Virus record (IMG/VR): IMGVR_UViG_3300032007_001569
From: a virus
Taxonomy: Duplodnaviria; Heunggongvirae; Uroviricota; Caudoviricetes
DNA: 64,000 bases
Reading direction: 5' to 3' (one strand)
Shown here: positions 1 through 64,000 of the stretch, one piece after another
Layout of the letters: the number at the start of each line of letters is the position of its first letter
Numbering within the stretch: the stretch's first letter is position 1
Translations under genes and position numbers: made by a program
Notes under the pieces: generated by a model
Seen by the model: only the letters and a program-made list of their open reading frames with translations
What the model was told of the DNA's origin: nothing
Database searches by the model: none

Positions 1-321
1 CATATTTGCCTGTGGACATTTCAAAATCAGATCGACACCATAAGTATAGCTTCGTAGAGTGCTGTCACGCTCCGGCTTATACAACTCCAAGCATTTTTGT
101 ACTAATTGTCCAACGGTTGTTTTGCCAGAAGTCCCAGATAATCCATTTAGCAATCGTTTAGTTACTTCTTCCTCCTTCTCTCTGAGTTCTTCTAATGTCT
201 TACCATAAATAGTCTTTCTGACACCATTCGATTCTGTAAAACGATATTGATACCGCCCATCCTTTCTCTGGCTTTCACCTTCCTTCAATATGCGTTTTTT
301 ACTATCACGCCTTTTATCCAT
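1..321 (-). CDS. int: Tyrosine integrase, N-terminal part only (gene continues past the left window edge); Tn916 Int-like
   Basis: The reverse-complement translation MDKRRDSKKRILKEGESQRKDGRYQYRFTESNG...TVGQLVQKCLELYKPERDSTLRSYTYGVDLILK closely resembles the arm-binding and SAM-like N-terminus of the Tn916 integrase. The ATG is at 321-319. The ORF is not in the supplied track because it is partial. Confidence 0.6.
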   Translation of the reverse strand, partial: MDKRRDSKKRILKEGESQRKDGRYQYRFTESNGVRKTIYGKTLEELREKEEEVTKRLLNGLSGTSGKTTVGQLVQKCLELYKPERDSTLRSYTYGVDLILKCPQANM

Positions 322-410
322 GCGATGCTCCTTTCCTGCTAGAGAAAATAGAGCCTCGATATGACGTAATTATTATATCACATCGAAGCTCTATTTGTGA
401 GTCTTATTTG

Positions 411-611
411 TTAAATGGAGTATTGTGATTCAATATATTTGTCAAATTGTTTGCGCTTTATCAGCCTTTTATTCCCAACCAATATCACAAAGTTACAGGT
501 TTTCTCGTTTGTGATTTGTCTCAGTTTTTTGGTGCCAATGTTACTATATGCCGCAGCCTCTTCCAGGGTTAGGTTGCTCTTTTCCCAAATTGGAATTTCG
601 ATCTTGCCCAC
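411..611 (-). CDS. xis: Excisionase (Tn916 Xis-like HTH protein)
   Basis: The 66-aa protein MGKIEIPIWEKSNLTLEEAAAYSNIGTKKLRQ...IKRKQFDKYI is near-collinear with Tn916 Xis ([27 protein letters not shown]...IKRKQFEKII). It lies directly upstream of int on the same strand. Confidence 0.6.
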   Translation of the reverse strand: MGKIEIPIWEKSNLTLEEAAAYSNIGTKKLRQITNEKTCNFVILVGNKRLIKRKQFDKYIESQYSI

Positions 612-637
612 AACGCGCCTCCATCTTTAGGCGATTT

Positions 638-1069
638 CTACTTTGTCCCGGTTGAACCAAAGCCGCCACGGTCTTCTCCTTCGAGATGGTCAACCTCTAT
701 AAATTCTACCGGTTCCATTCTCTTGGTGATGCGGAATTGGCAAATCCTATCGCCTTCGTGGATAACAGTGTGGCGCATTGCCAGCGCAGGAAATCCCCAA
801 ATATCATTGTCGCCAGAGTAGCTATTGTCAATGACACCGTAAGAATTTGTCTGGAGGATTCCCCACTTCTTGAACGTCGAGCTGCGCGGGACGATGTTTG
901 CCTCATACCCATCTGGCAACTTCATCGAGACGCCCAAAGAGATGATCCTGAACTCTCCTTCATCCATTTCACAAGTCTCAGCGGCGCGCAGGTCAATCCA
1001 GTCTCCTTCGGCGATCTTCTGAATCTTTTCGATGTTTTTATTGTGGTATTTGATCTGAATGGTTTTCAT
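638..1069 (-). CDS. dut: dUTP diphosphatase
   Basis: 143 aa with dUTPase motifs [15 protein letters not shown] and RI-QL. The size is typical of trimeric dUTPases. Confidence 0.8.
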
Positions 1070-1081
1070 CTTTTATTCTCC

Positions 1082-1480
1082 TTATATGGCTACATGTTTG
1101 AAAATCTCTGGTTCTTCCGCTTCCCAAAAACCGTCTTTTGCTTCGTTCCATACGAAATACATTCTCATATCATCGCCAGCGCTATTGTACAGGCCGGGGA
1201 ATTTGCACAGAATGAAAGCCGCATTAAAGACGCCGCCATCTCGTATGTCAAGCGCGTTTTCATGTAAGGCGTTCACAGCAGATTCCAGCTCATAGTAAAA
1301 GCCAACAGAGTCGCCAGAAGTATCAGGCCAACCGGTCGGTTTTCCATTTGGAAGTATATACTCTTTTGCCGCTTCATTCATAAGATATATTTCGTAGATC
1401 GGCGGTTGACCGCCTCTGGTTTCGGATAGGTGTTCAAATAGTTCTTTATCAATCATCCTTACCCACCACCATACAAACAA
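1082..1480 (-). CDS. hypothetical protein
   Basis: 132-aa ORF in the co-directional gene array; no recognisable motifs. Confidence 0.3.
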   Translation of the reverse strand: MFVWWWVRMIDKELFEHLSETRGGQPPIYEIYLMNEAAKEYILPNGKPTGWPDTSGDSVGFYYELESAVNALHENALDIRDGGVFNAAFILCKFPGLYNSAGDDMRMYFVWNEAKDGFWEAEEPEIFKHVAI

Positions 1481-2087
1481 TTATTGAACCGATTGCATTC
1501 CCAATCGACACACAAATAATCTGTGCGATTGCCGCGAATGAAAATATGCGAGCCGCCGCGAAGAAAAACATATCTGCGATGCTATGCTCAAATCCACACA
1601 GCAGGAATGTTGGAATACCCAGCAGAATACCGGCAATCGTTTTATCTTGCTTGAACGCATCAACCGCCACATACATCAACATGCCGCACAGCATGGAAAG
1701 CGCGAGTGTTTGCGCCGCGTTCTGCGCCAGTCTGTTTTCAACAATCTTACCGGCCAGGTCTACGATGTGTTTATTTGCTGTGGAGGCAATAGCCGCAAGA
1801 AGCATTGCCCCAATCAAATTGCCAAGCCATGTAAGCGCCAGTTGTTTGATAAACACCTTATTTCGGAGAGTGACTAAATAACCTATCTTCCCGGTAAATA
1901 GCCACAAGCTATTTCTGCAAATGGTGAACAAGCCGATGCAGAATAGAAGAGAGCCGACGTATTTGCTTTCGCATATAAGCCATGCGATGCCGCCAACGCC
2001 GATGAACATACCGGCGAGTATGGCGCGGTAAAGTATGGAGAATACATCAAACCCTGGTGCGTTTGTATTATTGTTTTGTGATTCCAT
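1449..2087 (-). CDS. Formate/nitrite transporter (FNT)-like membrane protein
   Basis: Hydrophobic 212-aa protein containing CGFEHSIADMFFF, which resembles the FocA/NirC signature GFEHSIANMF. It is shorter than canonical FNT proteins, so the N-terminus is uncertain. Confidence 0.45.
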   Translation of the reverse strand: MESQNNNTNAPGFDVFSILYRAILAGMFIGVGGIAWLICESKYVGSLLFCIGLFTICRNSLWLFTGKIGYLVTLRNKVFIKQLALTWLGNLIGAMLLAAIASTANKHIVDLAGKIVENRLAQNAAQTLALSMLCGMLMYVAVDAFKQDKTIAGILLGIPTFLLCGFEHSIADMFFFAAARIFSFAAIAQIICVSIGNAIGSIIVCMVVGKDD

Positions 2088-2091
2088 CTAT

Positions 2092-2490
2092 TTACTTCCT
2101 TGTTTTGCACGACTGAACACGGTCGATTGTAGTATCTGAAAATACTTTTTGTCCACAACTAAAGCAGAACTTCATATCCTTTTTTAGGTGCTCACCGCAG
2201 ATTGGGCAATGGTAAATCGTCTGTGTTCTGGTGTCATATTCGTATTTGTGGCAGTACATCCGAAGCGGATCATCCATTGTCCTTCCCTTTCGGACAATGG
2301 GTGTGGCGGTCTCAAGCCTGAACTCGCAAGCCTCCCAGTCAATTCCCATTCCCGCGCTGGATATTGGAATGCCCATCCTGCCGCCAACCGAAGGCTCGTC
2401 AAGCGTCACAACGACTTCCGCGTGCGCATGATCTCTATTGAGTGCCAATTCGACGCGCCTTTTCAATTCAATTAGTTGCATTGTCAACAC
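2092..2490 (-). CDS. hypothetical protein with C-terminal zinc ribbon
   Basis: The C-terminus carries a CPICGEH...CFSCGQK zinc ribbon. Confidence 0.3.
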   Translation of the reverse strand: MLTMQLIELKRRVELALNRDHAHAEVVVTLDEPSVGGRMGIPISSAGMGIDWEACEFRLETATPIVRKGRTMDDPLRMYCHKYEYDTRTQTIYHCPICGEHLKKDMKFCFSCGQKVFSDTTIDRVQSCKTRK

Positions 2491-2828
2491 CTTTTATCCC
2501 TGTATTTATCACTGTTCCAATGTGCAATCGCCGCCTTGACTGACGTAAAATCGTCGGAGCAGTCAAGGCAGTCTTCGCACATAATATACCAAACATTCTG
2601 CGGGTCAAATATGGTTCTTCCCGTGCAGATATTCAGATTGTTGCCGCCACAGTACCGACACGGCAGGAGCTTACTGCGATATTTTGCCGTATATTTTAGC
2701 GCGTCGTCGAATCTTTTTGCCAAGGGAACTCCTGCTTGAAATCGTCGCCCATGATTTCTCTGAGCGATTCTTTCATAAAGATCGGCGTGCGCGTTCTGGC
2801 GCATGAGTTGACAAGCTCCATTATCCAC
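2484..2828 (-). CDS. hypothetical Cys-rich protein
   Basis: 114-aa ORF with several Cys pairs, co-directional with its neighbours. Confidence 0.3.
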   Translation of the reverse strand: MDNGACQLMRQNAHADLYERIAQRNHGRRFQAGVPLAKRFDDALKYTAKYRSKLLPCRYCGGNNLNICTGRTIFDPQNVWYIMCEDCLDCSDDFTSVKAAIAHWNSDKYRDKRC

Positions 2829-3475
2829 TCCTTTTCGGGAACTACCTTTCCCTTTCTGTTCCCGGTTTCCGCGCCGACAATAATCCAGTTCACAAAAGCA
2901 TCGTCATCGCCCAGCCCAGTAAACGGCTCCATAATCGGCTCAATGCTCAAAAATGTATTGAACATCAGATGACTCCAGAATTGGCTGCGCTTGTAAGGAG
3001 TTGTAGAGCCGAACCAGAAATTGGGCTTGCATGGCAGTATTCCTTTGCCCAGCAGGTCTAAATACCGCGTCGGGTTCTTTGTGAGGAACAAATAGGTGTG
3101 CTGAGGGGCATTTCCGCACGAATAAAATATCTGTTTTATCCACTCGTCAGGAACCCAATTTCCGAACAAATCTGCCATAGAACAGACGAAAATTGACCTT
3201 CCACGCCCTATTTTTGCCGGTTCATCGAGCTTATATCGGTAAAAAGTGGGTTCAAATCCATATGGATATGGTGATATAACCAATTTCCCATCTTTTTGAT
3301 ATTTGTAGGCCGGAGAATCTAAAACATGAATGTGCTCGTCGTCTGCGCCGTCGCCAGCAAACCTTTTGGCAATGCCTCGTGCATAACAGTATGGGCAGTC
3401 ATGATAGCAGCCCGATACTGGGTTCCACGAATCATCACACCAATCTATCTTCGTGTTTAATCCCACTTGCACCAC
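2696..3475 (-). CDS. Phage Gp37/Gp68 family protein (DUF5131)
   Basis: The N-terminus KIDWCDDSWNPVSGCYHDCPYCYA matches the family hallmark (I-x-W-x-D-x-x-WNP-x-x-GC...C-x-x-CYA). Confidence 0.55.
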   Translation of the reverse strand: MVQVGLNTKIDWCDDSWNPVSGCYHDCPYCYARGIAKRFAGDGADDEHIHVLDSPAYKYQKDGKLVISPYPYGFEPTFYRYKLDEPAKIGRGRSIFVCSMADLFGNWVPDEWIKQIFYSCGNAPQHTYLFLTKNPTRYLDLLGKGILPCKPNFWFGSTTPYKRSQFWSHLMFNTFLSIEPIMEPFTGLGDDDAFVNWIIVGAETGNRKGKVVPEKEWIMELVNSCARTRTPIFMKESLREIMGDDFKQEFPWQKDSTTR

Positions 3476-3478
3476 CCC

Positions 3479-3754
3479 TTATATCAACGCGGTAATTTTG
3501 AAATCCTTGGCGAAGTCTTCGGGAGAGACAACCTTGTCGTCACTTCCGTCATCGGCTCCATAGAAAACCGCAACCTTTCCGTTGCAGGTGTTCGCCACAC
3601 CGGTTTTGCCGGTCGCTAGTTCAACAACCTCTATGGTGTGGCAACGCGGTTCGTTCATAACCAATTTGGCGTATTCGTTCATGCTGTCTCTCCCCCTATT
3701 GCCGCATCGTCGTTGATCCTGTTTGTCTCTGAGCTTGGCTCTATTATACACCAT
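3479..3754 (-). CDS. hypothetical protein
   Basis: 91-aa ORF directly downstream of promoter P1. Confidence 0.3.
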   Translation of the reverse strand: MVYNRAKLRDKQDQRRCGNRGRDSMNEYAKLVMNEPRCHTIEVVELATGKTGVANTCNGKVAVFYGADDGSDDKVVSPEDFAKDFKITALI

Positions 3755-3771
3755 TTTAGCTTCATTGTCAA
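3743..3771 (-). promoter_or_regulatory. sigma70-type promoter P1 (TTGACA-17-TATAAT)
   Basis: Minus strand TTGACAATGAAGCTAAAATGGTGTATAAT, upstream of ORF 3479-3754. Confidence 0.6.
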
Positions 3772-3789
3772 TATATTATGGCAATTATT

Positions 3790-4293
3790 CTAAATCATTT
3801 CAACGACTTGCCCTGTAATAATTGTTCTGTTGACATCAATAATGCGCTGGTTCCTGCTTCCGCGAAACGGCAGCGATAGACACTTTTGCTTAATATCAAA
3901 AGCTCCGTCAACTATTACGTCGCAGATGGCGGCAAATTCAATTTGCGCATCTGTTTCAAATAGATCGTCATAACTGTAACCGGTGTAAACCCACAGTTTC
4001 TTTTCTGGATGATAGAGCTTAAATCTGCCACCGACATATGTAGTAAACGGGATGTTTGCTTCGGCAAACGGTTCCCCGCCTGATATTGTCAGCCTGACAA
4101 TGTTTGGATCGTCCAAACATCTAAATAGCTTTTCGTCGGTTTCCTTTGTATAAGGCATTCCGCCAAACCAGTTCCATGTCTGCGGATTGTGACAGCCTGG
4201 ACAATGGCGGGCGCAACCCTGTACAAACAGAGTCGCGCCAACGCCAAGGCCATTGTTAATGTCATATGTTTCAATTCCTGCGTATCGCCACAT
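3790..4293 (-). CDS. nrdG: Anaerobic ribonucleotide reductase activating protein (radical SAM)
   Basis: 167 aa with a CARHCPGCHNP (CxxxCxxC) cluster, sitting next to nrdD. Confidence 0.75.
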   Translation of the reverse strand: MWRYAGIETYDINNGLGVGATLFVQGCARHCPGCHNPQTWNWFGGMPYTKETDEKLFRCLDDPNIVRLTISGGEPFAEANIPFTTYVGGRFKLYHPEKKLWVYTGYSYDDLFETDAQIEFAAICDVIVDGAFDIKQKCLSLPFRGSRNQRIIDVNRTIITGQVVEMI

Positions 4294-4371
4294 AGTATTA
4301 CCTCGTATGCTTTACACGCATCTCGACTTCTTGCTGCTTGCCTTCGTTAAAGGCGGTCTTGTAATCTCCTG

Positions 4372-5004
4372 TTAAATCACATTTGTGGACTGTTCCTTAC
4401 CCCGTGAGGTAGTCGTGTCCAGTCTCTGCATTCCGAAAAATACGTCATAATCTTTGATATGAGATCGCCGTGTTTTTAGTCTGAATCTCATTGATTCAAA
4501 ACTCGCGCCATATTCCTTTGCCAAAAACCGCGCACAATCCGCGTAGGAGCAAAAGCTAATCGTGTTGCCATCTTTTATTAAATCAACAGGCTTCATTCGT
4601 AGTGCCCTGGCAATCGCCAGATTGTTGGTTCCCCTTATTGATATGTTTGAATGATCCCGATTCTTCATCTGCTCGCTTCTTGTGACATACCTTAGATTTG
4701 TATATGAGTTGTTGTGCGTGTTTCTATCAATGTGGTCAACTTCATATCCATCCGGTTTGTCTCCAAGCCAACACTCAGCAACGGCAACATGGATCATTAC
4801 TCTTTTTGTGATTGCATTTTTGCTTCTCCCGCCAAGATGGACAAATGTGACATAATACCCATCTTTAGAATGGTGGTAATCGAGTTTGATTTTGCTTTGC
4901 TTTTTTGATTTTACATTTCTGAATATTGTGCCATTACTATTGATCTCATATAGATAATTCAAAGACTTTATCTTCCGAAACTCAAGATTTGAGTTTTCAC
5001 CCAT
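4372..5004 (-). CDS. HNH homing endonuclease
   Basis: GYEVDHIDRNTHNNSYTNLRYVTRSEQ is an HNH motif. The gene is free-standing between nrdG and nrdD, the classic position of phage homing endonucleases. Confidence 0.65.
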   Translation of the reverse strand: MGENSNLEFRKIKSLNYLYEINSNGTIFRNVKSKKQSKIKLDYHHSKDGYYVTFVHLGGRSKNAITKRVMIHVAVAECWLGDKPDGYEVDHIDRNTHNNSYTNLRYVTRSEQMKNRDHSNISIRGTNNLAIARALRMKPVDLIKDGNTISFCSYADCARFLAKEYGASFESMRFRLKTRRSHIKDYDVFFGMQRLDTTTSRGKEQSTNVI

Positions 5005-5084
5005 CCCTTGATACCCCCTTAACCATTATTTGATTTCTGTCCCTTATTAGGGAACCAGTTAAAGGAACGCCATATCCAATAGCT

Positions 5085-7373
5085 TTACGACATTTGAGGG
5101 GCATTTCCACAGGAGGATAACCCCGTTACTCTGCGGAGACGGCTGATATTTGTGCTTCCGCATACCGGGCACTCATTGCCGATCTCGTCCGTATAACCGC
5201 AATTATTGCAAGTGTCATTGGGGACGTTCACGGCGAAATACGGAATGTCCTTATCCATCGCATAATTGACGATTTGTTCAAGCGCGTCGATGTTGTTCTT
5301 CGCGCCGGAGTTCAGTTCGACATAGGTGATGCAACCAGCATTTGAGTAGCCCGTCAACTGCGATTCAATGTCGATCTTCTCAAACGGATTGACATTTCGC
5401 CAGACAGGGACGTGAATTGAGTTTGTAAAGATCTTCCGGTCTGAGACATTAGGAATCTCGCCGTACTTTTCCTTAAACCGCTTCATCGCAGTAAAGCAAA
5501 GATTCTCGGCGGGTGTGAAGTACACACCGAAATTCAAGTGGTACTGCTGTTTGAACTCTGCGCAACGATCCTTGAAAAGCTGCTCGATTCGCTTCGCCAG
5601 TTCCATGCCGCGATCTTCGGTGTGGTCACAGCCAATTAGGATTTGCAGCGTTTCGGCAAGGCCAAGCTGACCGATGACCAGCGTACCGTGCTTCATGGCT
5701 GATTCAACGGTTTTGCCGTCATACCCGGCCATTGTGTTGTTCTCGTACATAAACTTCGCACTCTCCGGCGACTGAGAACAGATGTAATGGTAGCGTTCCA
5801 GGAGCATGTCCTTGGCCTCGTGAATCTTCTGGTCAAGCAACTGCATAAATGAATCGACGACACCATTCTGCTGTTCGGCATCGGTGAACAAATTTCCCTT
5901 GGCAGGGAATCCCTCTTTGGTCTCCATTGCCAGTGTCGGCATGATAACCGTCACGGGGCATATATTGCCGCGACCATCTTTGAGCTGGCCGAAGCCGTTG
6001 ATGTCTAGGCCGTTCGCCGTCCTACAGCCCATTGTACTGAAGTATGTGCGCGGATCGTTGATGTCGTAACCGGCGTTGTTTGACCAATCAACATTTGCGT
6101 AGTTCGGATAAAGCCGACGAGCCGTTGACTTCAATGCTAAGCGGAACAGATCGTAATTCGGTTCGCCCTGTTTGCGGTTTACACCCTTCATGCACTGGAA
6201 GATTCCGCAGGGGAAAATTGGCGTCTTGTGCAGACGGCCAATGCCTGAGATGGACACATCCAGCAAGCACTTCGTGACAAGACGGCCTTCTTCAAGGGTG
6301 CATGTGCCGTAATTAATTGACGTGAATGGCAACTGATTGCCAGACCGGCTTTGGAGTGTATTTAGATTATGGTACATTCCCTCCACAGCTTGTTTCGTCT
6401 CAATGATTGTGTCATACAAAGCGCTCTGATAATACTTGCGGTTCAAATCCGCATTGCCAAGTTTGAAATCGGATTCTGCCCCGCCCGTTTTCTCGAAGAA
6501 CCGTTCTTTGTTCTTGTCAATCCAATCATCCAGTTTATTGCGAACAACTCTGACAGTTCCGGTATCCTCTTCGTATGAATCGAAAAGCAAATCCATGAGA
6601 TCAAGTTCGCCAAAATCTGGATTATCCTTGAGCCATGCGACGATATAGTGCTTCATGAAGCTCTTGCGGACATACGGAACCATCGTCCAATCCAGGTGTG
6701 TGGCGCTGACGCCGCCGAACTGCTGCAAGCTCTGAAGCTGGAATAGCACAGCCACAAGCTGAAACGCCGTGTTCACAGACTGCGCCGGGCGAACATCTGT
6801 CTGCCTGGTATTGAAACCCTTGGAAAGCAGATCATCAAACGGAATTGAAAGACAGTTATGGTCTCCAATCGCGTAATGATTCAGGTCATGAACATAGATT
6901 TCGTTGTTTAGGTGGTTGTTTCGCGCCATCTCAGACATACAGTTATTCAGCGCATACTGTTTCATAATCTCGTCTGACGCTGCGCCAATGCGACCGCCGA
7001 AAGAGCGCTCGTCAACATTGGCGTTCTGGTTGTCAATCTTCTGCGCACCCAGCTTTTCACCGAACTTCTGAATTAATTCGCTGTTGTTTTCGCGAACGCG
7101 ATTCCGGTCATTTCGATAGATGATATAGGCGCGCGCAACATCTTTACGGTCACTTGCCATCAGCTTCTCTTCGACCAAATTCTGAATGTCCTCGACACCC
7201 AAATCCTGATCGAGCGCTTCGATGTAGTCTGCAATACTGTTCGCCGTGTCAATGGCATAGGCGCTGATCTTGCCGTCCGTCTCTACGAACGCCTTTTGAA
7301 TGGCGGCGATGATCTTGCCCTTTTGGAAAACAACTTCTCTGCCATCTCGTTTTGTGACTTTTCTCATTAGCAT
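5085..7373 (-). CDS. nrdD: Anaerobic ribonucleoside-triphosphate reductase (class III)
   Basis: 762 aa with an N-terminal ATP-cone-like region, a C-terminal Zn ribbon CNNCGY...CPVCGS and a glycyl-radical region RRVTGLSSCGN. Confidence 0.9.
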   Translation of the reverse strand: MLMRKVTKRDGREVVFQKGKIIAAIQKAFVETDGKISAYAIDTANSIADYIEALDQDLGVEDIQNLVEEKLMASDRKDVARAYIIYRNDRNRVRENNSELIQKFGEKLGAQKIDNQNANVDERSFGGRIGAASDEIMKQYALNNCMSEMARNNHLNNEIYVHDLNHYAIGDHNCLSIPFDDLLSKGFNTRQTDVRPAQSVNTAFQLVAVLFQLQSLQQFGGVSATHLDWTMVPYVRKSFMKHYIVAWLKDNPDFGELDLMDLLFDSYEEDTGTVRVVRNKLDDWIDKNKERFFEKTGGAESDFKLGNADLNRKYYQSALYDTIIETKQAVEGMYHNLNTLQSRSGNQLPFTSINYGTCTLEEGRLVTKCLLDVSISGIGRLHKTPIFPCGIFQCMKGVNRKQGEPNYDLFRLALKSTARRLYPNYANVDWSNNAGYDINDPRTYFSTMGCRTANGLDINGFGQLKDGRGNICPVTVIMPTLAMETKEGFPAKGNLFTDAEQQNGVVDSFMQLLDQKIHEAKDMLLERYHYICSQSPESAKFMYENNTMAGYDGKTVESAMKHGTLVIGQLGLAETLQILIGCDHTEDRGMELAKRIEQLFKDRCAEFKQQYHLNFGVYFTPAENLCFTAMKRFKEKYGEIPNVSDRKIFTNSIHVPVWRNVNPFEKIDIESQLTGYSNAGCITYVELNSGAKNNIDALEQIVNYAMDKDIPYFAVNVPNDTCNNCGYTDEIGNECPVCGSTNISRLRRVTGLSSCGNAPQMS

Positions 7374-7382
7374 TCCTCCATA

Positions 7383-7925
7383 TCAAATAAAGTAACCCTT
7401 GATGTATTCCGCCGTGTCAGCTACGTTCTTTTCGCGCCTGAATAGCGAATCCTCGATCCAAGGATGGACTTCATTTTCGCCAAAGCCAATCACGTAGATA
7501 TGTTTGCCGCCAAATGAGTTGACGGCATTCACGTAGCCAAGCTCCATGTGTGTTCCGATGCTACTCTCAATATTTGCCAGGTTGACAACCATCACATCGC
7601 ATTGCCTGAGCTGGTTCAACTCAAACTCCTTGACTTCCCGCTCTGACTTGTGGAGATTCTGCTCATAATTGTAGAACTCAGGCGGGTGAAAGAATTTGTA
7701 TATTGTATCGCCATTTGACAGATACCATTGCAGTCGCTTTCGCCATCCGTAGTATTCATCAAACGTTAGTCCCTTCATTGCGCCAGCCGTATAAATCTTG
7801 ATCTCACTCATCACCATACTCCGTTTGAACCTCTTTGACGGCTTCGGTAATATGATCGCGAAGGTCATCAATGGTCTTGGCAATCTTTTCGTTGTGTTCT
7901 TCAATCGCCTTATCCAAGGCTTCAA
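7383..7925 (-). CDS. Nucleoside 2-deoxyribosyltransferase-like protein
   Basis: KIYTAGAM and GTHMELGYV resemble the NDT family motifs KIYLAGP and GT-x-E-xG. The true start is probably an internal Met near 7817. Confidence 0.5.
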   Translation of the reverse strand: MKPWIRRLKNTTKRLPRPLMTFAIILPKPSKRFKRSMVMSEIKIYTAGAMKGLTFDEYYGWRKRLQWYLSNGDTIYKFFHPPEFYNYEQNLHKSEREVKEFELNQLRQCDVMVVNLANIESSIGTHMELGYVNAVNSFGGKHIYVIGFGENEVHPWIEDSLFRREKNVADTAEYIKGYFI

Positions 7926-8496
7926 CCTCTTGTTCTGGCGTCAGTTGGAAGCGTTCATTGACCAAACAAATATCTACTTCCTTTTCAACGCCGTCAAACT
8001 GTCCGACATCTGAAAGGCTGCGCCGGTAGGCTTCCTCAATGTCATCACCACGGTTCAGCATGGAAACCAAGCGCGACCGCCTATCAACATAGAGATATAC
8101 AATGATTGGGCTATTGTCACTGAACATGTTGTATGTTCTTAAAGCGCGGAATCCAGCGGGCGTCAGCACGACGATTGCCTTATCCAGCTCGCAATCTTCA
8201 CGCGCCGTACCATAGCGCCAGTTTCGATACATGTTCTCTTCAACAAAAAAATCTCTTTTTGAAAACTCGTCAAAGGCTGCTTCGGACAGGAAATGGTAGT
8301 CTACACCATCCTGCTCGCCTTCGCGCGGCGGGCGCGTCGTGTAGGTGACAATTCGCCTGTATTCCGGGTGTTTTTTGACATACTCTTTGACAAGGGTTGT
8401 CTTGCCGCTTGCCGATTCGCCAACAACAACGATCATATTACATCGCCTCCTAAATCTAATGCTTCTGCTTTTTCGAGTAGTGATAAGCTGTTCCAC
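7804..8496 (-). CDS. Guanylate kinase-like deoxynucleoside monophosphate kinase
   Basis: P-loop GESASGKTTL plus the guanylate-kinase signature TTRPPREGEQDGVDYHF. Confidence 0.7.
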   Translation of the reverse strand: MEQLITTRKSRSIRFRRRCNMIVVVGESASGKTTLVKEYVKKHPEYRRIVTYTTRPPREGEQDGVDYHFLSEAAFDEFSKRDFFVEENMYRNWRYGTAREDCELDKAIVVLTPAGFRALRTYNMFSDNSPIIVYLYVDRRSRLVSMLNRGDDIEEAYRRSLSDVGQFDGVEKEVDICLVNERFQLTPEQEVEALDKAIEEHNEKIAKTIDDLRDHITEAVKEVQTEYGDE

Positions 8497-8669
8497 GCTT
8501 CTTCAACATATTCGCTCGCGTGCTTTTTGCAGTAATCGTGATAATCTATTCGATATTCTGCGGGATTGCCGCAGACATCACAAACGACAACTTCAACATT
8601 CGCCAAAGGGCAAAAACTTCCAATGCACGGCAACTGGCAATCAACACATTGATTCTCGTGGACTGTCAT
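8433..8669 (-). CDS. small Cys-rich protein
   Basis: 78 aa containing CVDCQLPC...CDVCG. Confidence 0.3.
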   Translation of the reverse strand: MTVHENQCVDCQLPCIGSFCPLANVEVVVCDVCGNPAEYRIDYHDYCKKHASEYVEEAWNSLSLLEKAEALDLGGDVI

Positions 8670-9343
8670 TGCAGCTCCCTCTTCGGCCTCCTACCGCAGC
8701 CACGCTTCTCGGGGCAATAGCCCAGCATATCGCACCACGGCATCATGTACTTCTCGACGATGAGCTTCCATTCGTCCGAAATGCCTTTGAGCGCCGCTAA
8801 GACATCCGCGAACATCTCGCGGAACTCCCAATAGGCGCGAGTACACATGCGCGGATGCGACATGTCAATCAGATTGCGCAGATTGCGCTTGTCTACAACG
8901 CGAGTCTCCATGCCGAGCGGGAGAAGCATCCCTGCATCCTCGCGCGAAACGCCGATCTCTTCAAGCTGCTGAACGGCCTTAGAGATCGAATCCATGACAC
9001 TGTTGTAGATATTGGTAGCCTGGTCATTTGCGGCAATCGTTTTAGGGGACACGTAGGGGAAATCGGCATAATTAATGTATCGCGTGCTGGCCTGAAGTCT
9101 CGTTGGCGCGCCACCAATATGCGTATACCATTCGCGGATTACACGCGCGGAGTAGCCATCGAGCACCATTTCAACATTGACAAATTCAAGCGTTCGCCCA
9201 TGATTGGATTCAAGGCAGTCAAGACCGCGCTTGTAATTTTTCTTTTCATCTGAGATGTCTGCGCCCCAACAGACACCAGCCCGCCGACCAATCAGACTGA
9301 TTGGGTCTTTTGTCGTTTCGGGAAGAATCGTAATTGTTCCCAT
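8666..9343 (-). CDS. thyX: FAD-dependent thymidylate synthase
   Basis: About 225 aa, the size of ThyX. QASTRY matches the ThyX Q-x-S-x-RY motif, there is an NHGRT region, and the gene sits in a nucleotide-metabolism context. Confidence 0.55.
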   Translation of the reverse strand: MGTITILPETTKDPISLIGRRAGVCWGADISDEKKNYKRGLDCLESNHGRTLEFVNVEMVLDGYSARVIREWYTHIGGAPTRLQASTRYINYADFPYVSPKTIAANDQATNIYNSVMDSISKAVQQLEEIGVSREDAGMLLPLGMETRVVDKRNLRNLIDMSHPRMCTRAYWEFREMFADVLAALKGISDEWKLIVEKYMMPWCDMLGYCPEKRGCGRRPKRELQ

Positions 9344-9702
9344 TAGTTTTCACCGCCATCCTTTGCTTCTCTGTGTTTCTCATCATCGACAAGGGCGTTC
9401 CACAGATTGTCAATCGTTGCCATCGGAATATCTGTGCCGTCTGGCATTGTAACCATACCGGGCTTCCATTTTCTGCCGCAGTCAAGCTCAAATAGATAGT
9501 AGCCGATGTTGTCATGCTGATCGTGTGTTGCGTCCTGCAGAAGCTCAATGACATCCTCAACAAGCGTCGGGAACATCAGTTCACATTCAAAGCGCGTGCC
9601 GTATGTCCCGCGCGTTATATCGTCAAACTTACTCTGCATGTCCAACAGCTTTACGATATGCTCAATGTGAACCTTGAACTTATCCTTCTCAATCGTAATC
9701 AA
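9343..9702 (-). CDS. hypothetical protein
   Basis: 119-aa ORF, translationally coupled to thyX. Confidence 0.3.
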   Translation of the reverse strand: MITIEKDKFKVHIEHIVKLLDMQSKFDDITRGTYGTRFECELMFPTLVEDVIELLQDATHDQHDNIGYYLFELDCGRKWKPGMVTMPDGTDIPMATIDNLWNALVDDEKHREAKDGGEN

Positions 9703-9715
9703 TCCGTCACCCTCT

Positions 9716-12700
9716 TTACAAGTTGTCGATTAGTTTGTACTTCGTAAGCCAACGCTCATATTCGCCCGGAATATCCTCGAACTGGCCGTCCTCTGTACGC
9801 CGTTTCTTTGGCTTTGGCACTTCGCCCATGACGCGGATTATGTCGCCCTTTGAAAACTTTTCCTTGCTAAAAACTTTCTTTTCAACTTTCCGCTCCAGGA
9901 TTGTGCCGTTTTTCAGGGAATACAGTTTGGCGCGCGGGGAGAATTTGGTATTCAGATCGAGTACAAAAGCCATTCCCTTGTACTCATCCCCCACCACATC
10001 AATGTAGCCGAGGCAATCAAATTGCGCTTTTGTTCGCTCTTTCAGCGTCCGTTTGGGCGGGTTTAGCCGCCTTGCAGCGTCAACCATGAACCGCCTCATG
10101 TCAATTCCGGTCAACATCTTCTCAGTTTCCTTCTGCGTGTATGGCAAAATGAGTTCCAGCGGAACGCCCATTTCTTCAAGTTTATCTTTTCGGATTTGCT
10201 TTCGGCCATCAAGCATCTGGAGCATATCAAAGCATGACATTAGATAGTTCGCGTCTCCAAACTCAGAAAAGAAATCCAGATTGATGAGGATTTGAATTTG
10301 CCGCGCATCGGCTGATGTGCAATCCACAATGTCATAGAGGACTTCCATGAAGCTGGAATACTGATTGCCGCGAAGCGCATACAATTCATCGGCGACGCGG
10401 GCGTTCATATACTTGATTGAAGAGATCCCTTTGTAAATCACGCCCTGGTCTTTGTCGAAATTGTATTGAGCCGTCGAATGCCGGAAACGAATGGGTAGAA
10501 TTTTGATTCCCTGCCGTTTAGCGTAGTCGATAATTGCGAGGCTCTTTTCTTCTTTGCCCTCAAAGATGTTCAGTGCGGTTGTGATAAATTCAAGCGGGTA
10601 GTGATAGCGCAGGTAGCCGCAGATGTAGCCGATCCACGAGTACGGGTCTGCGTGATTTTTGGAGAACAAATAGTCGCTGGCATCCTGAATGACCTGCAAG
10701 AAGTTGACAATAATCTTCTCCGCATCCTCTCGCTCAACACCGTATTCATCCTTCATCGTCTGCATGAAACCTTTGATGTAATGCCCTGTCTTTTCATTGA
10801 GCACGCCGCCATCCTTGATGATGGGAATATCCGTTTCCGTGCCGGTCTTTTTGCTGAAATGTCTGCGTACAATATCCGCCTCGCCCATCGTAAATCCACA
10901 GAATTTATGAAGGAACTCAATAATCTGTTCTTGGTACACGAGGTAGCCAAGTGTTGGCGCGAGGAATTGATTCAGCGCGTCGTTGCCATTGTCGCGGTAG
11001 ATGCCGCGAGACAGTAGGTCACGATACGATTCACCGGCTGGCCGGATTGCGCCATTACCAATCGAGAGCAAATCCATATAGGAGAAATCAGGGTTCTTTT
11101 CCTTGATTTTTGCGATTGTCTGATCGCTGAAAAGTTGCCGCAGGTAAGCCGTGGCCGACGCGGACTCCCACTGAAAAATCATCGTTGTGTCGTCCTTGAT
11201 GCTGTTCCAAACGTCCATATCGTCTGGCGGTGTATTGTCTGGCGTCAGGAATTGGATTCCCGCCGCATCACACGTCTTATAGATCAGACCGATGTTGTCA
11301 AGCCCTAGAATGTCCAGCTTGACGAAATTCAGTGAATCTATCTCCTTCATGTTGAGAAGCGACACCGGATATTGGTCTGTTGATGTGGTGAATGTCCCGA
11401 ACCATTCATCGACAGGGAACGGCGACACAACACAGCCCGCAGGGTGATTGCCGACAGAGACGACGCAGCCATTCACCAAATCGACATATTCAAAAATCTC
11501 AGGATATTTTTCACGCGCAGATTGTTCATCCGCTTCCGCCATGTCGTTCAGCTTATTGGAGAAATCAAGGTAATTATACGGAACATCCTTGTGGATGCTG
11601 TGCCTTTTGTATTCCTTCTCCAGCTCTGGCGGTAGCTCCTTATCGTCCTCGTTTGCGGATTGCCTCTGCTTTACCCACTGATCTATTTTCTCTTTTGTGT
11701 CGGTTGGCAGGTTGTCCAAGTTGTCATTGCGCATACCACGGCATACATCATTGACCGCACCTTTCAGGGCGATGGTGTTAAATGTGACAATATCGCAGCA
11801 GTAAAGCCCGCGTTTTGTGTAAAGGTAATTCTTGACGATTTCGCGGTCTTCCGAAAGCCAGTCTGTATCCACGTCGGCAAGGCTTACTCGCTCACGATTC
11901 ATAAAGCGTTCAAAATTCAGATCGTATTTTACGCTGTCAACCTCTGTAATTCCTAGCAGATAAGCAATGACGCTCCCGCTGACCGACCCACGACTATATC
12001 CAAACCGCACATTCCTTCGCCGCATTTCGGACTTATAGTCCTCTTCCAACAGCATGAAGTCGATGGCCTTGTTGTACTTATATGTTTCAAACTCTTCATG
12101 GATTCTATCGACGTATTCCTGATAGTTTGGATAATTCATGATTCCGCGCCGCACAACACCCTCGTTGATCTTCTGCTTGAAGACCTCTTCCGAATTGCCG
12201 TACAGCTTCGGATATTTCGCGCTGTAATCCAGCACGAACGGCTCAACCATATCGGCCAGGCGGTTTGTGTTTTCAATGGCTTCCAGCACAACATCCATCG
12301 GCAGGGAGCCTTGCTTCTCATACGCGGCCACAAGCTCGTTATAGCTCTTAAACGTCAAATCCCATTCGTCCTCATTGGCGAAGTGAACACCTTTGGCCTT
12401 TTGCAGAATCGCGCGGCCTCTCATATGCGTTTCGTTCAGCGCGTGAGTATCGGTTCCGGCAATTAGCGGCGCACCGATTTCCTGACTGACCGCGTAGAGC
12501 ATTTTGTTGTACTCTATCTGGTCTGCGCAATTATGATGCTGGATTTCTAGGAAGCACCGATGGGCGTTTTTGCGCAGGAAATTTAGCATCCGCTCTTTGC
12601 AAGCCGAAGTGCCATTATGGAGTACGCCGCCCAAACAAGCTGTCGTGACAATGATGTTATCACTCGTCGCAAACAGTTCGTCAAACGTCATGCGCGGCGC

Positions 12701-13054
12701 GTAGTAGAAATGGCCGTCGTCCCGATTGAAAGATTTTGACACCAATTTGTTCAGCTCGTGGAACCCATCATAGTTTCTGGCAATGAGAACGCAGTGGTAA
12801 TTATCCCTGATCTTCTCCCCCGTCGTCTCTGTAAGATAGACCTCGATGGCGTGCAGATATTTCATTCCGGCTTTTTCGATGGCTTCCTTTTTGTGTAGCC
12901 ATTCAAAGAGAGACCCGTGTTCAGATAGCCCCAGCGCGGCCATACCAAGTGCTTTTGCCCTGTTGACATACTCGCGGAAATTCGTAATACTGTCGATATT
13001 GGTTACGCCATTGCTTAACATGCTGTGAAGATGATAGACGGTGTAATTACCCAA
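9716..13054 (-). CDS. dnaE: DNA polymerase III alpha subunit (DnaE-type replicative polymerase with PHP domain)
   Basis: 1112 aa. The N-terminal PHP motif is YTVYHLHSMLSNG, followed by the pol beta-like palm and fingers regions. Confidence 0.85.
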   Translation of the reverse strand: MGNYTVYHLHSMLSNGVTNIDSITNFREYVNRAKALGMAALGLSEHGSLFEWLHKKEAIEKAGMKYLHAIEVYLTETTGEKIRDNYHCVLIARNYDGFHELNKLVSKSFNRDDGHFYYAPRMTFDELFATSDNIIVTTACLGGVLHNGTSACKERMLNFLRKNAHRCFLEIQHHNCADQIEYNKMLYAVSQEIGAPLIAGTDTHALNETHMRGRAILQKAKGVHFANEDEWDLTFKSYNELVAAYEKQGSLPMDVVLEAIENTNRLADMVEPFVLDYSAKYPKLYGNSEEVFKQKINEGVVRRGIMNYPNYQEYVDRIHEEFETYKYNKAIDFMLLEEDYKSEMRRRNVRFGYSRGSVSGSVIAYLLGITEVDSVKYDLNFERFMNRERVSLADVDTDWLSEDREIVKNYLYTKRGLYCCDIVTFNTIALKGAVNDVCRGMRNDNLDNLPTDTKEKIDQWVKQRQSANEDDKELPPELEKEYKRHSIHKDVPYNYLDFSNKLNDMAEADEQSAREKYPEIFEYVDLVNGCVVSVGNHPAGCVVSPFPVDEWFGTFTTSTDQYPVSLLNMKEIDSLNFVKLDILGLDNIGLIYKTCDAAGIQFLTPDNTPPDDMDVWNSIKDDTTMIFQWESASATAYLRQLFSDQTIAKIKEKNPDFSYMDLLSIGNGAIRPAGESYRDLLSRGIYRDNGNDALNQFLAPTLGYLVYQEQIIEFLHKFCGFTMGEADIVRRHFSKKTGTETDIPIIKDGGVLNEKTGHYIKGFMQTMKDEYGVEREDAEKIIVNFLQVIQDASDYLFSKNHADPYSWIGYICGYLRYHYPLEFITTALNIFEGKEEKSLAIIDYAKRQGIKILPIRFRHSTAQYNFDKDQGVIYKGISSIKYMNARVADELYALRGNQYSSFMEVLYDIVDCTSADARQIQILINLDFFSEFGDANYLMSCFDMLQMLDGRKQIRKDKLEEMGVPLELILPYTQKETEKMLTGIDMRRFMVDAARRLNPPKRTLKERTKAQFDCLGYIDVVGDEYKGMAFVLDLNTKFSPRAKLYSLKNGTILERKVEKKVFSKEKFSKGDIIRVMGEVPKPKKRRTEDGQFEDIPGEYERWLTKYKLIDNL

Positions 13055-13834
13055 CTACTCACCCTCTTCCCCATATTGCACGTATTCGCACGACGACCTG
13101 AAATCACATAGATTGTGGCAATAGAAATAGTCGTAGGTTTCAGGGAAGTCGTCTTCGTGCGCAATATTTCCGATGGTCTCGACGAACCAGTGAATTGTTG
13201 AAAGATACTCTTCCATGTTGAATGGGATGTCAACAATATCCTGTCCCTTGAAATGATTCCATACAATGTGCTTCGGAAACTCGCCGTATTCCTGTTTGAT
13301 CGCGTGACAGTAAAGATACATCTGCTTTTTGTATGACTCAAAGCTGGCTTCATGCGACTTCAACACTTTGCCGGTCTTCTTTGATAATGGGTATTTTGCC
13401 GACTTGTGGTCAATGAGGATTATATCGCCCGTCTCTTTATTGCGAACAAGCAGGTCAATGAACCCCGTGAATTTGTAGCCGCCGATCTCATCCTTGACTT
13501 CCTTCTCGACGCCCAGCACATCAAAGTGATTCAGCCAGTCAAAGCCGACATCGCAGAAGTAGTTCGCGCACGCTTCAAATGTGTTTTCCTCAATGACTGG
13601 CTTTGTGTGATAGAACACATTGTCATCAAAGTGGTCAACAAAATATCGCGCTGCATCTTCAACGGCCAGCTCTTTGCGGAAGATCATCGCCAGAATCTCA
13701 TGCACATATGAGCCAACTTCCGCGTAATAATTGCCCTCTGGATAATACATATCATTATCCTGAACAATGTACTTCAAATAGAACTGGTATTTACACTGGG
13801 CGAATGTTGTAATTCTGGAATACGACCATACCAT
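13055..13834 (-). CDS. PD-(D/E)XK nuclease, Cas4/RecB-like exonuclease with a C-terminal Cys cluster
   Basis: A DHK motif region plus a C-terminal cluster YFYCHNLCDFRSSCEY (4 Cys), typical of the Cas4-like nucleases of phage recombination modules. Confidence 0.55.
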   Translation of the reverse strand: MVWSYSRITTFAQCKYQFYLKYIVQDNDMYYPEGNYYAEVGSYVHEILAMIFRKELAVEDAARYFVDHFDDNVFYHTKPVIEENTFEACANYFCDVGFDWLNHFDVLGVEKEVKDEIGGYKFTGFIDLLVRNKETGDIILIDHKSAKYPLSKKTGKVLKSHEASFESYKKQMYLYCHAIKQEYGEFPKHIVWNHFKGQDIVDIPFNMEEYLSTIHWFVETIGNIAHEDDFPETYDYFYCHNLCDFRSSCEYVQYGEEGE

Positions 13835-13867
13835 ATCTTCTATTTTTTCTGAATACTCACTCAGCTC

Positions 13868-14881
13868 TCACACCACCTTTCGTTTCCTGGCATAAAGCTC
13901 TTCCCATACCTCCTGCCCGCAATCAGCCGGGGAATTTTTAGCAATTTCGCCGCCTAATAGTTTATACGGATCATTGATGACATAGACATTGGTTATAAAC
14001 TTCAATTTGTCAATATCTTTTTTGACATCTGGCTGATTATAATTTATGTCAGAGTCATAGGCAAACACGATGTTCGCATGAAGTCTGGCAAGCAAAGTTA
14101 CCTGTTCTGGCGTCAGTGTGTGTTTTTCGGCTGAGACACAATTCCTGTAACCCCAGCCGTAAGCCTTCATCACACTTTTAACGGATTCAAAGATAATGAC
14201 CTCGTTCTTCTCTTTTACTGCTGGCAGCGCCATATCAAGGCTTTGAAAGTAATCCATCACACCAACCTCGTGATAATTGATATACTTTGGAATGCGTAAA
14301 TCCTTGAAGTTCTTGTATCGCGTCCGCGCCTTGATGTTGATAAGCCGTCCTTTAATATCCCTGACCGGATAAACAATTCTGTTCGATGATTCATCGACCC
14401 GTATATCAAACACATCCAGCGCCTTTTGCTGAATCCCTTCATCAAGCCATTCAGGAATCTCTTCCTTTATATATTGCGCGTATTCTGCCTCTGGAAGGAT
14501 GGGATGCTCAAACGGCTCATGCTTGTCCTGTGACCATCTTTTCAGCCTTTTCAAAAACATGACCGTTTCGGATTGGCACATGGTTGAAAGATCAACATTC
14601 GCCAACTTCGCGGCCTGTTCTATTGCCTCGTCGAATCGTCTGCCCTCATACTCTTTGAGGTAATTGATAATCCCGCCGCCGCGTCCGCAGCCAAAGCAGA
14701 AGAACTTGTTTTTATCGGGCGTCACACTGAAGGATGGTGTCTTGTCTGTGTGGAGCGGGCAATGTCCGAAGAAGTCATTGCCCTGTCGTTTCAGAGGGAT
14801 TTCACGCTCAATATAGGATAACAGGTCAACGTTTTCTTCAATCTGCTGGAGCATATCATCATCGTATTTTTGATAGCCCAT
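13868..14881 (-). CDS. DNA primase (CHC2 zinc finger + toprim)
   Basis: The CHC2 finger is FGHCPLHTDKTPSF...FFCFGCGRGGG. Confidence 0.75.
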   Translation of the reverse strand: MGYQKYDDDMLQQIEENVDLLSYIEREIPLKRQGNDFFGHCPLHTDKTPSFSVTPDKNKFFCFGCGRGGGIINYLKEYEGRRFDEAIEQAAKLANVDLSTMCQSETVMFLKRLKRWSQDKHEPFEHPILPEAEYAQYIKEEIPEWLDEGIQQKALDVFDIRVDESSNRIVYPVRDIKGRLINIKARTRYKNFKDLRIPKYINYHEVGVMDYFQSLDMALPAVKEKNEVIIFESVKSVMKAYGWGYRNCVSAEKHTLTPEQVTLLARLHANIVFAYDSDINYNQPDVKKDIDKLKFITNVYVINDPYKLLGGEIAKNSPADCGQEVWEELYARKRKVV

Positions 14882-14902
14882 AATAATATGCCCTCCACTT
14901 CG

Positions 14903-16252
14903 TTAATTGAATCCGCCCTGCCGCTCATGTTGAACCGCTTCTACGATTGTCATGTTATCTCCCGAGAAGGTAAAGTCGATGTACTCGTCTTCGTCATCCT
15001 CCTGCATCTGCGGCCCCAGGCGGTTGACGTAGATTTTCGCAAAGGCGTTTCCGCATTGCATTCCGTCTTTAGCAATCTGCTCCTGTGATTTATAACCCCA
15101 TTTGATGCCCACCGACAAATAGCGGTTGATCTTGTCGCTGTCCGCCACTTCGTGTTGACGATTGAGCTGACAAGCCGCGAGAACCGGCAAATCCAATTCC
15201 CCAGCGATTTTATTTTTTAGGAAGTCGCACATTTGACCGAGTATGTTATAGTTCATGCCCGTGTCCTTCTCGTTGCTTTTCAGGTAGTCGTAAACCACAA
15301 AACCAAGATTCATTTTGCGCTTCAGGATTTTGCAGATTGAGTACAGCTTTGAGAGCGTCATGTTGGGATCGTATTTATGGATGAGCGGCTGTGCCTTCAA
15401 CCACTTTCGCCACTTGGCAACCTCAGCCTCTTCCTCCTGGCTCATCATACCGCCCTTGATGCGCTTCATCTCTATGCCAGACAGGTGAGATAAAAGGCGC
15501 TCCACGTACAACCTGTCGGGCATCTCACTGTCAATCACAAGCACGGATTCACCGCACTTTAGTTTGTGAACCGCCTCGTTCATGAGCAGGACAGACTTAC
15601 CTTCCTTATATCTGGCTTGGACTATGACAAGTTCGCCAGGCTCATAGGTGAAATATTCTGAAAATGCTTCGTATTTTGATGGGAGACCGAACAGACCATT
15701 ACTCGTTCGGCGGCTGACGATTTCGTCCCATATCCCATCAATCTGGTCGCCAAGTGTTTGTAGCTCATCCTGAACAACATATTGCTGAGTCAGATTGTCA
15801 AGCGTGCCGTATACCTCATTACTCAGGGCTTCGAGGTCGGTCTTATTCGCAAGGCAATCTTTCTGCATTAAATCGAGCTTCTTAGCCAGATCGCGCTTGA
15901 ATGCCAGTGTAATCACGTTGTTCATGAAGAACTTATATTCTTCTACTGTATTGCGCGCGGCCTCAGAATACAAGTCGATCATGTCTTTGACATTGGGAAG
16001 ATTGTACTTATCAAGCTCATGCTGAACGCCATCGTGCCCCTGCAGGACTTTTGACAGGTTGAAAGCGTCTATGTTGTTTACGCCGCTCTCAATGAGCTGA
16101 CGAATGCCCCAATAGTAGCAAGCGTTCTCCTTGCTTGAAAAATAGCCCGGCAGGAGGTTGTCTGATATGGCCGCGAAATCCGGGTGTAGGATCAGCGATC
16201 CAATAACTCCACTCTCAGACTGTACATCTGATAGCTCTGATGTATCGACCAA
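14903..16252 (-). CDS. dnaB: Replicative DNA helicase (DnaB family)
   Basis: 449 aa with the DnaB N-terminal domain and a RecA-like ATPase core (GELVIVQARYKEGKS). Confidence 0.85.
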   Translation of the reverse strand: MVDTSELSDVQSESGVIGSLILHPDFAAISDNLLPGYFSSKENACYYWGIRQLIESGVNNIDAFNLSKVLQGHDGVQHELDKYNLPNVKDMIDLYSEAARNTVEEYKFFMNNVITLAFKRDLAKKLDLMQKDCLANKTDLEALSNEVYGTLDNLTQQYVVQDELQTLGDQIDGIWDEIVSRRTSNGLFGLPSKYEAFSEYFTYEPGELVIVQARYKEGKSVLLMNEAVHKLKCGESVLVIDSEMPDRLYVERLLSHLSGIEMKRIKGGMMSQEEEAEVAKWRKWLKAQPLIHKYDPNMTLSKLYSICKILKRKMNLGFVVYDYLKSNEKDTGMNYNILGQMCDFLKNKIAGELDLPVLAACQLNRQHEVADSDKINRYLSVGIKWGYKSQEQIAKDGMQCGNAFAKIYVNRLGPQMQEDDEDEYIDFTFSGDNMTIVEAVQHERQGGFN

Positions 16253-16256
16253 ACAA

Positions 16257-16775
16257 TCAACCTCCCGTCAATATTCTTTCAAATCCTCCGGTTTTTCGCG
16301 GCGCTGGAGGTTTAATTTCAGCTTCCGCTGTGTCATGATGCTCCTGCGCCTTGAACTCGTTCATCGATACGAACTTGCGATTCTTCTTTTCGTACTCTGC
16401 TTTTATATCCTTATCATTCACGTAATAGCGAAAGCCGCCCGGATAATTCAGCTTGCAATGGTTTTTCACAACGTACTGCATGACAAAAACGAGGTAGTCA
16501 GAAGCTATACCGCGATTTAGTAAATCATACAACACTTTGTTCAGCTCTGCAAAAATGACCGTCTGGCTGATATTTTTCACCCACATACTGCGGATGAGCG
16601 CCATGTCAGCGGTTTGTTGCTTCTTTTTCTCATCCTCAGCCACTTTGAGCTTATAGCAATCCGCGTGAAAGTAAGACCTGCCCTCACTGACATACTCGTC
16701 TTTGCCAATCAGAATTATCTTTCCGTCATGGGCGCAATTTGGATAGCGGCAGGATTTGACCTCAACCTTCGGCAT
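16257..16775 (-). CDS. hypothetical protein (N-terminal Cys/His cluster)
   Basis: 172 aa beginning CRYPNCAHDGK...HADCYK. Confidence 0.3.
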   Translation of the reverse strand: MPKVEVKSCRYPNCAHDGKIILIGKDEYVSEGRSYFHADCYKLKVAEDEKKKQQTADMALIRSMWVKNISQTVIFAELNKVLYDLLNRGIASDYLVFVMQYVVKNHCKLNYPGGFRYYVNDKDIKAEYEKKNRKFVSMNEFKAQEHHDTAEAEIKPPAPRKTGGFERILTGG

Positions 16776-17392
16776 TACTCTTCATCCTCCAGGAGATATG
16801 TAGCCTCCAAGTCGGCCTCGTTAATGGCAATGATCGCGGGATACTTCCTGATCGCATCGCCGATGGTTGAGTATGATTCCTTCGGTTCCGTGAAAAGCAT
16901 ATGCCAGCGAATCATCATCCGCTCGACAGGCTTTAGTCTTACAAACTCTTCGATCATCATGACGGATTTCTCGCCATGCCCGTATGGGATTTTGTCTTCA
17001 ACCTTCCAGCCTGGGACAGAGACCCAATCAAACCGCCCGTTGCCATCGCTCTTTGTACCTGTTTCGCTGTACACCTTTCGATTGCGGTACTCGGGCACGT
17101 ACAGATAGGTCTTACAAATGTCATGGAGCAGGGCGGTGATGATTATTGATTCATCATCCACCCCTTCCAGAACAGCGTTCCACGGCCAAGTGCGCTTCTT
17201 CTCCTTTAGACACAAATAAACATTGTAGCTGTGCAGGAGAAGCCCGCCCTCATTGTGGGAATGAAACCTTGTGCTGGCGGGAGCCGTGTAGAAATCGGAC
17301 TTGCGGATAAACTCAAGTAGCTTGTCAATGCCTTCGCGCTTTACGGACAGAAGCAATTCCTCAAACTTTTCTCGCAGTTCGTTATTCTCCAT
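16775..17392 (-). CDS. HD-domain phosphohydrolase
   Basis: HSHNEGGLLLHS ... LLHDICK is an HD motif pair. Confidence 0.5.
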   Translation of the reverse strand: MENNELREKFEELLLSVKREGIDKLLEFIRKSDFYTAPASTRFHSHNEGGLLLHSYNVYLCLKEKKRTWPWNAVLEGVDDESIIITALLHDICKTYLYVPEYRNRKVYSETGTKSDGNGRFDWVSVPGWKVEDKIPYGHGEKSVMMIEEFVRLKPVERMMIRWHMLFTEPKESYSTIGDAIRKYPAIIAINEADLEATYLLEDEE

Positions 17393-17403
17393 GTTTCTAC
17401 CTC

Positions 17404-17877
17404 TTAAAATGGCAATTTGTTATCGTCGTCTTCTTCCGCCTGTTTCGGGGCTGACTTCGGCTTACTGGCTGTCTCGCCCGATGCTCCGCCACTGTTGTAG
17501 GTATCGAAGTCAAAAATGGTATAGTTTGTGAACATTTTGTCGTTGTTGCCCTTCCTGACGCGAACTTCGCAATTCAAAATAATGATGGGAACGCCGCTCT
17601 TCGGAATATCCATCCTCTTTGCCTTGACATATGCGTCGCCAACGAATGACACGAAGCCATCCTGAAAATCCGTCTCCCACGGGCTTTCGCGGTCTTTGCG
17701 TGTTGAAGTCGCAATCTGACCGGAACCAAACTTGCCCTTATCCTCAAACTTAAACAGCCTTGCAAAACCGCCCTGCCGCGCATCCTTCATGGCCTTTACG
17801 ACGGCCTCTTTGTTCGTGCCGAGCGATTCGGCCATCTTCTCGATATTGTAACTTGCACTTCTAAATCCCATTGTCAA
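17404..17877 (-). CDS. ssb: Single-stranded DNA-binding protein
   Basis: OB-fold-sized protein with an acidic C-terminal tail ending EEDDDNKLPF. Confidence 0.7.
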   Translation of the reverse strand: MTMGFRSASYNIEKMAESLGTNKEAVVKAMKDARQGGFARLFKFEDKGKFGSGQIATSTRKDRESPWETDFQDGFVSFVGDAYVKAKRMDIPKSGVPIIILNCEVRVRKGNNDKMFTNYTIFDFDTYNSGGASGETASKPKSAPKQAEEDDDNKLPF

Positions 17878-17882
17878 TCTCC

Positions 17883-18602
17883 TTACTTTCTCACACCGAG
17901 TAGGCGCTTCTTCAACTTTTCGAGGATGTCGGCATCATCAATATTTTTCGGATCGCCGCGCACCATGTCTTCTTCCAGATCGGGGTTGGCTTCCTTCTCC
18001 GCAGTCTTGCACAGCTTACCGACCTCAGATTTTGCCTTGTCCGACAGGGCGCATTTCTTTGTGATGAGCTCCATGACTTCATCCTGCAATTCAAGGGTTT
18101 TGCTGATTTCCTCCGGCAATTCCTCGCCCATGAAAATGTGAATTGCCAAACCCTGTTCGGCCAGCGCCTTGACCAGGCAGCGCTTCAGGCTTTTGTTTGC
18201 GTCTACGCTGGTAATCTGGTCTGCCGGAATGCTCTTATTCTTGAAATCCATGATTGCCAGGGTTTCAACAACCTCTTCTCCAAGAATAGTTACGCCGACC
18301 TCAACCCAGCCGGTATGCCCATCGTCGTGCCAGAAGCGCGTGTTGCCGTAGCCATCAAGAATTTGCTCATAAATCTTGAATGTCGCGTCCGGGTAAATCT
18401 TTTTTACTTCAGACCAAGCCGCCGCCCAAGGCAGGTAGCTCAGTCCGTTCTTTTCCTTGATCTTATCTGTTACATTCAGCGCGCTCAAAACGCTGAATAC
18501 GCTCTTTCCCTGATTCGTTTCTGTCATGCGTTGCCCTCCGATTAAACTTTCCTCGCTGGTACTCTTTGACTTCGTTATGGTCTGATTCCCTCGCCCATTC
18601 AA
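17883..18602 (-). CDS. Single-strand annealing protein (Rad52/Sak-like)
   Basis: The GLSYLPWAAAW motif is typical of Rad52-like phage annealing proteins. It is adjacent to ssb. Confidence 0.55.
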   Translation of the reverse strand: MNGRGNQTITKSKSTSEESLIGGQRMTETNQGKSVFSVLSALNVTDKIKEKNGLSYLPWAAAWSEVKKIYPDATFKIYEQILDGYGNTRFWHDDGHTGWVEVGVTILGEEVVETLAIMDFKNKSIPADQITSVDANKSLKRCLVKALAEQGLAIHIFMGEELPEEISKTLELQDEVMELITKKCALSDKAKSEVGKLCKTAEKEANPDLEEDMVRGDPKNIDDADILEKLKKRLLGVRK

Positions 18603-18741
18603 TCACGTTTTGGTTGATGTATTTCTTGCCGTCCGGCTTAACCCTTTCAACGGTGCTTGGCATAAAAAACTCAATATCGCTTGAACGATAAACAACTTGC
18701 GTCCCATCGTGATACTTAATCGTCAAATACTGGTCGTCCAT
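18463..18741 (-). CDS. hypothetical protein
   Basis: 92-aa ORF. It overlaps the annotated start of the annealing protein, which probably starts at a later Met. Confidence 0.3.
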   Translation of the reverse strand: MDDQYLTIKYHDGTQVVYRSSDIEFFMPSTVERVKPDGKKYINQNVIEWARESDHNEVKEYQRGKFNRRATHDRNESGKERIQRFERAECNR

Positions 18742-18756
18742 CTTGCCTCTCCCCTA

Positions 18757-19737
18757 TCAGTGCGCAGCAACGTCCGCCTCGTGAAGAAGGATGATGTCGC
18801 GGTATAGTTCATCGCCAATCATGCGCCTATCTCGCTCCAAAGCCTTTTCTGACTGCTTCCATCCCATGAATGGGTGCATGTGGAAATAGATCATGTTGAT
18901 AATATCAACCTTTTCCTCGATGGAATAGTCAAGCGGTGCAAGATAGAACACGGCCATATACGCGCCTACGCATTGATGCTGGTAATAGTGGCAGTCGCCA
19001 TCCTCTTCGCCCTTCGCATTGACATAGCTCTTCGTTGCCAGCTTGCCGATGTCGTGCATAAACGCGGCGGCAAAAACCGTTTTGTGTGTCGGCGCTTTCT
19101 CCATGACATATTTCTGCGCAGCGAGACAATGTTGCCCAAGTGTCAGGCTGTGATGCCTGTTGCCTTGATTGAAATCCTTCATTTTCTCATACAATGACGA
19201 CAGCTCATATTCCGGCGCGCTGTAATAATCATAGCTGGAGAAATAAAAGTAAATCTGATTGAAGCCCTCATGGTAATGCGGCGGTTGCCAGTTCTTATAC
19301 ATCCGTTCAATCGCCCGTTCTGGAACCTTCCGTTCCCGTTCGCTGTTTCTGGTGAGGCAATCTTCAAAGGTTGTCATTACACAGATACAAACTTTCTCAC
19401 ATACGATACCGGCAATCTCATTGAGAAACGCCATGCGCTGTTTCTTGTTGATATTTGTCGCGTCGTAAATGACGTGCTTGCCATCCAACAGATCGCGCTT
19501 GATGCGCCGATGTAGCTCCGCGAAAAGCTGATTATTGTGGCGGTTGTCCTCTTCGCTTCCATATAGTTCAAGGCGCAGGGCATCGGATGAATGGATAACC
19601 GGGCGCGGATAAAACGCTTCGTCGGTTGCAATGATCTCGCCATCCTCAATGGCAAGCTGTTTCGCAAGGGATGTTTTGCCGCTGGCTGGCAAGCCTACGA
19701 GCATAATCAAAAAAGGCCAGTTCTTTTCCATATTCAA
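18757..19737 (-). CDS. P-loop kinase-HD phosphohydrolase fusion (polynucleotide kinase/phosphatase-like RNA end-healing enzyme)
   Basis: Walker A GLPASGKTS near the N-terminus and an HD motif FMHDIGK in the C-terminal half. Confidence 0.5.
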   Translation of the reverse strand: MNMEKNWPFLIMLVGLPASGKTSLAKQLAIEDGEIIATDEAFYPRPVIHSSDALRLELYGSEEDNRHNNQLFAELHRRIKRDLLDGKHVIYDATNINKKQRMAFLNEIAGIVCEKVCICVMTTFEDCLTRNSERERKVPERAIERMYKNWQPPHYHEGFNQIYFYFSSYDYYSAPEYELSSLYEKMKDFNQGNRHHSLTLGQHCLAAQKYVMEKAPTHKTVFAAAFMHDIGKLATKSYVNAKGEEDGDCHYYQHQCVGAYMAVFYLAPLDYSIEEKVDIINMIYFHMHPFMGWKQSEKALERDRRMIGDELYRDIILLHEADVAAH

Positions 19738-19745
19738 AAACCTCT

Positions 19746-19949
19746 TTAATCATAGCGAATGTAGACCGTTGGCGATGAACACTCGGTTGTTGTAAATGAT
19801 AAAAGCGCCACAACTTCTACGATATTTGAGCCACAACCTTCAATGCCATCTTCCTTATAGCAAACTTCTACATCTGCATCTTTGTTTAATTTACCTAAAA
19901 TATCAATCAGCTCGCTCACCTTCATCGGTTGCATCCTCACTTTCTTCAA
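19746..19949 (-). CDS. hypothetical small protein
   Basis: 67-aa ORF. Confidence 0.25.
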   Translation of the reverse strand: MKKVRMQPMKVSELIDILGKLNKDADVEVCYKEDGIEGCGSNIVEVVALLSFTTTECSSPTVYIRYD

Positions 19950-20505
19950 TAGCGGGTTTTCTCAGCGGGATATATGTTGCGCTGTGCTCTGCGCCTGGGA
20001 GCCATACGCACCACATCACATCCATCAGCGGCGATCCCTTGCCACGCGACTTAAATAGGAAATCCGGCCTCCATGTCAGCGGGAGAATGTACGCGGGCGG
20101 ATGCTCATAATACAAACCAAACCGCTTTTTCGCGTGCCAGAATTGAGATTTAAGCAAGAGCGCGAAGGGCACATTGTGCTCCAAACTGCGCCTGATGAAC
20201 TCTTCGGCCAGGGAGAACGGCGGATTTGTAATAATCCAATTCACGCCATCCGGCTTTTCTGTTGCGAGGTAATCTTCGCCGGTCAGGATGTCAGTCGCCG
20301 TGACCAAGAATCCGTTGTTTTGCAAAACGCTGACCATGTGGCCGTCGCCACAGGCCGGTTCCCAAATGTGATCGCCATCGTGGAGTATATCGCCGATTTT
20401 CAGCGCATCAATCAAGGCTTGCGTCGCTTCGGGCGGCGTGGGATAATAGTCTGATTCAACGCGCTTATAAGCGGTATTGCCTCCGGCGATCCTGCTTCCA
20501 AGCAA
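19903..20505 (-). CDS. N6-adenine DNA methyltransferase (small, gamma-class)
   Basis: Motif I IWEPACGDGHM and motif IV ITNPPF. Confidence 0.65.
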   Translation of the reverse strand: MLGSRIAGGNTAYKRVESDYYPTPPEATQALIDALKIGDILHDGDHIWEPACGDGHMVSVLQNNGFLVTATDILTGEDYLATEKPDGVNWIITNPPFSLAEEFIRRSLEHNVPFALLLKSQFWHAKKRFGLYYEHPPAYILPLTWRPDFLFKSRGKGSPLMDVMWCVWLPGAEHSATYIPLRKPAIEESEDATDEGERAD

Positions 20506-20506
20506 A

Positions 20507-21571
20507 TTATCCGAGATCGTACATCACTCCCTCCTTTGTGAACCCCTTATTCAGCGAAGATGCGTTGATGTCCATGACAAATTCCTCGACGCGCTTCATA
20601 TCTGGATGGGGCGGCAAGTCGGTATGCTTCTTCGCGTAATCGAGTTCTACCTCCAAGTCCTCAATGCGGTCGAAGAACTCCTGCTGATAGGTTCCATCCT
20701 CATTTTGGTATAGGCCATTTCGGATGTTCAACAGCATTTCACGCTCTGCGTCGCTCCGGTAGGTCTTGATTTCCTCGTTCTCCAGAATGTCAATGCACAT
20801 GAGGTAGAGCCGGACAAGGTGCATCGCGTGCTTATTCAGATGGGCATCGTCTTTCTTGTGGTTTCTATGGCCTGTCTTTTCGTAGTCGCGGATGACGGCA
20901 GACAAAGTATTAATCATGGTCTGGAAGTCCCGCGCAGGATATTTGTTGATGTTCACATCACAAAACAGCTCATAATCCAAATCATCGCGGCTGCTCTTGT
21001 CCACATACAGCTTCATGCCGCCTTCGCCAAGGGGAACATGCTTGACCTCAAAGGCCGCGACTGCGTTTTTCGCGGAATGCAGGATGTGTTGCTCGGCCTT
21101 GCCCTGCGGCAGTTTGTCCCGCGCCAGCGCGTTTTCCAAGCGCTTTAGCTGCTGTGTGGCATAACCGCCAAATGAATAGGCCGCACGCTGCGACAGGAAC
21201 ATCTTTCGGTTCGCAATCAGCGCCTTGCCAGCCTCATTCATCATAAGATAGTGATCTGGCTTGCAGCCAAGCAGTTCAATGGTGTTTGGGTTGCAGTTCA
21301 GGAGCAGATTGACCAGCTTATTAAAGCCGTAGACCGTCGTGTCTGTCGCATTATTGATGAACTGCTCGAAATTTGAAAGGCCGATGAGGTCGCTTCGACT
21401 GTTGAAGGCGCAGCCGCGAATATCCAAGTCGGAAGTCTCCACGTTTGTTCCATAGGCATGACTTCCGGCCACGGTCAGAAACATGATGTTGTCACCCAGG
21501 CGCGGTTCCTTACGCAGGAAGTCATAATCTGGACTCTGGATTGTCGCCCGAATTTGCTCAATGGTCATTTT
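20507..21571 (-). CDS. Nucleotidyltransferase-fold protein (Pol beta superfamily)
   Basis: GSHAYGTNVETSDLDIRG is a GS...DxD NTase motif. The start was moved to the internal Met (MTIEQIRAT) to avoid a 118-nt overlap with the upstream gene. Confidence 0.45.
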   Translation of the reverse strand, partial: KMTIEQIRATIQSPDYDFLRKEPRLGDNIMFLTVAGSHAYGTNVETSDLDIRGCAFNSRSDLIGLSNFEQFINNATDTTVYGFNKLVNLLLNCNPNTIELLGCKPDHYLMMNEAGKALIANRKMFLSQRAAYSFGGYATQQLKRLENALARDKLPQGKAEQHILHSAKNAVAAFEVKHVPLGEGGMKLYVDKSSRDDLDYELFCDVNINKYPARDFQTMINTLSAVIRDYEKTGHRNHKKDDAHLNKHAMHLVRLYLMCIDILENEEIKTYRSDAEREMLLNIRNGLYQNEDGTYQQEFFDRIEDLEVELDYAKKHTDLPPHPDMKRVEEFVMDINASSLNKGFTKEGVMYDLG

Positions 21572-22359
21572 TTCATGTCCTCCAGCGCTTGCAGGTCGTC
21601 CAGCATGGTTACATCGAGGTATCGGCGCAGAATTGGCAACGCGCCATCGAGATACAGCTTGTAATACTCGCCAGCAAAACAACCACCGATTGCGCCCAGC
21701 GTGTCAGTGTCGCCTAACATGCTGATTGTCTTTCGCAGGAAATCTTCAAAGCTCTCGCTTTCATAGAAGCAACGAATTGCGACGGGCACACAATCTTGAC
21801 AGGTTGCGTTCCAGCGATATTTTTCACGGATGACATCGAGCGGCTGAGAGCAGGAGTATTTGTAATCCTCTGGCGGATATTGCTTCGTACCGTATTCGAG
21901 GATTTCGTTTTTGCTGGCTCCATTTCGCGCCATCCAGCCGCAAACGGCGGTAACAACCGCGCCATTGATACCCTCCGGGTGATTATGTGTAACAACTGCG
22001 GACTGCGCGGCCAGCTTAATAACCTCTTCTTTGCTGTCTGCGAAGTCAATGACCGGCGAAACGCGCATGGCAGAACCATTGCCAAAGCTGTTATATGGCG
22101 CTAGGTCGTCGCTGTTCAGCCACTCCTTGAACATGTTGCCATAGCCACGATCATAGTAAGCCCTCCCGTAGGAGTAGTAGGCGTCCTGAAACGACGCTTT
22201 GTCCTTCAGCGCATGTAGCGTCGCCATCGTGAGAACGGTGTCGTCTGTGAAATGGTTCTTTGCGGTGAAAAGCTCTACGTGCTCATAGTCAACCGGCTTG
22301 TGATTGAACTCGAAAGGCTGACCGGCAATGTCACCGAGGATTGCACCAATGACGCTCAT
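21565..22359 (-). CDS. ADP-ribosylglycohydrolase (DraG/ARH family)
   Basis: The N-terminus GAILGDIAGQPFEF and the TDDTVLTMA motif are characteristic of ARH hydrolases. Confidence 0.65.
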   Translation of the reverse strand: MSVIGAILGDIAGQPFEFNHKPVDYEHVELFTAKNHFTDDTVLTMATLHALKDKASFQDAYYSYGRAYYDRGYGNMFKEWLNSDDLAPYNSFGNGSAMRVSPVIDFADSKEEVIKLAAQSAVVTHNHPEGINGAVVTAVCGWMARNGASKNEILEYGTKQYPPEDYKYSCSQPLDVIREKYRWNATCQDCVPVAIRCFYESESFEDFLRKTISMLGDTDTLGAIGGCFAGEYYKLYLDGALPILRRYLDVTMLDDLQALEDMKK

Positions 22360-22362
22360 GCT

Positions 22363-23670
22363 TTACACCGCCTCTTCTTTGACAAATTCCTCCGCCTCTT
22401 CCATATCTGGCGCATCGGACATGTCCTTGACAATCCCTTCAAGACATTTGAAGGCGAACCCCTTATGCTTGTAAGCCGTGAAAGACTCCCTATTGTCAAT
22501 GCGCACAACGACACCCTCACGAATGTGCGTTTTACCAATCGGATCGGGGCCTTCGTAGTATTTTTCTACGCGCGCCATGAGGTCTTCCCAAGTTGTATAA
22601 GTGAACTTCTCGAAAATCTTGACAAACTTGACGCCCATCTTTTCGCAAAGTAGCTTAACTTCCTCTGTCGGCATTTCTACGACAAAACCATCTTCATTGG
22701 TGAGCGTCATGCGATATACATAGCAGTCGTTTTCACCGGGCGCACAACCGTAATTAAAAACGGTCTCGTCTCCATAGAGTTTTGAAAACTCCTTATCCTT
22801 AATCAGGCTGTTCTTGCATCGCCCCATGATTGGCGTGGTTTCGCTCACCCAGCCGACGATCTCGTAGAAAACCTCTACGCCTTTAGGCAGACGCCCTGCG
22901 AAGAAATCGTGCCACTTTTTGCGGAAGTCATTGTCGCCGTAATAGCCGCCCGGCTCGAAATTGCGAAGCGTCGTTCGCCGCGTGCCACTTACCATGCGAT
23001 AAGTTCTCGTTTCGCCTGGATTAAGATGAAACACGCGCTGGAAGATGTTCTGCTTCTTCTTTGCAACAGAGATCGCATTGGCCGTGCGCGCGCTGGTGCC
23101 GTGCATCTTCAGCGTGATGTAGCAGGTATCGCCCGGCCTGAACGCCTTTTCATTGTAGGCGAGCTGCTCTGTGTCGATATGTTCAATGAAAAATGGGAAC
23201 TTTTCTTTTGATTCTGGTTTTGCAGACTTCGCCTTGTTGTGAGGCCCGTGCTGGATCGGCGTTGAACTGCGCGGGATGTACTTCCGGCAAATCTCATGGC
23301 CGTCAATCTCCGTGATCTGCGTGCCGTCCGCCAGTTTTTCAATATCGGTATATTTTGCAAGGACTTCAATGGGAAGCACCAGGCCGTCAGACTTTTCGCC
23401 GCGCAGTTTGATCGCGGTGATATTACGCTTGTTTGGGTCAAGATAGCCGCCGACGTTGTTGCCGTTCTCGTCGAGCTTCCTGACGAGGTTGTTATCGGCG
23501 CAAAACTCTTCGCTCAGTTGGCCGTCAACCGGGAAATAGACGATTCTCTGGCCTTCATGATAGCTCAGGTCAACGATGGTGTCGTTTCCGAAGATTGTCG
23601 CCACCTGAAGCCGGTCGGCGTTTCCGTGCTTTCTGATTTGCCTTATCGTTGTTACATATCCGCAGTACAT
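22363..23670 (-). CDS. ATP-dependent RNA ligase (Rnl, DraRnl/NgrRnl-like KxHG type)
   Basis: Nucleotidyltransferase motifs I KMHG, IV EGVVV and V YKHK, preceded by an N-terminal OB-like domain. Confidence 0.55.
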   Translation of the reverse strand: MYCGYVTTIRQIRKHGNADRLQVATIFGNDTIVDLSYHEGQRIVYFPVDGQLSEEFCADNNLVRKLDENGNNVGGYLDPNKRNITAIKLRGEKSDGLVLPIEVLAKYTDIEKLADGTQITEIDGHEICRKYIPRSSTPIQHGPHNKAKSAKPESKEKFPFFIEHIDTEQLAYNEKAFRPGDTCYITLKMHGTSARTANAISVAKKKQNIFQRVFHLNPGETRTYRMVSGTRRTTLRNFEPGGYYGDNDFRKKWHDFFAGRLPKGVEVFYEIVGWVSETTPIMGRCKNSLIKDKEFSKLYGDETVFNYGCAPGENDCYVYRMTLTNEDGFVVEMPTEEVKLLCEKMGVKFVKIFEKFTYTTWEDLMARVEKYYEGPDPIGKTHIREGVVVRIDNRESFTAYKHKGFAFKCLEGIVKDMSDAPDMEEAEEFVKEEAV

Positions 23671-23857
23671 TTACTTCCTTCTTTCTAATACCTGTTTGAA
23701 ATGAATTTTGACGAAAAGCAAAAGGTTTCTTCTTTGTCTCCATCCAACAAGCGTGGCAGCGATAAAATTCCTTACACTTGCCACCCTCAAAACTCAATAC
23801 GTGGACTACCGGTTTCCCGCATCTTTGACAATACATTGTTCGGCGCTCCTTTCTCAT
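23570..23857 (-). CDS. hypothetical zinc-ribbon protein
   Basis: CQRCGKP...CHAC. The true start is probably an internal Met, because promoter P2 overlaps the annotated 5' end. Confidence 0.3.
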   Translation of the reverse strand: MRKERRTMYCQRCGKPVVHVLSFEGGKCKEFYRCHACWMETKKKPFAFRQNSFQTGIRKKEVNVLRICNNDKANQKARKRRPASGGDNLRKRHHR

Positions 23858-23873
23858 GAGAATATTATAGCAC
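23845..23873 (-). promoter_or_regulatory. sigma70-type promoter P2 (TTGACA-17-TATAAT)
   Basis: Minus strand TTGACAATTAAATTAAAAGGTGCTATAAT. Confidence 0.55.
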
Positions 23874-23898
23874 CTTTTAATTTAATTGTCAATAGGTT

Positions 23899-24261
23899 TT
23901 AGTATTCTTTTTTAAGGATTTTCTGCTCGTCGATGAACTCAATGCCGCATTGCGGACAGTATGCCGCGTTGATTAGATCAAACTGGCCTTCAGGCTCACC
24001 GGCCTTCGTCGCATACAGATGACAACCACACTCGCCGCAACGGATTGTGACATTATCGCCGAACCTGGCGAACACCTTAAAGCCCTTATGCTCAATCAAT
24101 CCCTTTTCGGCCAAATGCGAATACAGTCTTTTAATTTCGCCGGTACTCGTTACCCATCGGTTAAATTTCCCGCAACTCGCACAATAGATTGCCGTGCGAT
24201 TTCTAACGACGCGCAGTTCTAAATGCTCACTGCCGCACAGCCTACACCTTTCATCCAGCAC
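23899..24261 (-). CDS. hypothetical zinc-ribbon protein
   Basis: Four CxxC pairs: CRLCG, CASCG, CGECG, CPQCG. Confidence 0.3.
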   Translation of the reverse strand: MLDERCRLCGSEHLELRVVRNRTAIYCASCGKFNRWVTSTGEIKRLYSHLAEKGLIEHKGFKVFARFGDNVTIRCGECGCHLYATKAGEPEGQFDLINAAYCPQCGIEFIDEQKILKKEY

Positions 24262-24267
24262 GGCTTA

Positions 24268-24534
24268 TCACCTGGTATAGCAGGAATTGGTCTGCTTCTG
24301 GTAGACATCTTCGTACAACTCGCCTTTGTCACCGTTGAAGGTGTATTCGGCGTAGATACCATCGCCGCTGACATTGGTTGAAACAAGGCATTTGTAATTC
24401 TGCAGGGTTTTGCAGCTCCAAACGATGAAGGTATCTTCAAGGTTTATCTGTAAATAAGGCCAATTCTCTTTGTACCAATCGACCAGCTTTTCGCGGCACA
24501 GCGTTTGAAAATGATCCATTCCATTAATTATCAT
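24268..24534 (-). CDS. hypothetical protein
   Basis: 88-aa ORF. Confidence 0.3.
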   Translation of the reverse strand: MIINGMDHFQTLCREKLVDWYKENWPYLQINLEDTFIVWSCKTLQNYKCLVSTNVSGDGIYAEYTFNGDKGELYEDVYQKQTNSCYTR

Positions 24535-24540
24535 TGCACA

Positions 24541-25047
24541 TCATCCTTTTTCGTTCTCATATTTTATAGGCAATAGAACAGTTGTCCTTTCAATCATCCA
24601 CGGTTTGTCTGGCGGCGCAAAGTCTTTATCGTACTCGTTCAGCACAACAAAATTGCCCACGGTGTACTTTACGTGAGATTTGTGAGGCCCCTTCCTCGAA
24701 TCATATGTTTGTGCTAGTCCAACCTTCATGATACAATCCGACACGGCGTTTGTGACAAATAAAAGCGTACCGTCATGAATTAAAGAACTACAAACAAAAT
24801 AATCAAAATCGGCATCCTCGTCAAACTCAATATCCACATGGAGGGCTTTAGGTTCATCACAATCGTTCTCTTGAATCATGATGTCATAGCTCTGTATGCC
24901 GCCAAGATAAGGCTCAAAAAAGTATTCGGAATCAAGCTCTTTGGCTTTGCTCCAATCCCGGTTTGAGACATTAGACCGATTCGGATCGGACGCCGCAGTT
25001 TGGCAGAAGGTAAGCGATTTACTCATACGGCTATTTCCTCTTCGCAA
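24541..25047 (-). CDS. hypothetical protein
   Basis: 168-aa ORF. Confidence 0.3.
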   Translation of the reverse strand: MRRGNSRMSKSLTFCQTAASDPNRSNVSNRDWSKAKELDSEYFFEPYLGGIQSYDIMIQENDCDEPKALHVDIEFDEDADFDYFVCSSLIHDGTLLFVTNAVSDCIMKVGLAQTYDSRKGPHKSHVKYTVGNFVVLNEYDKDFAPPDKPWMIERTTVLLPIKYENEKG

Positions 25048-26612
25048 ATTTCAGGCAGGTTTGCGCGAACCAATGCAGCAGGAATAGGTGGGCAAACAGC
25101 ATTGCCACAACGCGCTACCTGTTCAGATTTCGGATATGGTTTGCCATCTGCGTCCACGTCGATAATGTAGTCGTCCGGGAAGCCCTGGGCATCGAAAAGC
25201 TCTCGCGGCGTCAGCATCCGCAAGCCAATATCTATGATCTGGTAATCCTGACCGTGAACTGTGACCAATCCCATTCTGTCTTTGGAGGTAATTGTCGGCG
25301 CGGGGCCTTCACAGGAGACGGCGTTATCACCACTTCCATAATACTTCACCAAGAATGCGCATACTTCTCCAAAATGATTGGTCTGCGCCGTCATGGTATT
25401 GAGCGGCTGTGTTACTTCCTGCCCGATTGAATTGTTGTTAAACTGCGTTACCGCAACCGCGCACACAGCGTTATGATCGACGGCTGTAATGGTTGGCAAC
25501 GGCTTATCTGTCCCGCTCGCTATGTCATCGCCATTGTAATACTTACTGATAAACGTAGACACAAGGCCGTAACGATTGGAAGAATCAACCGTCATGAGCG
25601 GCTGGTCGATATGCTGGCCGCGCACATCATCTGTCTGCTCACTGTGATACTGTATCAGGTTTTCGGCCTGGGCTTCGGTATCGCTTGTCTTTACGATGAA
25701 GGGATTCGGATTATCTATGACAAATTTCTGAATGCCTCGCGCAATTCGTTTGAGCGTCGCGTCGGCAAGAGGACGCACCGCACGTATGCCATATTGCGCC
25801 ATGATTTCATCGCTACTGGCAAAAATTGAAGGACAAGGAATCGAAAAATCCAACACGTCTGCCACGGGAACCCAAGGTTTTTTCAAACCAGCCTGAACTT
25901 CAAGGCTATCAGGCGCAGCGTGCGTCGGCTCAGGCCAGACGATGGGCTTCCCATCACTTCTGGCAATCAGGAAAAAGCGCTTGCGGATTGTCGGCGCACC
26001 GTAATCACAAGCCTTCAGTTCACGATATGACACTTTATAATGCAGACCGTTCAACAGGCGCTTGGCGTCATATCCATCACGCGAGATATTCAGGAACTCG
26101 CAAGCCTCATGGAATGCCGGGGCGGTTGGCTCAATGCCGTCCGTCAGCATTTGAATGAAACCCTTGAATGTCTCACCTGTGTGTGCCGGATCGGGAACAA
26201 ATTTGCCTTGCTCGATCTCAATCAGCGGCCCCCAAGTCTGGATTTCTTCAACGTTCTCCATCATCATGACGCGCGGGCGAACGAGCATTGCCCAACGGAG
26301 AATAACCCAGGAAAGGCCACGAATATGTTTGCTGACCGGCTTGCCACCCTTCGCTTTGGAAAAGTGTTTGCAATCCGGGGAGAACCAAGCGAGCGCGACG
26401 GGCTTTCCTCCGCATACTTCAACGGGGTCAACATCCCAAACATCTTCGGCATAATGTTTCGTGGTTGGATGGTTTGCTCTGTGCATGGCTATCGCGGCGG
26501 GGTCATGGTTGATTGCCACATCAACGCTGCGGCCAATCGCCATTTCAATGCCTGTTGAAGCACCACCGCCTCCCGCAAAGTTATCGACGACAATTTCCTG
26601 GAAATTCGACAT
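25023..26612 (-). CDS. DNA (cytosine-5)-methyltransferase
   Basis: Motif I DNFAGGGGAS, an ENV motif MMENVEEI and an FSPDCKHFSKAKG catalytic-Cys region. Confidence 0.7.
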   Translation of the reverse strand: MSNFQEIVVDNFAGGGGASTGIEMAIGRSVDVAINHDPAAIAMHRANHPTTKHYAEDVWDVDPVEVCGGKPVALAWFSPDCKHFSKAKGGKPVSKHIRGLSWVILRWAMLVRPRVMMMENVEEIQTWGPLIEIEQGKFVPDPAHTGETFKGFIQMLTDGIEPTAPAFHEACEFLNISRDGYDAKRLLNGLHYKVSYRELKACDYGAPTIRKRFFLIARSDGKPIVWPEPTHAAPDSLEVQAGLKKPWVPVADVLDFSIPCPSIFASSDEIMAQYGIRAVRPLADATLKRIARGIQKFVIDNPNPFIVKTSDTEAQAENLIQYHSEQTDDVRGQHIDQPLMTVDSSNRYGLVSTFISKYYNGDDIASGTDKPLPTITAVDHNAVCAVAVTQFNNNSIGQEVTQPLNTMTAQTNHFGEVCAFLVKYYGSGDNAVSCEGPAPTITSKDRMGLVTVHGQDYQIIDIGLRMLTPRELFDAQGFPDDYIIDVDADGKPYPKSEQVARCGNAVCPPIPAALVRANLPEICEEEIAV

Positions 26613-26661
26613 TCATATTCCCCCTACTTTAGAGACTTACTTTTTCAATAAAACTGACTTT

Positions 26662-27051
26662 TTATCCATTATTCCACTTCGCATCGTTCGGACTGCCAAG
26701 TTTTCGGATTTCCCATGTTCCATTCGCGTGAACGTCCATTTCATAGTGACCACAGTTCAAATGATTGAGCATTTCCTCTGCCGTCCTCTCCACCTTTTCA
26801 AACCAACACGTTTTAATAAACGCATAGTGCAGGATGACAGTGCCGCCGCATAAAGTATTTTCGCAATTCCCGTCCGGCGTCCAACAGTTCTTCAAACAAC
26901 CCTGCGCAAGGCTTCCATACACATGATCGTCTGGATCGTGATAAAACATTGTCCCGGCCTTTAGCATCCCGAAATCCTTAGTCAGCCTGTAATAATCATA
27001 GTTCGGGTTTGAAAAAGCGCGAACTGAATCTACTGCCATATTGTCATTCAC
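26662..27051 (-). CDS. hypothetical protein
   Basis: 129-aa ORF with a good RBS (AAAGGAG). Confidence 0.3.
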   Translation of the reverse strand: MNDNMAVDSVRAFSNPNYDYYRLTKDFGMLKAGTMFYHDPDDHVYGSLAQGCLKNCWTPDGNCENTLCGGTVILHYAFIKTCWFEKVERTAEEMLNHLNCGHYEMDVHANGTWEIRKLGSPNDAKWNNG

Positions 27052-27216
27052 TCCTTTGGTCGTTCTTCATAGACGAGAACCATCTTTTCGATGTTCACAC
27101 GCGGCGTCGTTGAAAAAATGCAGATAATCTGATCTCATGTAATCCCATGCTCGTTGATGAATGTTTCAAGTTGTCGTTCAACGCTTACATCTCCCATACA
27201 TTCATGTGTGAAAGCC

Positions 27217-27486
27217 TCAACTTTTATCATGCCTGCCTTTATCACGCCTTATTCTCTCCAATCGATCTGTAAGTTTTGTTATGATATTTGATAGATCATC
27301 TACATCCATCTGTTGAATCACTATGTCGTTTGGAAACAATAGAACATCGTTGTTTGGAAATGCAGATTTAATTTGATTATGTATTTCCATCATTTCTCTA
27401 TAAGTGCGCGGTTCGCCATAACTGGCTACAATAATATCCCATGGATTACACTTCAGTGTTGATAGATTAATGTTCTTCATAAACAC
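27217..27486 (-). CDS. hypothetical protein
   Basis: 89-aa ORF. Its stop overlaps the ATG of a 31-aa downstream ORF (ATGA). Confidence 0.3.
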   Translation of the reverse strand: MFMKNINLSTLKCNPWDIIVASYGEPRTYREMMEIHNQIKSAFPNNDVLLFPNDIVIQQMDVDDLSNIITKLTDRLERIRRDKGRHDKS

Positions 27487-27490
27487 CCCA

Positions 27491-27850
27491 TCAGTAATCG
27501 AAATCTACCTGCGCAGCCATTTCCTTCGCATCAGCGTCAAGCATCTCAGAATCTGGTGAACGTGCTTCGACATATTCACCCACATCGTCGAAATAATCAA
27601 TTATATCATCGTAGCACCAACCATCCCATTCACTGGTTTCCTCATTAAGAACTTCGAAATTGCCCGAATTGCAATAGTCGCCGCGAACATTGTTGTTGTA
27701 GAGGAAGCAATCATAGAAAGCCAGGACATCCATGATCTTCTTCGCCTCTTCAACGGAATGAACAGGAATATGGAACCAATTTGAACTACCCACCTGCGGA
27801 CACCAAGATACACGCATTATCTGATTATCCATAATTACTCTCCCTCTCAT
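27491..27850 (-). CDS. hypothetical acidic protein
   Basis: 119-aa ORF. Confidence 0.3.
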   Translation of the reverse strand: MRGRVIMDNQIMRVSWCPQVGSSNWFHIPVHSVEEAKKIMDVLAFYDCFLYNNNVRGDYCNSGNFEVLNEETSEWDGWCYDDIIDYFDDVGEYVEARSPDSEMLDADAKEMAAQVDFDY

Positions 27851-27852
27851 TA

Positions 27853-28434
27853 TTAAAAGCTAAATGAATTTTCGTTTTCTTGATCTTCAGCGTAGAAATT
27901 TGGATCGTCAAACACGTTACCCACAATAACCGTTGTCATCCTTCCCATAATGATAGCCTCCGCAGCAATTTCTCCAAGCTCTATATAGTCCCAAGCGCTT
28001 TGTGGACATTTACGGAAGAACTCCTTGCTTTTCCTGGCTTGCCATTGGAACGCTTCGCCGTTCCAGAACACAGCTACGGTATGTGCGCCAAATTGCAGAA
28101 TGTCGCCGTCAAAAATGCGATTACCGTCAGCGTCATCCAGCCCCGTATACTGGCAAACCGTGAGTGGTTCAACCTTGACGGCAACACACATAGCGGTTTC
28201 GTCTATTGGCGTTGAAGCGGCTATGCTGGTACAAATAAATGGTTCGTCATTCGGTGCCATAAATAATGCGCCAACAACCCATTCTCCACCGGAGCAACTT
28301 TTCCCGCGAAAAATCGCTTCTTTTATTGGTTTCACCCCCTTGCCCATTGGAATTTGCGGCAGGATTTGCACCTGCGAAGCCTTCATGACAAATGTCTGTC
28401 GGCGCGGGCGCTTGCCAGATGGCCGCGCTCCCAC
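27853..28434 (-). CDS. YopX-like protein
   Basis: The C-terminal part (VCQYTGLDDADGNRIFDGDILQF) resembles the YopX domain. Confidence 0.4.
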   Translation of the reverse strand: MGARPSGKRPRRQTFVMKASQVQILPQIPMGKGVKPIKEAIFRGKSCSGGEWVVGALFMAPNDEPFICTSIAASTPIDETAMCVAVKVEPLTVCQYTGLDDADGNRIFDGDILQFGAHTVAVFWNGEAFQWQARKSKEFFRKCPQSAWDYIELGEIAAEAIIMGRMTTVIVGNVFDDPNFYAEDQENENSFSF

Positions 28435-28468
28435 GGGGTTTGGCTACTTCCCGCTTACGCAAATAAGT

Positions 28469-28756
28469 TTAAGTCTCAATAGCAGACAGCTTAGTATACA
28501 GATTGTACGCCTCGCGCATGTTACCTCCGCAGTAAAGCCAATCGTCGCCCTTCCATACGTGATAGACTGGCGCGCGGCCAAACATATCTTCATTCAGATT
28601 CTGGATCGGCTTTTCTTTGGTCACATATAGCGCCAAATCCAGCGCTTCATTGTATTCGAGACGCCATACCTCTTTGGGCGGCTGAAAAGACGCCGCCCAT
28701 TTGTCACGCAATCTACTCATACATCCCTTGCAATCTCTGCCACCGACATGTTCCAC
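28469..28756 (-). CDS. hypothetical protein
   Basis: 95-aa ORF. Confidence 0.3.
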   Translation of the reverse strand: MEHVGGRDCKGCMSRLRDKWAASFQPPKEVWRLEYNEALDLALYVTKEKPIQNLNEDMFGRAPVYHVWKGDDWLYCGGNMREAYNLYTKLSAIET

Positions 28757-29145
28757 TTCGCTTCGAGTTCATCAACATCGTACTTCAGGCTCAGCCACAC
28801 ACAATGGTGATAATCATATCTGTATCGCCCCTTCTTTGTTGGAATGATGACGCCAATCTCTTCATCCAAATAAATAATGGCATCTTCAGAAAGGTCGCGC
28901 ACGATTTTGACATAGGCGCATTGATTGACCGCGTGTTCAAAGTCCGCTTCAAAATCGTCTTTATTGATGGCGTTCTTCCATTTGCCAATAAGGTTTCTGT
29001 CATCGGTTATAAATTCCACCTTGTTCTTTAATTCGCCAATAACGCTTTTGTCTCTGTTCTCATACGCTTGGCATTCTTCCCGCGTATCAAACATTGTGCC
29101 GTCAGACGCGACATACTTTGTGACCTCTAAAATCGTCTTCATCAC
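28717..29145 (-). CDS. hypothetical protein
   Basis: 142-aa ORF. Confidence 0.3.
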   Translation of the reverse strand: MMKTILEVTKYVASDGTMFDTREECQAYENRDKSVIGELKNKVEFITDDRNLIGKWKNAINKDDFEADFEHAVNQCAYVKIVRDLSEDAIIYLDEEIGVIIPTKKGRYRYDYHHCVWLSLKYDVDELEAKWNMSVAEIARDV

Positions 29146-29154
29146 CCCATCCCC

Positions 29155-31170
29155 TTACGCTACACCCGCAAGCAAGAGTTGCTTACCAACATCAATCAGA
29201 TACTCGTCGGAATGCGCCATAACCTGATCGTAAGCCTCGCGGCCCTGGAACTCATCGACGACACGACGGCTTTCTTCGTCCATCTCGCTATACCGCACCT
29301 TGCCATAAGACGGCGGGAGCCATGCTTTGCTGCGGCCAACATAGATATTGAGCTTGTCCACAATCTTCTGATTGTGGAACTTGATGTGGCATGTTCCCTT
29401 TTTGAAGAAGGTTACGTCGAAATACTTACACTGAATGTTACGGCTCCGGTCGGCATCCTTCGCGGCTTCAAGCGCGAAGAGCATGTTCACATCTGATGTC
29501 TCGCCATTGTCCAGATAGTTCAGCGCCTTTTCCAGATCGGACAGGATATGGAAGCAACCGTTCGGCGCGATGGTCGTTTCAACCTGTTTGAGGCCGCCGC
29601 GCTTGTCCTGTCGATACTCCGTCGCAAAACAACCCCAAGTCGGGATGATGCAGCGATTGTTGACATAGTGCGCCTTGTTGGTCTTCCAGCCGTTGTAGTA
29701 ATGGATGTTTTCATTTTCGATGTCCTGATGGTAGGCGTGCTCATTGGAGAGCTTTTCAAAGCATTTCACAATCGCCGCCTCGACGCCCACGGTAAGCTGC
29801 CCCATGATGCGCTCAAGAACCTGCTGGATATTGAAGCGGGAGAACTCATAGTCGCACATCTCGCCAATCAAACCACTATACTGCTTCTGCATGTCCGTTG
29901 TCATCTTGTCATGCAGAACAGGCAGGTCGAAGAGCTTCTGCCAGTAATACGCGCGAACAGATCGCAGGAAAGCATTCACATGTTTTGCTTCGCACTTCTC
30001 GACATGATTGTCCCTACCGATTCCGAGCGTGATAAACGGATAGGCTGCGCCTTCCGTCGTCAAATGCGGCGCAACACCATTGTAACAACGCATGAGGGAG
30101 ATACCAGCCTCGCACATGATGTCATGCTCCCTGATAAGCCGCTCAATGTTATCGGACGGAGCGATGTCGTTTGCTTCGCCGTCGCCGTCAAGACTATCGG
30201 TTTCCCTCGCCTTTTTCAGATTCTCCCAAAGCGTATCGTCTACAAAGCTGACGGGGATGTCAATATTGATGAGCGCCACATCAACCCTGGCCTTGCGCTC
30301 CGCCTTGGCAAAAGCATCATCCACAAAACGAATGGACGCGCCAACCTCTTTCAGCTTCTTCGCTAACACGCGGCGGGAATTGGTGCATGGATTGCGAATG
30401 GTTTCAGCATTCAGGATACAAGCAATCTGTCCGCCATTCTGCGCCAGATCAATGGCACGCAACAGGTGAAGATCGCCCTCGGAGAAAGGCGGGTTCATCA
30501 GGATCAAATCGTAGCGCTTTCTAGTTGTGAATGTAAGGAAATCATCGTGGACAACACGGAAGCCCTTGCTGTGAAGAATGGCCTGAAGGTTTGTGTCCAG
30601 CTCAATGCAGTCGATGTCAAGCTCTTCACGGTCATTGTAATAGTATTCGCCGCCATAGCGATACCTGCGCTTGCGCTGGCTGACACATTCAAGCAGATCA
30701 CCCTTGCCCGCGCTGGGTTCCAGAATTGTCTTGACGGCATTGATGTTGACGCCTTCAAGGAGTTTTCCTGCCAGCTCAGAAGGAGTAGGATAAAACTGAT
30801 AATCGGAAGACGGCAGGTAGGCGACGGGTGTTTTTCTGATTTTCTCGCCCTTGAGATACTCGAGGTATTTGAGCGCCTTTTCTGTCATGCCCACCTTGGC
30901 CGCGTAAAGGCTGTTGTACTCGCCGCATCGGGTTAAGCGCCGCCCGTAGTAATCACGCGGCTCCTCGCGGTCGTAGACATACGCCTCGTAGTCACCATGA
31001 TTCCACTGGCGATTCGGATTGTATTCAATCTTTCCAACGGGTTCGCCGTTCAGCGTACAATTCCATCTGGTAAAAGGCTGCTTGATCTTCGATGATTCCG
31101 GGGCGATGTTCAGTTGGATAAATCCATTCTGGTTGTTTTCCTTCACAGTGTTGGTAAGCATTGACGGCAT
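29155..31170 (-). CDS. Large N6-adenine DNA methyltransferase (gamma-class) with a C-terminal extension
   Basis: Motif I ILEPSAGKGDLL and motif IV MNPPFSEGDLHLL, in a 671-aa protein. Confidence 0.7.
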   Translation of the reverse strand: MPSMLTNTVKENNQNGFIQLNIAPESSKIKQPFTRWNCTLNGEPVGKIEYNPNRQWNHGDYEAYVYDREEPRDYYGRRLTRCGEYNSLYAAKVGMTEKALKYLEYLKGEKIRKTPVAYLPSSDYQFYPTPSELAGKLLEGVNINAVKTILEPSAGKGDLLECVSQRKRRYRYGGEYYYNDREELDIDCIELDTNLQAILHSKGFRVVHDDFLTFTTRKRYDLILMNPPFSEGDLHLLRAIDLAQNGGQIACILNAETIRNPCTNSRRVLAKKLKEVGASIRFVDDAFAKAERKARVDVALINIDIPVSFVDDTLWENLKKARETDSLDGDGEANDIAPSDNIERLIREHDIMCEAGISLMRCYNGVAPHLTTEGAAYPFITLGIGRDNHVEKCEAKHVNAFLRSVRAYYWQKLFDLPVLHDKMTTDMQKQYSGLIGEMCDYEFSRFNIQQVLERIMGQLTVGVEAAIVKCFEKLSNEHAYHQDIENENIHYYNGWKTNKAHYVNNRCIIPTWGCFATEYRQDKRGGLKQVETTIAPNGCFHILSDLEKALNYLDNGETSDVNMLFALEAAKDADRSRNIQCKYFDVTFFKKGTCHIKFHNQKIVDKLNIYVGRSKAWLPPSYGKVRYSEMDEESRRVVDEFQGREAYDQVMAHSDEYLIDVGKQLLLAGVA

Positions 31171-31175
31171 GATAA

Positions 31176-31334
31176 TTACTCTCCTTTTCTTTCACCTTTT
31201 GACAATGTTTTTATTGCTAAATAGAGAAACAGGACGACAAGAAGAGACAAACAGAGCTTTGCGAAAATGCGCAAGTAAATGATTAAATACCATACAATAA
31301 CCGCTAGGTTTTCAATCATAAAATCGCCGTTCAT
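31176..31334 (-). CDS. small hydrophobic leader protein (about 52 aa) between promoter P3 and the methyltransferase gene
   Basis: Manual six-frame read: GGAGG lies 8 nt before the ATG at 31334-31332. Product MNGDFMIENLAVIVWYLIIYLRIFAKLCLSLLVVLFLYLAIKTLSKGERKGE. Not in the ORF track because it is under 60 aa. Confidence 0.3.
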   Translation of the reverse strand: MNGDFMIENLAVIVWYLIIYLRIFAKLCLSLLVVLFLYLAIKTLSKGERKGE

Positions 31335-31375
31335 CTTCGCATTCCCTCCGTTCGTCTCTGCTTTATGTGAGCATT

Positions 31376-31404
31376 ATAACTCGGTCATGCTTTATTGTCA
31401 ATAC
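31376..31404 (-). promoter_or_regulatory. sigma70-type promoter P3 with an UP-like A/T tract; member of the 55-bp conserved promoter module
   Basis: Minus strand AAAAATTTCAAAAAAGTATTGACAATAAAGCATGACCGAGTTATAAT, upstream of the leader ORF and the large methyltransferase. Confidence 0.65.
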
Positions 31405-31418
31405 TTTTTTGAAATTTT

Positions 31419-32522
31419 TTATTCGGTTTTTTCGCCGCCAGCCAGATACTGACCGATGATGTCGGTTAAATTTGCGAAGGTGACACCATTCCCACCGCCA
31501 AAGGACGGGATCAGCTTGCCATCCCACCGCGCGATAAACTCCTGTTGGATAACGTATTCGTTCAACCCTGCGGCCTTGGCTTCCAATTCTGCCTTTTCCG
31601 CTTCGGCCACGGCCAGACGCGCGTCACGCTCTGCCTCCGCCTTTGTTCGCGTCACATACGCGCTGTTCTCAGCATTAATCTTGTCTGTCTCAGCCTGGGC
31701 ATTGGCCTTCTGAATGGCAATGGCATTGGCGTTCTCAGCTTCAATACGCTTGATCTCCGCGTTTCGCTCCGCCTCCTTGATCGCAATGGCATTTGCGTTC
31801 TCCGTGGCAATGCGCTTTGTTTCAGCCTCACGCTCCGCATTCTTGACGGAAACTTCGTACTGCGTTTGCGCGGCGATGGTTTCATTCTGTTGCTGCAAGC
31901 GGTTGTTTTCAAGCTGGGCATTCAACAGGGCGCGTTCTTCCAAGATCGCGGTGTATTCCGGCGAGAAGTCATATGTTACCATATTGACGCGGACAATATT
32001 GATCCCGTGCGGCTCAGTCGCTCCGGCCAGCTTATCACGGATAATCGCCGGGATTTCACTCTTTGAGGTAACGATTTCCTCCGCATTGAACTGCGCGAAG
32101 GTTTCCTTGATGAATTGAAGCGCATTGGAATTGATAAGCGTCTTTGTATAGTCTGTGCCGTAATTACTGTAAACAATATAGGACATTTCGGCATTGAGCT
32201 GGTATTGAATCTCAAATTCAAACACCGGCACGAGCTGCTGATCCTTGGTCTCCGCCGTATCGCTTGTTGTCGCGTTGGCAACACCAGATGCGATGCGCAT
32301 AGTCTGGATGCGGTTGTCCATAACGACGATGCGCTGCCAAGGCAGTTTGAAGTGCATACCGGGCGACAGCGCCGTGTCCTCTACCCTGCCATATGTAGTC
32401 ATGATTCCCGTTGAACCAGCCGGAACGGATGTCATGATCGAGACACCTGGCGGCAAAATGCCAAGAAGCAGCAGCACAACGAGAGCGCCCGCGACGATTG
32501 TCGCTATTTGTTTGCCTTCCAT
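31419..32522 (-). CDS. SPFH/band-7 (prohibitin/flotillin-like) membrane protein with a coiled-coil tail
   Basis: N-terminal TM segment, an SPFH core, and repetitive Ala/Glu-rich heptads (AIAIKEAERNAEIKRIEAENANAIAI...). Confidence 0.7.
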   Translation of the reverse strand: MEGKQIATIVAGALVVLLLLGILPPGVSIMTSVPAGSTGIMTTYGRVEDTALSPGMHFKLPWQRIVVMDNRIQTMRIASGVANATTSDTAETKDQQLVPVFEFEIQYQLNAEMSYIVYSNYGTDYTKTLINSNALQFIKETFAQFNAEEIVTSKSEIPAIIRDKLAGATEPHGINIVRVNMVTYDFSPEYTAILEERALLNAQLENNRLQQQNETIAAQTQYEVSVKNAEREAETKRIATENANAIAIKEAERNAEIKRIEAENANAIAIQKANAQAETDKINAENSAYVTRTKAEAERDARLAVAEAEKAELEAKAAGLNEYVIQQEFIARWDGKLIPSFGGGNGVTFANLTDIIGQYLAGGEKTE

Positions 32523-33361
32523 TATAAAATCCTCCTGATGTCGGTATACAAAATTTCGTATTTGCCAAAAACGCTGCGGTCAAGATGATAATGACCGCAG
32601 AACCAGCGGTCAAACGACAACCCCTCATATAGAAGCGTATTGAAATAGATCGTGAGCAAATCTGGCTTATAAAAGCCCATCGAGACAGCCGACGCTATTT
32701 CCTGGGGCAGACAATGGGCGATGACAAAATCAACATGATAATTCCTGCCAATCAGGTTTGATTTGCCGCGCGTCATTTCCTCTTCGGACGGTAACTCTTC
32801 CGGCCACCAGCTCGCGCCTTTCACGCGGAACATCTTGCCAGCCAAGCGCCAGGAATTGAGCGTTTTCAAAAACTCCCGATGATCGACAAAATGAGATTCA
32901 TCAAGAATGCCGTCATCAATGTCATGGCTGGACGCGCCGCCAAAGGCGAAGAATGATTTCCCCTCCAGGTCAAAGGCATAGCCTCGCATCAAATGGAAGA
33001 TGCTGTCCCTGATTTTGTGCGCTTGTCCGCCGTGGAAGTCAACCTGCTCAAACTCGCTGGAATTGAGGCGATCAAAGTTTTCGTGATTTCCGTCCACAAA
33101 GAGTGTCGTGAATGGTTTGTCATTCAGCCAGTCAAGCCAATAGCGCTCTTCATGGGAATCACACCATACGCCGCCAAAGTCACCGCAGACGATGACGAAA
33201 TCATCCTTCGTCAGTTCCTTCTGCTCAGGAAAATCCCGTGTTGAAAAACGCCTGAAATCAGCGTGTGTATCGCCTGTGACGTAGATCAAAGAAATACTCC
33301 TTTCATCGGAATAATGTGCATCCCCCCTCCTTATACAGGGCGACCATATCGGCCAGCGCAT
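32522..33361 (-). CDS. Calcineurin-like metallophosphoesterase
   Basis: GDTHAD, VIVCGDFGG and GNHENF motifs. Confidence 0.7.
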   Translation of the reverse strand: MRWPIWSPCIRRGDAHYSDERSISLIYVTGDTHADFRRFSTRDFPEQKELTKDDFVIVCGDFGGVWCDSHEERYWLDWLNDKPFTTLFVDGNHENFDRLNSSEFEQVDFHGGQAHKIRDSIFHLMRGYAFDLEGKSFFAFGGASSHDIDDGILDESHFVDHREFLKTLNSWRLAGKMFRVKGASWWPEELPSEEEMTRGKSNLIGRNYHVDFVIAHCLPQEIASAVSMGFYKPDLLTIYFNTLLYEGLSFDRWFCGHYHLDRSVFGKYEILYTDIRRIL

Positions 33362-33599
33362 CTTCTGAAGTCTCCAGCTCCTCCAGGAGACAAGGGAGAC
33401 AGAAGAAGCAGTCCATATTGCGCATGAACAGCTTGCGCTGAACGCCGATTACCTCTGCAAACGATAGAGCTGTTCCCCGCTCAACGAGGTTCCCGCATTC
33501 TCGGCATCGAAGATCGCCTTCCTTAATTTGATTTCGCCCCATAGAGTTTCCTTTCTCCAAAGCCAGCCGCGACAATGGTTGGTGTATGACTTCAAGCAA
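33303..33599 (-). CDS. hypothetical zinc-ribbon protein
   Basis: CRECGN and CFFCLPC. Confidence 0.3.
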   Translation of the reverse strand: MLEVIHQPLSRLALEKGNSMGRNQIKEGDLRCRECGNLVERGTALSFAEVIGVQRKLFMRNMDCFFCLPCLLEELETSEDALADMVALYKEGGCTLFR

Positions 33600-35179
33600 T
33601 ATGCCCGGTAATAATCCGCAAATGGCACATCATATTCCCGAATGATTTGTTCGTAGAGCGCGTCATCAGCATGGAACAGTTGGTGTTTCAGCTCATCAAA
33701 ATGTGATTTGACATAATCATAAGCTGTCTCAAAACCGATAGAAATGCTGAACAAATCTTCGCCATTCAGCAAATGAGCCAATGTGTCGTCAACACAATAA
33801 ATAGACGAGATGCGCATATGGTTTTCACACCACCGCCGCGCGAAAAGCTGAAACTCTATCAACGTGTCATCTTTGAGCCGGATTCCAAACAGCTTTTTGA
33901 GAAGACGCACAAAATCACGTTGGGCCGTTGACAAGCGAAAGAGTGCGCAGCTCCGCCGACGATGCGCCGCCATGACAAACTCTTTTGTGATTGTCGCAAG
34001 ATCATTTGGCGTAACCGGGAAATAGGTAACACCTACAAACATGAAATAGTTACCGCTCGTGTATCTGGAAAATGCAGCGCCCAGCATGGCATTATACCAG
34101 TTTGAGTAATAGTAACCATATGGAGGCGCTGAAAAATGCTTCTGCAAATCCACAATGTCGATCATGCCATTGTCGATCAGGGCACGATTGGCATATTCAT
34201 ATACATCAGACGCAAACCTGAGCGCAATGCCGTTTGGTGGCATGACTTCGCGGAAAGTGACGCGCGTGTTCCCGTGTTTTACCGACCGCGTGCGCCCTAC
34301 AATACACCGCCAGATGGCGTTTTCATCTATGCCTGTCTGCCCACTTGCTTCCCTCTTATCCCTGTATGACGCGACGGGCGCTTCACTTTGACGCTTTACA
34401 TCAAACATTTCAAGCGCGCACTTCGGTTTTGATGGAACATCGCCGGGATCGAGATTGAAAACGGGCTTTCCAGACATCGCATCTTGACACAAAGCGGCGG
34501 CTTTTGTTTGACCATACGGCTTCCCGGACGGAGACGCCGCCTCAACACCAAGGGGATATATTTCCTTTGCGATTTCAAACAGAGCGTCGTCGTGCGTTTC
34601 CATGCTGGATGCAATTACTCCGGTGTGGCAGCCGACAGCCGTCAATCCCTCGCTCCACTCCGCCATGAATCGCTCGAAAAGTGCCGCTCTGTCGTGAACC
34701 GCATCCAAAAATCCTTCGTCATGCTCAATGAATGACGCGACATCTTCCTCTGAAACCACATGGTTCGCAACAGCCGCCCTATTGCGTTCCAGCATCGCCT
34801 TTACCCTGGCAATATCTCTCTCGTCATCCCAATGACGCCCAATATTTTCGTTGAGTTTGAGGGTGTGGAGGGCGTCATCGATGGAATTAATCAAAGAATT
34901 ATTTGGTTTGCCAATCAAAACAAGCAGATTGCCTGGTTGGTCTTTCAGATACTTTTCGACCTTATCCAAATCTGCATCTCCAACAAGGTAAAGGCAACAA
35001 ATAATATTTGGCGCTGACAGGCTCGCGGCATAATTGATCGCTGCCCTGTATTTCTTTGCGATGCTCCAGAAGAATAAGAATCTGTTTTTGACGGGCTGGC
35101 TGTAAGAATAGCGCGGCGTATACAAGAAGGTGTTTGTGTCTTTGTATTCCGGCGCTGGCTTTTCACGCTTCTGCGCCAC
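33449..35179 (-). CDS. hypothetical large protein
   Basis: 576-aa ORF with no recognisable catalytic motif. Confidence 0.4.
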   Translation of the reverse strand: MAQKREKPAPEYKDTNTFLYTPRYSYSQPVKNRFLFFWSIAKKYRAAINYAASLSAPNIICCLYLVGDADLDKVEKYLKDQPGNLLVLIGKPNNSLINSIDDALHTLKLNENIGRHWDDERDIARVKAMLERNRAAVANHVVSEEDVASFIEHDEGFLDAVHDRAALFERFMAEWSEGLTAVGCHTGVIASSMETHDDALFEIAKEIYPLGVEAASPSGKPYGQTKAAALCQDAMSGKPVFNLDPGDVPSKPKCALEMFDVKRQSEAPVASYRDKREASGQTGIDENAIWRCIVGRTRSVKHGNTRVTFREVMPPNGIALRFASDVYEYANRALIDNGMIDIVDLQKHFSAPPYGYYYSNWYNAMLGAAFSRYTSGNYFMFVGVTYFPVTPNDLATITKEFVMAAHRRRSCALFRLSTAQRDFVRLLKKLFGIRLKDDTLIEFQLFARRWCENHMRISSIYCVDDTLAHLLNGEDLFSISIGFETAYDYVKSHFDELKHQLFHADDALYEQIIREYDVPFADYYRAYCLKSYTNHCRGWLWRKETLWGEIKLRKAIFDAENAGTSLSGEQLYRLQR

Positions 35180-35973
35180 TACTTCAAATCATCCTCAATC
35201 TCGCCCATTGCAGACGGCGCATTGAGGCATATCGTTGTGAAATTGTTGCTAAAAAACGAAGGGTAAAGCTCCTTCATAGCGCGAACATAGGCTTCCTTGC
35301 GGATGTTGATTTCATCCTCGCGCTTAGCTTCCGCCCGCTTCAACTGGCGATTGCGCTTCTTTTCAGCTTCCTTCTTGGCGCGCGTTGCTTTCTGCTCTTC
35401 GTCCATCTCAGCTTCGAGCTTTGCGTAAAAACCGTTGTCGTAAATCTTGACGGCGCGCTTAATGATCTTGTTGAAAATGGACTGACCAGCGCCAGGTAGC
35501 TTTATGTCGATCAGCTTTTTGGCAATGCAGATTGTGATGCCGGATTCGAGATCGCAGAAATCATCCCGCGAGCAGACGGCTTTTGTGCTCGTGTTGTCGG
35601 CGAAATCGACCTTCACCGCGAGGAAATAACTGTCGTAAACATCCTTGCCATCCTCATCATAGGTGTGCACCGCCACGATGTCGGGCATGATACCGTTCGC
35701 GTTGATGAGTTTCTGATTGGCGTACCTGCTGGCGCGCAACCTGCCATTTTCGCTTATCAAAATGGTCTTTGCTTCTGGCGGGACTGTCGCCGCTTCATTC
35801 TGCAGCCTAATCCTATCCGATTCGATTGCATTAATTATATCAGATGTGATAGTGTCTCCCAAACTTATCGTTTCGTCTGTCACGACATTCCTTATCGTTT
35901 CGTCTGTCACGACATTCGTATTTGATAAACCACCTGTACCAAACGGAAGTTTATAATCGGTAATTCTTCTCAT
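35179..35973 (-). CDS. hypothetical protein (basic KR-rich C-terminus; contains a 9-aa tandem repeat)
   Basis: 264 aa. The segment NVVTDETIR NVVTDETIS is encoded by a perfect 27-bp tandem duplication. Confidence 0.4.
   Translation of the reverse strand: MRRITDYKLPFGTGGLSNTNVVTDETIRNVVTDETISLGDTITSDIINAIESDRIRLQNEAATVPPEAKTILISENGRLRASRYANQKLINANGIMPDIVAVHTYDEDGKDVYDSYFLAVKVDFADNTSTKAVCSRDDFCDLESGITICIAKKLIDIKLPGAGQSIFNKIIKRAVKIYDNGFYAKLEAEMDEEQKATRAKKEAEKKRNRQLKRAEAKREDEINIRKEAYVRAMKELYPSFFSNNFTTICLNAPSAMGEIEDDLK
35864..35917 (-). repeat. Perfect 27-bp tandem duplication inside a CDS
   Basis: cttatcgtttcgtctgtcacgacattc occurs twice, giving a 9-aa direct repeat in protein 35179-35973. Confidence 0.8.
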
Positions 35974-35982
35974 TCCATCCTC

Positions 35983-36213
35983 CTATCGTTCAGCGCACTC
36001 CATCGACGCCCCATTCCAGGAATAGCGCTTATCCTTATACAGCTTTGATATTTCCTTGCTGGCCTCCGCCTCCGTTGCGAAGCGAATGACCTTACCGCCC
36101 TCTCCGGTCAACTCTCCGGACACGCCATCGGCATGTTTGATGATGATGACGTATCTTCCGTTCTCTTCCTCTTTCACTTTTCGCGCCATGTAATACTCTC
36201 CTTTCACGCGCAT
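35983..36213 (-). CDS. hypothetical small protein
   Basis: The ORF was trimmed to an internal Met so that it does not overlap the upstream tRNA. Confidence 0.3.
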   Translation of the reverse strand: MRVKGEYYMARKVKEEENGRYVIIIKHADGVSGELTGEGGKVIRFATEAEASKEISKLYKDKRYSWNGASMECAER

Positions 36214-36219
36214 AAAAAA

Positions 36220-36295
36220 TGGCGGCGGCGGGATTTGAACCCGCAGATAAGTAAGGTTTGAGCTTACCGCGTCTGCCGAATTGCGCCACGCCGCC
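36220..36295 (-). tRNA. tRNA with anticodon CAA (type I, Leu-like decoding)
   Basis: Manual fold: acceptor GGCGGCG/CGCCGCC, anticodon arm GGTAAG-CTCAAAC-CTTACT, T arm GCGGG-TTCAAAT-CCCGC. A short variable loop is unusual for a Leu identity. Confidence 0.6.
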
Positions 36296-36304
36296 AAATA
36301 ATAA

Positions 36305-36376
36305 AGCCAGCACAGGGACTTGAACCCTGAACCCCGCGCTTACAAGGCGCGTGCTCTGCCATTGAGCTATGCTGGC
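36305..36376 (-). tRNA. tRNA-Thr (anticodon TGT)
   Basis: Acceptor GCCAGCA/TGCTGGC, D arm GCTCAATGGCAGAGC, anticodon arm CGCGC-CTTGTAA-GCGCG, T arm CAGGG-TTCAAGT-CCCTG. Confidence 0.75.
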
Positions 36377-36740
36377 AAAATATCGGCTGATCTCTCCTAT
36401 CTCACGCTACCTGCGGCCTGAACACCATTGGTTGGTTCGCCGTTGCCTCTCCTGCGGCATTTCCTTTGCGCCGCTTGCCACGCCTCGCGCTGTTGAACCA
36501 GATTGACCAGCCGATAAATCGAGGTTGATTTTCAAACGATGCGCGCGTCATCCACGTCGCCAACCTCTTCCGCCTATTCACACTCGTCTGTGCAAGACCA
36601 ATCCTCCGCGAAACTCCGCGCGAAGAATGGCTCTATAATAATAAGTCTTGGCATTAATAGGCATTAAGCCGAGCGCGACTCTGATGACTGAGCCGCACTT
36701 CCCTATTGGAGTTTGGGCTTAAAATACGGACTAAGCCGCT

Positions 36741-36817
36741 GGTCGAGATGACATGATTTGCACATGCGGCCTCACGCTCCCAAAGCGTGCGCTCTGCTGA
36801 CTGAGCTACATCTCGCC
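36741..36817 (-). tRNA. tRNA-Pro-like (anticodon TGG), possibly degenerate
   Basis: Canonical D arm TAGCTCAGTCAGCAGAGC and anticodon arm CACGC-TTTGGGA-GCGTG. There is one acceptor mismatch and an atypical T loop, TGCAAAT. Confidence 0.45.
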
Positions 36818-37033
36818 GTTGATTTTGTTCCACCGCTGCGCCGCCAGGAGTGGCAAAGGCGCAATGTAAGTCATGGGCTTTACGGGGCATCTCTTCGATG
36901 AACGATTGCACCGCACAAAATAACCATCTATACCATAGTCCTGATAGTGGCTGATCTTCTTGGGAACCTTACCGCAGCCCTTGCATGGGCGAAGAACAAT
37001 GCCGATTGATGCCGGTTTGACAGCCACAATCAT
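36806..37033 (-). CDS. hypothetical small zinc-finger protein
   Basis: 75 aa with CKGCGK...VRC. Its 3' end overlaps the tRNA by about 12 nt. Confidence 0.3.
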   Translation of the reverse strand: MIVAVKPASIGIVLRPCKGCGKVPKKISHYQDYGIDGYFVRCNRSSKRCPVKPMTYIAPLPLLAAQRWNKINGEM

Positions 37034-37476
37034 TCCTCCTTCGGAGTGAATATGTCCGAATCCAGTTTTGGTTCTGGTACTGATTCAATTCCCTTGACCA
37101 TCTTGTAATACTTCAAATACTCTCGATCCACGAGCTGCATGTCGTTTATCATATCCTCGACAACGGCGCGGTTCCGCAAATTATCTCCAAAGGTTTGTTG
37201 GATTGCGTTCAGCTTCGCGCTGTATTCATTGGCGGTCAAGCCTTTCGCAAAATACTTATCCAGCACCACGTCTTTGCGGTGTTTACAGAAAATGCAGACA
37301 TACGGTTCGATGATGCTGATGCTACACTTGTATCTGTCGCCGTAGTATTGCATATCCCGTTCTGTTGACACTTCAAGATACCAGGGGAAATCAATATACT
37401 TGTGCTCGCATTCTTTCGGAGGCGCGATTTTGACAGGCGCGGCTTCTTTTCTTTTCCTTCTCCCGAACCCAAACAT
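37030..37476 (-). CDS. hypothetical protein
   Basis: The start was moved to the internal Met MFGFGRRKRK. Confidence 0.35.
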   Translation of the reverse strand: MFGFGRRKRKEAAPVKIAPPKECEHKYIDFPWYLEVSTERDMQYYGDRYKCSISIIEPYVCIFCKHRKDVVLDKYFAKGLTANEYSAKLNAIQQTFGDNLRNRAVVEDMINDMQLVDREYLKYYKMVKGIESVPEPKLDSDIFTPKEE

Positions 37477-37644
37477 AATCAAACCTCCTAAAAAGTCGCT
37501 GCCGGTCGGAGTTGCACCGCCCTCCCCCACTGTTTAGCCAGGGTGTACCACTGTTATACGAGACAGCTAACCGGGCGACCAACCCGGAATTATGTTAGTT
37601 TCTGCGCGCCGACTTACGACTCACTGGTTGCTGGCGCGGGTCTG

Positions 37645-37732
37645 GTGGTAGCGGCAGCGGGAGTTGAACCCGCACGGGTGAAGCCCAGTAGATTTTAAGT
37701 CTACTGCGTACTGCCAATTTCGCCATGCCGCC
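37645..37732 (-). tRNA. tRNA-Leu (anticodon TAA), class II, encoded CCA
   Basis: Anticodon arm GTAGA-CTTAAAA-TCTAC, long variable arm, T arm GCGGG-TTCAACT-CCCGC, and a 3' ACCA. Confidence 0.7.
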
Positions 37733-37934
37733 ATAGTCTACGCCAATTTGATACTGTACAGGCCGGACTTTACGGATTCTGATTTCCTGCCTTCCAGATG
37801 TGCGCATCATCTGACGCCATCCGGCCTGTAAGCCGCGCTCTTTCTGGCGGGTTAAGCGCGGGAGCCAACATTAATATTGAATGAAACCGGAGAAAAATGC
37901 AGGAATCATGTCGTTTACCTCGCTTTGTTACTGA

Positions 37935-38094
37935 TCGGGAACCTGGGACTCGAACCCAGGCAAAAACACGGCTTATTGGTGACGCTGGCGGGTCTTGCAC
38001 CCGCATACCCAAACTTGTTGAATGGCGCGCCAACGCTTTACTTTTGAAGCTACAGCGTCAAGGCCGCTGCTCTAACCGACTGAGCTAGTTCCCG
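37935..38094 (-). tRNA. tRNA gene interrupted in the anticodon loop by an 83-nt insert; predicted mature anticodon TAT (Ile-like) if the insert is removed between positions 34 and 35
   Basis: A perfect 7-bp acceptor pair CGGGAAC/GTTCCCG, a canonical D arm TAGCTCAGTCGGTTAGAGC and a T arm CTGGG-TTCGAGT-CCCAG lie 160 nt apart. The anticodon stem GCGGC...GCCGT flanks the insert at 37977-38059. Confidence 0.5.
37977..38059 (-). ncRNA. 83-nt tRNA-like insert nested inside the interrupted tRNA
   Basis: It has its own 7-bp terminal helix GACGCTG/CAGCGTC followed by ACCA, a D arm GCTT-CAAAAGTA-AAGC and a T arm GCGGG-TGCAAGA-CCCGC. The anticodon region is degenerate. Confidence 0.35.
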
Positions 38095-38100
38095 AAATGG

Positions 38101-38172
38101 AGCACTGGACGGGAGTTGAACCCGCCACATCAGATCGGAGGTCTGATATGTTACCAAATACACCACCAGTGC
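38101..38172 (-). tRNA. tRNA, probable Gly (anticodon TCC)
   Basis: Acceptor GCACTGG/CCAGTGC, anticodon arm TCAGA-CCTCCGA-TCTGA, T arm GCGGG-TTCAACT-CCCGT. Position 33 is C, which is atypical. Confidence 0.55.
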
Positions 38173-38441
38173 GAATCCGGTCTCTAAACAGCAAAACTTG
38201 ACCGGCGCGCGAGAGCAGATGCCGCACTCTCAACACAGTTTTTCGAGGGGCGTCCAGTTGGCACTTTGGTAGGACGTGATTACGCCGGGGTTACACCGAC
38301 AACCTCTATTGCAGACCCCATGTGACACTCGCGACGTGATGATAACCTATCCGCGCCGCGAGCGCCTGTTTCACGAGCTGGCCTACCCGACCGCATTGGC
38401 ATTCCGGCCTTCTGACCGGCGCTGTTTGCGGTGAAGTATAG

Positions 38442-38513
38442 AGCAGACAACGGGGATTGAACCCGCATTTCCGGCTTGGGAAGCCGGGGTGCTACCGATT
38501 ACACCATACCTGC
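38442..38513 (-). tRNA. tRNA-Gly (anticodon CCC)
   Basis: Anticodon arm CCGGC-TTCCCAA-GCCGG, T arm GCGGG-TTCAATC-CCCGT, and an acceptor with two GU pairs. Confidence 0.6.
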
Positions 38514-38617
38514 ATCCGGGGCGGTTTGCGTTGCGTCATGCTGCGCGCCGCAATGCGCAACGCCGATTCTCTGCGGCATTTTGGGACGCACACCGCCAGC
38601 TTTCCCACAATACTATT

Positions 38618-38692
38618 TGGTGCCGCATATGGTGGAGCGTGCGGGTTCTGCCCCCGCAACCTTCGGCTTGCAAAGCCGACGCGCTACTGTTG
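38618..38692 (-). tRNA. tRNA-Ala-like (anticodon TGC) with non-canonical D and T loops; encoded CCA
   Basis: Anticodon arm TCGGC-TTTGCAA-GCCGA. The D loop AACAGTA lacks G18G19 and the T loop GGCAGAA lacks TTC. Confidence 0.45.
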
Positions 38693-38872
38693 CGCCAACG
38701 CCCCATTTACGTGTTCCAGATGCGGTGTGATATGTGTCTTTGGCTTATGGCCGTTCAGACCAAGGCGTCTGTTGTACACCATCCGCTTACCATATCTCCT
38801 TGCATCTGGCATTGTCATTCTCTCTGAGGCATTACGTATGCTCTCAGATCATCCAGGCCGCTACCCGACTTC

Positions 38873-38946
38873 TGGCACTTTGGATAAGAATTGAACTCAT
38901 ACCTATGACCACAAGGTCATCGTGCTATCCTTTACACCACCAAAGT
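38873..38946 (-). tRNA. tRNA-like gene with a 6-nt anticodon loop (CTTGTG; Thr-TGT-like) and encoded CCA
   Basis: Acceptor ACTTTGG/CCAAAGT + G + CCA, and T arm ATGAG-TTCAATT-CTTAT. The anticodon stem ATGAC/GTCAT encloses only 6 nt. Confidence 0.4.
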
Positions 38947-38988
38947 ATAGTCCGCATAGCTCATCGCTGTAAGCCTTAATGCGGATGA

Positions 38989-39076
38989 TGCGGGCGACTG
39001 GATTTGAACCAGCAAAGGCCAATTAAGACCAGTCGGCTTCTAAGGCCGATGCGTGTGCCAATTTCGCCACGCCCGC
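38989..39076 (-). tRNA. tRNA-Leu (anticodon TAG), class II
   Basis: Acceptor GCGGGCG/CGCCCGC, anticodon arm TCGGC-CTTAGAA-GCCGA, a variable arm with a 4-bp stem, and T arm GCTGG-TTCAAAT-CCAGT. Confidence 0.7.
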
Positions 39077-39120
39077 AAGATCGGCGGAAATCGAACGCTC
39101 TACCCAAAGAAATGCTAGAT

Positions 39121-39144
39121 AGAAGGATGAACGTTCCAGCCGCC
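39121..39144 (+). repeat. Copy A1 of the conserved motif AGAAGGATGA-N-agccg
   Basis: agaaggatgaacgttccagccgcc; see the finding on the 5-copy motif. Confidence 0.6.
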
Positions 39145-39260
39145 TTTGAAGGAAATCGGAAATTTGAAGCTCTTTCTTTCACTTTGCTCTACCAACTGAG
39201 CTACATCGCCGGTAACGGCGATGGCTGGAGTCGAACCAGCGACACAAGCCTTGGCATAGA

Positions 39261-39282
39261 AGAAGGATGAGCTTCACAGCCG
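39261..39282 (+). repeat. Copy A2 of the conserved motif
   Basis: agaaggatgagcttcacagccg. Confidence 0.6.
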
Positions 39283-39302
39283 ATCACCTTTCAACTGTAC
39301 TT

Positions 39303-39331
39303 ATTATAACACCGTTAATCTATTTTGTCAA
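39303..39331 (-). promoter_or_regulatory. sigma70-type promoter P4, positioned to drive the tRNA array
   Basis: Minus strand TTGACAAAATAGATTAACGGTGTTATAAT with upstream AAATATTTCAAGAAAAATTGTCAAAAGG. The next downstream features are tRNAs at 39288 to 36220. Confidence 0.6.
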
Positions 39332-39363
39332 TACCTTTTGACAATTTTTCTTGAAATATTTTT

Positions 39364-41604
39364 TTAGAGCAGTTCGCCCATGAAATAATCCACATCATAC
39401 GGCGTGATGACGGGAATCTGCGTCTCTTCCCCATCGAGACCAACGCGGTAAACGGGCGTATTGTCCGGGCTGAAGATAATGTCTGCATCCTGCTTGTCGG
39501 CCACATGGAGACCCCGCGCGGCCATATTGAGCGCAATCAGATCATACATGTTCGGCTTGGCAATGTCCGTAAAGGCTTCGCAGATTACCTTGACGCGGTT
39601 GTAGTTTGTCGCCGCATTGTTCGGCCTACATACCGTATATCTTGATTCATACAGATCAAGATTCATGTCCATCCAGATAAAGCGCTTTTCAACGCAGTCG
39701 AACAGAACGGGGACGCTTGTTGTGCTGTTTGTCTGCAGTTTGATCGCCATTTCGACCGTGGACGGCTCGAAGATTTCTCCGTCGTCCAGGCCGCTCCGCT
39801 CCATCCAGCCAAACCGACAATTCGGCAAATTGCAAAACGGAATGCGCGTGAAGGCATAGACCTGATACGCGATATATCGCCCGCCGTTTCTGGTAACACT
39901 GTCGATGTCAACATCCAGAAACTCCGCGACGCCATCGCCGTCAACGGAGCCTCCGTCTACAATGTCACCGGAATGGTAGCCCTTAAACTTATCATCGCGC
40001 ATGTTATAGTAGGCAACTTCACCCATTCGGTTGAAGTCTTTATCCAGGACTGTCGCGGAAAGGTCAATGTCAACACGGTTATATTCCGTATTCGTCCACC
40101 AGATGAAGCCGCGCACGACCTTGGCGTCGCTGCCAATCGGAACCTTACTGCCCCTAGTCAGCGTCTTGTTTCCGCTGGACGCGCTACGCTGGCTGAAAGG
40201 CACAATGTAGTCCTTCATGGCTTCGTCGATGTATACGCAGCCCATGTTGTCGCGCTTTGCGTAGTTGATCTTCAGCGCTCGCTCACAGATATTGACCACC
40301 GTGTGACAAATCCCGTCAGTCATTTCCGGCAATTCATTTGGAATAATAATTGCCTTGGCGACATTGCCCTTCGGGAAGAATACCCTTGTTTCGCGCTTCT
40401 TTCCGCGCTCAATGAAAGACTGACGAACCTGCAGGAGAACAGATGTTGAAACCTTGTCGGCAATCATGGCGAAATGATTGATAACCGTGTTGACTTCGGC
40501 ACGATCCTTTGCATCGCGGATGAGCTTGTCAAGCCGTCGCGCAAATTCGCCCGGCCTCTTCATCAATAGCTCAGATACTTCAACGACATTATGCTTCTCC
40601 AGTCCGGTTTCAACCTGACCACCGAAATAGAGCGGCTTCTTTTCCTCGCGCAACATGTGGAAACAGTCGCGCACATTCTGATATTGACCACCCATAAACT
40701 CCGCAGGATGGATGATCTCGCCAATGCGCAACCATTCGTCACGATAACGGAACAGGTCTTCGTCGATCCTGCCCAGCTTCGCTAGGAGCTTCATGATGAA
40801 CCGGCGCTCAGGGCGACGCATGTGCTTGAACCTCGTCTCACTGGCAAGGCTCAAATCGCCATCAGACATGGCGACAATCAGGCGAAGAACGTCTGTGGCC
40901 GTGTTCATATACTTGCTGACAGCCTCGAAATTCCCTTCTGGGTTATTCTTCATCAGGAGATTGGCAATATAGGCCGCATTCTCCTTCATGGGAATCACGT
41001 CGGGCAGACGCTCAATCAGCGCGGGATATGAGGCAAAGATCGTCTTGATGTCCTCCAAATCCTGCTTGGACAAGGATGTCTTTGAGGCACATAGATTGAC
41101 GAGAATTTCACCCAAATCATTCTCATTGCCGATGCTCAGGACTGTCTTTTTGCCCGCGTTCAGAAGAGGCATACGAGGCTCAGACTTATACTCCGGCATC
41201 CATTGTCCAGCCGTGAAGTAGTGGAGAATTGCGTTGACAAACAGCTCCGCGTCGGACGCCTCCGCCACCTGCTGTGGGAAATTCGGGTACATGGGCTTAT
41301 AGGTCACGTCAGCACCGCGCAACGCCTTGAGCATGGGAAGGAGTGCTTCATGAAGCCCGATGAGCGCCGGGCGGGTGTATGTCATGAGAACCTTCAGCAC
41401 GTCGAAATCAAAAGTATAGCCCAGCGCCTCAACGTTGTTTGTTACGGCGACGACATAGCGGGCAATCTCTGTCTGCGCGCCTTCAACCTGGTCGAAGTGC
41501 GTGTCCATCGGCTGGATGGTCAGCTTGTTCTTTCGGCGCAAGAGGATTTCGCTGATGTTGAACTCCATTGTATCAATCCTTTCAAAATAAAAGTAGGAAA
41601 TCAT
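39364..41604 (-). CDS. Large protein with a C-terminal TerD-like (Ca-binding tellurite-resistance/stress) domain
   Basis: SGDIVDGGSVDGDGVAEFLDVDIDSV...RYIAYQVYAF matches the TerD pattern GDxxxG..DGDG..E.L.VDL....I.F.V.IY. The N-terminal roughly 500 aa are unassigned. Confidence 0.45.
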   Translation of the reverse strand: MISYFYFERIDTMEFNISEILLRRKNKLTIQPMDTHFDQVEGAQTEIARYVVAVTNNVEALGYTFDFDVLKVLMTYTRPALIGLHEALLPMLKALRGADVTYKPMYPNFPQQVAEASDAELFVNAILHYFTAGQWMPEYKSEPRMPLLNAGKKTVLSIGNENDLGEILVNLCASKTSLSKQDLEDIKTIFASYPALIERLPDVIPMKENAAYIANLLMKNNPEGNFEAVSKYMNTATDVLRLIVAMSDGDLSLASETRFKHMRRPERRFIMKLLAKLGRIDEDLFRYRDEWLRIGEIIHPAEFMGGQYQNVRDCFHMLREEKKPLYFGGQVETGLEKHNVVEVSELLMKRPGEFARRLDKLIRDAKDRAEVNTVINHFAMIADKVSTSVLLQVRQSFIERGKKRETRVFFPKGNVAKAIIIPNELPEMTDGICHTVVNICERALKINYAKRDNMGCVYIDEAMKDYIVPFSQRSASSGNKTLTRGSKVPIGSDAKVVRGFIWWTNTEYNRVDIDLSATVLDKDFNRMGEVAYYNMRDDKFKGYHSGDIVDGGSVDGDGVAEFLDVDIDSVTRNGGRYIAYQVYAFTRIPFCNLPNCRFGWMERSGLDDGEIFEPSTVEMAIKLQTNSTTSVPVLFDCVEKRFIWMDMNLDLYESRYTVCRPNNAATNYNRVKVICEAFTDIAKPNMYDLIALNMAARGLHVADKQDADIIFSPDNTPVYRVGLDGEETQIPVITPYDVDYFMGELL

Positions 41605-41720
41605 GGCGGCTGAATTGTGGTCATGGGCGACAACCCATGTAATTTCAAAGAAGGAAGCCGCCGTATAGCCTAAACCATATCCACCGGAAATTGAGGCATC
41701 AAGTTACATCCAAAAATAAC

Positions 41721-41743
41721 AGAAGGATGACGCCTCATAGCCG
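41721..41743 (+). repeat. Copy A3 of the conserved motif
   Basis: agaaggatgacgcctcatagccg. Confidence 0.6.
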
Positions 41744-41761
41744 GATGGGCGATTGATTATC

Positions 41762-42304
41762 TTACGGCCATTCGCCCAGCGGACACGCGGCCTTCTGCGT
41801 GCCGTACAGCGCTCCCGTCTCCTCGGGGAGATCGGTGCAGAAGAACACGCCTTCCATCACGCCGAACAGATTGTGGGCGATATTTTCGTAGAGCGTGCTG
41901 CACTGTCCGTAGATGTCGCCAAGGTCATCATTAAAATACTGAACGACCTTATTCTTGAACACGACATAGGTCAGATCATTTGTGAAAATGCCCCTGATGC
42001 GCTTCACAAACGAGAACGCATCGTTCCCCTTGAACGCGGTCTGGAACACGTCAGCCATAGCGGTGGGCACACCGACAAAACCATTGGCCGGAACCACATT
42101 GACATACAGCGTGACGTTGCCAAATTCCTTCTGGTCTGGAAGGAGCTGGGACAGCGCCTCCGCCTTTGCACCGCTATCGACATACAGCGTCAGCCGATAA
42201 TTTTCATCGTCAAAGACGACATGCACTTCGGGATCGTGACGGAACATCTCTGCCGTTTCTTTTGCGAAAGTGACCCACGGTGGGGCGAGTTTAATCTTTG
42301 CCAT
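41762..42304 (-). CDS. hypothetical protein
   Basis: 180-aa ORF flanked by motif copies A3 and A4. Confidence 0.4.
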   Translation of the reverse strand: MAKIKLAPPWVTFAKETAEMFRHDPEVHVVFDDENYRLTLYVDSGAKAEALSQLLPDQKEFGNVTLYVNVVPANGFVGVPTAMADVFQTAFKGNDAFSFVKRIRGIFTNDLTYVVFKNKVVQYFNDDLGDIYGQCSTLYENIAHNLFGVMEGVFFCTDLPEETGALYGTQKAACPLGEWP

Positions 42305-42384
42305 TTATCTTTTCTCCTTTTCTGTTCGTGTCGTTTGGAAAATGCGGAAATCGGGCGATCAAACAATATCGTCTATTAAAAGGA

Positions 42385-42407
42385 AGAAGGATGACCGCCC
42401 ATAGCCG
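42385..42407 (+). repeat. Copy A4 of the conserved motif
   Basis: agaaggatgaccgcccatagccg. Confidence 0.6.
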
Positions 42408-42475
42408 CAAAGTGACTGTGCTCCCTTCGGAAATCAAAGCGCCAGAACATCAATAATTACCACTTATTTGTTAAT

Positions 42476-42497
42476 AGAAGGATGACGCTTTCAGCCG
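42476..42497 (+). repeat. Copy A5 of the conserved motif
   Basis: agaaggatgacgctttcagccg. It directly abuts the 3' end of tRNA-Lys. Confidence 0.6.
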
Positions 42498-42510
42498 AAG
42501 GCCGACGAGC

Positions 42511-42585
42511 TGGTGGCCTGACCGGGAGTCGAACCCGGCATATGCACATTAAAAGTGTGCTGCCATACCGCTTGGCTACCAGGCC
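42511..42585 (-). tRNA. tRNA-Lys (anticodon TTT), encoded CCA
   Basis: Acceptor GGCCTGG/TCAGGCC, D arm GCCA-AGCGGTA-TGGC, anticodon arm GCACA-CTTTTAA-TGTGC, T arm CCGGG-TTCGACT-CCCGG, and a 3' ACCA. Confidence 0.8.
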
Positions 42586-42666
42586 AGATAGTGTCGGTCT
42601 CTCCCGACTGCCAATCCTCTTTGTTCATTTGAAATGTTGCTTTTGAGGATTCAGCGCACCTTTCAT

Positions 42667-42754
42667 TTGGCGACGGCGGCTGGATTTGAACCAGCGGAGG
42701 CGCGAGCCTCGGCGGTTTTCAAGACCGCTGCAATAAGCCACTCTGCCACGCCGC
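42667..42754 (-). tRNA. tRNA-Ser (anticodon TGA), class II, encoded CCA
   Basis: Acceptor GGCGGCG/CGCCGTC, anticodon arm GCGGT-CTTGAAA-ACCGC, a 16-nt variable arm, T arm GCTGG-TTCAAAT-CCAGC, and a 3' GCCA. Confidence 0.75.
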
Positions 42755-42758
42755 CGCA

Positions 42759-43106
42759 TTATTCCCAGCCTAAAAACTCATACATCCTTTTGAGATCGTC
42801 TGGATCGTCAAGGCGGAATGAATAGCTTTCATTGCCACTATACAATGTTATCACATAGATGCTACCATCTCGTGTGTCAAACTTGAAACTGACATACTTA
42901 AACATACGCCGCCCTTCATGGTTCACATCGGCCATATTCGCCCAGCTATTCATGAACATGATGTTGTCATATATCTTGCTGACTTCCTGAATCGTCATCA
43001 GACAACCTCCATGGTTTATGATCGGGCGTGGATTTGCACCACGCATGTATGTTGCCATACCGTTTATTAGGCTACATGGAAGGACATTACATCTTCGTGC
43101 TCCCAC
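42759..43106 (-). CDS. hypothetical protein
   Basis: 115-aa ORF. Confidence 0.35.
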   Translation of the reverse strand: MGARRCNVLPCSLINGMATYMRGANPRPIINHGGCLMTIQEVSKIYDNIMFMNSWANMADVNHEGRRMFKYVSFKFDTRDGSIYVITLYSGNESYSFRLDDPDDLKRMYEFLGWE

Positions 43107-43182
43107 TTAACTGGTGGGCGCTACTGATTCTCGCTACACACAACCAACGCCTGTCTACCTTATTCCAGCACCGATCAGACTG

Positions 43183-43482
43183 TTACCACAATTCATTCTG
43201 CAGGTCATAGTGCTTCCGATAGGCATTGCCATCTGAAACATCTTCGCTGTGCCTGACACGGCGATTCGACTGCTGCTTCAAAAACCGCTTGCGCTCACTG
43301 CTGCTGTTCTCCTTGACGTGGTTTCCGGTGACAATCCACCTTCCATCCACATACTCTTCCTTCACCCAGCCGACAAACGGCAGATACCGACCGGCCACAA
43401 TTTCCAGCAGACGCCTCCGCGCCTTGCGCTGTACCTTACGGCGATAACCACGATCCCTGTTCCTGGCGATTCTCTCTTCCAT
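43183..43482 (-). CDS. hypothetical basic protein
   Basis: 99 aa, rich in Arg and Lys. Confidence 0.3.
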   Translation of the reverse strand: MEERIARNRDRGYRRKVQRKARRRLLEIVAGRYLPFVGWVKEEYVDGRWIVTGNHVKENSSSERKRFLKQQSNRRVRHSEDVSDGNAYRKHYDLQNELW

Positions 43483-43589
43483 TTATCATCCCTCCTGATA
43501 AATTGGCTGAGGCTGTGAGGGTCGAACTCACATTGCGGGAGTCAAAGTCCCGTGTCCTACCGTTTGAACGAAACCTCATTGTGCCGGAA

Positions 43590-44708
43590 TTATCCGGCCT
43601 TGCGAGACTGATACCATTCGTTCCACTTGTTGATCACCGCTCTCTGTTGCGGCGTGACATCATTGTTATAGGCTTGCTTCGCATGGACGATCTTTCCGCC
43701 GACAACTTCCAGCGTAACGAGGGAGTGCTCCAAATTGTCTTTGTTTCTCATGAAAAGGATGTCGCACTCTCCGTCTATCACCTTGTCGATATATGAGGCA
43801 ACGCAATTATTCTGCTGGACGGCTTCATCCTTAATACTCTGCGTCGTTCGAGGATAAATAAAGGCATACGCGCCGATTGTTTGCTCCATTTCCTTCTTTA
43901 CGCGCCTGGCGAACATCTCTTCATTAAACTCTTTCTTCATGCGTTGATAATTTCGCATGACAATATCGTGGGTCGTTCTCAGGTAGCGCGGGTAGCGGTC
44001 AAACTTCGGGCTGATTGCGCTCATCATGGAGCATGTATCCCGCAAATTTCTGAAAGCATCCCAAGGGTCAAGGGCTTCATAGGTGGCAAGCCTGTCAAGG
44101 TATAGCATCAAAGACTTCATCGTGTAGCCATACTGCTTGATAAACTCCGAAACATACATGCGCCTTTGGCCGTTATAGAAATACTGCGTCAGAAGTTTAT
44201 AGACATCGTTCGGCCCGAGCGTCACATAGGGTAAGCTGAAAGCCAGCGTATAACCGTTTGGGTCTTCCTTGTACCCATCAATGAGAGGCGCAGTCAACAT
44301 CAAGTCGTGTTTGCGACAAATGCGGATGAGGTTTGTCGGCACATCGGCGAAATTGTAGCATCCAATGTTTGTAGAGACTTTCTTTAACCCCGCCGAGAAA
44401 TACTGCTCAAACTTGCTGTATTCCGGCACATGCAACAGGATGGTTCCAATGTTGCTGATGCGGACGCCGCATGACATTTGCGCGTTCATGATAAACTTGA
44501 TAAAGTTTCCGTAGCGCTCGTCCTCGCATCCGTCGATCATATCCTGAACGCTGAAGCTGGCAAGCTGACGCCTGATGTCCTTAACCGGCTGGCCGTTCAG
44601 ACCGTATGCCGTCTTTGTGGCAAAATCATAGGAGATCGTTCCGCCTTGGATTACCCGCTCGAAGACCAGCAAAGGCCCATCCTTATGCACCCTCAAATAA
44701 TCCTTCAC
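43590..44708 (-). CDS. hypothetical protein
   Basis: 372-aa ORF directly downstream of the strong promoter P5. Confidence 0.4.
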   Translation of the reverse strand: MKDYLRVHKDGPLLVFERVIQGGTISYDFATKTAYGLNGQPVKDIRRQLASFSVQDMIDGCEDERYGNFIKFIMNAQMSCGVRISNIGTILLHVPEYSKFEQYFSAGLKKVSTNIGCYNFADVPTNLIRICRKHDLMLTAPLIDGYKEDPNGYTLAFSLPYVTLGPNDVYKLLTQYFYNGQRRMYVSEFIKQYGYTMKSLMLYLDRLATYEALDPWDAFRNLRDTCSMMSAISPKFDRYPRYLRTTHDIVMRNYQRMKKEFNEEMFARRVKKEMEQTIGAYAFIYPRTTQSIKDEAVQQNNCVASYIDKVIDGECDILFMRNKDNLEHSLVTLEVVGGKIVHAKQAYNNDVTPQQRAVINKWNEWYQSRKAG

Positions 44709-44741
44709 GCTTCCGTTTGCCTCCTTTCAACTTACGGGACT

Positions 44742-44770
44742 ATTATAACTCGGGTTTTCGCTATTGTCAA
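44742..44770 (-). promoter_or_regulatory. sigma70-type promoter P5 (conserved module)
   Basis: Minus strand AAAAATTTCAAAAACCTATTGACAATAGCGAAAACCCGAGTTATAAT. Confidence 0.65.
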
Positions 44771-44789
44771 TAGGTTTTTGAAATTTTTT

Positions 44790-45560
44790 TCAAAGAAAAT
44801 TTTTACCGCTCCCCGCCTCTTCGATCCGGCGTTTTGCAATATCGAAATACTTTGGTTCAAGCTCGAAGCCAACGTACTTCCTGCCGCAATCCATCGCCGC
44901 CACGCAGGTGCTCCCCGACCCCATACAGCTATCCAGCACCACTTCGCCAGGCTCCGTATAGGATTTAATGAGCCATTCCAGAAGCTCAACGGGTTTTTGC
45001 GATGGATGAAGAAATTCCTTGTGTTCAGGCTGGATGTCGATGACTGATTTCGGGAATTTCTCGTCTGAGATGACGGACTGAACCTCGATGAAGCTCCCAT
45101 AGCAATTATTGTTTGTCCGCCCAGCCAGATTGCCGCGCCCATGATTGCGCTGGTGCGGCTCGCACTTCACCATCTGCGGATGAAATGTGGGCAGCTTCTT
45201 ATAGAATACGGCGATGTCCTCGTGGTTTCTTAATGGCATTCGGTTTGCATTCAGAAAACCGGACACGCGCTCGCCTTTCTTCCAGATGAGGTTGTAGCGC
45301 CACATCTTCCGATTGGACAACATCAAATCGGCTGTAAATAGACCTGAACCGAAGAGCACGATTGCGCCGTTGTCCTTTATGACGCGGTTGTAGGAAGCCC
45401 ACAGCGCGTCGAATGGAATGACGGAATCCCACTTGGCGTTCGCGTTGCCCTTATTAAGCACGCCATATGGCAGATCACAGAGAATCATGTCGATGGATTT
45501 ATCCGGCAACTCCTTCATCAATTCCAGACAATCGCCTTGGTTAATGTAGCTCTCCATCAT
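44790..45560 (-). CDS. DNA methyltransferase, beta-class (N6-adenine or N4-cytosine)
   Basis: Motif IV-like DLPYG is followed later by motif I VVLDSCMGSGSTCVAA. The IV-then-I order defines the beta class. Confidence 0.7.
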   Translation of the reverse strand: MMESYINQGDCLELMKELPDKSIDMILCDLPYGVLNKGNANAKWDSVIPFDALWASYNRVIKDNGAIVLFGSGLFTADLMLSNRKMWRYNLIWKKGERVSGFLNANRMPLRNHEDIAVFYKKLPTFHPQMVKCEPHQRNHGRGNLAGRTNNNCYGSFIEVQSVISDEKFPKSVIDIQPEHKEFLHPSQKPVELLEWLIKSYTEPGEVVLDSCMGSGSTCVAAMDCGRKYVGFELEPKYFDIAKRRIEEAGSGKNFL

Positions 45561-46078
45561 ATCCCCTCGGCGTTCTCCAGCATATGTTGATTCACACGAT
45601 CCAAAAAATCCGCAAACTTCTTTGCGCGCTCATCGGTCAGCCGGAATCGATAATCCTTGTTCATCCAGTTGCTGAACACCGAGAATTGAATCATGTCTGG
45701 GCTGTAATCCCACTTTGGACGCCTCCGCCCGCGCTGGAACTCAATCTCCCATATGGAACCTTCCTGCCCCGGCGAATAGAGACATGACCTGCTGTTGTGC
45801 GCCAGAACATAGCGAATGGATTCACTCAAATCCGTCAGCGCCGAGCACTCATCGCAGCCGATGCGGAACAGAACCCGCGTTGGTTCAGACTGATATTTGT
45901 GGATGATCGCCCAAGAATAGTAAACCTTATAGACGGCGTTGAACGACTTAGGCGGCTTATCCTCTTCAAAGCCGTGCATGTGCGAGCTTTTCGGGTAAAA
46001 GCGAAAAACGATGTCGTTATCTTCGTCATCCCATATATCGTGCCCGATGACGAAATCCATACGCCGTTCCTTACTCAT
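45557..46078 (-). CDS. hypothetical protein
   Basis: The start was moved to the internal Met MSKERRMDF to reduce overlap with the upstream gene. Confidence 0.35.
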   Translation of the reverse strand: MSKERRMDFVIGHDIWDDEDNDIVFRFYPKSSHMHGFEEDKPPKSFNAVYKVYYSWAIIHKYQSEPTRVLFRIGCDECSALTDLSESIRYVLAHNSRSCLYSPGQEGSIWEIEFQRGRRRPKWDYSPDMIQFSVFSNWMNKDYRFRLTDERAKKFADFLDRVNQHMLENAEGI

Positions 46079-46733
46079 TGCGCGTTCCTCCCAAATGTAG
46101 CTCTGTAATATCCATGAATGCACCGCAACAGGGACAAGCGCTTCGCGTTGCCTTGGCCATAGCGCCGCAAATGGAACAGGTAAAGTGATCTCCGCCATTG
46201 CCTATCGCTATCCACCGCCCGTGAATCAGGCCGTCCGTATGCTCAAATTTCATATCCTGCCGCATTTGCTCAACGACACGATTAAACCGCGCTTCAAAAT
46301 CTTCATGGCTGATTTCCTGATACTCGCTTGACAGTTTCTCGTATGGATCTTGCGCATCGCACGACTTTGAATAGAGCGTATCCTCATCGAATGGGATAAA
46401 CCCATCGAGTGGATAGACGGCTTCGCTGGCTTCCTCATCATGAGCCACGCCAGGAATATAGAGCACGGGATATTGATATGGATTAAAGTCGTAATGGATG
46501 CCTATCAGACGTGGGCGCGGCACATCCAGAATTTTCACGAAGCCATTTTTACCCGGATGGTTGAATGTGTCGGCCACAAAGCAGCGCCCCACATTGACGT
46601 CAAGCCGATTGATGATAAGCTCTCGCCTTCGACCTTCCAGCTCCCGCAGTCTGCCATTGAGCGGCGTTATCTGGTTATTGAGATTGCGCCGCTCTTCATC
46701 GATCAGGCGAAGTAATTCATAGGTGTCACTCAT
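46071..46733 (-). CDS. hypothetical protein with a C-terminal Cys cluster
   Basis: 220 aa with CSICG...CPCCG. Confidence 0.35.
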   Translation of the reverse strand: MSDTYELLRLIDEERRNLNNQITPLNGRLRELEGRRRELIINRLDVNVGRCFVADTFNHPGKNGFVKILDVPRPRLIGIHYDFNPYQYPVLYIPGVAHDEEASEAVYPLDGFIPFDEDTLYSKSCDAQDPYEKLSSEYQEISHEDFEARFNRVVEQMRQDMKFEHTDGLIHGRWIAIGNGGDHFTCSICGAMAKATRSACPCCGAFMDITELHLGGTRNE

Positions 46734-47640
46734 ACTTTACTCCCATCCTTTCCAACACATTCTGCAGACCAAGCCCACCTTCACTCCACGGCTTCATGCA
46801 ATAGCGCCATAGCTGAGGATGCGTCTGCTTTAGCTTTTGAAATCTGTTTGGCTCCTGCTCGACGTGACAGCCGTACATGCAGAATACACAGCCTGTTCTG
46901 TCGCAGCCAGTCGTATGATATTTGCCGCTCTCATCCTTGACAATATCGCCATAGACCGGTGCATAAGCCAGACCGAAGCGATCTATATACTGAAGCACAT
47001 CCTGTTCCGTCCAGAAGGACATAGGCTTTGACATGGGGCGCTTGGCGTCGAAAGCGTTACAGCCCGTTTTTAACCATTCGGATTTTCTGAGCAGACTTTC
47101 AGACGCCATTGTCGCCACAATCGGATGAAGACCGCTTGCCTTTTCAAAGTGCTTTGCCGGATTCTTCTTCATCACCTGGCAACACTTATGACTGATGGGA
47201 ATGTTGCTGTCCCGCAGCCACTTCCACTTCGCCATTGAGAACCGGCCATTATACTTTTTGTTGTACTCGCTGTTCTCATCAAATCGAGCCGCCGTGTAAC
47301 CGTCTGGCTTCTGGCGATATTCATATATTTTCTGAGAAACTTCTTTGCTGACGAGCGGATAACCGTATGTTTCAATAACTTTCCTGAAATTCATTTCAGG
47401 CTTCAGCCATGTCACATTTGGAACTGTCTTGACGAACTGCCTGATCTCCGGGTATTCAAGCCCTGTGTCAACGAAAACGGCCAACATATCAGGGCAAACA
47501 CGGCGGGCGAGGTCAAGAAGCACCGTGCTGTCCTTTCCGCCGCTGAATGAAATGTAGGTTTTATTGTCAAATTGGAGGCAAAATTCGATGATTTTTGCCT
47601 GAGTTACCTGTATTTTTCGTTCCAGAGGCCACGCTTGCAT
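46726..47640 (-). CDS. PAPS reductase-like PP-loop ATPase (DndC/CysH family)
   Basis: PP-loop FSGGKDSTVLL, VFVDTG and a C-terminal Cys cluster CDRTGCVFCMYGC. The start is set to the Met at 47640, because the N-terminal extension in the ORF track is encoded by the IS terminus. Confidence 0.6.
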   Translation of the reverse strand: MQAWPLERKIQVTQAKIIEFCLQFDNKTYISFSGGKDSTVLLDLARRVCPDMLAVFVDTGLEYPEIRQFVKTVPNVTWLKPEMNFRKVIETYGYPLVSKEVSQKIYEYRQKPDGYTAARFDENSEYNKKYNGRFSMAKWKWLRDSNIPISHKCCQVMKKNPAKHFEKASGLHPIVATMASESLLRKSEWLKTGCNAFDAKRPMSKPMSFWTEQDVLQYIDRFGLAYAPVYGDIVKDESGKYHTTGCDRTGCVFCMYGCHVEQEPNRFQKLKQTHPQLWRYCMKPWSEGGLGLQNVLERMGVKYE

Positions 47641-47707
47641 TGTTTGCGGTAAAATGGAACTGTAGCAAAGGGGCACCAAAAAGTGAGCGGGCAATCGGGC
47701 AAAAAAA

Positions 47708-50006
<2,299 letters not shown>

Positions 50007-50008
50007 AA

Positions 50009-50135
50009 AGGGGCTCCAAAAAGTGAGCGTTGGGGCTCCAAAAGGGGCTTCAAAATGTGAGCGTTGGAGCTCCAAAATGTGAGCGAAAGGGCGCGACCCT
50101 GGGGCTCCAAAATGTGAGCAAAAGGGCTTCGCTGT
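50009..50135 (+). repeat. Array of 4-5 direct copies of the IS terminal motif (ggggctccaaaa[a/t]gtgagcg) inside the IS, just after istB
   Basis: The same about 20-nt motif forms the terminal inverted repeats and probably represents IstA binding sites. Confidence 0.6.
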
Positions 50136-50154
50136 TTTTCCCCTGCCGACGGCC

Positions 50155-50300
50155 TGAAAATTTAATCCACGGTTCCCTTGACATGGGGCCCTCCGTGGGG
50201 CGGTTTTCAGGTCAATGGGCCAACCCCGCGCTTCGCTGGATTGACCTGGCAAACAGCCTAACCGCCCCACGCCCATGTCAAGGGACTTTCGCGGATTAAG
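50155..50300 (+). repeat. Large nested palindrome inside the IS right end (about 38-bp imperfect arms plus inner 13-bp and 9-bp arms)
   Basis: ggcctgaaaatttaatccacggttcccttgacatggg pairs with cccatgtcaagggactttcgcggattaagttttcaggcc. The inner pair is ccgtggggcggtt / aaccgccccacgc. Confidence 0.55.
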
Positions 50301-50644
50301 TTTTCAGGCCTGAGCTCTGTATCCCCACGACTCTACTGCGGTGTTGGCAGGTGCTCACTTTTTGGGAGCCCTTTTGCTACACTTTTACGTTGACAAACAC
50401 ACGCTTGCATGACCTTTAGGTCTTCGTTTGTATATTTCACACCGACCACAAACCGTATGCCGGTCAGCGGTCAACTATTATCTCTTCCCATGCTACTTGC
50501 CCAACGGCTTTCACGCTACAACCAATAATTTTGCGCCATGCTTAACAAGCTCATGACAACCCGGCTTCACCGGGATAGGTGTTACTCCTTCCTGAAAATC
50601 ATCATATTGAAAAATACCTTCTTGTTGGTTTGTTCGTTCATGAG

Positions 50645-50830
50645 TTATGTCTTCGCGTGAACCTCAACACGAACCTTAGCCCACCCGAAATTCAGAAGAT
50701 GCTTTTCAAGCTCTTCCGCATCCTTGTAGGCCGCTTCCTCGCAGAAATAGTCGCCGCACTCCTTTGTCTCTGACGGCTCCGCGTCATACTTATTTTCCTT
50801 CCAGATCATGACCTTCAGATAGTACCTCAT
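50645..50830 (-). CDS. small protein translationally coupled to the DGR reverse transcriptase
   Basis: The RT stop TGA overlaps this ORF's ATG (ATGA) at 50827-50830. The product is 61 aa and acidic. Confidence 0.35.
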   Translation of the reverse strand: MRYYLKVMIWKENKYDAEPSETKECGDYFCEEAAYKDAEELEKHLLNFGWAKVRVEVHAKT

Positions 50831-51834
50831 TCAGTTTCCTCCGATATTTCAAAACGGTTCTTCTTGAGCAATTCATCCACCATGCTATCAAGGCTGGCAA
50901 TCAGGCGCTTACAGTTCCCGTGGCTCAGGTGGTTTTTCATTGAGCTATATATCACATCGAACTCATCCACGCTCATTTCGCCATTCTGAGCTTTTGCAAT
51001 CAGCTTGCGAATCTTTTTCTTCATGCCGCGCTTCTTTGCGCCATTGAGAAGGCGAATGACTTTGCCATCGTCCGTCACGTAGAAATGAAAGCCCAGGAAT
51101 TTGATTCCCTTCCGCAGCGGGACGATCTCTGTTTTCTCATTCAGCGTCAAATCCAGGCTTGCCAATAGCTTTTTAATGTCATCAAGCAGAGCTTTCAGCG
51201 CTTCGCGGCCTTCTGAAATGACATAGAAATCGTCCATGTATCTTCCGTACCTGCTGAACCCTCTTTCGGTTGTTATCATTTCGTCCAAGCGCATCAAATA
51301 CATCAGGGCGAAAACCTGGCTTGCCTGATTGCCCAACGGGAGGCCGATGCCCTCCGTGCTGTCAATTAAAAGATTACAAATCCACCTGATCCTCTCGTCG
51401 TCAAAGTGCTGCTCGACGACGCGCTTCATTTTCTCATGATTGATTGAATAGAAGAACTTCCTTATATCGCATTTCAGAATATAACCGTTTAGTCCGTGCT
51501 CCGCATAGAAACCGGACAGATGATCGGACAGCGTGTTCAGCCCGAAATCCGTTCCCTTGCCCACCTGCCCGGCAAAATTGGTCGAAATGAAGCTGTCTTT
51601 CAGCTTCGGCAAAAGGACATAATCACATAGGCAATGCTGAAGAACTTTGTCGCGGAACGAACCGACCATGATGACGCGACGCTTTGGCTCAGTCACAATC
51701 AGCTCATGGTATGGCGCTACTTTATATGTTCCATCCACGAGTTGCCGCTTCATTAATTGAATATTCTCCAAGGCATAGCGCTTAAATTCCTGCGCTTCCG
51801 CGCTGCGCCTTCTTCCGAGAAGCGACCGCTTCAT
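50827..51834 (-). CDS. Diversity-generating retroelement reverse transcriptase
   Basis: RT motifs are in order: CDIRKFF (motif A), the DGR-specific GIGLPLGNQASQ ([I/L]GxxxSQ replacing the group-II QGxxxSP), RYMDDFYV (YMDD) and KFLGFHF. The adjacent TR/VR pair supports the call. Confidence 0.85.
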   Translation of the reverse strand: MKRSLLGRRRSAEAQEFKRYALENIQLMKRQLVDGTYKVAPYHELIVTEPKRRVIMVGSFRDKVLQHCLCDYVLLPKLKDSFISTNFAGQVGKGTDFGLNTLSDHLSGFYAEHGLNGYILKCDIRKFFYSINHEKMKRVVEQHFDDERIRWICNLLIDSTEGIGLPLGNQASQVFALMYLMRLDEMITTERGFSRYGRYMDDFYVISEGREALKALLDDIKKLLASLDLTLNEKTEIVPLRKGIKFLGFHFYVTDDGKVIRLLNGAKKRGMKKKIRKLIAKAQNGEMSVDEFDVIYSSMKNHLSHGNCKRLIASLDSMVDELLKKNRFEISEETE

Positions 51835-51994
51835 AGACCGATAAAGGTTCCCGAAGTCGGTCAGCTTCTCAAAATCAGATAATGACTTTTGTATTTATCC
51901 CACCCTCTTTCGGCGAGAAAGGCTATACGCTCTTTTGATGTGGCGCTCTCCTTTGAGCTTCAACAGAAACCTAATCGCTCTCACAATCCACCAG

Positions 51995-52075
51995 AACGGG
52001 CGGACACCGTTGCAATAGTCAGAGTCGTTCCAATTCAGGACGCCATTGGAGTTGACGTTGCAGACGTTGCCAGCT
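51995..52075 (-). repeat. DGR template repeat (TR)
   Basis: 81 bp homologous to 52523-52603. It lies 160 nt upstream of the RT start on the RT strand. In the target frame it encodes AAC AAC AAC AAT AAT AAC GAC GAC TAT AAC codons. Confidence 0.85.
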
Positions 52076-52101
52076 ACAGCGTATAGCCCATAACGGTTTT
52101 G

Positions 52102-52467
52102 CTATAGTTTTGATCTTGCAGAAAGCGTCATATACTTTATGTCTGCAACGAGGGAAGACCAGGAATTGCACGTAACCTCGCTTATTAGCTTGGCATGAAG
52201 GCTGTATTCAGCCAGCTTCAAGAACTTGTTGCAGCATGATATGACACTCGTTTGCATATCGAATCGCGCGTCTTTCCGCTTCTGAGTGTCTGTTTTGATA
52301 CTGTTCGCGTCCTCTGAAAGACAATATATGTCGATAGCGCAGCCTTGTAACTTGTCGGAAAGCCTACGGAATCTGACAGGATAATGGCTTTTGCTCGTGG
52401 TGATGTCAAGCACACTTGTCATTAATTCACTGGCCTTTTCTCCGATGATAAATCTCTTCTCTGGCAT
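52102..52467 (-). CDS. Accessory variability determinant (Avd)-like small protein
   Basis: A 121-aa ORF located exactly between the target/VR and the TR, the canonical Avd position. No independent sequence confirmation is possible here. Confidence 0.5.
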   Translation of the reverse strand: MPEKRFIIGEKASELMTSVLDITTSKSHYPVRFRRLSDKLQGCAIDIYCLSEDANSIKTDTQKRKDARFDMQTSVISCCNKFLKLAEYSLHAKLISEVTCNSWSSLVADIKYMTLSARSKL

Positions 52468-52473
52468 TAAGAT

Positions 52474-53100
52474 TTAAGATTCGACAACCTCAAAATTCGA
52501 GATGGAAGAGTTCAAAATGCAAAACGGGCGGACACCGAGGCAACAGCCAGAGCCGCCCCAATCCAGGACGCCATCGGAGTCGACGCGGCAGACGAAGCCA
52601 GCATAATCTTTGTGATCGCTGACGGGCGTAGCCAGCCACCACCACTTGCCATAGGCAGGAAGATACTGACGATAGCGGCGGTAAAGCTCAGTTGTGAGCA
52701 AACTCACATGGTCGCGGCAGCACTTGCCGACGTTGGTTCCATCGTCTGCGGTCAGATTGACATTGTGCATGATGACATTCTGTCGGCCAACCGCGTCGGC
52801 CAAGCTGTCGAAGAAGGGGCCGTTCAGGTAATCGCGCACTTTGCTTGCCTTGTAGTTGTTATCTTTGCCGAACTCCATTTCCTTGACAAAATCCTTTGTA
52901 ATCAGCGCCGTCGTCTCCGCGCTGTGACCGAGTACGATATATTTGACATCGCCAATCTTGACCACTTTGCCACACTCGACATCGCCCAGCGGCACGCTGT
53001 TCTTGTTGATCTCATCAACATACAGCGTGATGGATTTGCCGTCGTCAGACTTTTCTACCTTCACATTGATACCAGTATTGTTGACAACATTGATCTTCAT
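52474..53100 (-). CDS. DGR target protein (208 aa) with a C-terminal C-type-lectin-like variable region
   Basis: The VR maps to residues about 166-193. The C-terminus GKWWWLATP...YAGFVCRVDSDGVLDWGGSGCCLGVRPFC fits the CLec-fold target pattern (W-rich, G[FV]RP). Confidence 0.75.
   Translation of the reverse strand: MKINVVNNTGINVKVEKSDDGKSITLYVDEINKNSVPLGDVECGKVVKIGDVKYIVLGHSAETTALITKDFVKEMEFGKDNNYKASKVRDYLNGPFFDSLADAVGRQNVIMHNVNLTADDGTNVGKCCRDHVSLLTTELYRRYRQYLPAYGKWWWLATPVSDHKDYAGFVCRVDSDGVLDWGGSGCCLGVRPFCILNSSISNFEVVES
52523..52603 (-). repeat. DGR variable repeat (VR) within the 3' end of the target gene
   Basis: It differs from the TR at 15 positions, all of them TR adenines on the coding strand (11 A to G, 2 to C, 2 to T). 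It ends with an invariant GC-rich 15-mer cggtgtccgcccgtt (IMH-like) shared with the TR. Confidence 0.85.
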
Positions 53101-53122
53101 ATCGTTATCCCTCTCTTTTCTA

Positions 53123-54184
53123 TTATCGTTTGGAAATCAGCGCATTTCCGCATGTGATCCTGTCGCTATCCTCTTCCAGGCTTGGCACAAAAACGATGAC
53201 ATCCCATCCCAAGTCAAGGAGTGGCTGCTCGAATTGCCGATATACGTCATAGTCTGTGTAGCTGGAACCAACATCAAAGCCATTGGCAACGGCGGAATTG
53301 GTCTGGTGAATGGGCGTAATCTTGACGATAAACTTTTCCCTGTCAAACATGCTGTCCAGCTTTGCAGCGTCCAGAATTGTATCTTTGGTAATGGCGAAAT
53401 TCAGCGTATATTTTCTGCCCTTTGGCATGGGAAGGTCATCAGCCAATTTTGCAATCTCGCGCAGACTTAAACTGTGCCATGCGAACTGTTCGTCGCGCTG
53501 AATATCATCCGTCGAGTTAATGCTGAACTGCAATCCGGCCTCGCCGTTGTATACATCATTCTTGACCGTACACCACAGATGGATAAAATCTGACAGGTAA
53601 TGGTTTGTTCGCGGCAACATCGTCGAGATGACCGGGTGGATTGTATCGGCACGAATGTAATCCCTGACCAGATGTCGCAATCGCTCGAACGCGAACGTAA
53701 TCACCATACCGTTATACGTCGGCTCTCCCATTCTTGCAAAGTGGACGTTAAAGCGCTCTGTGTGCTCAACATCCGGCTCGTTTTGCAATATGGTTTCAAT
53801 CTGGTATATCAGATCGTCCATTGATGCGTTGCCATAGAATCCATATTTCGGGCAGTCGCAAAAAGTACAGCGCTGGAAGCACCCTCGTTGTGTGCTAATC
53901 GTGGCAACCCATTTCTTACTCAGATCTACAGCCGTGTTTGCGACGCCGTGGATTTCCTTTGTGAGGCCGAGAAAATTGGCCTTGATGTTGTTCTCTTTGC
54001 CATAGTCTCCAACGGTGAGAAATTCCAGACGGCGCTCGCGGTCTACATAAATTTTGCCCGTGTGCGTGTTGACGACTTCAAGCATAGGCATCACCAATCC
54101 TTTCAAACAGTACCGAATTAAACGAGGCTTCCGGCACTTCCAAGAGCCAAATTTCCGTGCGGCTTCTGCCGACATGGATTTCAT
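53123..54184 (-). CDS. Radical SAM enzyme
   Basis: CFQRCTFCDC (CxxxCxxC) in a 353-aa protein, immediately upstream of the DGR target. Confidence 0.65.
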   Translation of the reverse strand: MKSMSAEAARKFGSWKCRKPRLIRYCLKGLVMPMLEVVNTHTGKIYVDRERRLEFLTVGDYGKENNIKANFLGLTKEIHGVANTAVDLSKKWVATISTQRGCFQRCTFCDCPKYGFYGNASMDDLIYQIETILQNEPDVEHTERFNVHFARMGEPTYNGMVITFAFERLRHLVRDYIRADTIHPVISTMLPRTNHYLSDFIHLWCTVKNDVYNGEAGLQFSINSTDDIQRDEQFAWHSLSLREIAKLADDLPMPKGRKYTLNFAITKDTILDAAKLDSMFDREKFIVKITPIHQTNSAVANGFDVGSSYTDYDVYRQFEQPLLDLGWDVIVFVPSLEEDSDRITCGNALISKR

Positions 54185-54401
54185 CGACGGTATAGGTCGC
54201 GCCGAAAGTCAGATAGTCCTTAGCCTTTTCTTTATCACATTCCATACCGTTATACGGATAGGAAAACCGCACCTTGTCGCCGTGCTTGCAGAAGATCGCC
54301 TCGCGCGGGTCGCCGGAACACTGGCCGCACCTCCAGCCATTCGCGGGCATGTAGTCCAGAAATACACCATCCAGCTTGCAATCGCACTTACTGCATCTCA
54401 T
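54078..54401 (-). CDS. hypothetical Cys-rich protein
   Basis: 107 aa with CSKCDC...CGQCSG...CKHG. Confidence 0.3.
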   Translation of the reverse strand: MRCSKCDCKLDGVFLDYMPANGWRCGQCSGDPREAIFCKHGDKVRFSYPYNGMECDKEKAKDYLTFGATYTVDEIHVGRSRTEIWLLEVPEASFNSVLFERIGDAYA

Positions 54402-54533
54402 TCAAATCCTCCCTTTCGTACTTCTCCGCCTGGCGCTCCATCGCATCATCCTCACGACTGGCGACAATCAGACTGGCATAAGCCGTAATCATAATGAGGA
54501 CGAGAAAAATTAAACCAAGAATTAGCCAGTCTT

Positions 54534-54995
54534 TCATCGAGCGCCTCCGCCATACAGCTTAATGACCCTGCCGCCATCGGCCTTATAGCGGTGTACGTCC
54601 AACAGTCTGCACATTGATCGCTTCTCCATGTCTTCATAGAACACATCGAAAATTCCGTCCACAAAATAGGCGGGCTGATTGTCGAAGCAGACCATCGCAA
54701 CGCCGTCTGAATCGGAATAGATGATGGTGGTGTGTTGCTTGGTCATCGCCTGGCCGTACATATAGCCGGACTCCGCGAAGCCTCCGCCCGTGTTCGGGAA
54801 CCATTGCGGGAACACATCGACGGACGTGTCGTCCAGATACGGCGCGCCTTCCTCATGGCACTCAATCCGGTGCTTATTGAACACGCGGACAAGCCATTCA
54901 AGATCGGGGTATTTTGCGTTTGGGTTGATTTCGTGCATGGTTTCCTCCTTACGCGGCTTTGTCGGCCTTGATTTGTTCCTCAATGATGTAATCAA
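54534..54995 (-). CDS. hypothetical protein
   Basis: 153-aa ORF. Confidence 0.35.
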   Translation of the reverse strand: MITSLRNKSRPTKPRKEETMHEINPNAKYPDLEWLVRVFNKHRIECHEEGAPYLDDTSVDVFPQWFPNTGGGFAESGYMYGQAMTKQHTTIIYSDSDGVAMVCFDNQPAYFVDGIFDVFYEDMEKRSMCRLLDVHRYKADGGRVIKLYGGGAR

Positions 54996-55335
54996 TGTCG
55001 CGGATAGCGATATTCCGCGCGGCGTTGAAGTCGGCGTTTTTCTTATAGCCGCAGCGCTGACACTGGAACACAGCCTGAATCTTGCGATTATTCTTATCTA
55101 TATGGTGCGAACTTGGCCGCGTTTTCATGGGCGCTTGACGTTCGCACCGCGCGGATTCAATCTGAATTATCCGCGACTTCTTCCGGCTTCCCGCCGTATT
55201 TCTCCACGAACTTCTCCATTATCAGGCCAGTCGCCAATCGCTTGATGGCCTCCCGGTTTGCCCGGCATTGCTTCTTGCAATAGGGCTGGCGGCGGCACTC
55301 CGAACACTTACCCGTGTCCTGCCATGCTTCCCTGC

Positions 55336-55962
55336 TCATGCGCTTCCCTCCGTTTCTTCCTGGTCTGCGATTCTCGTTCGATACTTCCTGCCCGCCATGC
55401 CGTCAATGCTCTTTGAAAGCTGGTTCACGCCGTCCTCGTTCAGGCGCATCCTGCCCACATAGCCGATGATCTCCATTTCGTTCTTGATTCGGCGACGATT
55501 TCTCAGTGCACCCTGAAGCCTCTTGCAATACATATAGCCTTGACAGGCATTGAAGGAAGTCAATTCGATGTTGTGATAGATGTCGCTGATCTCCTTATCC
55601 GCCCGGCTTAATTCGGCTATAAGGTCTGCGCTCCGTTCGCCCAATCCGGAAACAATGTCAATCAATGAATCAACCATGTCAGCGGTCGTGCGCTTTTCCT
55701 CTGGCGCTTCTGGCGAGGCCGCGCCGAACGGGATCAACTCGCCCATCTTTTCCGGTTTCGTCAATGTGACGCGCTCAACGGTGATTGCCTGAACGGAATA
55801 ACGCTCTCTGAGCTTCTGAGCCAATGAGCTGCGATACACATTGTTCGCCTTGTCCAGATCGTCCCACACCGTGGCGTATCTCTGGCCGGTGATCTCGACA
55901 TACTTCCCGTTATCCTGACGGATAAAACGCCCTTCCCCATCCGCCAACACATACCGAATCAT
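55336..55962 (-). CDS. hypothetical protein
   Basis: 208-aa ORF. Confidence 0.35.
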   Translation of the reverse strand: MIRYVLADGEGRFIRQDNGKYVEITGQRYATVWDDLDKANNVYRSSLAQKLRERYSVQAITVERVTLTKPEKMGELIPFGAASPEAPEEKRTTADMVDSLIDIVSGLGERSADLIAELSRADKEISDIYHNIELTSFNACQGYMYCKRLQGALRNRRRIKNEMEIIGYVGRMRLNEDGVNQLSKSIDGMAGRKYRTRIADQEETEGSA

Positions 55963-55994
55963 GATTTACACTCCTTATCTATTTCTTGTACCTG

Positions 55995-56023
55995 TTGACA
56001 ATGTAATTTGACTGTTTTATATT
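55995..56023 (+). promoter_or_regulatory. Plus-strand sigma70-like promoter (TTGACA-17-TATATT), antisense to the gene array
   Basis: ttgacaatgtaatttgactgttttatatt on the plus strand, preceded by gtacctgttgaca, which resembles the tacctgtttgaaat element found at 56408 and 57509. Confidence 0.4.
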
Positions 56024-56055
56024 GGCCGCGCGTTTGACGCGGCCATTTTATTGGG

Positions 56056-56295
56056 TCATGCCGCTGTGTTCTCCAAGGCAAGCATTTCCTCAAACAACGT
56101 CAGCATTTTATCCCGAATGGCGTTCCGCTGGGGCCAACTCAGGTTTTCCGCATGGAACAGGCGGAACTCTCGCTCGTTGATCTCGAAAAAGACATCAAGC
56201 ACCATGCCATTTTCGAGCCTCACGCGCGATTCATACCAAGAGAACAATTCTCCATCAAACCGTTCGACACTCACAACAGTCATCTTCAATCTCAA
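56056..56295 (-). CDS. hypothetical protein
   Basis: 79-aa ORF downstream of promoter P7. It is preferred over the overlapping Ser-rich plus-strand ORF. Confidence 0.35.
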   Translation of the reverse strand: MRLKMTVVSVERFDGELFSWYESRVRLENGMVLDVFFEINEREFRLFHAENLSWPQRNAIRDKMLTLFEEMLALENTAA

Positions 56296-56348
56296 ACACC
56301 TTCCTTCATCTCACAATCGAACGTTTGTTCTTTTTGGGCGGTGAGATC

Positions 56349-56377
56349 ATTATACCTTATTTGGCAGGTCTTGTCAA
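56349..56377 (-). promoter_or_regulatory. sigma70-type promoter P7 (TTGACA-17-TATAAT)
   Basis: Minus strand TTGACAAGACCTGCCAAATAAGGTATAAT. Confidence 0.6.
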
Positions 56378-56459
56378 TACCAATCACTAAAATTATTTCT
56401 CTGTACCTGTTTGAAATTAAATTTATCTCCAATGAAAAGGGCTTTGTGCCCTGTTTCAT

Positions 56460-57449
56460 TTATTGGTGAATGTAGCTGACGATCTTGTTCCTGAACTGTT
56501 GAATATCGTCTACAATGCCGTATTTCTGCGCCGCCGCGCGGAAATCGTCAGCTTTGCCAGAATCCCTCTGCGCGTTCAGAATGGCATTTGCTCTTTCCGC
56601 ACCGTAAGTTTTAACCAGCGTATCATAGAAGCCAAGGTGGTACAGGACTATATAGCTGACATCCTTGCCGAAACCAATATCCTTTGCCGCCGTCTTGATG
56701 CAGTTGTGAAAATAGGCACAGGCAATGGTCGGCTGTTTGTCGTTGATTTTGTCAACCTGCGAAGCCCTGGTGGGCAGCGTGAAATAGCTGTCGTGATAGG
56801 GCGTCATAATCAGATTCCCACGCATGAACGGAATGACCTTCATTTCGTGAACGCGCTGCGCGAGGTTGAACGTCTTTTCGTCCAGTGTGATCGTCCTGAA
56901 ATCTGCCAGCCTGATCGTGCGCGTCTTGGGTGATATATCCTCTTCCTTTACCGCGATGATTTCCGTCGATTTGGAAAAGCCGCTGTAGAAAAGACGGATC
57001 ATTAGCTCGATAAAGTCTGCCCGCTCCGCATCATAGTATCTGCGGACGCCGGAAATTAAATCCTCCATATCCTGCGTGGTGAATACATCGGTTTCATCCG
57101 CCAGGGCCATACTCAGATTATGCGCTGAAAACTGCTTCGCGTTGAACGGATTGTATACCGACGCATGATAAGTCTCATTATACCACTCAATCATATTGCG
57201 ATAGCAATTTGCGACGATGTAAACGGTGGAGAACGGAGCGCGTCTGCCGGATTTGCTGACGATCTTGTTCTTCAGAAAGTACATGATTTCGTCCGCGTTC
57301 ATCTCGATCAACTGCTTGCCGATTTCCTCTTCGTATTCATAGAGTTCTTTCCGGTCAATCATCGTGATAAACTTTTCAGGCGTTTTCATATTTGTCTTTG
57401 AAGCTGTATACTTATCTATCATTTCCCGTGTCGTCATATGCTCTGCCAT
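56460..57449 (-). CDS. hypothetical protein
   Basis: 329-aa ORF downstream of a promoter. Confidence 0.4.
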   Translation of the reverse strand: MAEHMTTREMIDKYTASKTNMKTPEKFITMIDRKELYEYEEEIGKQLIEMNADEIMYFLKNKIVSKSGRRAPFSTVYIVANCYRNMIEWYNETYHASVYNPFNAKQFSAHNLSMALADETDVFTTQDMEDLISGVRRYYDAERADFIELMIRLFYSGFSKSTEIIAVKEEDISPKTRTIRLADFRTITLDEKTFNLAQRVHEMKVIPFMRGNLIMTPYHDSYFTLPTRASQVDKINDKQPTIACAYFHNCIKTAAKDIGFGKDVSYIVLYHLGFYDTLVKTYGAERANAILNAQRDSGKADDFRAAAQKYGIVDDIQQFRNKIVSYIHQ

Positions 57450-57478
57450 TCCGCTCTCTCCTTTCCTTTTACTTCGTC

Positions 57479-57507
57479 ATCTTATCACAAAAATCCGATT
57501 ATGTCAA
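57479..57507 (-). promoter_or_regulatory. sigma70-type promoter (TTGACA-17-TAAGAT)
   Basis: Minus strand TTGACATAATCGGATTTTTGTGATAAGAT, upstream of ORF 56460-57449. Confidence 0.5.
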
Positions 57508-57525
57508 TACCTGTTTGAAATATTT

Positions 57526-57813
57526 TTATTCTCTTTTTCCCTGCCGCCGAACGCCGAACGTCCAGCCCGGCAGAATATAGATGAGCGTGCCGCCATGCTT
57601 ATCCTGATAGCCGATATAGGGCTTTTCTTCCGGGTTGCCATGATGGAGCAGGTTATACTGCATGGCCTCCATGAGCGCCGCCGCAATTTCATTCGTCATG
57701 GCCTTTGATTTGGACGTGATTATTTCCTTGCCCTTTTCATCCTTCCTGACGAACGCCAGGAACACGCCCTGCTGATACGTCTTGGGATGGATGTTCTTCC
57801 ATGTAATCCCCAT
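57526..57813 (-). CDS. hypothetical protein
   Basis: 95-aa ORF. Confidence 0.3.
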   Translation of the reverse strand: MGITWKNIHPKTYQQGVFLAFVRKDEKGKEIITSKSKAMTNEIAAALMEAMQYNLLHHGNPEEKPYIGYQDKHGGTLIYILPGWTFGVRRQGKRE

Positions 57814-57822
57814 GTCGTCGCC

Positions 57823-58797
57823 TCACTTCTTCATGGATTCGGCCAGCTCTTCCAGCTCCGCGAAGGCGTTTATATGCGTCTGCGGGTCTGCGTTCGCATT
57901 CTCCATGCCCATAGAATAAGCCAGCCTCAAAAGCTCACGTAGGTCGGCGCTCTCCAGATGGACAACGGGAGAATCCGCATGGGGGGCGGCTGACTTCCCC
58001 TCGATGCAATCCCTGAAAAAGTTTCCGAAATCGTCGTAGTATTTGTGTTGCTTTTCCCGCGTCAAGCCGATGTATGAACGGGTCGTGTTCGCGCTGGAAT
58101 GGTTATAAATCCCCTGCAAAACCTCCATCGAATTGACATCGCCCGCGTGTAGCTCGCGGGAGTATTTGCCGAAGGTCTTCCTGGCGCTGTGGGAGCCGAC
58201 ATTGTACTCAATGCCAAGCTCCTGCGCCGCGCGCTTCAAGGCTTTAAGATAGCCGCTGTAGGACAGGACGCGGCCTTTATAATTTCCCGAAAGCTGGAGG
58301 AACACCGGTGCGGAGAAATCATCCTTCGGGACACAGCCGGTCTTGTCGCAATAGAACCAGATCGCGTTTCTCACTTCCTGATTGATGCGGGGCGCGGCCA
58401 GCTTGCCGGTCTTTTCCTCAGAGATGGAGGCCAGTTCCTCGCGGAAGTTTTCGCGGGCGTCGAAGAAATTCTCCCACTTCAGGGCTAGAATATCGCCAAC
58501 GCGACGCGCCATGTTGCAGCTCAATTCCAGCGCAAGGCGGGGAAGCCACATCTCATGGCTGGTGAAATAATCCACCATGCGGCGCATGTCGTCCATCGAG
58601 AAGGCGTAAACCTCAGACTTGACGCCAGCCTTTTTGTTGCACACCGTCTGCTTGACGGTTCCATCCTTTTTTAGGTGCTGGGGAACGATGCGGATCACGT
58701 TCCCCTCTTCCCTGGTGGTGTACTTCACGGCGGCTTCTGACATGTTCATTCCCTCCTTGCGCTGTTGATGGCTGAAGTATAACTCGGTAATCTTCAT
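57823..58797 (-). CDS. Tyrosine recombinase / phage integrase family protein (second, internal copy)
   Basis: The catalytic region VGSHSARKTFG (HxxR) and LQGIYNHSSANTTRSYIGLT (Tyr nucleophile region) are present, and the gene has its own strong promoter P8. Confidence 0.7.
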   Translation of the reverse strand: MKITELYFSHQQRKEGMNMSEAAVKYTTREEGNVIRIVPQHLKKDGTVKQTVCNKKAGVKSEVYAFSMDDMRRMVDYFTSHEMWLPRLALELSCNMARRVGDILALKWENFFDARENFREELASISEEKTGKLAAPRINQEVRNAIWFYCDKTGCVPKDDFSAPVFLQLSGNYKGRVLSYSGYLKALKRAAQELGIEYNVGSHSARKTFGKYSRELHAGDVNSMEVLQGIYNHSSANTTRSYIGLTREKQHKYYDDFGNFFRDCIEGKSAAPHADSPVVHLESADLRELLRLAYSMGMENANADPQTHINAFAELEELAESMKK

Positions 58798-58804
58798 TTG
58801 TCAA
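58776..58804 (-). promoter_or_regulatory. sigma70-type promoter P8 (conserved module; TTGACA-17-TATACT), upstream of the internal integrase
   Basis: Minus strand AAATTTCAAAAACATGTTGACAAATGAAGATTACCGAGTTATACT. Confidence 0.6.
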
Positions 58805-58828
58805 CATGTTTTTGAAATTTTCCTTCAG

Positions 58829-60715
58829 TTAATTTTTTGAGTCCTTATCAAATGGCGGCTGGTATGTGTTGATAATGGGTTTATGATCCAGTTTGGCATA
58901 ATACGCCAGAACATCGTCATACCACGCGCGGTCAAAGGAGCTATGGCGCATCCGGCGCATGACAACACCGTCATTTTCGCTGACCATTTCCCAAATCAGA
59001 TTATCCGGGATGTCGCCAAGCCAGCCGTCGAAGATCAGATAGTCGTTGCGAAGCCAAATTCTCCGCTGCTGCTTGCCGCGAGACGGCACATAGTCAAGCT
59101 GCACCGCATCGCTGTACTGTGCATAGGTTGTTTTCTTCCAGCTTTTCACCGTGAGACGGATCATTTCTAGCCCACCGAAATCATACATCTTAATGATGGT
59201 GAGACGCTGACCGGGCTGTGGATTCACCCTTGCAAACTGCTCCTGCGTGCTGTTCATCTCCACCGCCAGCTTGTACATGGCGATCTTGAGCCTTTCCATA
59301 TTTTCCGGCAGGGCGCGGATGACGCTTGCGCCAAATCGGATTCCCGGCTTTCCGTTTTCGCCGTAGATTTTCCGCTTCATTGCCTCTTTGTAGATGTCGA
59401 AATTATCCGTATCCCAGGAGGCAATAAGACCATTTGATTCGATGACTTCCACGCTGGTGTCTTCCAGAGTGTCGGCAGCAAATTTATTGTCATTAAGCTG
59501 TTCCTCGGTCATGACCTGCTCGCCCTTGTATTCATTGACGACGCGGGTCTCTTCGCCGACCAGATAGACATAGCGGCAATAATTGTAGCCCTCCGGGTTG
59601 ACGATCAGCTTCATCTCGCCATCGCAGAAGACAGCGACGCACTCATTCTCGAACCATTCCACCGTCTCGCGCTCTTCGGCGGTCATGTTGTCATAGTCGG
59701 TCATGGAGTTGACGCGCCAATCGTCGGTCGCGCTCCCACCCATTCCGGCGACGAAGCTCCAATCATCGAGAAGCTGAGACGTGAAGATGTCATAAAGCCC
59801 CTTTGTGAGATGGACTTCCCGCGTCACGCGGCAAACGCGGCTCTCGTTCGTCCCCTCTTCTTCAATGGAGCGCTCGTATAGGGAAAGAATATTGCACTTG
59901 CAATCCTTCGGGAACACGGCATTCTCGACGAAGTATTCAACATCGCGCGTCACGGCGGCGGCTTCAACTTCGTTGCGCTGCGCCTCTTCAATCTGACGGC
60001 GGCGCTCATACTCCGCGTGTTCGGCCTCGCGCTTGGCGCACATTTCAGCCCATTCGCGCTGCTTCCGCTCTTCCTCTTCACGCTCAAACTCAACCTTGGA
60101 CGCCTGGAAGCGCTGGATCATGTCTGCGATTTCATCGGTCTGCGCCGTCTCGACATAATCATAATGCGCAGAACAATAACCACCGTAGAAATTGTGCCAA
60201 TGATAATCAGCGTAGGGGTCGCTGTCGCCATACTGGAAGCTGTGAGTGTAAGCGGTAATGTAGTCTATGATCGCCTTCAGCTCTTCGCTGTCCTTGGCAA
60301 AGGGCGCGGCCTTGACCTCGCTCCAGAAATCATTGTGGTCATGGACGGTGAAGGACAGACGGCACATCGGGAACCGCTCTTTGATGTGCTTACGGATGAT
60401 CGCGGCGATTTCTTTCGGCTGAAGCTCCTTATCGACGTTGTTCCCGATCCCGTCCGTTCGCGTCATCTTCCAAAGGTCGTAAGGCTCGGCAGGATTAACA
60501 GGCTCAGACGCGACATCCTCCACCATCTGGCCGGAAACCTGGCTGGCGATGTAGCGGGTCTTGTCCGACTGGCGGGCGTACCACATCTTTTGCTTGCCAC
60601 TCCAGCGGAAGCCGCCCAGCTTCATCATGTCGATCACGGACGTTTCCGGCTTGCTCTCAAAATACAGTTCAATCCCATTCTTCGCGGTGTTGTAGACGAC
60701 GCTCACATTAGTCAT
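58829..60715 (-). CDS. hypothetical large protein with a central coiled-coil/acidic region
   Basis: 628 aa with a central ERE-rich segment, downstream of promoter P9. Confidence 0.4.
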   Translation of the reverse strand: MTNVSVVYNTAKNGIELYFESKPETSVIDMMKLGGFRWSGKQKMWYARQSDKTRYIASQVSGQMVEDVASEPVNPAEPYDLWKMTRTDGIGNNVDKELQPKEIAAIIRKHIKERFPMCRLSFTVHDHNDFWSEVKAAPFAKDSEELKAIIDYITAYTHSFQYGDSDPYADYHWHNFYGGYCSAHYDYVETAQTDEIADMIQRFQASKVEFEREEEERKQREWAEMCAKREAEHAEYERRRQIEEAQRNEVEAAAVTRDVEYFVENAVFPKDCKCNILSLYERSIEEEGTNESRVCRVTREVHLTKGLYDIFTSQLLDDWSFVAGMGGSATDDWRVNSMTDYDNMTAEERETVEWFENECVAVFCDGEMKLIVNPEGYNYCRYVYLVGEETRVVNEYKGEQVMTEEQLNDNKFAADTLEDTSVEVIESNGLIASWDTDNFDIYKEAMKRKIYGENGKPGIRFGASVIRALPENMERLKIAMYKLAVEMNSTQEQFARVNPQPGQRLTIIKMYDFGGLEMIRLTVKSWKKTTYAQYSDAVQLDYVPSRGKQQRRIWLRNDYLIFDGWLGDIPDNLIWEMVSENDGVVMRRMRHSSFDRAWYDDVLAYYAKLDHKPIINTYQPPFDKDSKN

Positions 60716-60768
60716 TGTTTTATCCTCCGTTCTTTATTCTGCGGGGTTCCTCCCCTGACTTCGCTTGT

Positions 60769-60797
60769 ATTGTAACTCGGCTATCCGTTATTGTCAA
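60769..60797 (-). promoter_or_regulatory. sigma70-type promoter P9 (conserved module; TTGACA-17-TACAAT)
   Basis: Minus strand AAAAATTTCAAAAACCTATTGACAATAACGGATAGCCGAGTTACAAT. Confidence 0.65.
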
Positions 60798-60977
60798 TAG
60801 GTTTTTGAAATTTTTTTAGATTTTTTCGACCGCTTACTGCGCCAGAAAAACCGCGTTCTTAAAAACGTAAAGTGATTGCAGCGCCCAGCCAGAAAATTCC
60901 CATTCTTAAAAACGGTGTCTCAATGTCACGGGCAGGGCAATCCGTTTTCAAATACCCGAAAATTCTGTACAGGGCAT

Positions 60978-61007
60978 AAAAAAAAAGAAGCGGCTGTTCG
61001 CCGCCTC
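60978..61007 (-). terminator. Rho-independent terminator for minus-strand transcription downstream of ORF 61006-61902
   Basis: On the minus strand a GC hairpin (gaggcggc-gaaca-gccgcttc) is followed by a run of 9 T. Confidence 0.55.
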
Positions 61008-61902
61008 AGTATTCGTCGTATTCCGGTGGACTGACAAGCCCCAAATCATCGTCATATTCACAGGGAACAACGATGTTCTTTCCGTCCGGCATGAAGCGAT
61101 AGCCATTTGCCAGCACCAGCTTTACGGGCATGGGCACCAGATAATCACCGACATTCCCCCGCGCCTCCGCCTCGAAGCGCTCAGGAACGGCCAGGATCGT
61201 GTGCCCCGCGTCCGCCACATAGGTATAAAGATGCTCGATTTCCTGCGGAATATGGCCGGGATAACGGCTCGTCGCCTGGAATACGCGCATGGTTGTGGTA
61301 TCATTCTCACCCGCCGTATAACGCCCGGCGGGGCTTGCCAGCGCCGCCAACTCGTCAATGGAGAATTGATACATTCTTCGTAGCGATCCTTCATAGGCCG
61401 CGCGGCTAAACGGACGTGCCTCAATGTCGTGAACAATGGCGTAAATCTCCATCGACATAGCGCCGGACAAACCGACGCGCCGGATATTGAGCAGTTTCCC
61501 GCGCTCGTCGAACAAATAGATCGTGACAGGATAGCCAGCGCCCTCCAGTGGCAGGGCGTCAAGCCCATGCGCCGCGCCGATATGGGGCGTATAGCTCATA
61601 TCGAAGGAAATATCGCCAAAGAATGCGGTCATGACAAGCAAGTCGTCAAAGCGCGCAGCCGTGAGTTTCAAAGGCGCGCCGGACTTGAAGAGATTGATTT
61701 CATCATCGGCGGGGTCAATCAGATTGCAGACAATCATAATCTCGCCGCCAGCAATGCCGAGTCTCGCTTGGTCATTCATTGCCGCGAAATTCGGATAGGT
61801 ACTTCCGACAGAAAAGGCTTGCATTGTCGCACCGCTCCCTTCAGTTTTTGCCCCATGCGTCCAGAATTTTGAACTGATTGGACGCCAATTTGCCCTCTTC
61901 AT
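61006..61902 (-). CDS. hypothetical protein
   Basis: 298-aa ORF followed by a rho-independent terminator. Confidence 0.35.
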   Translation of the reverse strand: MKRANWRPISSKFWTHGAKTEGSGATMQAFSVGSTYPNFAAMNDQARLGIAGGEIMIVCNLIDPADDEINLFKSGAPLKLTAARFDDLLVMTAFFGDISFDMSYTPHIGAAHGLDALPLEGAGYPVTIYLFDERGKLLNIRRVGLSGAMSMEIYAIVHDIEARPFSRAAYEGSLRRMYQFSIDELAALASPAGRYTAGENDTTTMRVFQATSRYPGHIPQEIEHLYTYVADAGHTILAVPERFEAEARGNVGDYLVPMPVKLVLANGYRFMPDGKNIVVPCEYDDDLGLVSPPEYDEY

Positions 61903-62494
61903 CGGCTGGAGCCGAGAATAAAATCAGAGTTTCATCGTCTTCCAATTTCTTGGATAAATCCTCCGCGTCGCGCCGAGCGGCTTCAATGGTCTTGTATACA
62001 ACCAGCTTGTGCTTGCCGCTCTTGGTTCCGGCCAGCTCATAACCATAGCATTCTCTCATTGTATCATTCTCCTTATCCAATATTTGATCTTCTATTGACC
62101 AAAGCTCATGCTTGACTCTTTCCCGCTCTGAATCATTGAACCACGAACCATCATTCCCCAGGAAGTTTTCAAGCGGAATATTCAGCCTGTCGGCAATCTT
62201 TGACAGATGGGCAAGCGGCATTTTTATATCGCGCTTTTCCGTGAACCATGCCTCAACCGTTGAGCGCGTGACGCCGGTTATCGCCATGACGATACCGTGC
62301 TTATTGCCGTAGCGCTGACGGATATTTGACATATACGGTTCAAAAATCAAATCCACATTGCCTATGATCGTGCTTCTATCCGTGTCGTCGTAGCGCTTGG
62401 CAAGGGCAAGAAAAGCTGGGATGAACTTTTCTGCCCCGTCGAAGCGCCGCAAAAACGCCGCCAGCTCTTCCGCCGTCATCTCATACTTACGCAA
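61841..62494 (-). CDS. XRE-family HTH transcriptional regulator
   Basis: ITGVTRSTVEAW...LSKIADRLNIPLENF is a helix-turn-helix. Confidence 0.55.
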   Translation of the reverse strand: MRKYEMTAEELAAFLRRFDGAEKFIPAFLALAKRYDDTDRSTIIGNVDLIFEPYMSNIRQRYGNKHGIVMAITGVTRSTVEAWFTEKRDIKMPLAHLSKIADRLNIPLENFLGNDGSWFNDSERERVKHELWSIEDQILDKENDTMRECYGYELAGTKSGKHKLVVYKTIEAARRDAEDLSKKLEDDETLILFSAPADEEGKLASNQFKILDAWGKN

Positions 62495-62538
62495 TCAATG
62501 ACACCACCTTCTCGCTGTATTCAATTTATTCTAGCATA

Positions 62539-63708
62539 TCAGGCGGGAATTTGCAATGTTTCCCGCATGGGCTTCATAAATTCCAACATGCCGTCTACGT
62601 TCAACTCATTGGCACCGCCGTCGTTGACCCGGATTGGCAGCAATAGAGCGGTCGTTTTCTCCGTGGTAAACGTGGCGGGAGAAACGATACTATTAAACGT
62701 GACGCGCATTTTGTCCTCATCCATCGCGTTCAATACATCCAGCATATACTTGATGTTGTGGGCAAAGAGGAACAGAGAGTCGTCATAGTCCACATTCACG
62801 GCGCTCACGGCGCAACACTCCAGCTTGTCGGCCAGATAACCAGAGTCAGTAACCAGAGACATCGTAGTAATGCCGCTTCCAATGGCAAGAAACTCGACGT
62901 TCCTCCTGTTCCCTCTGTATTTTGAGTATTCCTTCGCGACGCCGAGCATCTCTTTTGCGCTTGCCTCAATTCCCAGCTTATAGGTCTTGGGAATGATCTG
63001 CTCATACTTGATAAACTCGCCCGCAATCGGGACGATCTCATAGGTGAAATCATCACAGGACAGCTTGACGCACTTCTCGCAGCACTCAATGGACACATCG
63101 CCGTCCTTCTTGTTGACGATCAGGTTTTTCATGTCGGCATAGGTTTCGCCGGGCAGCAGGAGATTGCCGTCGTGCGCCGCGTCCTGAACCTTGACCTTGC
63201 GCAGAACTAGATGGAAGCCGTCAAGCGTGACCATTTCCCTTGTGTTCAGACAGAAAGCCGTCAGAACGGCGCGGGTTTCGTCGTCGCTCCTGGCACCATC
63301 CGTCACCTTGAAAGCGTCCATCAATTCAGGGGTGGCGATGGAGCCAAAGGGCTTGAAAGCATAGTCTTCCCAGTCTCGAATGATTCCCAAATCGCGCAGA
63401 CCGGTGGAACGGCGCTTTTTCTGATTGGCGGCGGTCAGCTTTTTGCCGTCGTCCTCATAGGTCACATCATGATCCAGGCCGCAAATCAGGCTAACGTCGT
63501 CCACATTCACAGCCACAACGCCGGGATCGACCACAAAGGCCGGGACGTGGACAGAAACGCGCTTGTTCGGCTGGACGGCAGTCAGGAACACGGATTCCTC
63601 AGCCGCTTCAAACTTGATGATGGGCGGGATCACCGAACGCTTCGGGAAAGTGGCCGCAACGCGCTTGATCGCAATCGTCATTTCATCGCCATTCACAACA
63701 AATTTCAT
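62539..63708 (-). CDS. DNA polymerase sliding clamp (beta-clamp-like)
   Basis: A 389-aa protein starting MKFVV...IKRV...VIPPI, with the three-domain length and a C-terminal LLPIRV typical of DnaN-like clamps. This is weak similarity only. Confidence 0.45.
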   Translation of the reverse strand: MKFVVNGDEMTIAIKRVAATFPKRSVIPPIIKFEAAEESVFLTAVQPNKRVSVHVPAFVVDPGVVAVNVDDVSLICGLDHDVTYEDDGKKLTAANQKKRRSTGLRDLGIIRDWEDYAFKPFGSIATPELMDAFKVTDGARSDDETRAVLTAFCLNTREMVTLDGFHLVLRKVKVQDAAHDGNLLLPGETYADMKNLIVNKKDGDVSIECCEKCVKLSCDDFTYEIVPIAGEFIKYEQIIPKTYKLGIEASAKEMLGVAKEYSKYRGNRRNVEFLAIGSGITTMSLVTDSGYLADKLECCAVSAVNVDYDDSLFLFAHNIKYMLDVLNAMDEDKMRVTFNSIVSPATFTTEKTTALLLPIRVNDGGANELNVDGMLEFMKPMRETLQIPA

Positions 63709-63732
63709 TGAATTATCCTCCCTTTATCTATG

Positions 63733-63942
63733 TTACGCGATTTCGCGCAGTTTCCGCTGTTGTTCCTTGAACTCTGACACATTCACTTCGTGCTCTTCGC
63801 TTGCCCAGGTCAGCGTTCCGTAATTCTTACAGGCCGGGCAGTTTTCCGTGCCCCGACTGACCAGCATTTCCTTGCCACACATGCAGCACCGCACATGATC
63901 GGCTCTTTCCTCGTGCTTCTTGGTGTAAATCTTGACGCTCAT
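63733..63942 (-). CDS. small zinc-ribbon protein
   Basis: CCMCG...CPAC. Confidence 0.3.
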   Translation of the reverse strand: MSVKIYTKKHEERADHVRCCMCGKEMLVSRGTENCPACKNYGTLTWASEEHEVNVSEFKEQQRKLREIA

Positions 63943-64000
63943 GTCTTTTCTCCTTTGTTTATCGCCGTACCTCGTTTACGGTTATATCTTAGCACATGCC

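Follow-up and report, generated by a model that had tools for sequence, protein, structure and literature searches.

The DNA analyzed in this study is a stretch of 64,000 nucleotides of phage sequence (the window), and a scan of these 64 kb found nine minus-strand sites at which TTGACA is followed by a 17-bp spacer and a TAnnnT hexamer. The sites span at least 57 kb of phage DNA and are listed below with the genes that they are predicted to drive. Each is named by the first base of its -35, and the coordinates in brackets run from that base to the last base of the -10.

60769..60821, minus strand: P60797 (60797-60769), class B, with UP-like tract 60798-60821, -35 TTGACA 60792-60797, CCGAGT 60775-60780 and -10 TACAAT 60769-60774; 628-aa LPD29-domain gene 60715-58829
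58776..58828, minus strand: P58804 (58804-58776), class B, with -35 58799-58804, CCGAGT 58782-58787 and -10 TATACT 58776-58781; integrase-family gene 58749-57823, then a 95-aa ORF
57479..57531, minus strand: P57507 (57507-57479), TG class, TGTGA then TAAGAT; MrpR/SroF-like gene 57449-56460
56349..56401, minus strand: P56377 (56377-56349), TTGACA-17-TATAAT with neither TG nor CCGAGT; 65-nt leader with an inverted repeat, then 75-aa ORF 56283-56056 and 208-aa ORF 55962-55336
44742..44794, minus strand: P44770 (44770-44742), class B, CCGAGT 44748-44753, -10 TATAAT; PcfJ-like gene 44708-43590
39303..39355, minus strand: P39331 (39331-39303), TG class, GGTGT then TATAAT; Y-RNA-like RNA, then a tRNA array
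31373..31425, minus strand: P31401 (31401-31373), class B, CCGAGT 31379-31384, -10 TATAAT; 52-aa membrane ORF 31334-31176 and methyltransferase/DUF4942 gene 31170-29155
23864..23916, minus strand: P23892 (23892-23864), TG class, GGTGC then TATAAT; small zinc-ribbon-like ORF (start 23836), RNA-ligase gene 23670-22363 and genes downstream
3743..3795, minus strand: P3771 (3771-3743), GGTG directly abutting TATAAT; 67-aa ORF 3682-3479 and genes downstream

Several other features of the window bear on how these sites may be used.

63960..64000, minus strand: likely tenth promoter, TGTGC-TAAGAT then palindrome CCGTAAACGAGGTACGG, with its -35 beyond base 64000
61841..62494, minus strand: 217-aa ORF with a weak XRE-type HTH (PHROG repressor/regulator families, E 7e-6 to 6e-4)
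60987..61007, minus strand: intrinsic-terminator-like hairpin and T9, just past the stop codon at 61006 and upstream of P60797
57823..58749, minus strand: 308-aa tyrosine-recombinase family protein (Pfam Phage_integrase, 3e-12; PHROG integrase, 3e-28)
56460..57449, minus strand: 329-aa integrase-fold protein resembling the SPbeta-family master repressors SroF/MrpR, a candidate trans-acting factor
56438..56452, minus strand: terminator-like hairpin 3' of the MrpR/SroF-like gene
55995..56023, plus strand: TTGACA-17-TATATT, the sole strong plus-strand site

The likely tenth promoter lies upstream of ORF 63942-63733, and its full orthologous promoter is found in a relative (L303:4297). The hairpin at 56438..56452 together with P57507 would make the MrpR/SroF-like gene a monocistronic unit. 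The plus-strand site, which lies antisense to the 75-aa ORF, converges with P56377 and is abutted by a hairpin (56023-56045) with a T-run; in the close relative L271 its hexamers are conserved and its spacer is changed.

The number of these sites is far above chance and strand-specific. The exact arrangement TTGACA-N17-TATAAT occurs six times in the window, always on the minus strand, where 0.02 would be expected; the looser TTGACA-N16-18-TAnnnT occurs 11 times (nine on the minus strand and two on the plus strand) against an expectation of 1.06. Six of the nine promoters score 12/12 in their hexamers, two score 11/12 and one scores 10/12. With a position-weight matrix, the kind of scan proposed in the earlier note, the nine form a discrete class at 37-68 bits, with the next minus-strand site at 9 bits, the matrix being self-trained on these nine. 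All nine lie in intergenic, non-coding DNA in the same orientation as the gene driven, with a stop codon 6-208 nt upstream and either a ribosome-binding site and start codon or an RNA gene 26-65 nt downstream. The earlier note had already located all nine sites, although two of its positions required correction (23845 to 23864 and 31376 to 31373, the seven others being unchanged) and it had counted TATAAT in five sites rather than six. Its description of sigma-70-type (sigma-A-type) promoters with an UP-like tract agrees with the hexamers, spacing and upstream A+T content, and the targets that it named are borne out: the methyltransferase operon (P31401), the integrase-family gene (P58804), the tRNA array (P39331) and genes of unknown function.

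The phage collection searched contained no nucleotide-level relative. Promoters of the same kind were found in relatives, 61 on the gene strand and two on the other strand, and most relatives have such a promoter 75-100 nt upstream of the gene-5 orthologue. The relatives used for comparison of individual promoters were L271 (96% identical overall), L299 (82% aa identity) and L301 and L303 (63-67% aa identity). L271 has kept the hexamers, with 4-5 differences over 11-12 nt of spacer at P60797 and at P57507. Based on their counts above chance, strand bias, discreteness as a class, intergenic placement and conservation, the nine sites are interpreted as promoters for the host primary-sigma (sigma-A) RNA polymerase that head leftward transcription units. 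As promoters they are ordinary. Firmicute sigma-A promoters, as Helmann in 1995 and Voskuil and Chambliss in 1998 reportedly described them, have an UP element and a TG or "-16 region" extended -10, and the set shares with them TTGACA, the 17-bp spacer, TATAAT, the A-rich upstream tract and, in four to five of the nine, the TG. Strong early promoters of lytic phages such as T5, T7 (A1-A3) and SPO1 are likewise near-consensus for the host polymerase, multiple, A/T-rich upstream and on the coding strand; however, the promoters of the window are spread over the phage DNA rather than clustered at a genome end, and lysogeny-type genes are present.

Upstream of the -35, A+T content between -59 and -36 is 71-83% in the nine promoters compared to 51% window-wide, and six to seven of the nine show the pattern A6-T3-C-A5. 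The earlier note saw in four of them near-identical copies of a module of about 55 bp, which is overstated, since the 58-nt copies (direct-repeat family D1) are 64-79% identical; the sites at 44770 and 60797 match the 27-mer AAAAATTTCAAAAACCTATTGACAATA perfectly, the one at 31401 departs from it at 2 positions and the one at 58804 at more than 3. Nor is there support for reading the module as a duplicated cassette specific to this phage. The 19-mer TTTCAAAAACCTATTGACA occurs in at least 120 unrelated viral contigs, and among the matches listed it is followed by 17 nt and TAnnnT at 100 of 116 distinct sites, 73 of these 100 having TG at -15/-14. It also occurs in at least 120 Clostridia genome contigs, where the matches listed precede rplJ, rpsL, rplM, rpmB, acpP, metK, Rrf2/GntR regulators and tRNAs. 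Because TTTCAAAAACCTATTGACA recurs in unrelated viral contigs and at Clostridia housekeeping promoters, the shared A/T module is a generic sigma-A UP element and -35 of the host clade and is not private to the phage. A genome-wide map of transcription start sites in Clostridium phytofermentans (Lachnospiraceae) likewise reveals an architecture of A-rich tract, TTGACA and TG-TATAAT (PMC5171806). A weaker form of the cassette idea does stand, since promoters of one phage genome resemble each other more closely over the upstream 24 nt (likeness 0.54) than promoters of different genomes do (0.46; 0/500 permutations). The four modules could on this account be recent duplicates or gene-conversion copies of one cassette, alike by descent and not by function, and it fits such an origin that no direct-repeat family in the window ranks above D1, with its 7 copies of 58 nt, and that each relative has its own "house style" upstream of the -35. 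We nevertheless regard recent duplication as unlikely: the four copies show no relationship in the 11 spacer bases from -29 to -19 or anywhere beyond the -10, the exact 19-mer is found outside this phage as described above, and each promoter is kept in place in relatives at 63-96% identity, which implies that the copies are old.

The four promoters are set apart by CCGAGT, which lies at -18 to -13 in P60797, P58804, P44770 and P31401 and takes the place of the usual TG extended -10. The conserved CCGAGT next to the -10 that the earlier note had pointed out is invariant in all four sites. TG is present at -15/-14 in P23892, P39331 and P57507 and is offset by one base in P3771, while it is absent from the four CCGAGT promoters and from P56377. 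Within the window CCGAGTTA is confined to the four CCGAGT promoters, and CCGAGT was found in none of 254 generic promoter sites of the same clade, which distinguishes these four from other Firmicute sigma-A promoters. In orthologous promoters CCGAGT is unchanged in 6 of 7 comparisons, being retained for P60797 and P58804 in both L271 and L303 (with an altered spacer at P60797), for P44770 in L299 and for P31401 in L301; the exception is the L301 orthologue of P44770, which has GCGTGC. The -29 to -19 spacer differs at 45% of positions overall in the same comparisons. Promoters of the TG class also keep their type, with TGTGA of P57507 retained in L271 and L303 and the TG type of P39331 in L299 and L301, but the sequence around TG varies freely within the class (GGTGT, GGTGC, AGTGC, TGTGA). 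Its absence from generic sites, the confinement of CCGAGTTA to these promoters and its persistence beside diverged spacers indicate that CCGAGT is a selected element specific to the phage lineage and under purifying selection. It is probably a phage-specific control site; a regulator-binding role is plausible, and the strict conservation across orthologues argues for function.

Shared genes and gene order suggest that the phage is large and SPbeta-like, the similarity being distant; its predicted hosts are Clostridia of the gut or rumen. The replication module is syntenic with SPbeta yorI to yosS (helicase, primase, Pol III alpha, kinase, ribonucleotide reductase and dUTPase), and the gene-5 homologue in Bacillus phages SPR and EZ-2018a shows 30-34% identity across 97% of its length. 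In SPR, two SPBRE-like boxes flank the promoter of this homologue, one on each side. The phage of the window also encodes a candidate DNA-binding repressor of integrase fold, non-catalytic and closest in fold to SroF/MrpR (ORF 56460-57449), although no sequence similarity between this ORF and YopR was detectable. The 308-aa recombinase, which BLASTP matches weakly to YopP (E 0.02), is encoded two genes upstream of it, an order that resembles yopP-yopQ-yopR. In the Bacillus phages, MrpR binds SPBRE in 10 promoter regions (PMC10516654), and monomeric SroF recognizes an A-tract box of 24-26 bp (bioRxiv 10.1101/2025.11.27.690993). The window also resembles SPbeta and phi3T in that several dispersed sigma-A promoters, though not all, carry copies of one short element. 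There are also differences: neither SPBRE nor the phi3T box was found in the window within 3 mismatches; the specific element measures 6 bp and lies within the spacer, where the Bacillus-phage boxes are A/T-rich and 15-26 bp long; and the host is a Clostridia anaerobe and not Bacillus, with binding here only putative. As for a long box repeated in many promoter regions, the window does have the repeated promoter block D1, whose long A/T part is shared with host promoters in general and whose lineage-specific part spans only 6 bp.

From established promoter biology, the two A-tracts (about -54 to -40) would form an UP element for the alpha C-terminal domains. Sigma region 4 would read TTGACA and sigma region 2 TATAAT across a spacer of the optimal 17 bp, and the TG that four to five promoters have just before the -10 would provide the extended -10 contact typical of Firmicutes. 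CCGAGT would most likely be the specificity part of an operator, so that a phage protein could switch the subset driving the LPD29 protein, the integrase-family gene, the PcfJ-like gene and the methyltransferase. This explanation as a whole, with host sigma-A promoters, a generic A/T module and a lineage-specific CCGAGT that is a likely operator, is one that we hold with reasonable confidence. Its weakest step is the identity of the CCGAGT reader, for which the integrase-fold MrpR/SroF-like protein (57449-56460) is a tentative choice made by analogy with the repeated SPBRE and Phi3TRE boxes of SPbeta and phi3T.

There are several potential explanations for the role of CCGAGT. In one of them, which we consider possible but doubtful, the promoters would also serve as operators in a Clostridia-phage version of the SPBRE/MrpR (SroF) switch of SPbeta, and a monomeric integrase-fold repressor would read CCGAGT in the spacer, perhaps together with the A-tract module; the LPD29, integrase-family, PcfJ and methyltransferase units would then be silenced and the TG-class promoters left to the host polymerase. 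Counting against such a switch, an operator of CCGAGT only would leave the TG-class promoters before the replication genes unregulated, and 6 bp is short beside the 15-26 bp, A/T-rich boxes of SroF/MrpR. Alternatively, CCGAGT may be a polymerase contact, a variant of the Firmicute "-16" or extended -10 that tunes strength or kinetics without a dedicated regulator. It lies in the exact position of the TG motif, has C-17, G-16 and G-14 in common with GCGTGC and G-16 and G-14 with CGGTGT, and its replacement by the TG-type GCGTGC in L301 suggests that the two types are interchangeable over evolution. In addition, TTGACA-N11-CCGAGT-TATAAT occurs in six distinct unrelated viral promoters, but these matches are single-copy, lie in contigs without a detectable protein in common with the window and are compatible with chance among very many promoters. 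The A at -15 removes the T of the TG contact, and both the invariance of all six bases, compared to the variable TG class, and the absence of CCGAGT from generic promoters of the clade speak against a polymerase contact, which we give about the same modest weight as the SPbeta-type switch. Less likely than either is recognition of CCGAGT by the XRE-like protein (61841-62494), the regulator named in the earlier note, or by a host regulator instead of the integrase-fold protein. The XRE-like ORF weakly matches PHROG repressor families, and it is conserved in L303, from a lineage that has CCGAGT, but is not at the corresponding position in L304, from a lineage that lacks it. XRE-type HTH proteins are normally dimers on inverted repeats, however, and CCGAGT is single with no nearby inverted partner (ACTCGG occurs only at 15237, 17896, 52928 and 61757); the ORF also has no Pfam match at E 0.01 or better. 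As a candidate reader, the MrpR/SroF-like ORF is better grounded than the XRE-like ORF.

If these interpretations are correct, the set would supply strong and compact sigma-A promoters, ready for use in gut Clostridia, with a core design that recurs at housekeeping genes of many Clostridia. Strong selection on six bases at a fixed place in the promoter would mark CCGAGT as either a novel kind of operator or a novel polymerase contact. More broadly, the SPbeta type of large temperate phage would be extended from Bacillus to uncultured gut and rumen Clostridia, and its unusual integrase-fold repressor would probably be extended to Clostridia phages likewise.

Perfect TTGACA-N17-TATAAT sequences occur six times in the window, on the minus strand only (0.02 expected), and relaxing the -10 hexamer to TAnnnT gives nine minus-strand and two plus-strand sites, compared to 1.06 expected in total. 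The nine minus-strand sites (P60797, P58804, P57507, P56377, P44770, P39331, P31401, P23892 and P3771, named for the first base of the -35) are the same nine that an earlier note had proposed as sigma70-type promoters; seven of its coordinates stand, those at 23845 and 31376 move to 23864 and 31373, and TATAAT was counted in six sites rather than five. In a promoter weight-matrix scan of the kind suggested in that note, the nine sites scored 37-68 bits and the rest of the minus strand at most 9, using a matrix self-trained on the nine sites that it scores. The top direct-repeat family of the window is this promoter block (7 copies of 58 nt, 64-79% identity), and A+T content is 71-83% over the 24 nt preceding the -35, compared to 51% window-wide. 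The sites lie 6-208 nt after a stop codon and 26-65 nt ahead of a ribosome-binding site and start codon, except for P39331, which instead precedes an RNA gene. Terminator-like hairpins precede two sites (61007-60987 and 56452-56438), and the remaining sites are located directly behind the preceding gene; at sites without a preceding hairpin, initiation would supplement transcripts reading through from upstream. The window end truncates what appears to be a tenth promoter (63960-64000).

In L271, a relative that is 96% identical overall, every hexamer is intact, and the spacers of P60797 and P57507 carry 4-5 changes per 11-12 nt. Divergence by promoter element was compared across the relatives L271, L299, L301 and L303.

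Positions differing in seven orthologous promoter sets
-35 hexamer: 1%
-10 hexamer: 3%
-18 to -13: 17%
First 25 nt past the -10: 17%
UP region: 28%
Spacer, -29 to -19: 45%

In relatives with 32-43% protein identity, promoters of the same kind number 61 along the gene strand versus 2 on the opposite strand, and in most of these relatives one lies 75-100 nt upstream of the orthologue of the gene driven by P60797. Judged from sequence, the conservation pattern at the nine sites is that of promoters, and the sites are real promoters in the computational sense, ordinary in kind. The only strong plus-strand promoter-like site (55995-56023) is convergent with P56377, conserved in L271 and antisense to a 75-aa ORF (56283-56056), and a G+C-rich hairpin with a T-run adjoins it (region 55995-56045). 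This site may make an antisense RNA; the plus-strand ORFs downstream of it (56051-56344 and 56152-56469) look non-coding.

The earlier note had also interpreted the A/T-rich module shared by four of the promoters as a duplicated regulatory cassette, a reading that proved largely wrong: the spacers and downstream sequence are unrelated among the four copies, which argues against recent duplication, and the 19-mer TTTCAAAAACCTATTGACA within the module is generic. This 19-mer has matches in more than 120 viral contigs, where, among the matches listed, 100 of 116 distinct sites continue with 17 nt and then TAnnnT; the -10 is TATAAT in 72 of those 100, and 73 have TG at -15/-14. It is also found in more than 120 genome contigs, nearly all of which, among the matches listed, belong to Oscillospiraceae, Ruminococcus, Lachnospiraceae and other Clostridia, upstream of rplJ, rpsL, rplM, rpmB, acpP, metK, transporter genes and tRNAs, as well as regulators of the Rrf2, GntR, PadR and Fur types. 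The transcription start site map of Clostridium phytofermentans contains the same architecture of A-rich UP-like tract, TTGACA and TG-TATAAT (PMC5171806). Together, the presence of the 19-mer at Clostridia housekeeping genes and in unrelated viral contigs and the mapped architecture indicate that the upstream module is the strong sigma-A design of the host clade, mimicked by the phage promoters. A weaker signal of concerted evolution remains in the upstream 24 nt, where likeness is 0.54 within a phage genome compared to 0.46 between genomes (0/500 permutations), and the relatives differ from one another in 'house style'. Gene conversion may underlie this likeness, as may the polymerase preferences of a particular host or co-evolution with a protein that binds DNA. 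By eye, the module also resembles the CodY consensus, but this is unlikely to matter because the module is present at ribosomal-protein promoters.

The hexamer at -18 to -13 splits the promoters into two classes. Variants in the TG class are GGTGT, GGTGC and TGTGA, and at P3771 a GGTG that directly adjoins the -10, while P60797, P58804, P44770 and P31401 carry CCGAGT; CCGAGTTA occurs in the window at these four promoters only. Among the matches listed, CCGAGT was found at 0 of 254 generic sites sharing the upstream 19-mer. CCGAGT is kept in the orthologues of P60797 and P58804 (L271 and L303), P44770 (L299) and P31401 (L301), and most or all of the 11 spacer bases beside it have changed when the more distant orthologues are compared. 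The sole exception is the L301 orthologue of P44770, which has the TG-type hexamer GCGTGC; a further L303 promoter, located beyond the stretch that corresponds to the window, has CCGAGC. The retention in orthologues, the absence from the generic sites and the L301 replacement indicate that CCGAGT is a genuine, lineage-specific cis-element under purifying selection and that it is evolutionarily exchangeable with the TG motif.

Restriction-site avoidance was rejected as a cause of the CCGAGT pattern, as the window contains 10 occurrences compared to 6.8 expected under a Markov model, and an apparent depletion stemmed from a mononucleotide expectation. No inverted partner of CCGAGT was identified near any promoter. 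When viral contigs were scanned for TTGACA-N11-CCGAGTTATAAT, 13 loci with six distinct sequences were recovered and regarded as chance-level: none has a protein in common with the window, what lies downstream is mixed (genes for small HTH proteins and for a nucleotidase-like protein), and in one case the site falls within a gene. Many promoters of the lower-G+C relatives contain a different feature, the conserved palindrome TAGTAAATGAGTTACTA or variants starting approximately 5 nt past the -10, which takes the form (T)AGTAAATGAGTTACT(A) in loci L134-L146, L272-L296, L304 and L305 and shows matching changes in both arms. This palindrome, which may serve as an operator for a dimer or form a hairpin at the 5' end of the RNA, is absent from the L304 promoter of the repressor-like gene and from the window, save for a related form at the truncated end promoter (63960-63990), whose L303 orthologue also has a related form.

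Nearly all window genes are carried on the minus strand. A block for replication and nucleotide metabolism encodes DnaB-type helicase, primase, Pol III alpha, ThyX, a kinase, anaerobic ribonucleotide reductase with its activase, and dUTPase; the window also has an integrase-family gene, a PcfJ-like gene and several genes for DNA methyltransferases. G+C content is approximately 49%. The 628-aa LPD29-domain protein (60715-58829, minus strand) has homologues in viral and metagenomic contigs of 130-170 kb and is 30-34% identical to proteins of the Bacillus SPbeta-like phages SPR and EZ-2018a. These homologues, together with a replication-gene order matching yorI to yosS of SPbeta, lead us to assign the window, as one segment, to a large SPbeta-like phage, whose hosts are probably gut or rumen Clostridia. 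A nucleotide search of the cultured-phage collection returned tRNA matches only and no similar phage, protein-guided scanning of viral contigs, using the methyltransferase and PcfJ-like genes, yielded no relatives, and a search for identical copies of the PcfJ-like protein led back to this phage alone; the relatives used here were obtained by looking up contigs and through the protein database. The window wholly lacks many palindromic sites of restriction type (GGWCC, CGGCCG, AAGCTT, CCGCGG, GCCGGC, GATATC, CAGCTG, GGCGCC and CGATCG, each 0 versus 39-54 expected).

The region 36219-43578 contains 13 tRNA genes according to Rfam versus 11 according to ARAGORN, the additional ones being 38633-38704 and 37980-38059; one ARAGORN tRNA (38873-38946) has an odd anticodon loop. 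Immediately past P39331 is a match to the Y-RNA-like family YrlA (RF02553; 39163-39275, minus strand; full model, 43.4 bits, E 3e-7, below the gathering score of 69) with a permuted tRNA-like module. Five CGGCT-N8-TCATCCTTC repeats among the tRNA genes (42497, 42407, 41743, 39282 and 39142) may mark further Y-like RNAs, and the conserved 734-aa product of the gene just upstream (41568-39364, no Pfam match) could be a protein partner. A reverse-transcriptase-like gene (51753-50827; RVT_1 in relatives L301 and L304) lies near an 83-nt repeat pair (51992-52074 and 52520-52602, 82% identity), and 47666-50130 has higher G+C, 34-nt repeats and long overlapping ORFs on both strands; the region 47666-52602 may be a diversity-generating retroelement or similar. 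L271 lacks approximately 178 nt of the window (54988-55165) that cover a 59-aa ORF, apparently the C-terminal fragment of a TnpB/Cas12f-like protein; in L303, the corresponding place is occupied by a 240-aa version carrying PF07282.

A candidate reader of CCGAGT is encoded by ORF 56460-57449 (329 aa), which has its own TG-class promoter and terminator, only six homologues, and no Pfam or PHROG match. In Foldseek comparison, the top five ranks were all taken by SroF, YopR and MrpR; fold comparison alone was informative, as PDB sequence searches with this ORF and the integrase-family ORF 57823-58749 gave nothing useful. By BLASTP, neither matched SPbeta YopR, and only ORF 57823-58749 weakly matched YopP (E 0.02). 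The homologues of ORF 56460-57449 contain no invariant Arg, His or Tyr past residue 157, which fits a loss of recombinase chemistry. In SPbeta, yopR follows yopP, and ORF 56460-57449 likewise lies two genes after the integrase-family gene.

In SPbeta, ten promoter regions are bound by MrpR through a repeated element, SPBRE (PMC10516654). As derived here, SPBRE is roughly ACAAATACAAATAATATGTATA, and its position varies from upstream of the -35 (aimR, yonT) to over the -10 (yosX, yonP, yorZ) or just downstream (yonX, yopV); in phage SPR (8850-8980), SPBRE-like boxes CAAATACAAAAAATATGTAT and CAAATGCAAAAAATATGTAA flank the sigma-A-like promoter of the orthologue of the LPD29-domain gene. The SroF monomer reads an asymmetric A-tract box of 24-26 bp (bioRxiv 10.1101/2025.11.27.690993). 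Against a reader of this type for CCGAGT, the known boxes are far longer than the hexamer, the window lacks both SPBRE and the phi3T box, and the sole block of box-like length and composition is the upstream A-tract module, which is generic. At the DNA level, membership in this system is at most putative. The XRE-like ORF 61841-62494 is a second candidate reader. Among known systems, the SPBRE/Phi3TRE-MrpR/SroF switch comes closest, and the phage has its protein as judged by fold. By analogy, an element repeated in a subset of promoters is what would be expected for a SroF/MrpR-type repressor, and a single asymmetric CCGAGT would fit a monomeric reader better than an XRE-type dimer.

What the first reader, a model, noticed from the sequence alone, without database searches (positions are those of the whole stretch)
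37935..38094. tRNA gene split in the anticodon loop by an 83-nt insert that is itself tRNA-like
A perfect acceptor stem (CGGGAAC/GTTCCCG) and canonical D and T arms are 160 nt apart. The anticodon stem halves GCGGC and GCCGT flank an insert (37977-38059) that has its own 7-bp terminal helix, D arm, T arm and 3' ACCA. If the insert is removed between positions 34 and 35, the mature tRNA would read CTTATAA, anticodon TAT (Ile-like). At 83 nt the insert is far too small for a group I intron. This could be a novel mini-intron, a nested tRNA-like mobile insertion, or a pseudogene.
Basis: partly seen in the sequence, partly recalled or inferred. Interest (0 to 1): 0.6.

Follow-up and report, generated by a model that had tools for sequence, protein, structure and literature searches.

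The report
tRNA gene split by tRNA-shaped intron
A phage isoleucine tRNA gene is interrupted inside its anticodon by an 83-base insert that is itself shaped like a tRNA; relatives show this is a recurring, selected arrangement that probably needs cutting by tRNA-end enzymes and rejoining by the phage's own RNA ligase.

Summary
On the minus strand, 38094-37935 is a tRNA-Ile(UAU) gene split between anticodon positions 34 and 35 by an 83-nt insert (38059-37977). The insert has a 7-bp terminal helix, D and T arms and a 3' ACCA.

It is not a one-off. I found 20 distinct inserts of this kind in gut and rumen phage contigs. They sit at 34/35 or 35/36 of eight isoacceptors: Ile, Lys, Trp, Thr, Arg, Gln, Glu and Leu. 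Their only shared features are an acceptor/T-arm minihelix in tRNA register and a 4-nt tail, usually NCCA. Some are true tRNAs; one insert family also occurs free-standing.

The two exons keep pairing through compensatory changes, and unsplit homologues with the loop CTTATAA exist. The host tRNA is therefore under selection and must be rejoined.

Proposed mechanism, inferred and not shown:
- RNase P cuts 5' of the insert.
- An unidentified endonuclease cuts after its CCA.
- An RNA ligase seals the anticodon loop.

The window encodes a DraRnl-like ligase, a Pnkp-like kinase-HD protein and RlaP. A diverged phage with a split tRNA-Lys carries the ligase, RlaP and kinase genes too.

The only precedent found is an unexplained note on Lak megaphages.

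The parts
38060..38094 (-). 5' exon of tRNA-Ile(UAU): acceptor 5' strand, D arm, anticodon-stem 5' strand, C32 U33 U34
   Evidence: Sequence; ARAGORN intron mode and in-silico splicing; alignment with eight other split genes and with unsplit homologues.
37977..38059 (-). 83-nt tRNA-shaped insert (intron or nested tRNA-like RNA gene): 7-bp terminal helix, U8A9, D arm, non-canonical anticodon-arm region, T arm GCGGG-TGCAAGA-CCCGC, 3' ACCA
   Evidence: Rfam tRNA 35.5 bits. The MFE fold keeps the terminal helix and 4-nt tail. L191 homologue has 3 substitutions, one turning a T-stem G-C into G.U. A model built from it best hits the phage's own tRNAs. Minihelix register 7/7 and 5/5.
37935..37976 (-). 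3' exon of tRNA-Ile(UAU): A35 U36 A37 A38, anticodon-stem 3' strand, 8-nt variable loop, T arm, acceptor 3' strand, A73 (no encoded CCA here; L191 has ACCA)
   Evidence: Unsplit tRNA-Ile(UAU) genes with similarly long variable loops exist.
38098..38172 (-). tRNA-Gly(UCC), 3 nt upstream of the split gene; same neighbour in L007 and L191, so probably co-transcribed
   Evidence: ARAGORN and Rfam; synteny in L007 and L191.
36219..43578 (-). Phage tRNA array: 13 conventional tRNA genes, mostly reading A-ending codons, plus the split Ile gene
   Evidence: ATA is 11% of Ile codons in the window's genes.
22363..23670 (-). ATP-dependent RNA ligase, DraRnl (Rnl5)-like, with N-terminal OB domain; candidate exon-sealing enzyme
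   Evidence: Pfam PF09414 33.2 bits (cut-off 27) plus PF21189 OB. NCBIfam TIGR02306 RNA_lig_DRB0094, E 3.6e-17. Motif I T-x-K-x-H-G-T-S conserved in 60 of the 66 homologues scanned and absent from only 3. Homologues are named 'RNA ligase family protein'.
20507..21682 (-). RlaP-family nucleotidyltransferase (RNA-repair-associated)
   Evidence: Pfam PF10127, E 1e-19. The same gene sits next to the ligase on the split-Lys contig.
18757..19737 (-). Polynucleotide-kinase-like P-loop domain fused to an HD phosphohydrolase (candidate RNA end-healing enzyme)
   Evidence: Pfam AAA_33, KTI12 and HD. PDB hit to 4gp7-type chains of 171 residues. NCBIfam bacterial Pnkp kinase E 4.7e-9; HD region similar to that of the CCA-adding enzyme, E 2.9e-10.

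Best explanation
This is a functional phage tRNA-Ile(UAU) gene whose anticodon is interrupted, between U34 and A35, by a tRNA-shaped intervening RNA. The precursor folds as one tRNA nested inside another. The insert presents what bacterial tRNA end-maturation enzymes recognise: a 7-bp acceptor helix stacked on a T arm, a U at position -1, and a 3' ACCA. RNase P would cut immediately 5' of insert base G1, leaving U34 with a 3'-OH. A second endonuclease would cut immediately after the insert's CCA, leaving A35 with a 5'-phosphate. That enzyme is unidentified; RNase Z/BN-like is the simplest guess. This releases an 83-nt tRNA-like RNA. The two tRNA-Ile halves stay held together by the acceptor and anticodon stems, with a nick in the anticodon loop. 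An RNA ligase then seals the nick to give the loop CUUAUAA. The phage's own DraRnl-like ligase is the obvious candidate, with the kinase-HD protein available if the ends need healing. Shown here: the anatomy, its recurrence, the exact boundaries, selection on both the outer tRNA and the insert's minihelix, and the presence of the ligase cassette. Inferred: every enzymatic step.
For: 1. Boundaries. In all 22 instances, removing exactly insert bases N1 to N76 restores a 7-nt anticodon loop whose anticodon fits the tRNA body. Examples: Trp CCA with G73 and Leu UAA with a long variable arm. Ninety-two viral contigs carry unsplit tRNA-Ile(UAU) genes with the same arm and the loop CTTATAA.
2. Selection on the host tRNA. 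In nine split Ile genes all 189 pair cells are standard pairs. Nine pairs changed on both sides, including 6 of 7 acceptor pairs, which join the two exons. No shuffle out of 500 reached this. Outer acceptor stems differ, with full compensation, even within one insert family. The split gene is the only Ile gene in the window, and the only Trp gene found in the held stretches of L270 and L278.
3. What the inserts share. Twenty distinct inserts of 44-119 nt share only a 6-7/7-bp terminal helix, a 5-bp/7-nt-loop hairpin abutting it in tRNA register (5/5 pairs in 13, at least 3/5 in all) and a 4-nt tail: ACCA in 12 and GCCA, TCCA, ACAA, GCAA or ACCC in the other 8. The 44-49-nt versions are little more than minihelices. 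This is the classical minimal RNase P substrate (established knowledge). The base before the insert is U in 20 of 22; U(-1) is the preferred RNase P leader base (established knowledge).
4. Some inserts are real tRNAs: a CUA suppressor at 48-49 bits and a Phe GAA. Family B also occurs free-standing beside tRNAs, and its helices covary.
5. Ligase. The window encodes the ligase, RlaP and the kinase-HD protein 14-19 kb from the split gene. The diverged 151-kb contig with a split tRNA-Lys has a ligase, RlaP and kinase cassette in the same gene order. In L281, L285 and L377 nested tRNAs lie about 3.6-9.6 kb from a ligase gene, and 3 of the 7 ligase loci that hold tRNA arrays contain nested tRNAs.
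6. No group I intron, ribozyme or BHB alternative was found.
Against: There are no RNA data, so neither cleavage nor ligation is shown. The 3' cut must fall exactly after CCA. The probable hosts are Firmicutes (ligase homologues are named from Lachnospiraceae), and their RNase Z is known to be inhibited by CCA (my knowledge), so the 3' enzyme is unidentified. A U(-1)-A73 pair could shift RNase P cleavage by one base; the resulting loop CUAAUAA cannot be excluded from sequence alone. Tails are not always CCA (ACAA, GCAA, ACCC). The ligase family is widespread in these phages whether or not a split tRNA was seen nearby. The presence of end-healing enzymes fits a cut that leaves a cyclic phosphate and 5'-OH at least as well as an RNase P/Z cut. 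A second insert class that is not tRNA-like occurs in the same kind of phage, so another excision machinery must exist there. Compensatory differences between split genes could partly predate independent insertions.
Confidence: 0.5

Rival explanations
1. The gene is spliced, but by a dedicated, still unidentified endonuclease of phage or host. This enzyme would recognise the nested fold and leave 2',3'-cyclic phosphate and 5'-OH ends. The kinase-HD protein would heal the ends and the ligase would seal them, a bacterial analogue of the yeast and plant Trl1 pathway.
For: The window carries a complete heal-and-seal set: a kinase related to the Pnkp kinase, an HD domain like that of the CCA enzyme, and a ligase. 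L278 has a kinase, a metallophosphoesterase and DUF2828 about 4 kb from a split tRNA-Trp. A non-tRNA-like insert class in the same phage group needs some other nuclease anyway. Several conserved proteins of unknown function sit inside the tRNA array.
Against: This does not explain why the only invariant of 20 inserts is the RNase P-type minihelix with an NCCA tail and U(-1). No candidate nuclease was identified. The array-associated proteins p166 and p264 also occur in relatives where no split tRNA was found.
Confidence: 0.2
2. The nested gene exists to make the inner RNA, and the halves are never rejoined. The tRNA-Ile body would be only a transcription and processing scaffold, or a source of tRNA halves, and no mature tRNA-Ile(UAU) would be made.
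For: Some inserts are bona fide tRNAs or conserved RNAs that also exist free-standing, so the inner RNA has its own function. Processing of the inner RNA would necessarily split the outer one.
Against: The anticodon-loop halves always reconstitute a canonical 7-nt loop with an anticodon that fits the body. The D arm, T arm and the acceptor pairing across the insert are all maintained, with compensatory change. A mere scaffold would not need an intact anticodon or isotype-specific features such as G73 in Trp. The split genes fill isoacceptor slots that relatives fill with intact genes.
Confidence: 0.17
3. A recently disrupted pseudogene: a selfish tRNA-like element or a duplicated tRNA inserted into a tRNA-Ile gene and inactivated it.
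For: Family B inserts occupy three different host tRNAs and also stand alone, which suggests mobility or recombinational shuffling. A close relative (L001) has a different gene arrangement at this position.
Against: No decay was seen in nine split Ile genes (100% paired). The same site is occupied in phages whose marker proteins are only about 50-70% identical. Split genes persist within insert families while their acceptor stems diverge compensatorily. There are no target-site duplications or terminal repeats at the junctions (sequence).
Confidence: 0.08
4. A known intron type: a self-splicing group I or II intron, a self-cleaving ribozyme pair, or an archaeal or eukaryal bulge-helix-bulge intron cut by the EndA endonuclease.
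For: Position 34/35 is also used by the cyanobacterial tRNA-Leu(UAA) group I intron (established knowledge).
Against: The insert is 83 nt, and as short as 44 nt in relatives. An E<=10 Rfam scan of the locus found no intron or ribozyme family. The predicted fold is helix, asymmetric loop, helix, without two 3-nt bulges 4 bp apart. The position is not 37/38.
Confidence: 0.03

Closest known systems
Introns of Lak megaphage tRNAs (Devoto et al., bioRxiv 10.1101/356790; Nat Microbiol 2019)
   Same: Phage tRNA genes are interrupted in the anticodon loop. For one of them ('tRNA Thr(TGT)') the intron was itself predicted to be a tRNA, and the true excision point differed slightly from the software's guess, just as ARAGORN mislabels the present gene Thr(TGT).
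   Different: A different phage group (about 540-kb Prevotella phages). They were reported only as 'enigmatic', with no mechanism, no common anatomy and no link to RNA ligase. I could not obtain their sequences, so homology is untested.
tRNA punctuation and tRNA-like processing signals (animal mitochondrial transcripts, plant mitochondrial t-elements, MALAT1 mascRNA)
   Same: A tRNA-shaped module inside a longer transcript defines two precise cuts through RNase P at the 5' side and RNase Z at the 3' side (established knowledge). Here the conserved part of the insert is exactly that module.
   Different: In those systems the flanks are separate RNAs and are never rejoined. Here the flanks are two halves of one tRNA and must be ligated.
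Phage T4 Pnkp and Rnl1 repair of PrrC-cleaved tRNA-Lys; the DraRnl (Rnl5) ligase family
   Same: A phage-encoded kinase-phosphatase plus an ATP-dependent ligase reseal a break next to the wobble base of a tRNA anticodon loop (established knowledge). The window has a kinase-HD protein and a DraRnl-like ligase.
   Different: T4 repairs damage inflicted by a host defence nuclease. Here the break would be programmed by the gene's own architecture. The ligase is of the Rnl5/DraRnl type, not Rnl1.
Archaeal and eukaryal tRNA splicing (EndA/TSEN plus RtcB or Trl1), including the yeast tRNA-Ile(UAU) and tRNA-Lys(UUU) introns
   Same: Protein-dependent cut-and-ligate removal of a short intron from the anticodon loop. 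Ile(UAU) and Lys(UUU) are intron-bearing isoacceptors in yeast as well (established knowledge).
   Different: There is no bulge-helix-bulge motif. The position is 34/35 or 35/36 rather than 37/38. The setting is bacterial and phage. The intron is a tRNA mimic.
Group I introns in bacterial tRNA genes (for example cyanobacterial tRNA-Leu(UAA))
   Same: A bacterial-domain tRNA gene interrupted within the anticodon, also at 34/35.
   Different: Those introns are self-splicing ribozymes of about 200 nt or more. This insert is 83 nt (44 nt in relatives) and matches no Rfam intron model.
Split and permuted tRNA genes (Nanoarchaeum equitans, Cyanidioschyzon merolae)
   Same: Unconventional tRNA gene architectures that need extra processing to yield a standard tRNA.
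   Different: Those halves lie at separate loci or in permuted order and are processed through BHB motifs or circular intermediates. Here the halves are collinear and separated by a tRNA-like module.

Membership tests
tRNA-Ile(UAU) (outer gene) | Cloverleaf with a 7-nt anticodon loop C-U-UAU-A-A after removal of the insert | tested here: met
   ARAGORN calls the spliced sequence tRNA-Ile(tat). All 21 helix pairs form. The unsplit homologue in L274 scores 69.5 bits.
tRNA-Ile(UAU) (outer gene) | Unsplit homologues exist that define the insertion point | tested here: met
   92 viral contigs carry GAGCAGCGGCCTTATAAGCCG, some with the same long variable loop.
tRNA (Rfam RF00005) for the insert | Score at or above the gathering threshold | tested here: met
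   35.5 bits against 29. The L191 copy scores 29.4 bits.
tRNA (Rfam RF00005) for the insert | Canonical anticodon arm (5-bp stem, 7-nt loop, U33) able to decode | tested here: not met
   ARAGORN can only fit an 8-nt loop with the 4-base 'anticodon' CGCC and no residue 26. The MFE fold prefers short GC hairpins. I therefore file the insert as tRNA-like, not as a decoding tRNA. Family C inserts in other phages do meet this feature.
RNase P / tRNA 3'-end processing substrate (tRNA-like punctuation element) | Acceptor helix stacked on a T-arm hairpin in tRNA register, with a single-stranded NCCA 3' tail | tested here: met
   Window: 7/7 and 5/5 pairs, tail ACCA. All 20 distinct inserts: 6-7/7 and 3-5/5 pairs.
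RNase P / tRNA 3'-end processing substrate (tRNA-like punctuation element) | Actual cleavage at N1 and after N76 | not testable with these tools
   This needs RNA end mapping or in-vitro cleavage.
Group I intron | Conserved P3-P8 catalytic core, about 200 nt or more | tested here: not met
   83 nt. No Intron_gpI hit at E<=10.
Archaeal/eukaryal BHB intron | Two 3-nt bulges separated by a 4-bp helix at the splice sites; canonical position 37/38 | tested here: not met
   The MFE fold shows anticodon stem, asymmetric internal loop, 8-bp inner helix. The junction is at 34/35.
Small self-cleaving ribozymes (hammerhead, twister, HDV-like, pistol, hatchet) | Match to a family model | tested here: not met
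   No such hit at E<=10 in 37850-38200 or in the family B element.
Lak-megaphage-type tRNA-like tRNA intron | Phage tRNA gene interrupted in the anticodon loop by an insert that is itself predicted as a tRNA | tested here: met
   compared with the description in 10.1101/356790.
Lak-megaphage-type tRNA-like tRNA intron | Sequence or structural homology to the Lak introns | not tested
   The Lak supplementary sequences are not held. Searches of GenBank phages with the window locus and with the family B element found only generic tRNA matches or nothing.
Heal-and-seal RNA repair or splicing cassette | ATP-dependent RNA ligase with the lysine nucleotidyl-transferase motif, plus a polynucleotide kinase and a phosphoesterase | tested here: met
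   PF09414 above its cut-off, TIGR02306 E 3.6e-17, motif T-x-K-x-H-G-T-S; kinase and HD domains.
Heal-and-seal RNA repair or splicing cassette | Acts on this tRNA | not testable with these tools
   Only linkage was found: the same window here, the same contig for the split Lys gene, and about 3.6-9.6 kb apart in L281, L285 and L377.

The most novel reading that the evidence does not exclude
Gut and rumen phages use a previously undescribed tRNA splicing pathway. The intron is a tRNA minihelix mimic placed inside the anticodon. It is excised by the ordinary tRNA end-maturation nucleases, RNase P and a cut after the CCA, and the exons are joined by a phage Rnl-type ligase. This would give phage RNA ligase and Pnkp genes a housekeeping role beyond repair of anticodon-nuclease damage. 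It would also make maturation of selected phage tRNAs (Ile-UAU, Lys-UUU, Trp, Gln, Glu, Thr, Arg, Leu) depend on phage gene expression. In some cases one precursor would yield two tRNAs, for example an amber suppressor nested inside tRNA-Ile.
Probability: 0.4. Interest if true: 0.9.

Novelty: new variant of a known kind. Interest (0 to 1): 0.8.

Why it matters
Bacterial-domain tRNA introns are thought to be almost exclusively self-splicing group I ribozymes. Protein-dependent cut-and-ligate tRNA splicing is considered a hallmark of archaea and eukaryotes. These genes would be a third solution if they are spliced as proposed: the intron borrows the tRNA shape so that universal tRNA-end nucleases excise it, and a ligase closes the anticodon loop.

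That would have several consequences:
- It would give a concrete physiological substrate for the many orphan phage RNA ligase and RNA-repair cassettes.
- It would explain the 'enigmatic' tRNA introns reported in megaphages.
- It would show that standard tRNA finders systematically miss or mislabel such genes. Here ARAGORN missed the gene by default and mislabelled it Thr in intron mode, which affects codon-usage and recoding analyses of phage genomes.
- Nesting an amber-suppressor tRNA inside tRNA-Ile hints at coupled control of recoding.

The idea is directly testable with one transcript and three enzymes.

Tried and rejected
Searches that found nothing or could not answer the question:
- Megablast and blastn of the locus against GenBank phages gave no relative, only generic tRNA similarity. 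The family B element gave no match.
- An exact 25-mer of the insert and the 746-aa neighbouring protein as a single query found nothing in IMG/VR. An alignment query and exon-based gapped patterns did work.
- The genome-contig scan (GTDB species representatives) for the split Ile pattern gave 0 hits. The arrangement was not seen in bacterial chromosomes at that stringency.
- Most metagenome pattern hits were false positives: a soil-bacterial tRNA-Lys followed 84 nt later by ATAAGCCG, or coding sequence.
Neither returned a target contig, so the test is inconclusive, not negative. Matching contig lengths and one look-up did confirm the ligase cassette on the split-Lys contig.
- The AlphaFold model of the ligase was poor (mean pLDDT 49; only the OB domain was confident), so no fold search was run. 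phmmer and a profile search against PDB sequences found no ligase hit.
- Attempts to obtain a third family A insert failed. The contigs carrying the 97%-identical p166 and the 96%-identical p746 end before the split gene, and the exact window proteins are not on record.
- A covariance model of the window insert found only ordinary tRNAs in 1.27 Mb of related loci. No free-standing family A copy was seen.

Interpretations rejected:
- ARAGORN's Thr(TGT), Pro, Arg and Gly labels for the split genes are artefacts of forcing the intron to position 37/38.
- Group I, BHB and ribozyme readings.
- Excision at the DNA level: there are no flanking repeats.
Full report
**1. Observation**

The feature lies on the minus strand. 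Read 5' to 3' from 38094 to 37935, the 160 nt are as follows:
- 5' exon: CGGGAAC-TA-GCTC-AGTCGGTTA-GAGC-A-GCGGC-CTT
- 83-nt insert: GACGCTG-TA-GCTT-CAAAAGTA-AAGC ... GCGGG-TGCAAGA-CCCGC-CAGCGTC-ACCA
- 3' exon: ATAA-GCCGT-GTTTTTGC-CTGGG-TTCGAGT-CCCAG-GTTCCCG-A

Default ARAGORN lists 11 tRNAs in the window, all on the minus strand, and misses this gene. Rfam finds 13 tRNAs. One of them is the insert itself at 35.5 bits, above the gathering score of 29. In intron mode ARAGORN finds the outer gene with an 83-nt intron. The in-silico spliced sequence is called tRNA-Ile(tat). The unconstrained MFE fold of the whole precursor is the nested structure.

**2. Setting**

The window is a phage genome with no close relative among GenBank phages. 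Nearly all genes are on the minus strand. They include:
- a Pol III alpha-like polymerase, primase, DnaB, a Sak recombinase, NrdD and ThyX;
- several DNA methylases, a reverse transcriptase and an integrase;
- a tRNA array at 36.2-43.6 kb.

About 14-19 kb from the split gene lies an RNA-repair cassette.
- **Kinase-HD protein (18757-19737).** It has a P-loop kinase domain related to the kinase of bacterial Pnkp, fused to an HD domain like that of the CCA-adding enzyme.
- **RlaP nucleotidyltransferase (20507-21682).**
- **ATP-dependent RNA ligase (22363-23670).** It scores above the cut-off for PF09414. It has an N-terminal OB domain. It matches the DraRnl model TIGR02306 at E 3.6e-17. It carries a conserved T-x-K-x-H-G-T-S motif.

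**3. Homologues of the split gene**

The 746-aa protein inside the tRNA array has thousands of homologues on gut phage-like contigs. In L007 the neighbouring protein is 73% identical to the window's. There, the position right after tRNA-Gly(UCC) holds the same kind of gene...GCGGC-CTT | GGGGAAA...TTTCTCC-ACCA | ATAA-GCCGT... Its insert is unrelated in sequence but again tRNA-shaped.

A gapped exon pattern retrieved more split Ile genes from IMG/VR and from metagenomes. One is a near-identical copy of the window gene in an independent assembly (L191).

The first base of the insert varies (G or C), whereas CTT|...|ATAA is constant. The mature loop is therefore CUUAUAA (Ile-UAU). The Thr, Pro and Arg labels that ARAGORN gives when it forces the intron to 37/38 are wrong.

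Ninety-two viral contigs carry unsplit tRNA-Ile(UAU) genes with the identical anticodon arm and the loop CTTATAA. Some have the same unusually long variable loop as the window gene. These act as empty sites.

One caveat applies. The pattern fixed the anticodon arm, so its invariance among the retrieved genes is by design.

**4. The host tRNA is under selection**

In an alignment of nine distinct split Ile genes, spliced in silico, all 189 pair cells are standard pairs. Nine pairs changed on both sides. These include 6 of the 7 acceptor pairs, which join the 5' exon to the 3' exon across the insert. None of 500 shuffles reaches these values, and slid controls collapse to 27-46% paired.

Outer acceptor stems differ, with full compensation, even between genes that carry the same insert family:
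- family C: CGGGAAC versus CGTTCCC;
- family D: CGGGAAC versus CGATCCC;
- family B: CGAAGCC, CGGGAAC and CCTCCAT.

The split gene is the only Ile tRNA in the window. In L270 and L278 the split gene is the only Trp gene found in the held stretch, where related arrays have an intact one. A decaying pseudogene is unlikely.

**5. What the inserts are**

Among the Ile genes there are four insert families.
- **Family A** (the window and L191). It scores as a weak tRNA. A covariance model built from it best hits the phage's own tRNAs (Thr-UGU; Ala-UGC, which has a similarly odd T loop). It looks like a tRNA derivative with a degenerate anticodon arm.
- **Family B.** It has conserved loops (AAAGA, AAAGCAAGGG, GGCRGTA) and covarying stems. 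It matches no Rfam family.
- **Family C.** It is a canonical tRNA with anticodon CUA, an amber suppressor, scoring 48-49 bits.
- **Family D.** It is tRNA-like with a non-canonical anticodon loop.

A motif search for family B showed that it is portable:
- It occurs free-standing beside tRNA genes. In L272 and L274 it lies 4 nt downstream of an unsplit tRNA-Ile(UAU) whose sequence matches the exons of the split genes.
- It is nested in tRNA-Lys(UUU): CTTT|...GCCA|TAA.
- It is nested in tRNA-Trp(CCA): CTCC|...ACCA|AAA, with G73.

Loci fetched around ligase genes yielded further nested genes:
- Lys, Thr(UGU) and Gln(UUG);
- Arg(UCU), which contains a canonical tRNA-Phe(GAA);
- Glu(UUC), Leu(UAA) and another Ile.

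**6. The common anatomy**

I found 22 instances and 20 distinct inserts of 44-119 nt. In every instance, removing exactly insert bases N1 to N76 restores a 7-nt loop with an anticodon that fits the tRNA body. The junction is at 34/35 or 35/36. The base before the insert is U in 20 of 22 instances.

The only parts shared by all inserts are these:
- a 6-7/7-bp terminal helix;
- a 5-bp stem with a 7-nt loop that abuts the helix in tRNA register (5/5 pairs in 13 inserts, at least 3/5 in all);
- a 4-nt tail: ACCA in 12, and GCCA, TCCA, ACAA, GCAA or ACCC in the other 8.

The 44-49-nt versions have lost the D and anticodon arms and are little more than minihelices. An acceptor/T minihelix with an NCCA tail and U(-1) is the textbook minimal and preferred substrate of bacterial RNase P. 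NCCA-3' is the end state of bacterial tRNA 3' maturation. Both points rest on established knowledge, not on tests done here.

**7. Mechanism (inferred)**

The anatomy says that whatever excises the insert produces an RNA with mature tRNA ends.

The simplest agents are the tRNA end-maturation nucleases. RNase P would act at U34|G1. An endonuclease would cut right after the CCA.

Such cuts leave a 3'-OH on the 5' exon and a 5'-phosphate on the 3' exon. These are the substrates of an ATP-dependent Rnl-type ligase. The two halves would stay paired through the acceptor and anticodon stems.

The window encodes such a ligase and end-healing enzymes.

Linkage elsewhere supports this.
- The 151-kb contig with the split tRNA-Lys (marker protein 55% identical, ligase 72%) carries a ligase, RlaP and kinase cassette in the same gene order, about 19 kb from the split gene.
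- In L281, L285 and L377 nested tRNAs lie about 3.6-9.6 kb from a ligase gene.
- Of the 7 ligase loci that hold tRNA arrays, 3 contain nested tRNAs.
- L278 has a kinase, a metallophosphoesterase and DUF2828 about 4 kb from its split tRNA-Trp.

**8. Weak points**
- No RNA data are available.
- The 3' nuclease is unknown. The probable hosts are Firmicutes, since ligase homologues are named from Lachnospiraceae. Their RNase Z is reported to be blocked by CCA (my knowledge). So RNase Z is a guess, and a phage-encoded or other host endonuclease is equally possible.
- End-healing enzymes in the cassette fit a cut that leaves a cyclic phosphate and 5'-OH, which is the second-ranked explanation.
- U(-1) can pair with A73. 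That could shift the RNase P cut by one base, giving the loop CUAAUAA. Sequence alone cannot exclude this, although the unsplit homologues argue for CUUAUAA.
- The ligase family is common in this phage group regardless of split tRNAs.
- A second insert class that is not tRNA-like occurs in the same kind of phage. It is 41-53 nt with a conserved AAUGCG-hairpin-CGCUAACAGCAA motif. It apparently sits in the 5' strand of the anticodon stem. It cannot be an RNase P substrate, so at least one other excision route exists there.

**9. Comparison with known systems**
- It is not a group I intron. It is too small and matches no model at E<=10.
- It is not a BHB intron. It has no such motif and is in the wrong position.
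- It is not a known ribozyme.
- It works like tRNA punctuation (mitochondrial transcripts, plant t-elements, mascRNA) combined with T4-style anticodon-loop sealing.
- The only direct precedent found in the literature is the Lak megaphage report. It noted 'enigmatic' introns in phage tRNAs. One of them was predicted to encode a tRNA, and its excision point differed from the software's guess. A later Lak paper only repeats that the introns exist. Four further full-text searches found no description of tRNA-shaped introns or of a mechanism.

**10. Verdict**

The finding is real, recurrent and under selection.

The kind of object has been glimpsed once before but never characterised. New here are:
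- the common minihelix, tail and U(-1) anatomy;
- the portability of the inserts;
- the range of host isoacceptors;
- the nested true tRNAs;
- the linkage to RNA-ligase cassettes.

The splicing mechanism is a well-motivated inference that one transcript and three enzymes could test.

Noticed in passing
window 18757-23670 (-): A complete RNA heal-and-seal cassette sits in the replication module: a kinase-HD protein, a 200-aa ORF, RlaP, a 123-aa ORF and a DraRnl-like ligase. A ligase, RlaP and kinase cassette in the same gene order occurs on contig Ga0139361_1000013 (L400).
   Followed up: yes
L297, L332, L333, L348, L354 (three in a row, 3831-4185), L363, L377:12781-12900: A second class of tRNA inserts, 41-53 nt and not tRNA-like, has a conserved AAUGCG-hairpin-CGCUAACAGCAA(U/G)GUU motif. 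In the Asn-like genes it appears to sit in the 5' strand of the anticodon stem (about 28/29). All of these loci lie next to ligase genes. The boundaries and mechanism are unexplained.
   Followed up: partly
L269, L272, L273, L274, L275, L279 (e.g. L274:170-244): A free-standing 75-nt family B tRNA-like RNA gene (GGGGnnn-TA-GTGT-AAAGA-ACAC ... AAAGCAAGGG ... GGGCAGTAC ... NCCA) lies next to tRNA genes in rumen phages. Its stems covary, and it matches no Rfam family even at E<=10. Its function is unknown.
   Followed up: partly
L061:1030-1106 (-), L063:60-135, L176:635-710: A canonical amber-suppressor tRNA (anticodon CUA) is nested inside tRNA-Ile(UAU). Free-standing CUA tRNAs occur in L270 and L276. 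This suggests that these rumen phages recode TAG and that suppressor production may be coupled to tRNA-Ile maturation.
   Followed up: partly
window 38630-38704 (-) and 38873-38946 (-): tRNA-Ala(UGC) has an atypical D loop (AACAGTA) and T loop (GGCAGAA). Rfam finds it (56 bits) but ARAGORN misses it. The neighbouring gene is called 'tRNA-???' with a 2-base anticodon (tg) by ARAGORN, while Rfam gives it 50.7 bits. T loops of the GGCRGYA type recur in the nested inserts.
   Followed up: partly
window 50827-53100 (-): A reverse transcriptase (RVT_1, 335 aa) lies near a DUF6273 protein, which could be a diversity-generating retroelement. L007 has a syntenic RT. No link to the tRNA-like RNAs was examined.
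   Followed up: no
L002:7019-7144 (also L003, L004): A 126-nt tRNA-like gene between tRNA-Ser(UGA) and tRNA-Lys(UUU) has two T-arm-like hairpins and a very long variable region. ARAGORN calls it 'Glu(ctc) with a 34-nt intron'. It may be another nested arrangement, in the variable region.
   Followed up: no
L013:12599-12913, L014:5938-6080, L016/L017, L018:12625-12873, L041: A motif (GGCKGYTNNNGAGNNTCATCCTTCT) recurs next to tRNA 5' or 3' halves in relatives of the window phage. ARAGORN's intron mode reports these as tRNAs with 49-290-nt introns. Their nature is unknown.
   Followed up: no
window 39364-41604 (-): A 746-aa protein embedded in the tRNA array is highly conserved, with more than 3000 homologues. 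It matches NCBIfam NF041916 (MXAN_6230/SCO0854 RING-domain family, below its cut-off), and one source names it a TerD family protein. Its function is unknown. Small conserved ORFs p166 (37030-37530) and p264 (35179-35973, with a weak hit to the TmcA tRNA-binding domain) accompany tRNA arrays in relatives.
   Followed up: partly
L160-L200 (soil metagenome loci, e.g. L181:3402-3506): The gapped Ile pattern also caught many soil-bacterial tRNA-Lys(UUU) genes that are followed about 84 nt later by a repeat of the tRNA's ATAAGCCG-type segment. This looks like integration-site (att) duplication and is unrelated to the finding.
   Followed up: no
L001:4402-4812: In the 73%-identical relative, the position of the split Ile gene is occupied by an HNH/AP2-like homing-endonuclease ORF followed by a tRNA(CAU). 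If lysidine-modified, that tRNA would be the alternative AUA decoder.
   Followed up: no

Follow-up and report, generated by a model that had tools for sequence, protein, structure and literature searches.

Organization of the locus

The minus strand of the window, as we refer to the whole 64-kb stretch of viral DNA analyzed here, carries in succession a target gene (53100-52474), an Avd gene (accessory variability determinant; 52467-52102), a repeat termed TR (52075-51995), a 157-nt spacer and a reverse transcriptase (RT) gene (51834-50827). A second copy of the repeat, VR, lies inside the target gene. The initial annotation had described this arrangement as a complete diversity-generating retroelement (DGR) of the target-VR / Avd / TR / RT type; its coordinates proved correct on the minus strand, and each component passed an independent test. 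The same target-Avd-TR-RT order, together with adenine-specific mismatches between the repeats, recurs in dozens of IMG/VR loci. A 61-aa ORF (50645-50830, minus strand) overlapping the RT stop codon is of uncertain membership in the cassette; it is kept only in the same-species loci L001-L003 and has no family match in Pfam or NCBIfam. A promoter and terminator scan of positions 50300-54600 returned counts at chance level.

TR and VR

TR (51992-52075, minus strand) is a non-coding sequence with 18 adenines located in the Avd-RT intergenic region, and VR (52520-52603, minus strand) corresponds to codons 166-193 of the target gene. A repeat search yielded a single pair of direct repeats of 83 nt, at 51992-52074 and 52520-52602 (offset 528). 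Aligned over 81 positions (TR 51995-52075, VR 52523-52603), the two copies differ at 15, all of which fall on TR adenines when read on the minus strand (hypergeometric probability of at least 15 of 15 on A, 1e-13), as had been claimed from the sequence; from TR to VR, nine of the changes are A>G, four A>T and two A>C. Exclusion of the outermost mismatch, at position 52075 on the edge of the homology, leaves 14 of 14 on adenines (P = 4.5e-13). A single difference not involving a TR adenine (51994 C, 52522 T) is situated three bases past the 3' end of the 81-nt register, where homology stops. Both copies are closed by the identical GC-rich, IMH-like 15-mer noticed in the initial annotation, CGGTGTCCGCCCGTT (TR 52009-51995; VR 52537-52523, minus strand), a stretch that is conserved in 10 related loci. 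Since this 3' element is the same in TR and VR, no IMH versus IMH* distinction is apparent within it, and divergence begins right after it.

In the frame of the target, TR reads AGNVCNVNSNGVLNWNDSDYCNGVRPF, with seven AAC/AAT codons, two GAC and one TAT, and the diversified target codons are the ten at positions 169, 172, 174, 176, 180, 182, 183, 185, 186 and 188. No second VR-like copy was found in the 64-kb window, either with TR adenines wild-carded and up to eight further mismatches allowed or by tblastn with three DUF6273 paralogues.

The reverse transcriptase and Avd

The RT (50827-51834, minus strand; 335 aa) displays the LGNQASQ motif that had been taken as DGR-diagnostic, together with YMDD and an equivalent of R74. 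LGNQASQ fits the [I/V/L]GxxxSQ signature of DGR RTs, as opposed to QGxxxSP (PMC7826257). The best PDB match of the protein is the DGR RT of BPP-1 (8ub7_A, E = 6.6e-33), which leads the group II intron RTs (1.1e-13) by about 20 orders of magnitude, and further matches were obtained to Pfam RVT_1 (2e-17) and phrog_1423 (1e-91). A contrary reading, in which the protein would belong with the group II intron, retron, Abi or DRT enzymes, the repeat having arisen by chance or being left over from a duplication, finds some encouragement in the NCBIfam library, the scan of which returned no DGR RT family and ranked group_II_RT_mat (TIGR04416; 1.2e-31) first, ahead of Drt3a and a retron RT. All of these scores, however, fall below their cut-offs, and the leading ones far below (group_II_RT_mat, 110 bits against 300; Drt3a, 69 against 200; retron St85, 58 against 235; Drt2, 41 against 390; AbiA, 19 against 250). 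The PDB search, an Rfam scan that found no match to group II intron or retron RNA in the window and the confinement of the TR/VR mismatches to adenines refute this reading, to which we attach practically no probability. Sequence comparison thus supports the placement of the enzyme among DGR RTs, closest to that of Bordetella, rather than with group II, retron, Abi or DRT enzymes. Neither of the two outcomes that the initial annotation had named as refuting its reading, an RT grouping with such enzymes or mismatches away from adenines, was observed.

The ORF of Avd size situated between VR and TR (52102-52467, minus strand; 121 aa) is indeed an Avd according to a PHROG match and a fold search pointing to a four-helix bundle. 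These two methods alone identified it: sequence searches against Pfam and NCBIfam, phmmer against the PDB and a 7-sequence profile returned nothing.

RNA architecture and proposed mechanism

Three helices surround TR on the minus strand, and all recur in 10 related loci. The largest is a long-range duplex that brackets TR: its 5' strand (52078-52089) lies in the 26 nt that separate TR from the Avd stop codon, and its 3' strand (51920-51931) corresponds to spacer nucleotides ~61-72 and is preceded by the invariant ATCAAAAGAG. The duplex comprises 11 bp, is paired in 100% of the cells of the alignment and shows compensatory changes at three pairs. About 20 nt downstream of TR, a 5-bp spacer hairpin (51956-51971) has undergone compensatory changes in every one of its base pairs. 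The third element (51886-51918) consists of a short stem-loop (51918-51898), two pairs of whose 6-bp stem covary, followed by the invariant A-rich GGGAUAAAUACAAAAG. Taken together, the helices amount to 22 pairs, of which 10 exhibit compensatory change, with 98.6% of the cells paired; their covariation score is 0.46 compared to 0.26 in shuffled alignments (0 of 500 reaching the observed value) and drops to ~0.1 or less when the partners are slid.

This layout matches the 'cPRT Stop' architecture of the BPP-1 RNA (bioRxiv 10.1101/2023.10.23.563531), in which an 11-bp duplex (avd:Sp) likewise joins sequence upstream of TR to spacer nucleotides ~60-70 (Sp59-70) and is followed by a stem-loop and A-minor adenosines. 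By analogy with the same work, the hairpin at 51956-51971 is a candidate Avd-binding stem-loop. The ATCAAAAGAG segment ahead of the duplex is likely to represent the priming neighborhood; as to the template:primer duplex and the priming adenosine, inspection of the alignment turned up no pairing of the spacer with the region 3' of TR that covaries convincingly. The recurrence, with compensatory changes, of the BPP-1 RNP layout (TR-bracketing duplex, stem-loop and A-rich run) supports a conserved cis-priming RNA architecture in distant DGRs.

The use of cis-priming, the precise boundaries of the cDNA, the mechanism of integration and the role of the target are inferred, and we propose the following cycle. 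Transcription of the avd-TR-spacer region would yield an RNA whose folding connects, through the 11-bp duplex, the sequence just upstream of TR with spacer nucleotides ~61-72, the short stem-loop and A-rich run following the duplex and the second hairpin forming just past TR. Binding of the RT and Avd to this RNA would allow TR cDNA to be synthesized by cis-priming, with misincorporation opposite adenines only. The GC-rich 3' end common to both repeats would then direct the cDNA to the 3' end of the target gene, where it would take the place of VR, such that ten codons (seven AAY, two GAC and one TAT) may be randomized to give ~1.1e10 protein variants in the C-type-lectin-fold DUF6273 domain of the target.

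Evidence for recent activity

Heterogeneity of VR in metagenomes, suggested earlier as a test of the element, was found: 19 near-identical target homologues from other metagenomes (at least 89% identity) vary at the ten TR-adenine codons and hardly elsewhere (Fisher P for individual homologues, 3e-9 to 3e-3). In natural populations, hypervariability is confined to the TR-adenine codons while TR stays constant; the TR of the same-species contig L001 is identical to that of the window and its VR is different. One protein from another sample (P0287) differs from the target of the window solely at residues 186 and 188, each specified by a VR adenine codon, which points to very recent diversification. 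Comparison between genomes, from which activity has to be judged here, suggests that the element was active in this exact genome as well.

A fossil DGR, recognizable in its parts but no longer capable of retrohoming, would owe its TR/VR differences to past activity, and signs of decay do exist among close relatives: two loci (L015 and L020) retain only truncated Avd and RT, many others hold a target that has neither Avd nor RT within 6 kb, and among the same-species contigs the TR of L002 has suffered a 1-nt deletion and that of L003 an A>C change. An inserted IS21 element is also present 240 nt downstream of the cassette. Against this, the insertion lies outside the cassette, none of the three ORFs (RT, Avd, target) is disrupted, the catalytic motifs are in place and the DGR RNA helices are preserved. 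Set beside the identity of the TR shared with L001 in the face of differing VRs and the two-residue divergence of P0287, these observations make a fossil highly improbable.

The anatomy of the element, the family assignment of its three proteins and the adenine specificity of the TR/VR differences are established by the present analysis, together with the natural hypervariability at TR-adenine codons under a constant TR and the RNA helices backed by covariation. Overall, we estimate at roughly 0.93 the probability that the locus constitutes a canonical DGR, complete and recently active, in a tailed phage of ~143-147 kb whose nearest cultured relatives, as judged by DNA polymerase, are found on Bacillota. 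The phage is a large gut or rumen virus; megablast of positions 50400-54400 against 50,697 phage records disclosed no near-identical known phage, and the records closest by DNA polymerase (43-49% identity) are Clostridioides phage pCD1602_4 and large Bacillus phages. The inserted IS suggests Clostridia hosts. The cassette leaves current knowledge of DGR mechanism and targets unchanged; what it contributes is a DGR, well documented and apparently active, from a clade of uncultured phages with large genomes (100-270 kb). The gain, decay and loss of the cassette among relatives, with persistence of the target, and the remote second VR of one of them make this group useful for studies of DGR turnover.

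The target protein and its possible role

The target gene (52474-53100, minus strand) encodes a 208-aa protein composed of a short N-terminal beta region (residues ~1-35) and a DUF6273 domain of C-type-lectin (CLec) fold. The Pfam DUF6273 score is 36.7 bits, above the gathering threshold of 23.5, with the best stretch at residues 150-197, and a PDB sequence search gave no match. The CLec-like character ascribed to the C-terminal region was borne out by the fold search, and VR sits at the C-terminal end of the domain; in a structural model, residues 169-183 form two beta strands and their connecting turn, which together with the following segment make up the diversified stretch. At E ≤ 1e-3, 2023 cluster representatives were found, most of the top-scoring ones being 170-225 aa long.

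The initial annotation pointed to a small non-structural protein, rather than a tail fiber, as the target. DUF6273 is documented as a DGR target domain outside structural modules in phages nd4 and nd12 and in Faecalibacterium prophages, and the small target of nd4 (tgt2) also adjoins replication genes; the arrangement is not a strikingly unusual one. The label of non-structural protein derives solely from the gene neighborhood and is tentative. The structural module of the 143-147-kb genome lies outside the window, so that gene position says little about the role of the target.

By analogy with Mtd and with published DUF6273 targets, the protein is most likely, at somewhat better than even odds, a receptor- or ligand-binding module displayed on the virion. 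Its fold matches that of CLec domains which bind ligands at surfaces (Mtd, TvpA, Lcl and the fimbrial protein 4eps), and its C-terminal region has a weak PHROG match to Hoc-like head decoration. It is unlikely, albeit conceivable, that a genuine DGR here diversifies a non-virion protein, such as an intracellular binder serving host takeover or counter-defense, for ends other than receptor recognition. Such a role would agree with the non-structural genes around the cassette (radical SAM, T4 Y07B-like, integrase, PAPS-reductase-like, N6/N4 methyltransferase, PcfJ and tRNAs), with the similar placement of cassettes among metabolism or replication genes in relative L004 and in nd4, and with the small size of the target, which has no recognizable tail-fiber or baseplate attachment domain; its N-terminus is not hydrophobic, from which it may be predicted to stay unexported. 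The surface-type fold, the Hoc-like match and the location of the structural module argue the other way, and no positive evidence for an intracellular role was obtained. More doubtful still is the specific proposal that the target is a free, cytoplasmically made binder within an accessory-gene island of a large phage, for instance one that is hypervariable and serves counter-defense or host takeover, perhaps together with the radical SAM enzyme that is recurrently its neighbor; if true, it would extend phage DGR function past tropism switching.

Comparison with known systems

The prototype DGR of BPP-1 (mtd-avd-TR-brt) has the same gene order and strand as the present cassette, and the two RTs have the [I/V/L]GxxxSQ and YMDD motifs and R74 in common. 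In both, the CLec-fold domain has VR at its C-terminus, and the TR codons are mostly AAY. The two systems differ in the length of TR (84 nt here, 134 nt in BPP-1), in the target, which at 208 aa does not have the beta-prism/beta-sandwich trimerization domains of the 381-aa Mtd and has a CLec variant of the DUF6273 rather than the Mtd type, and in the region downstream of VR, where a search of the present sequence for a BPP-1-like hairpin or cruciform gave nothing better than shuffles (z-score +1.4). Unlike that of BPP-1, moreover, the cassette is not beside tail genes, and the phage is ~3 times larger with relatives on Bacillota.

The element belongs to a kind of DGR already described in gut phages. 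Closest in design are tgt2 of nd4 and nd12 and the targets of Faecalibacterium prophages Lelie and CP11 (PMC10743442, PMC11792537), which are small single-domain DUF6273 proteins of similar size (234-294 aa compared to 208 aa) with VR on a beta-hairpin at the C-terminal end of the domain. By tblastn, identity to the present target is 30-37% for the nd4 and nd12 genes, and target function is putative on both sides of the comparison; those of nd4 and nd12 were read as Mtd-like receptor binders (PMC10743442). These phages differ in being 33-46 kb in size and in carrying, besides the small target, a large second one of the 'tentaclin' or Ig-domain type, whereas the 64-kb window has one target; their proteins have flanking helices in place of the short N-terminal beta region. 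The Toutatisvirus DGR hotspot (bioRxiv 10.1101/2024.10.15.618418) likewise combines an Avd-TR-RT cassette with DUF6273 targets, one of them 17 kb from TR, and some of its genomes retain targets with no DGR, a pattern also seen among relatives of the present phage; it belongs to another phage group, and no remote VR was found in the present window. The DUF6273 domain at the N-terminus of the IgA protease of Thomasclavelia ramosa (PDB 9qa6; PMC12402451) is alike in fold only, the protein being a secreted, cell-wall-anchored bacterial peptidase with no DGR link mentioned in the text consulted.

The neighboring radical SAM gene

A radical SAM gene lies directly upstream of the target on the same strand and ends 23 nt before the target start. 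The initial annotation drew attention to this adjacency, but the gene is not linked to the DGR: it is a conserved one of this phage clade, is separated from the cassette by 12-25 kb in relatives (25 kb in contig 3300011008_000049), and in none of 80 related radical SAM loci is accompanied by RT or Avd within 4 kb. Co-occurrence thus rules it out as a DGR component.

A looser relationship, in which the enzyme and the target work together functionally, the former for example modifying the DUF6273 protein post-translationally, appears very unlikely. The short same-strand interval speaks for it; against it, a DUF6273 gene is absent within 4 kb of the enzyme's gene in 74 of the 80 loci, and among 80 DUF6273 loci from outside the species the radical SAM gene never occurs within 6 kb. 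The enzyme itself resembles RlmN/Cfr-type RNA methylases, and RimO, weakly and in its core only, with all scores far below cut-off and no other family matched. The remaining six radical SAM loci, from about three lineages, do harbor a DUF6273 paralogue within ~1.2 kb, and one of these paralogues is the remote VR of a DGR situated 12 kb away.

Organization of the DGR cassette

The minus strand carries, in transcription order, a radical SAM ORF (54184-53123), the 208-aa target ORF (53100-52474), a 121-aa ORF encoding the accessory variability determinant (Avd; 52467-52102), a 267-nt non-coding stretch, and the 335-aa reverse transcriptase (RT) ORF (51834-50827), whose stop codon overlaps (ATGA) the start of a 61-aa ORF (50830-50645). 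The sole long direct repeat between 50000 and 54000 is an 83-nt pair, 51992-52074 (template region, TR) and 52520-52602 (variable region, VR), offset by 528 nt. In the 81-nt register of the initial annotation the two copies differ on the minus strand at 15 positions, all of which are A in the intergenic copy and G (9), T (4) or C (2) in the coding copy; with 18 adenines in the intergenic copy, the chance of 15/15 differences falling on A is 1e-13. The homology ends 3' at an identical GC-rich CGGTGTCCGCCCGTT, beyond which come a single C/T difference and then unrelated surroundings. Translated in the frame of the target, TR reads AGNVCNVNSNGVLNWNDSDYCNGVRPF, and its codons include seven AAC/AAT, two GAC and one TAT, such that randomizing the TR adenines would, by computation, yield 15^7 x 4^3, or about 1.1e10, proteins and zero stop codons. 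No further VR-like copy was found within the 64-kb window. The coordinates, repeat pair and adenine-only mismatches were all rechecked, and the initial description of cassette and repeat proved right in every detail. The 61-aa ORF (50645-50830), which had no match in a family search and is kept (98% identity) in same-species loci only, may be either an accessory gene of the DGR specific to this lineage or a small gene with no connection to it.

The RT matches Pfam RVT_1 and falls into phrog_1423 (1e-91; PHROGs). Among solved structures it is closest, by a wide margin, to 8ub7_A (E 6.6e-33, residues 4-281), by entry description the Bordetella phage DGR ribonucleoprotein, followed by group II intron and retron-type RTs at 1e-13. 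Its LPLGNQASQ aligns with IPIGSLTSQ of bRT, the RT of the prototype DGR of Bordetella phage BPP-1, the DGR signature being [I/V/L]GxxxSQ, as against QGxxxSP in group II introns (PMC7826257). The YMDD motifs of the two enzymes are likewise aligned, as is an arginine with bRT R74; R74 and I181 are the pair of residues with a demonstrated role in promoting mutagenesis at adenines (PMC7826257). A scan of the NCBIfam library returned no DGR RT family for this protein; assignment to group II, Drt, retron or Abi RTs was rejected, these models all scoring far under their cut-offs.

Variation of the target and signs of recent activity

Fold matches to a model of the target include dozens of C-type lectin domains, and this model has two beta strands at residues 169-173 and 179-183. 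A protein identical to the target is recorded from a 143,360-bp contig. Variability was assessed in 19 proteins of 89-99% identity drawn from the target's 90%-identity cluster and neighbouring clusters. Positions 169, 172, 174, 176, 180, 182, 183, 185, 186 and 188 are hypervariable in this set while the remaining residues are nearly invariant, and one of the proteins departs from the target at 186 and 188 only. These ten positions coincide exactly with the codons that have adenine in TR (enrichment per homologue, Fisher p from 3e-9 to 3e-3). L001, a contig of the same species (146,835 bp) with 96-97% identity over this region, shares its TR with the window exactly, and its VR differs from the window's at adenine positions. 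As judged from these sequence comparisons, the DGR is complete, intact and recently active. Its recognition as a complete element in the initial annotation was correct, given the intact parts, the adenine-specific mismatches and an RT closest to that of BPP-1.

A described type of target

DUF6273, the domain of the target, is a documented DGR target domain of C-lectin fold with the VR at its C-terminal end (PMC10743442, PMC11792537, bioRxiv 10.1101/2024.10.15.618418). DUF6273 targets are known in Faecalibacterium prophages Lelie, CP11, Roos and Pioen (PMC11792537), in Toutatisvirus (bioRxiv 10.1101/2024.10.15.618418), and in the gut phages nd4 and nd12, which have a large "tentaclin" target plus a small single-domain one, tgt2, of 234-294 aa (PMC10743442). 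The target is 30-37% identical to sequences in the nd4 and nd12 genomes (tblastn); the gene matched in nd4 is the 234-aa tgt2, which does not adjoin tail genes but has a neighbour with the annotation DNA polymerase III subunit. When 1.84 billion cluster representatives were searched with a profile, 2023 relatives were found at E<=1e-3, of which 907 reached E<=1e-10, the best-scoring ones mostly of 170-225 aa. Relatives are encoded in 224 IMG/VR stretches, 80 of which were examined; in most of these, target(s), Avd, TR and RT form the same cassette and TR and VR mismatch specifically at adenines, frequently with two tandem DUF6273 targets. The target belongs to an already described type. The initial proposal of a non-structural target in an unusual arrangement finds no support beyond gene position.

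Many close relatives have the target and no adjacent DGR: Avd and RT are absent within 6 kb in loci L005, L008-L011, L013, L016-L019, L022 and L025, and only remnants of a truncated Avd and RT are left in two others (L015 6630-7128, L020 6653-7167), which suggests that the cassette has repeatedly decayed or been lost and the target retained. Several DGR-less relatives have tandem-repeat arrays of 200-380 nt (L009 6929-7307, L011 6922-7156, L013 6933-7217 and similar) that start about 330 nt 3' of the target, roughly at the Avd/TR place of DGR-bearing genomes, with copy offsets in multiples of 18 nt.

Conserved RNA structure around TR

In the predicted fold of the avd-TR-spacer transcript, GGCUAUACGCU, a short way upstream of TR, pairs perfectly over 11 bp with AGCGUAUAGCC in the spacer. 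Helices were evaluated by RNAalifold and an explicit pair count in an alignment of ten loci, the targets of which share 41-60% identity with the one in the window. The duplex bracketing TR (52089-52078 with 51931-51920) is 100% paired with compensatory changes in three pairs, and a hairpin about 20 nt 3' of TR (51971-51956) covaries in 5/5 pairs; a short stem-loop (51918-51898) directly follows the duplex and is itself followed by an invariant GGGAUAAAUACAAAAG. Together, the three helices are paired in 98.6% of cells and show double changes in 10 pairs, with a covariation score of 0.46 versus 0.26 in shuffles (reached by 0/500) and about 0.1 or less when partners were slid. In the BPP-1 ribonucleoprotein, an 11-bp avd:Sp duplex (Sp59-70), the short stem-loop after it and A-minor adenosines jointly make up the "cPRT Stop", and a stem-loop that binds Avd lies just 3' of TR; this layout was predicted to be conserved in 207/278 DGRs (bioRxiv 10.1101/2023.10.23.563531). 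The RNA described here has the same layout, its duplex lying at spacer nucleotides about 61-72. The priming adenosine and template:primer duplex were not located in this region, and no hairpin was evident downstream of VR.

The neighbouring radical SAM gene

The radical SAM protein (phrog_24834, 6e-101) has CxxxCxxC at residues 102-109 and only weak similarity to an RlmN/Cfr/RimO-like core. Its true start is probably M32 (gene 53123-54091), since relatives match from residue 35. Relatives of about 70% identity occur in at least 263 IMG/VR stretches, on contigs of 5-270 kb that are mostly over 50 kb. In 80 such loci examined, neither RT nor Avd occurs within 4 kb of the gene. Conversely, no radical SAM gene lies within 6 kb in any of 80 DUF6273 loci from species other than the window's, and 25 kb separates the two in contig 3300011008_000049. 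On co-occurrence in these 80 + 80 loci the radical SAM gene was rejected as a DGR component, and its adjacency is therefore a trait of the window's lineage. A small room for a radical SAM-DUF6273 link is left by DUF6273 paralogues found beside the radical SAM gene in six loci of about three lineages. One of them, in IMGVR_UViG_3300013936_000027, matches, but for 4 non-adenine mismatches over 84 nt, the TR of the DGR that lies at a distance of 12 kb (L173 6359-6442 and L021 7020-7103, both from this genome) and by this alignment is a remote second VR; a similar one might lie beyond the 64-kb window in the present phage.

Genomic context

The window, part of a large phage, has genes for a DnaE-type polymerase, NrdD, a DnaB-like helicase, an RNA ligase, DNA methyltransferases and an integrase, together with 13 tRNAs; the records nearest to it by polymerase are those of Clostridioides phage pCD1602_4 and of large Bacillus phages. 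The minus-strand tRNA cluster (36219-43578) counts 13 genes by Rfam and 11 by ARAGORN, the tRNA at 38873-38946 having an odd anticodon loop and no ARAGORN assignment. About 1.9 kb of L001 (6103-8000) is missing from the window at junction 55102/55103. Most of this segment is a 462-aa TnpB (Cas12f1-like_TNB) gene (L001 6767-8155), of which the window has only a C-terminal fragment in a 59-aa ORF (54949-55128), reflecting either a deletion in the window's genome or an insertion in L001.

An IS21-family element (47641-50402), absent from L001, carries istA (47708-49279) and istB (49263-50006) on the plus strand, opposite to nearly all phage genes. It is flanked by 8-bp direct repeats GCTTGCAT (47633-47640 and 50403-50410) and sits about 40 nt within the 5' end of a PAPS-reductase-like gene, 240 nt 3' of the DGR cassette. 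IstA relatives of 69-95% identity are mostly from Clostridia, especially Oscillospiraceae, which hints at such a host. Multiple repeats lie close to the right end of the element (50006-50130), with inverted partners at 50353-50375.
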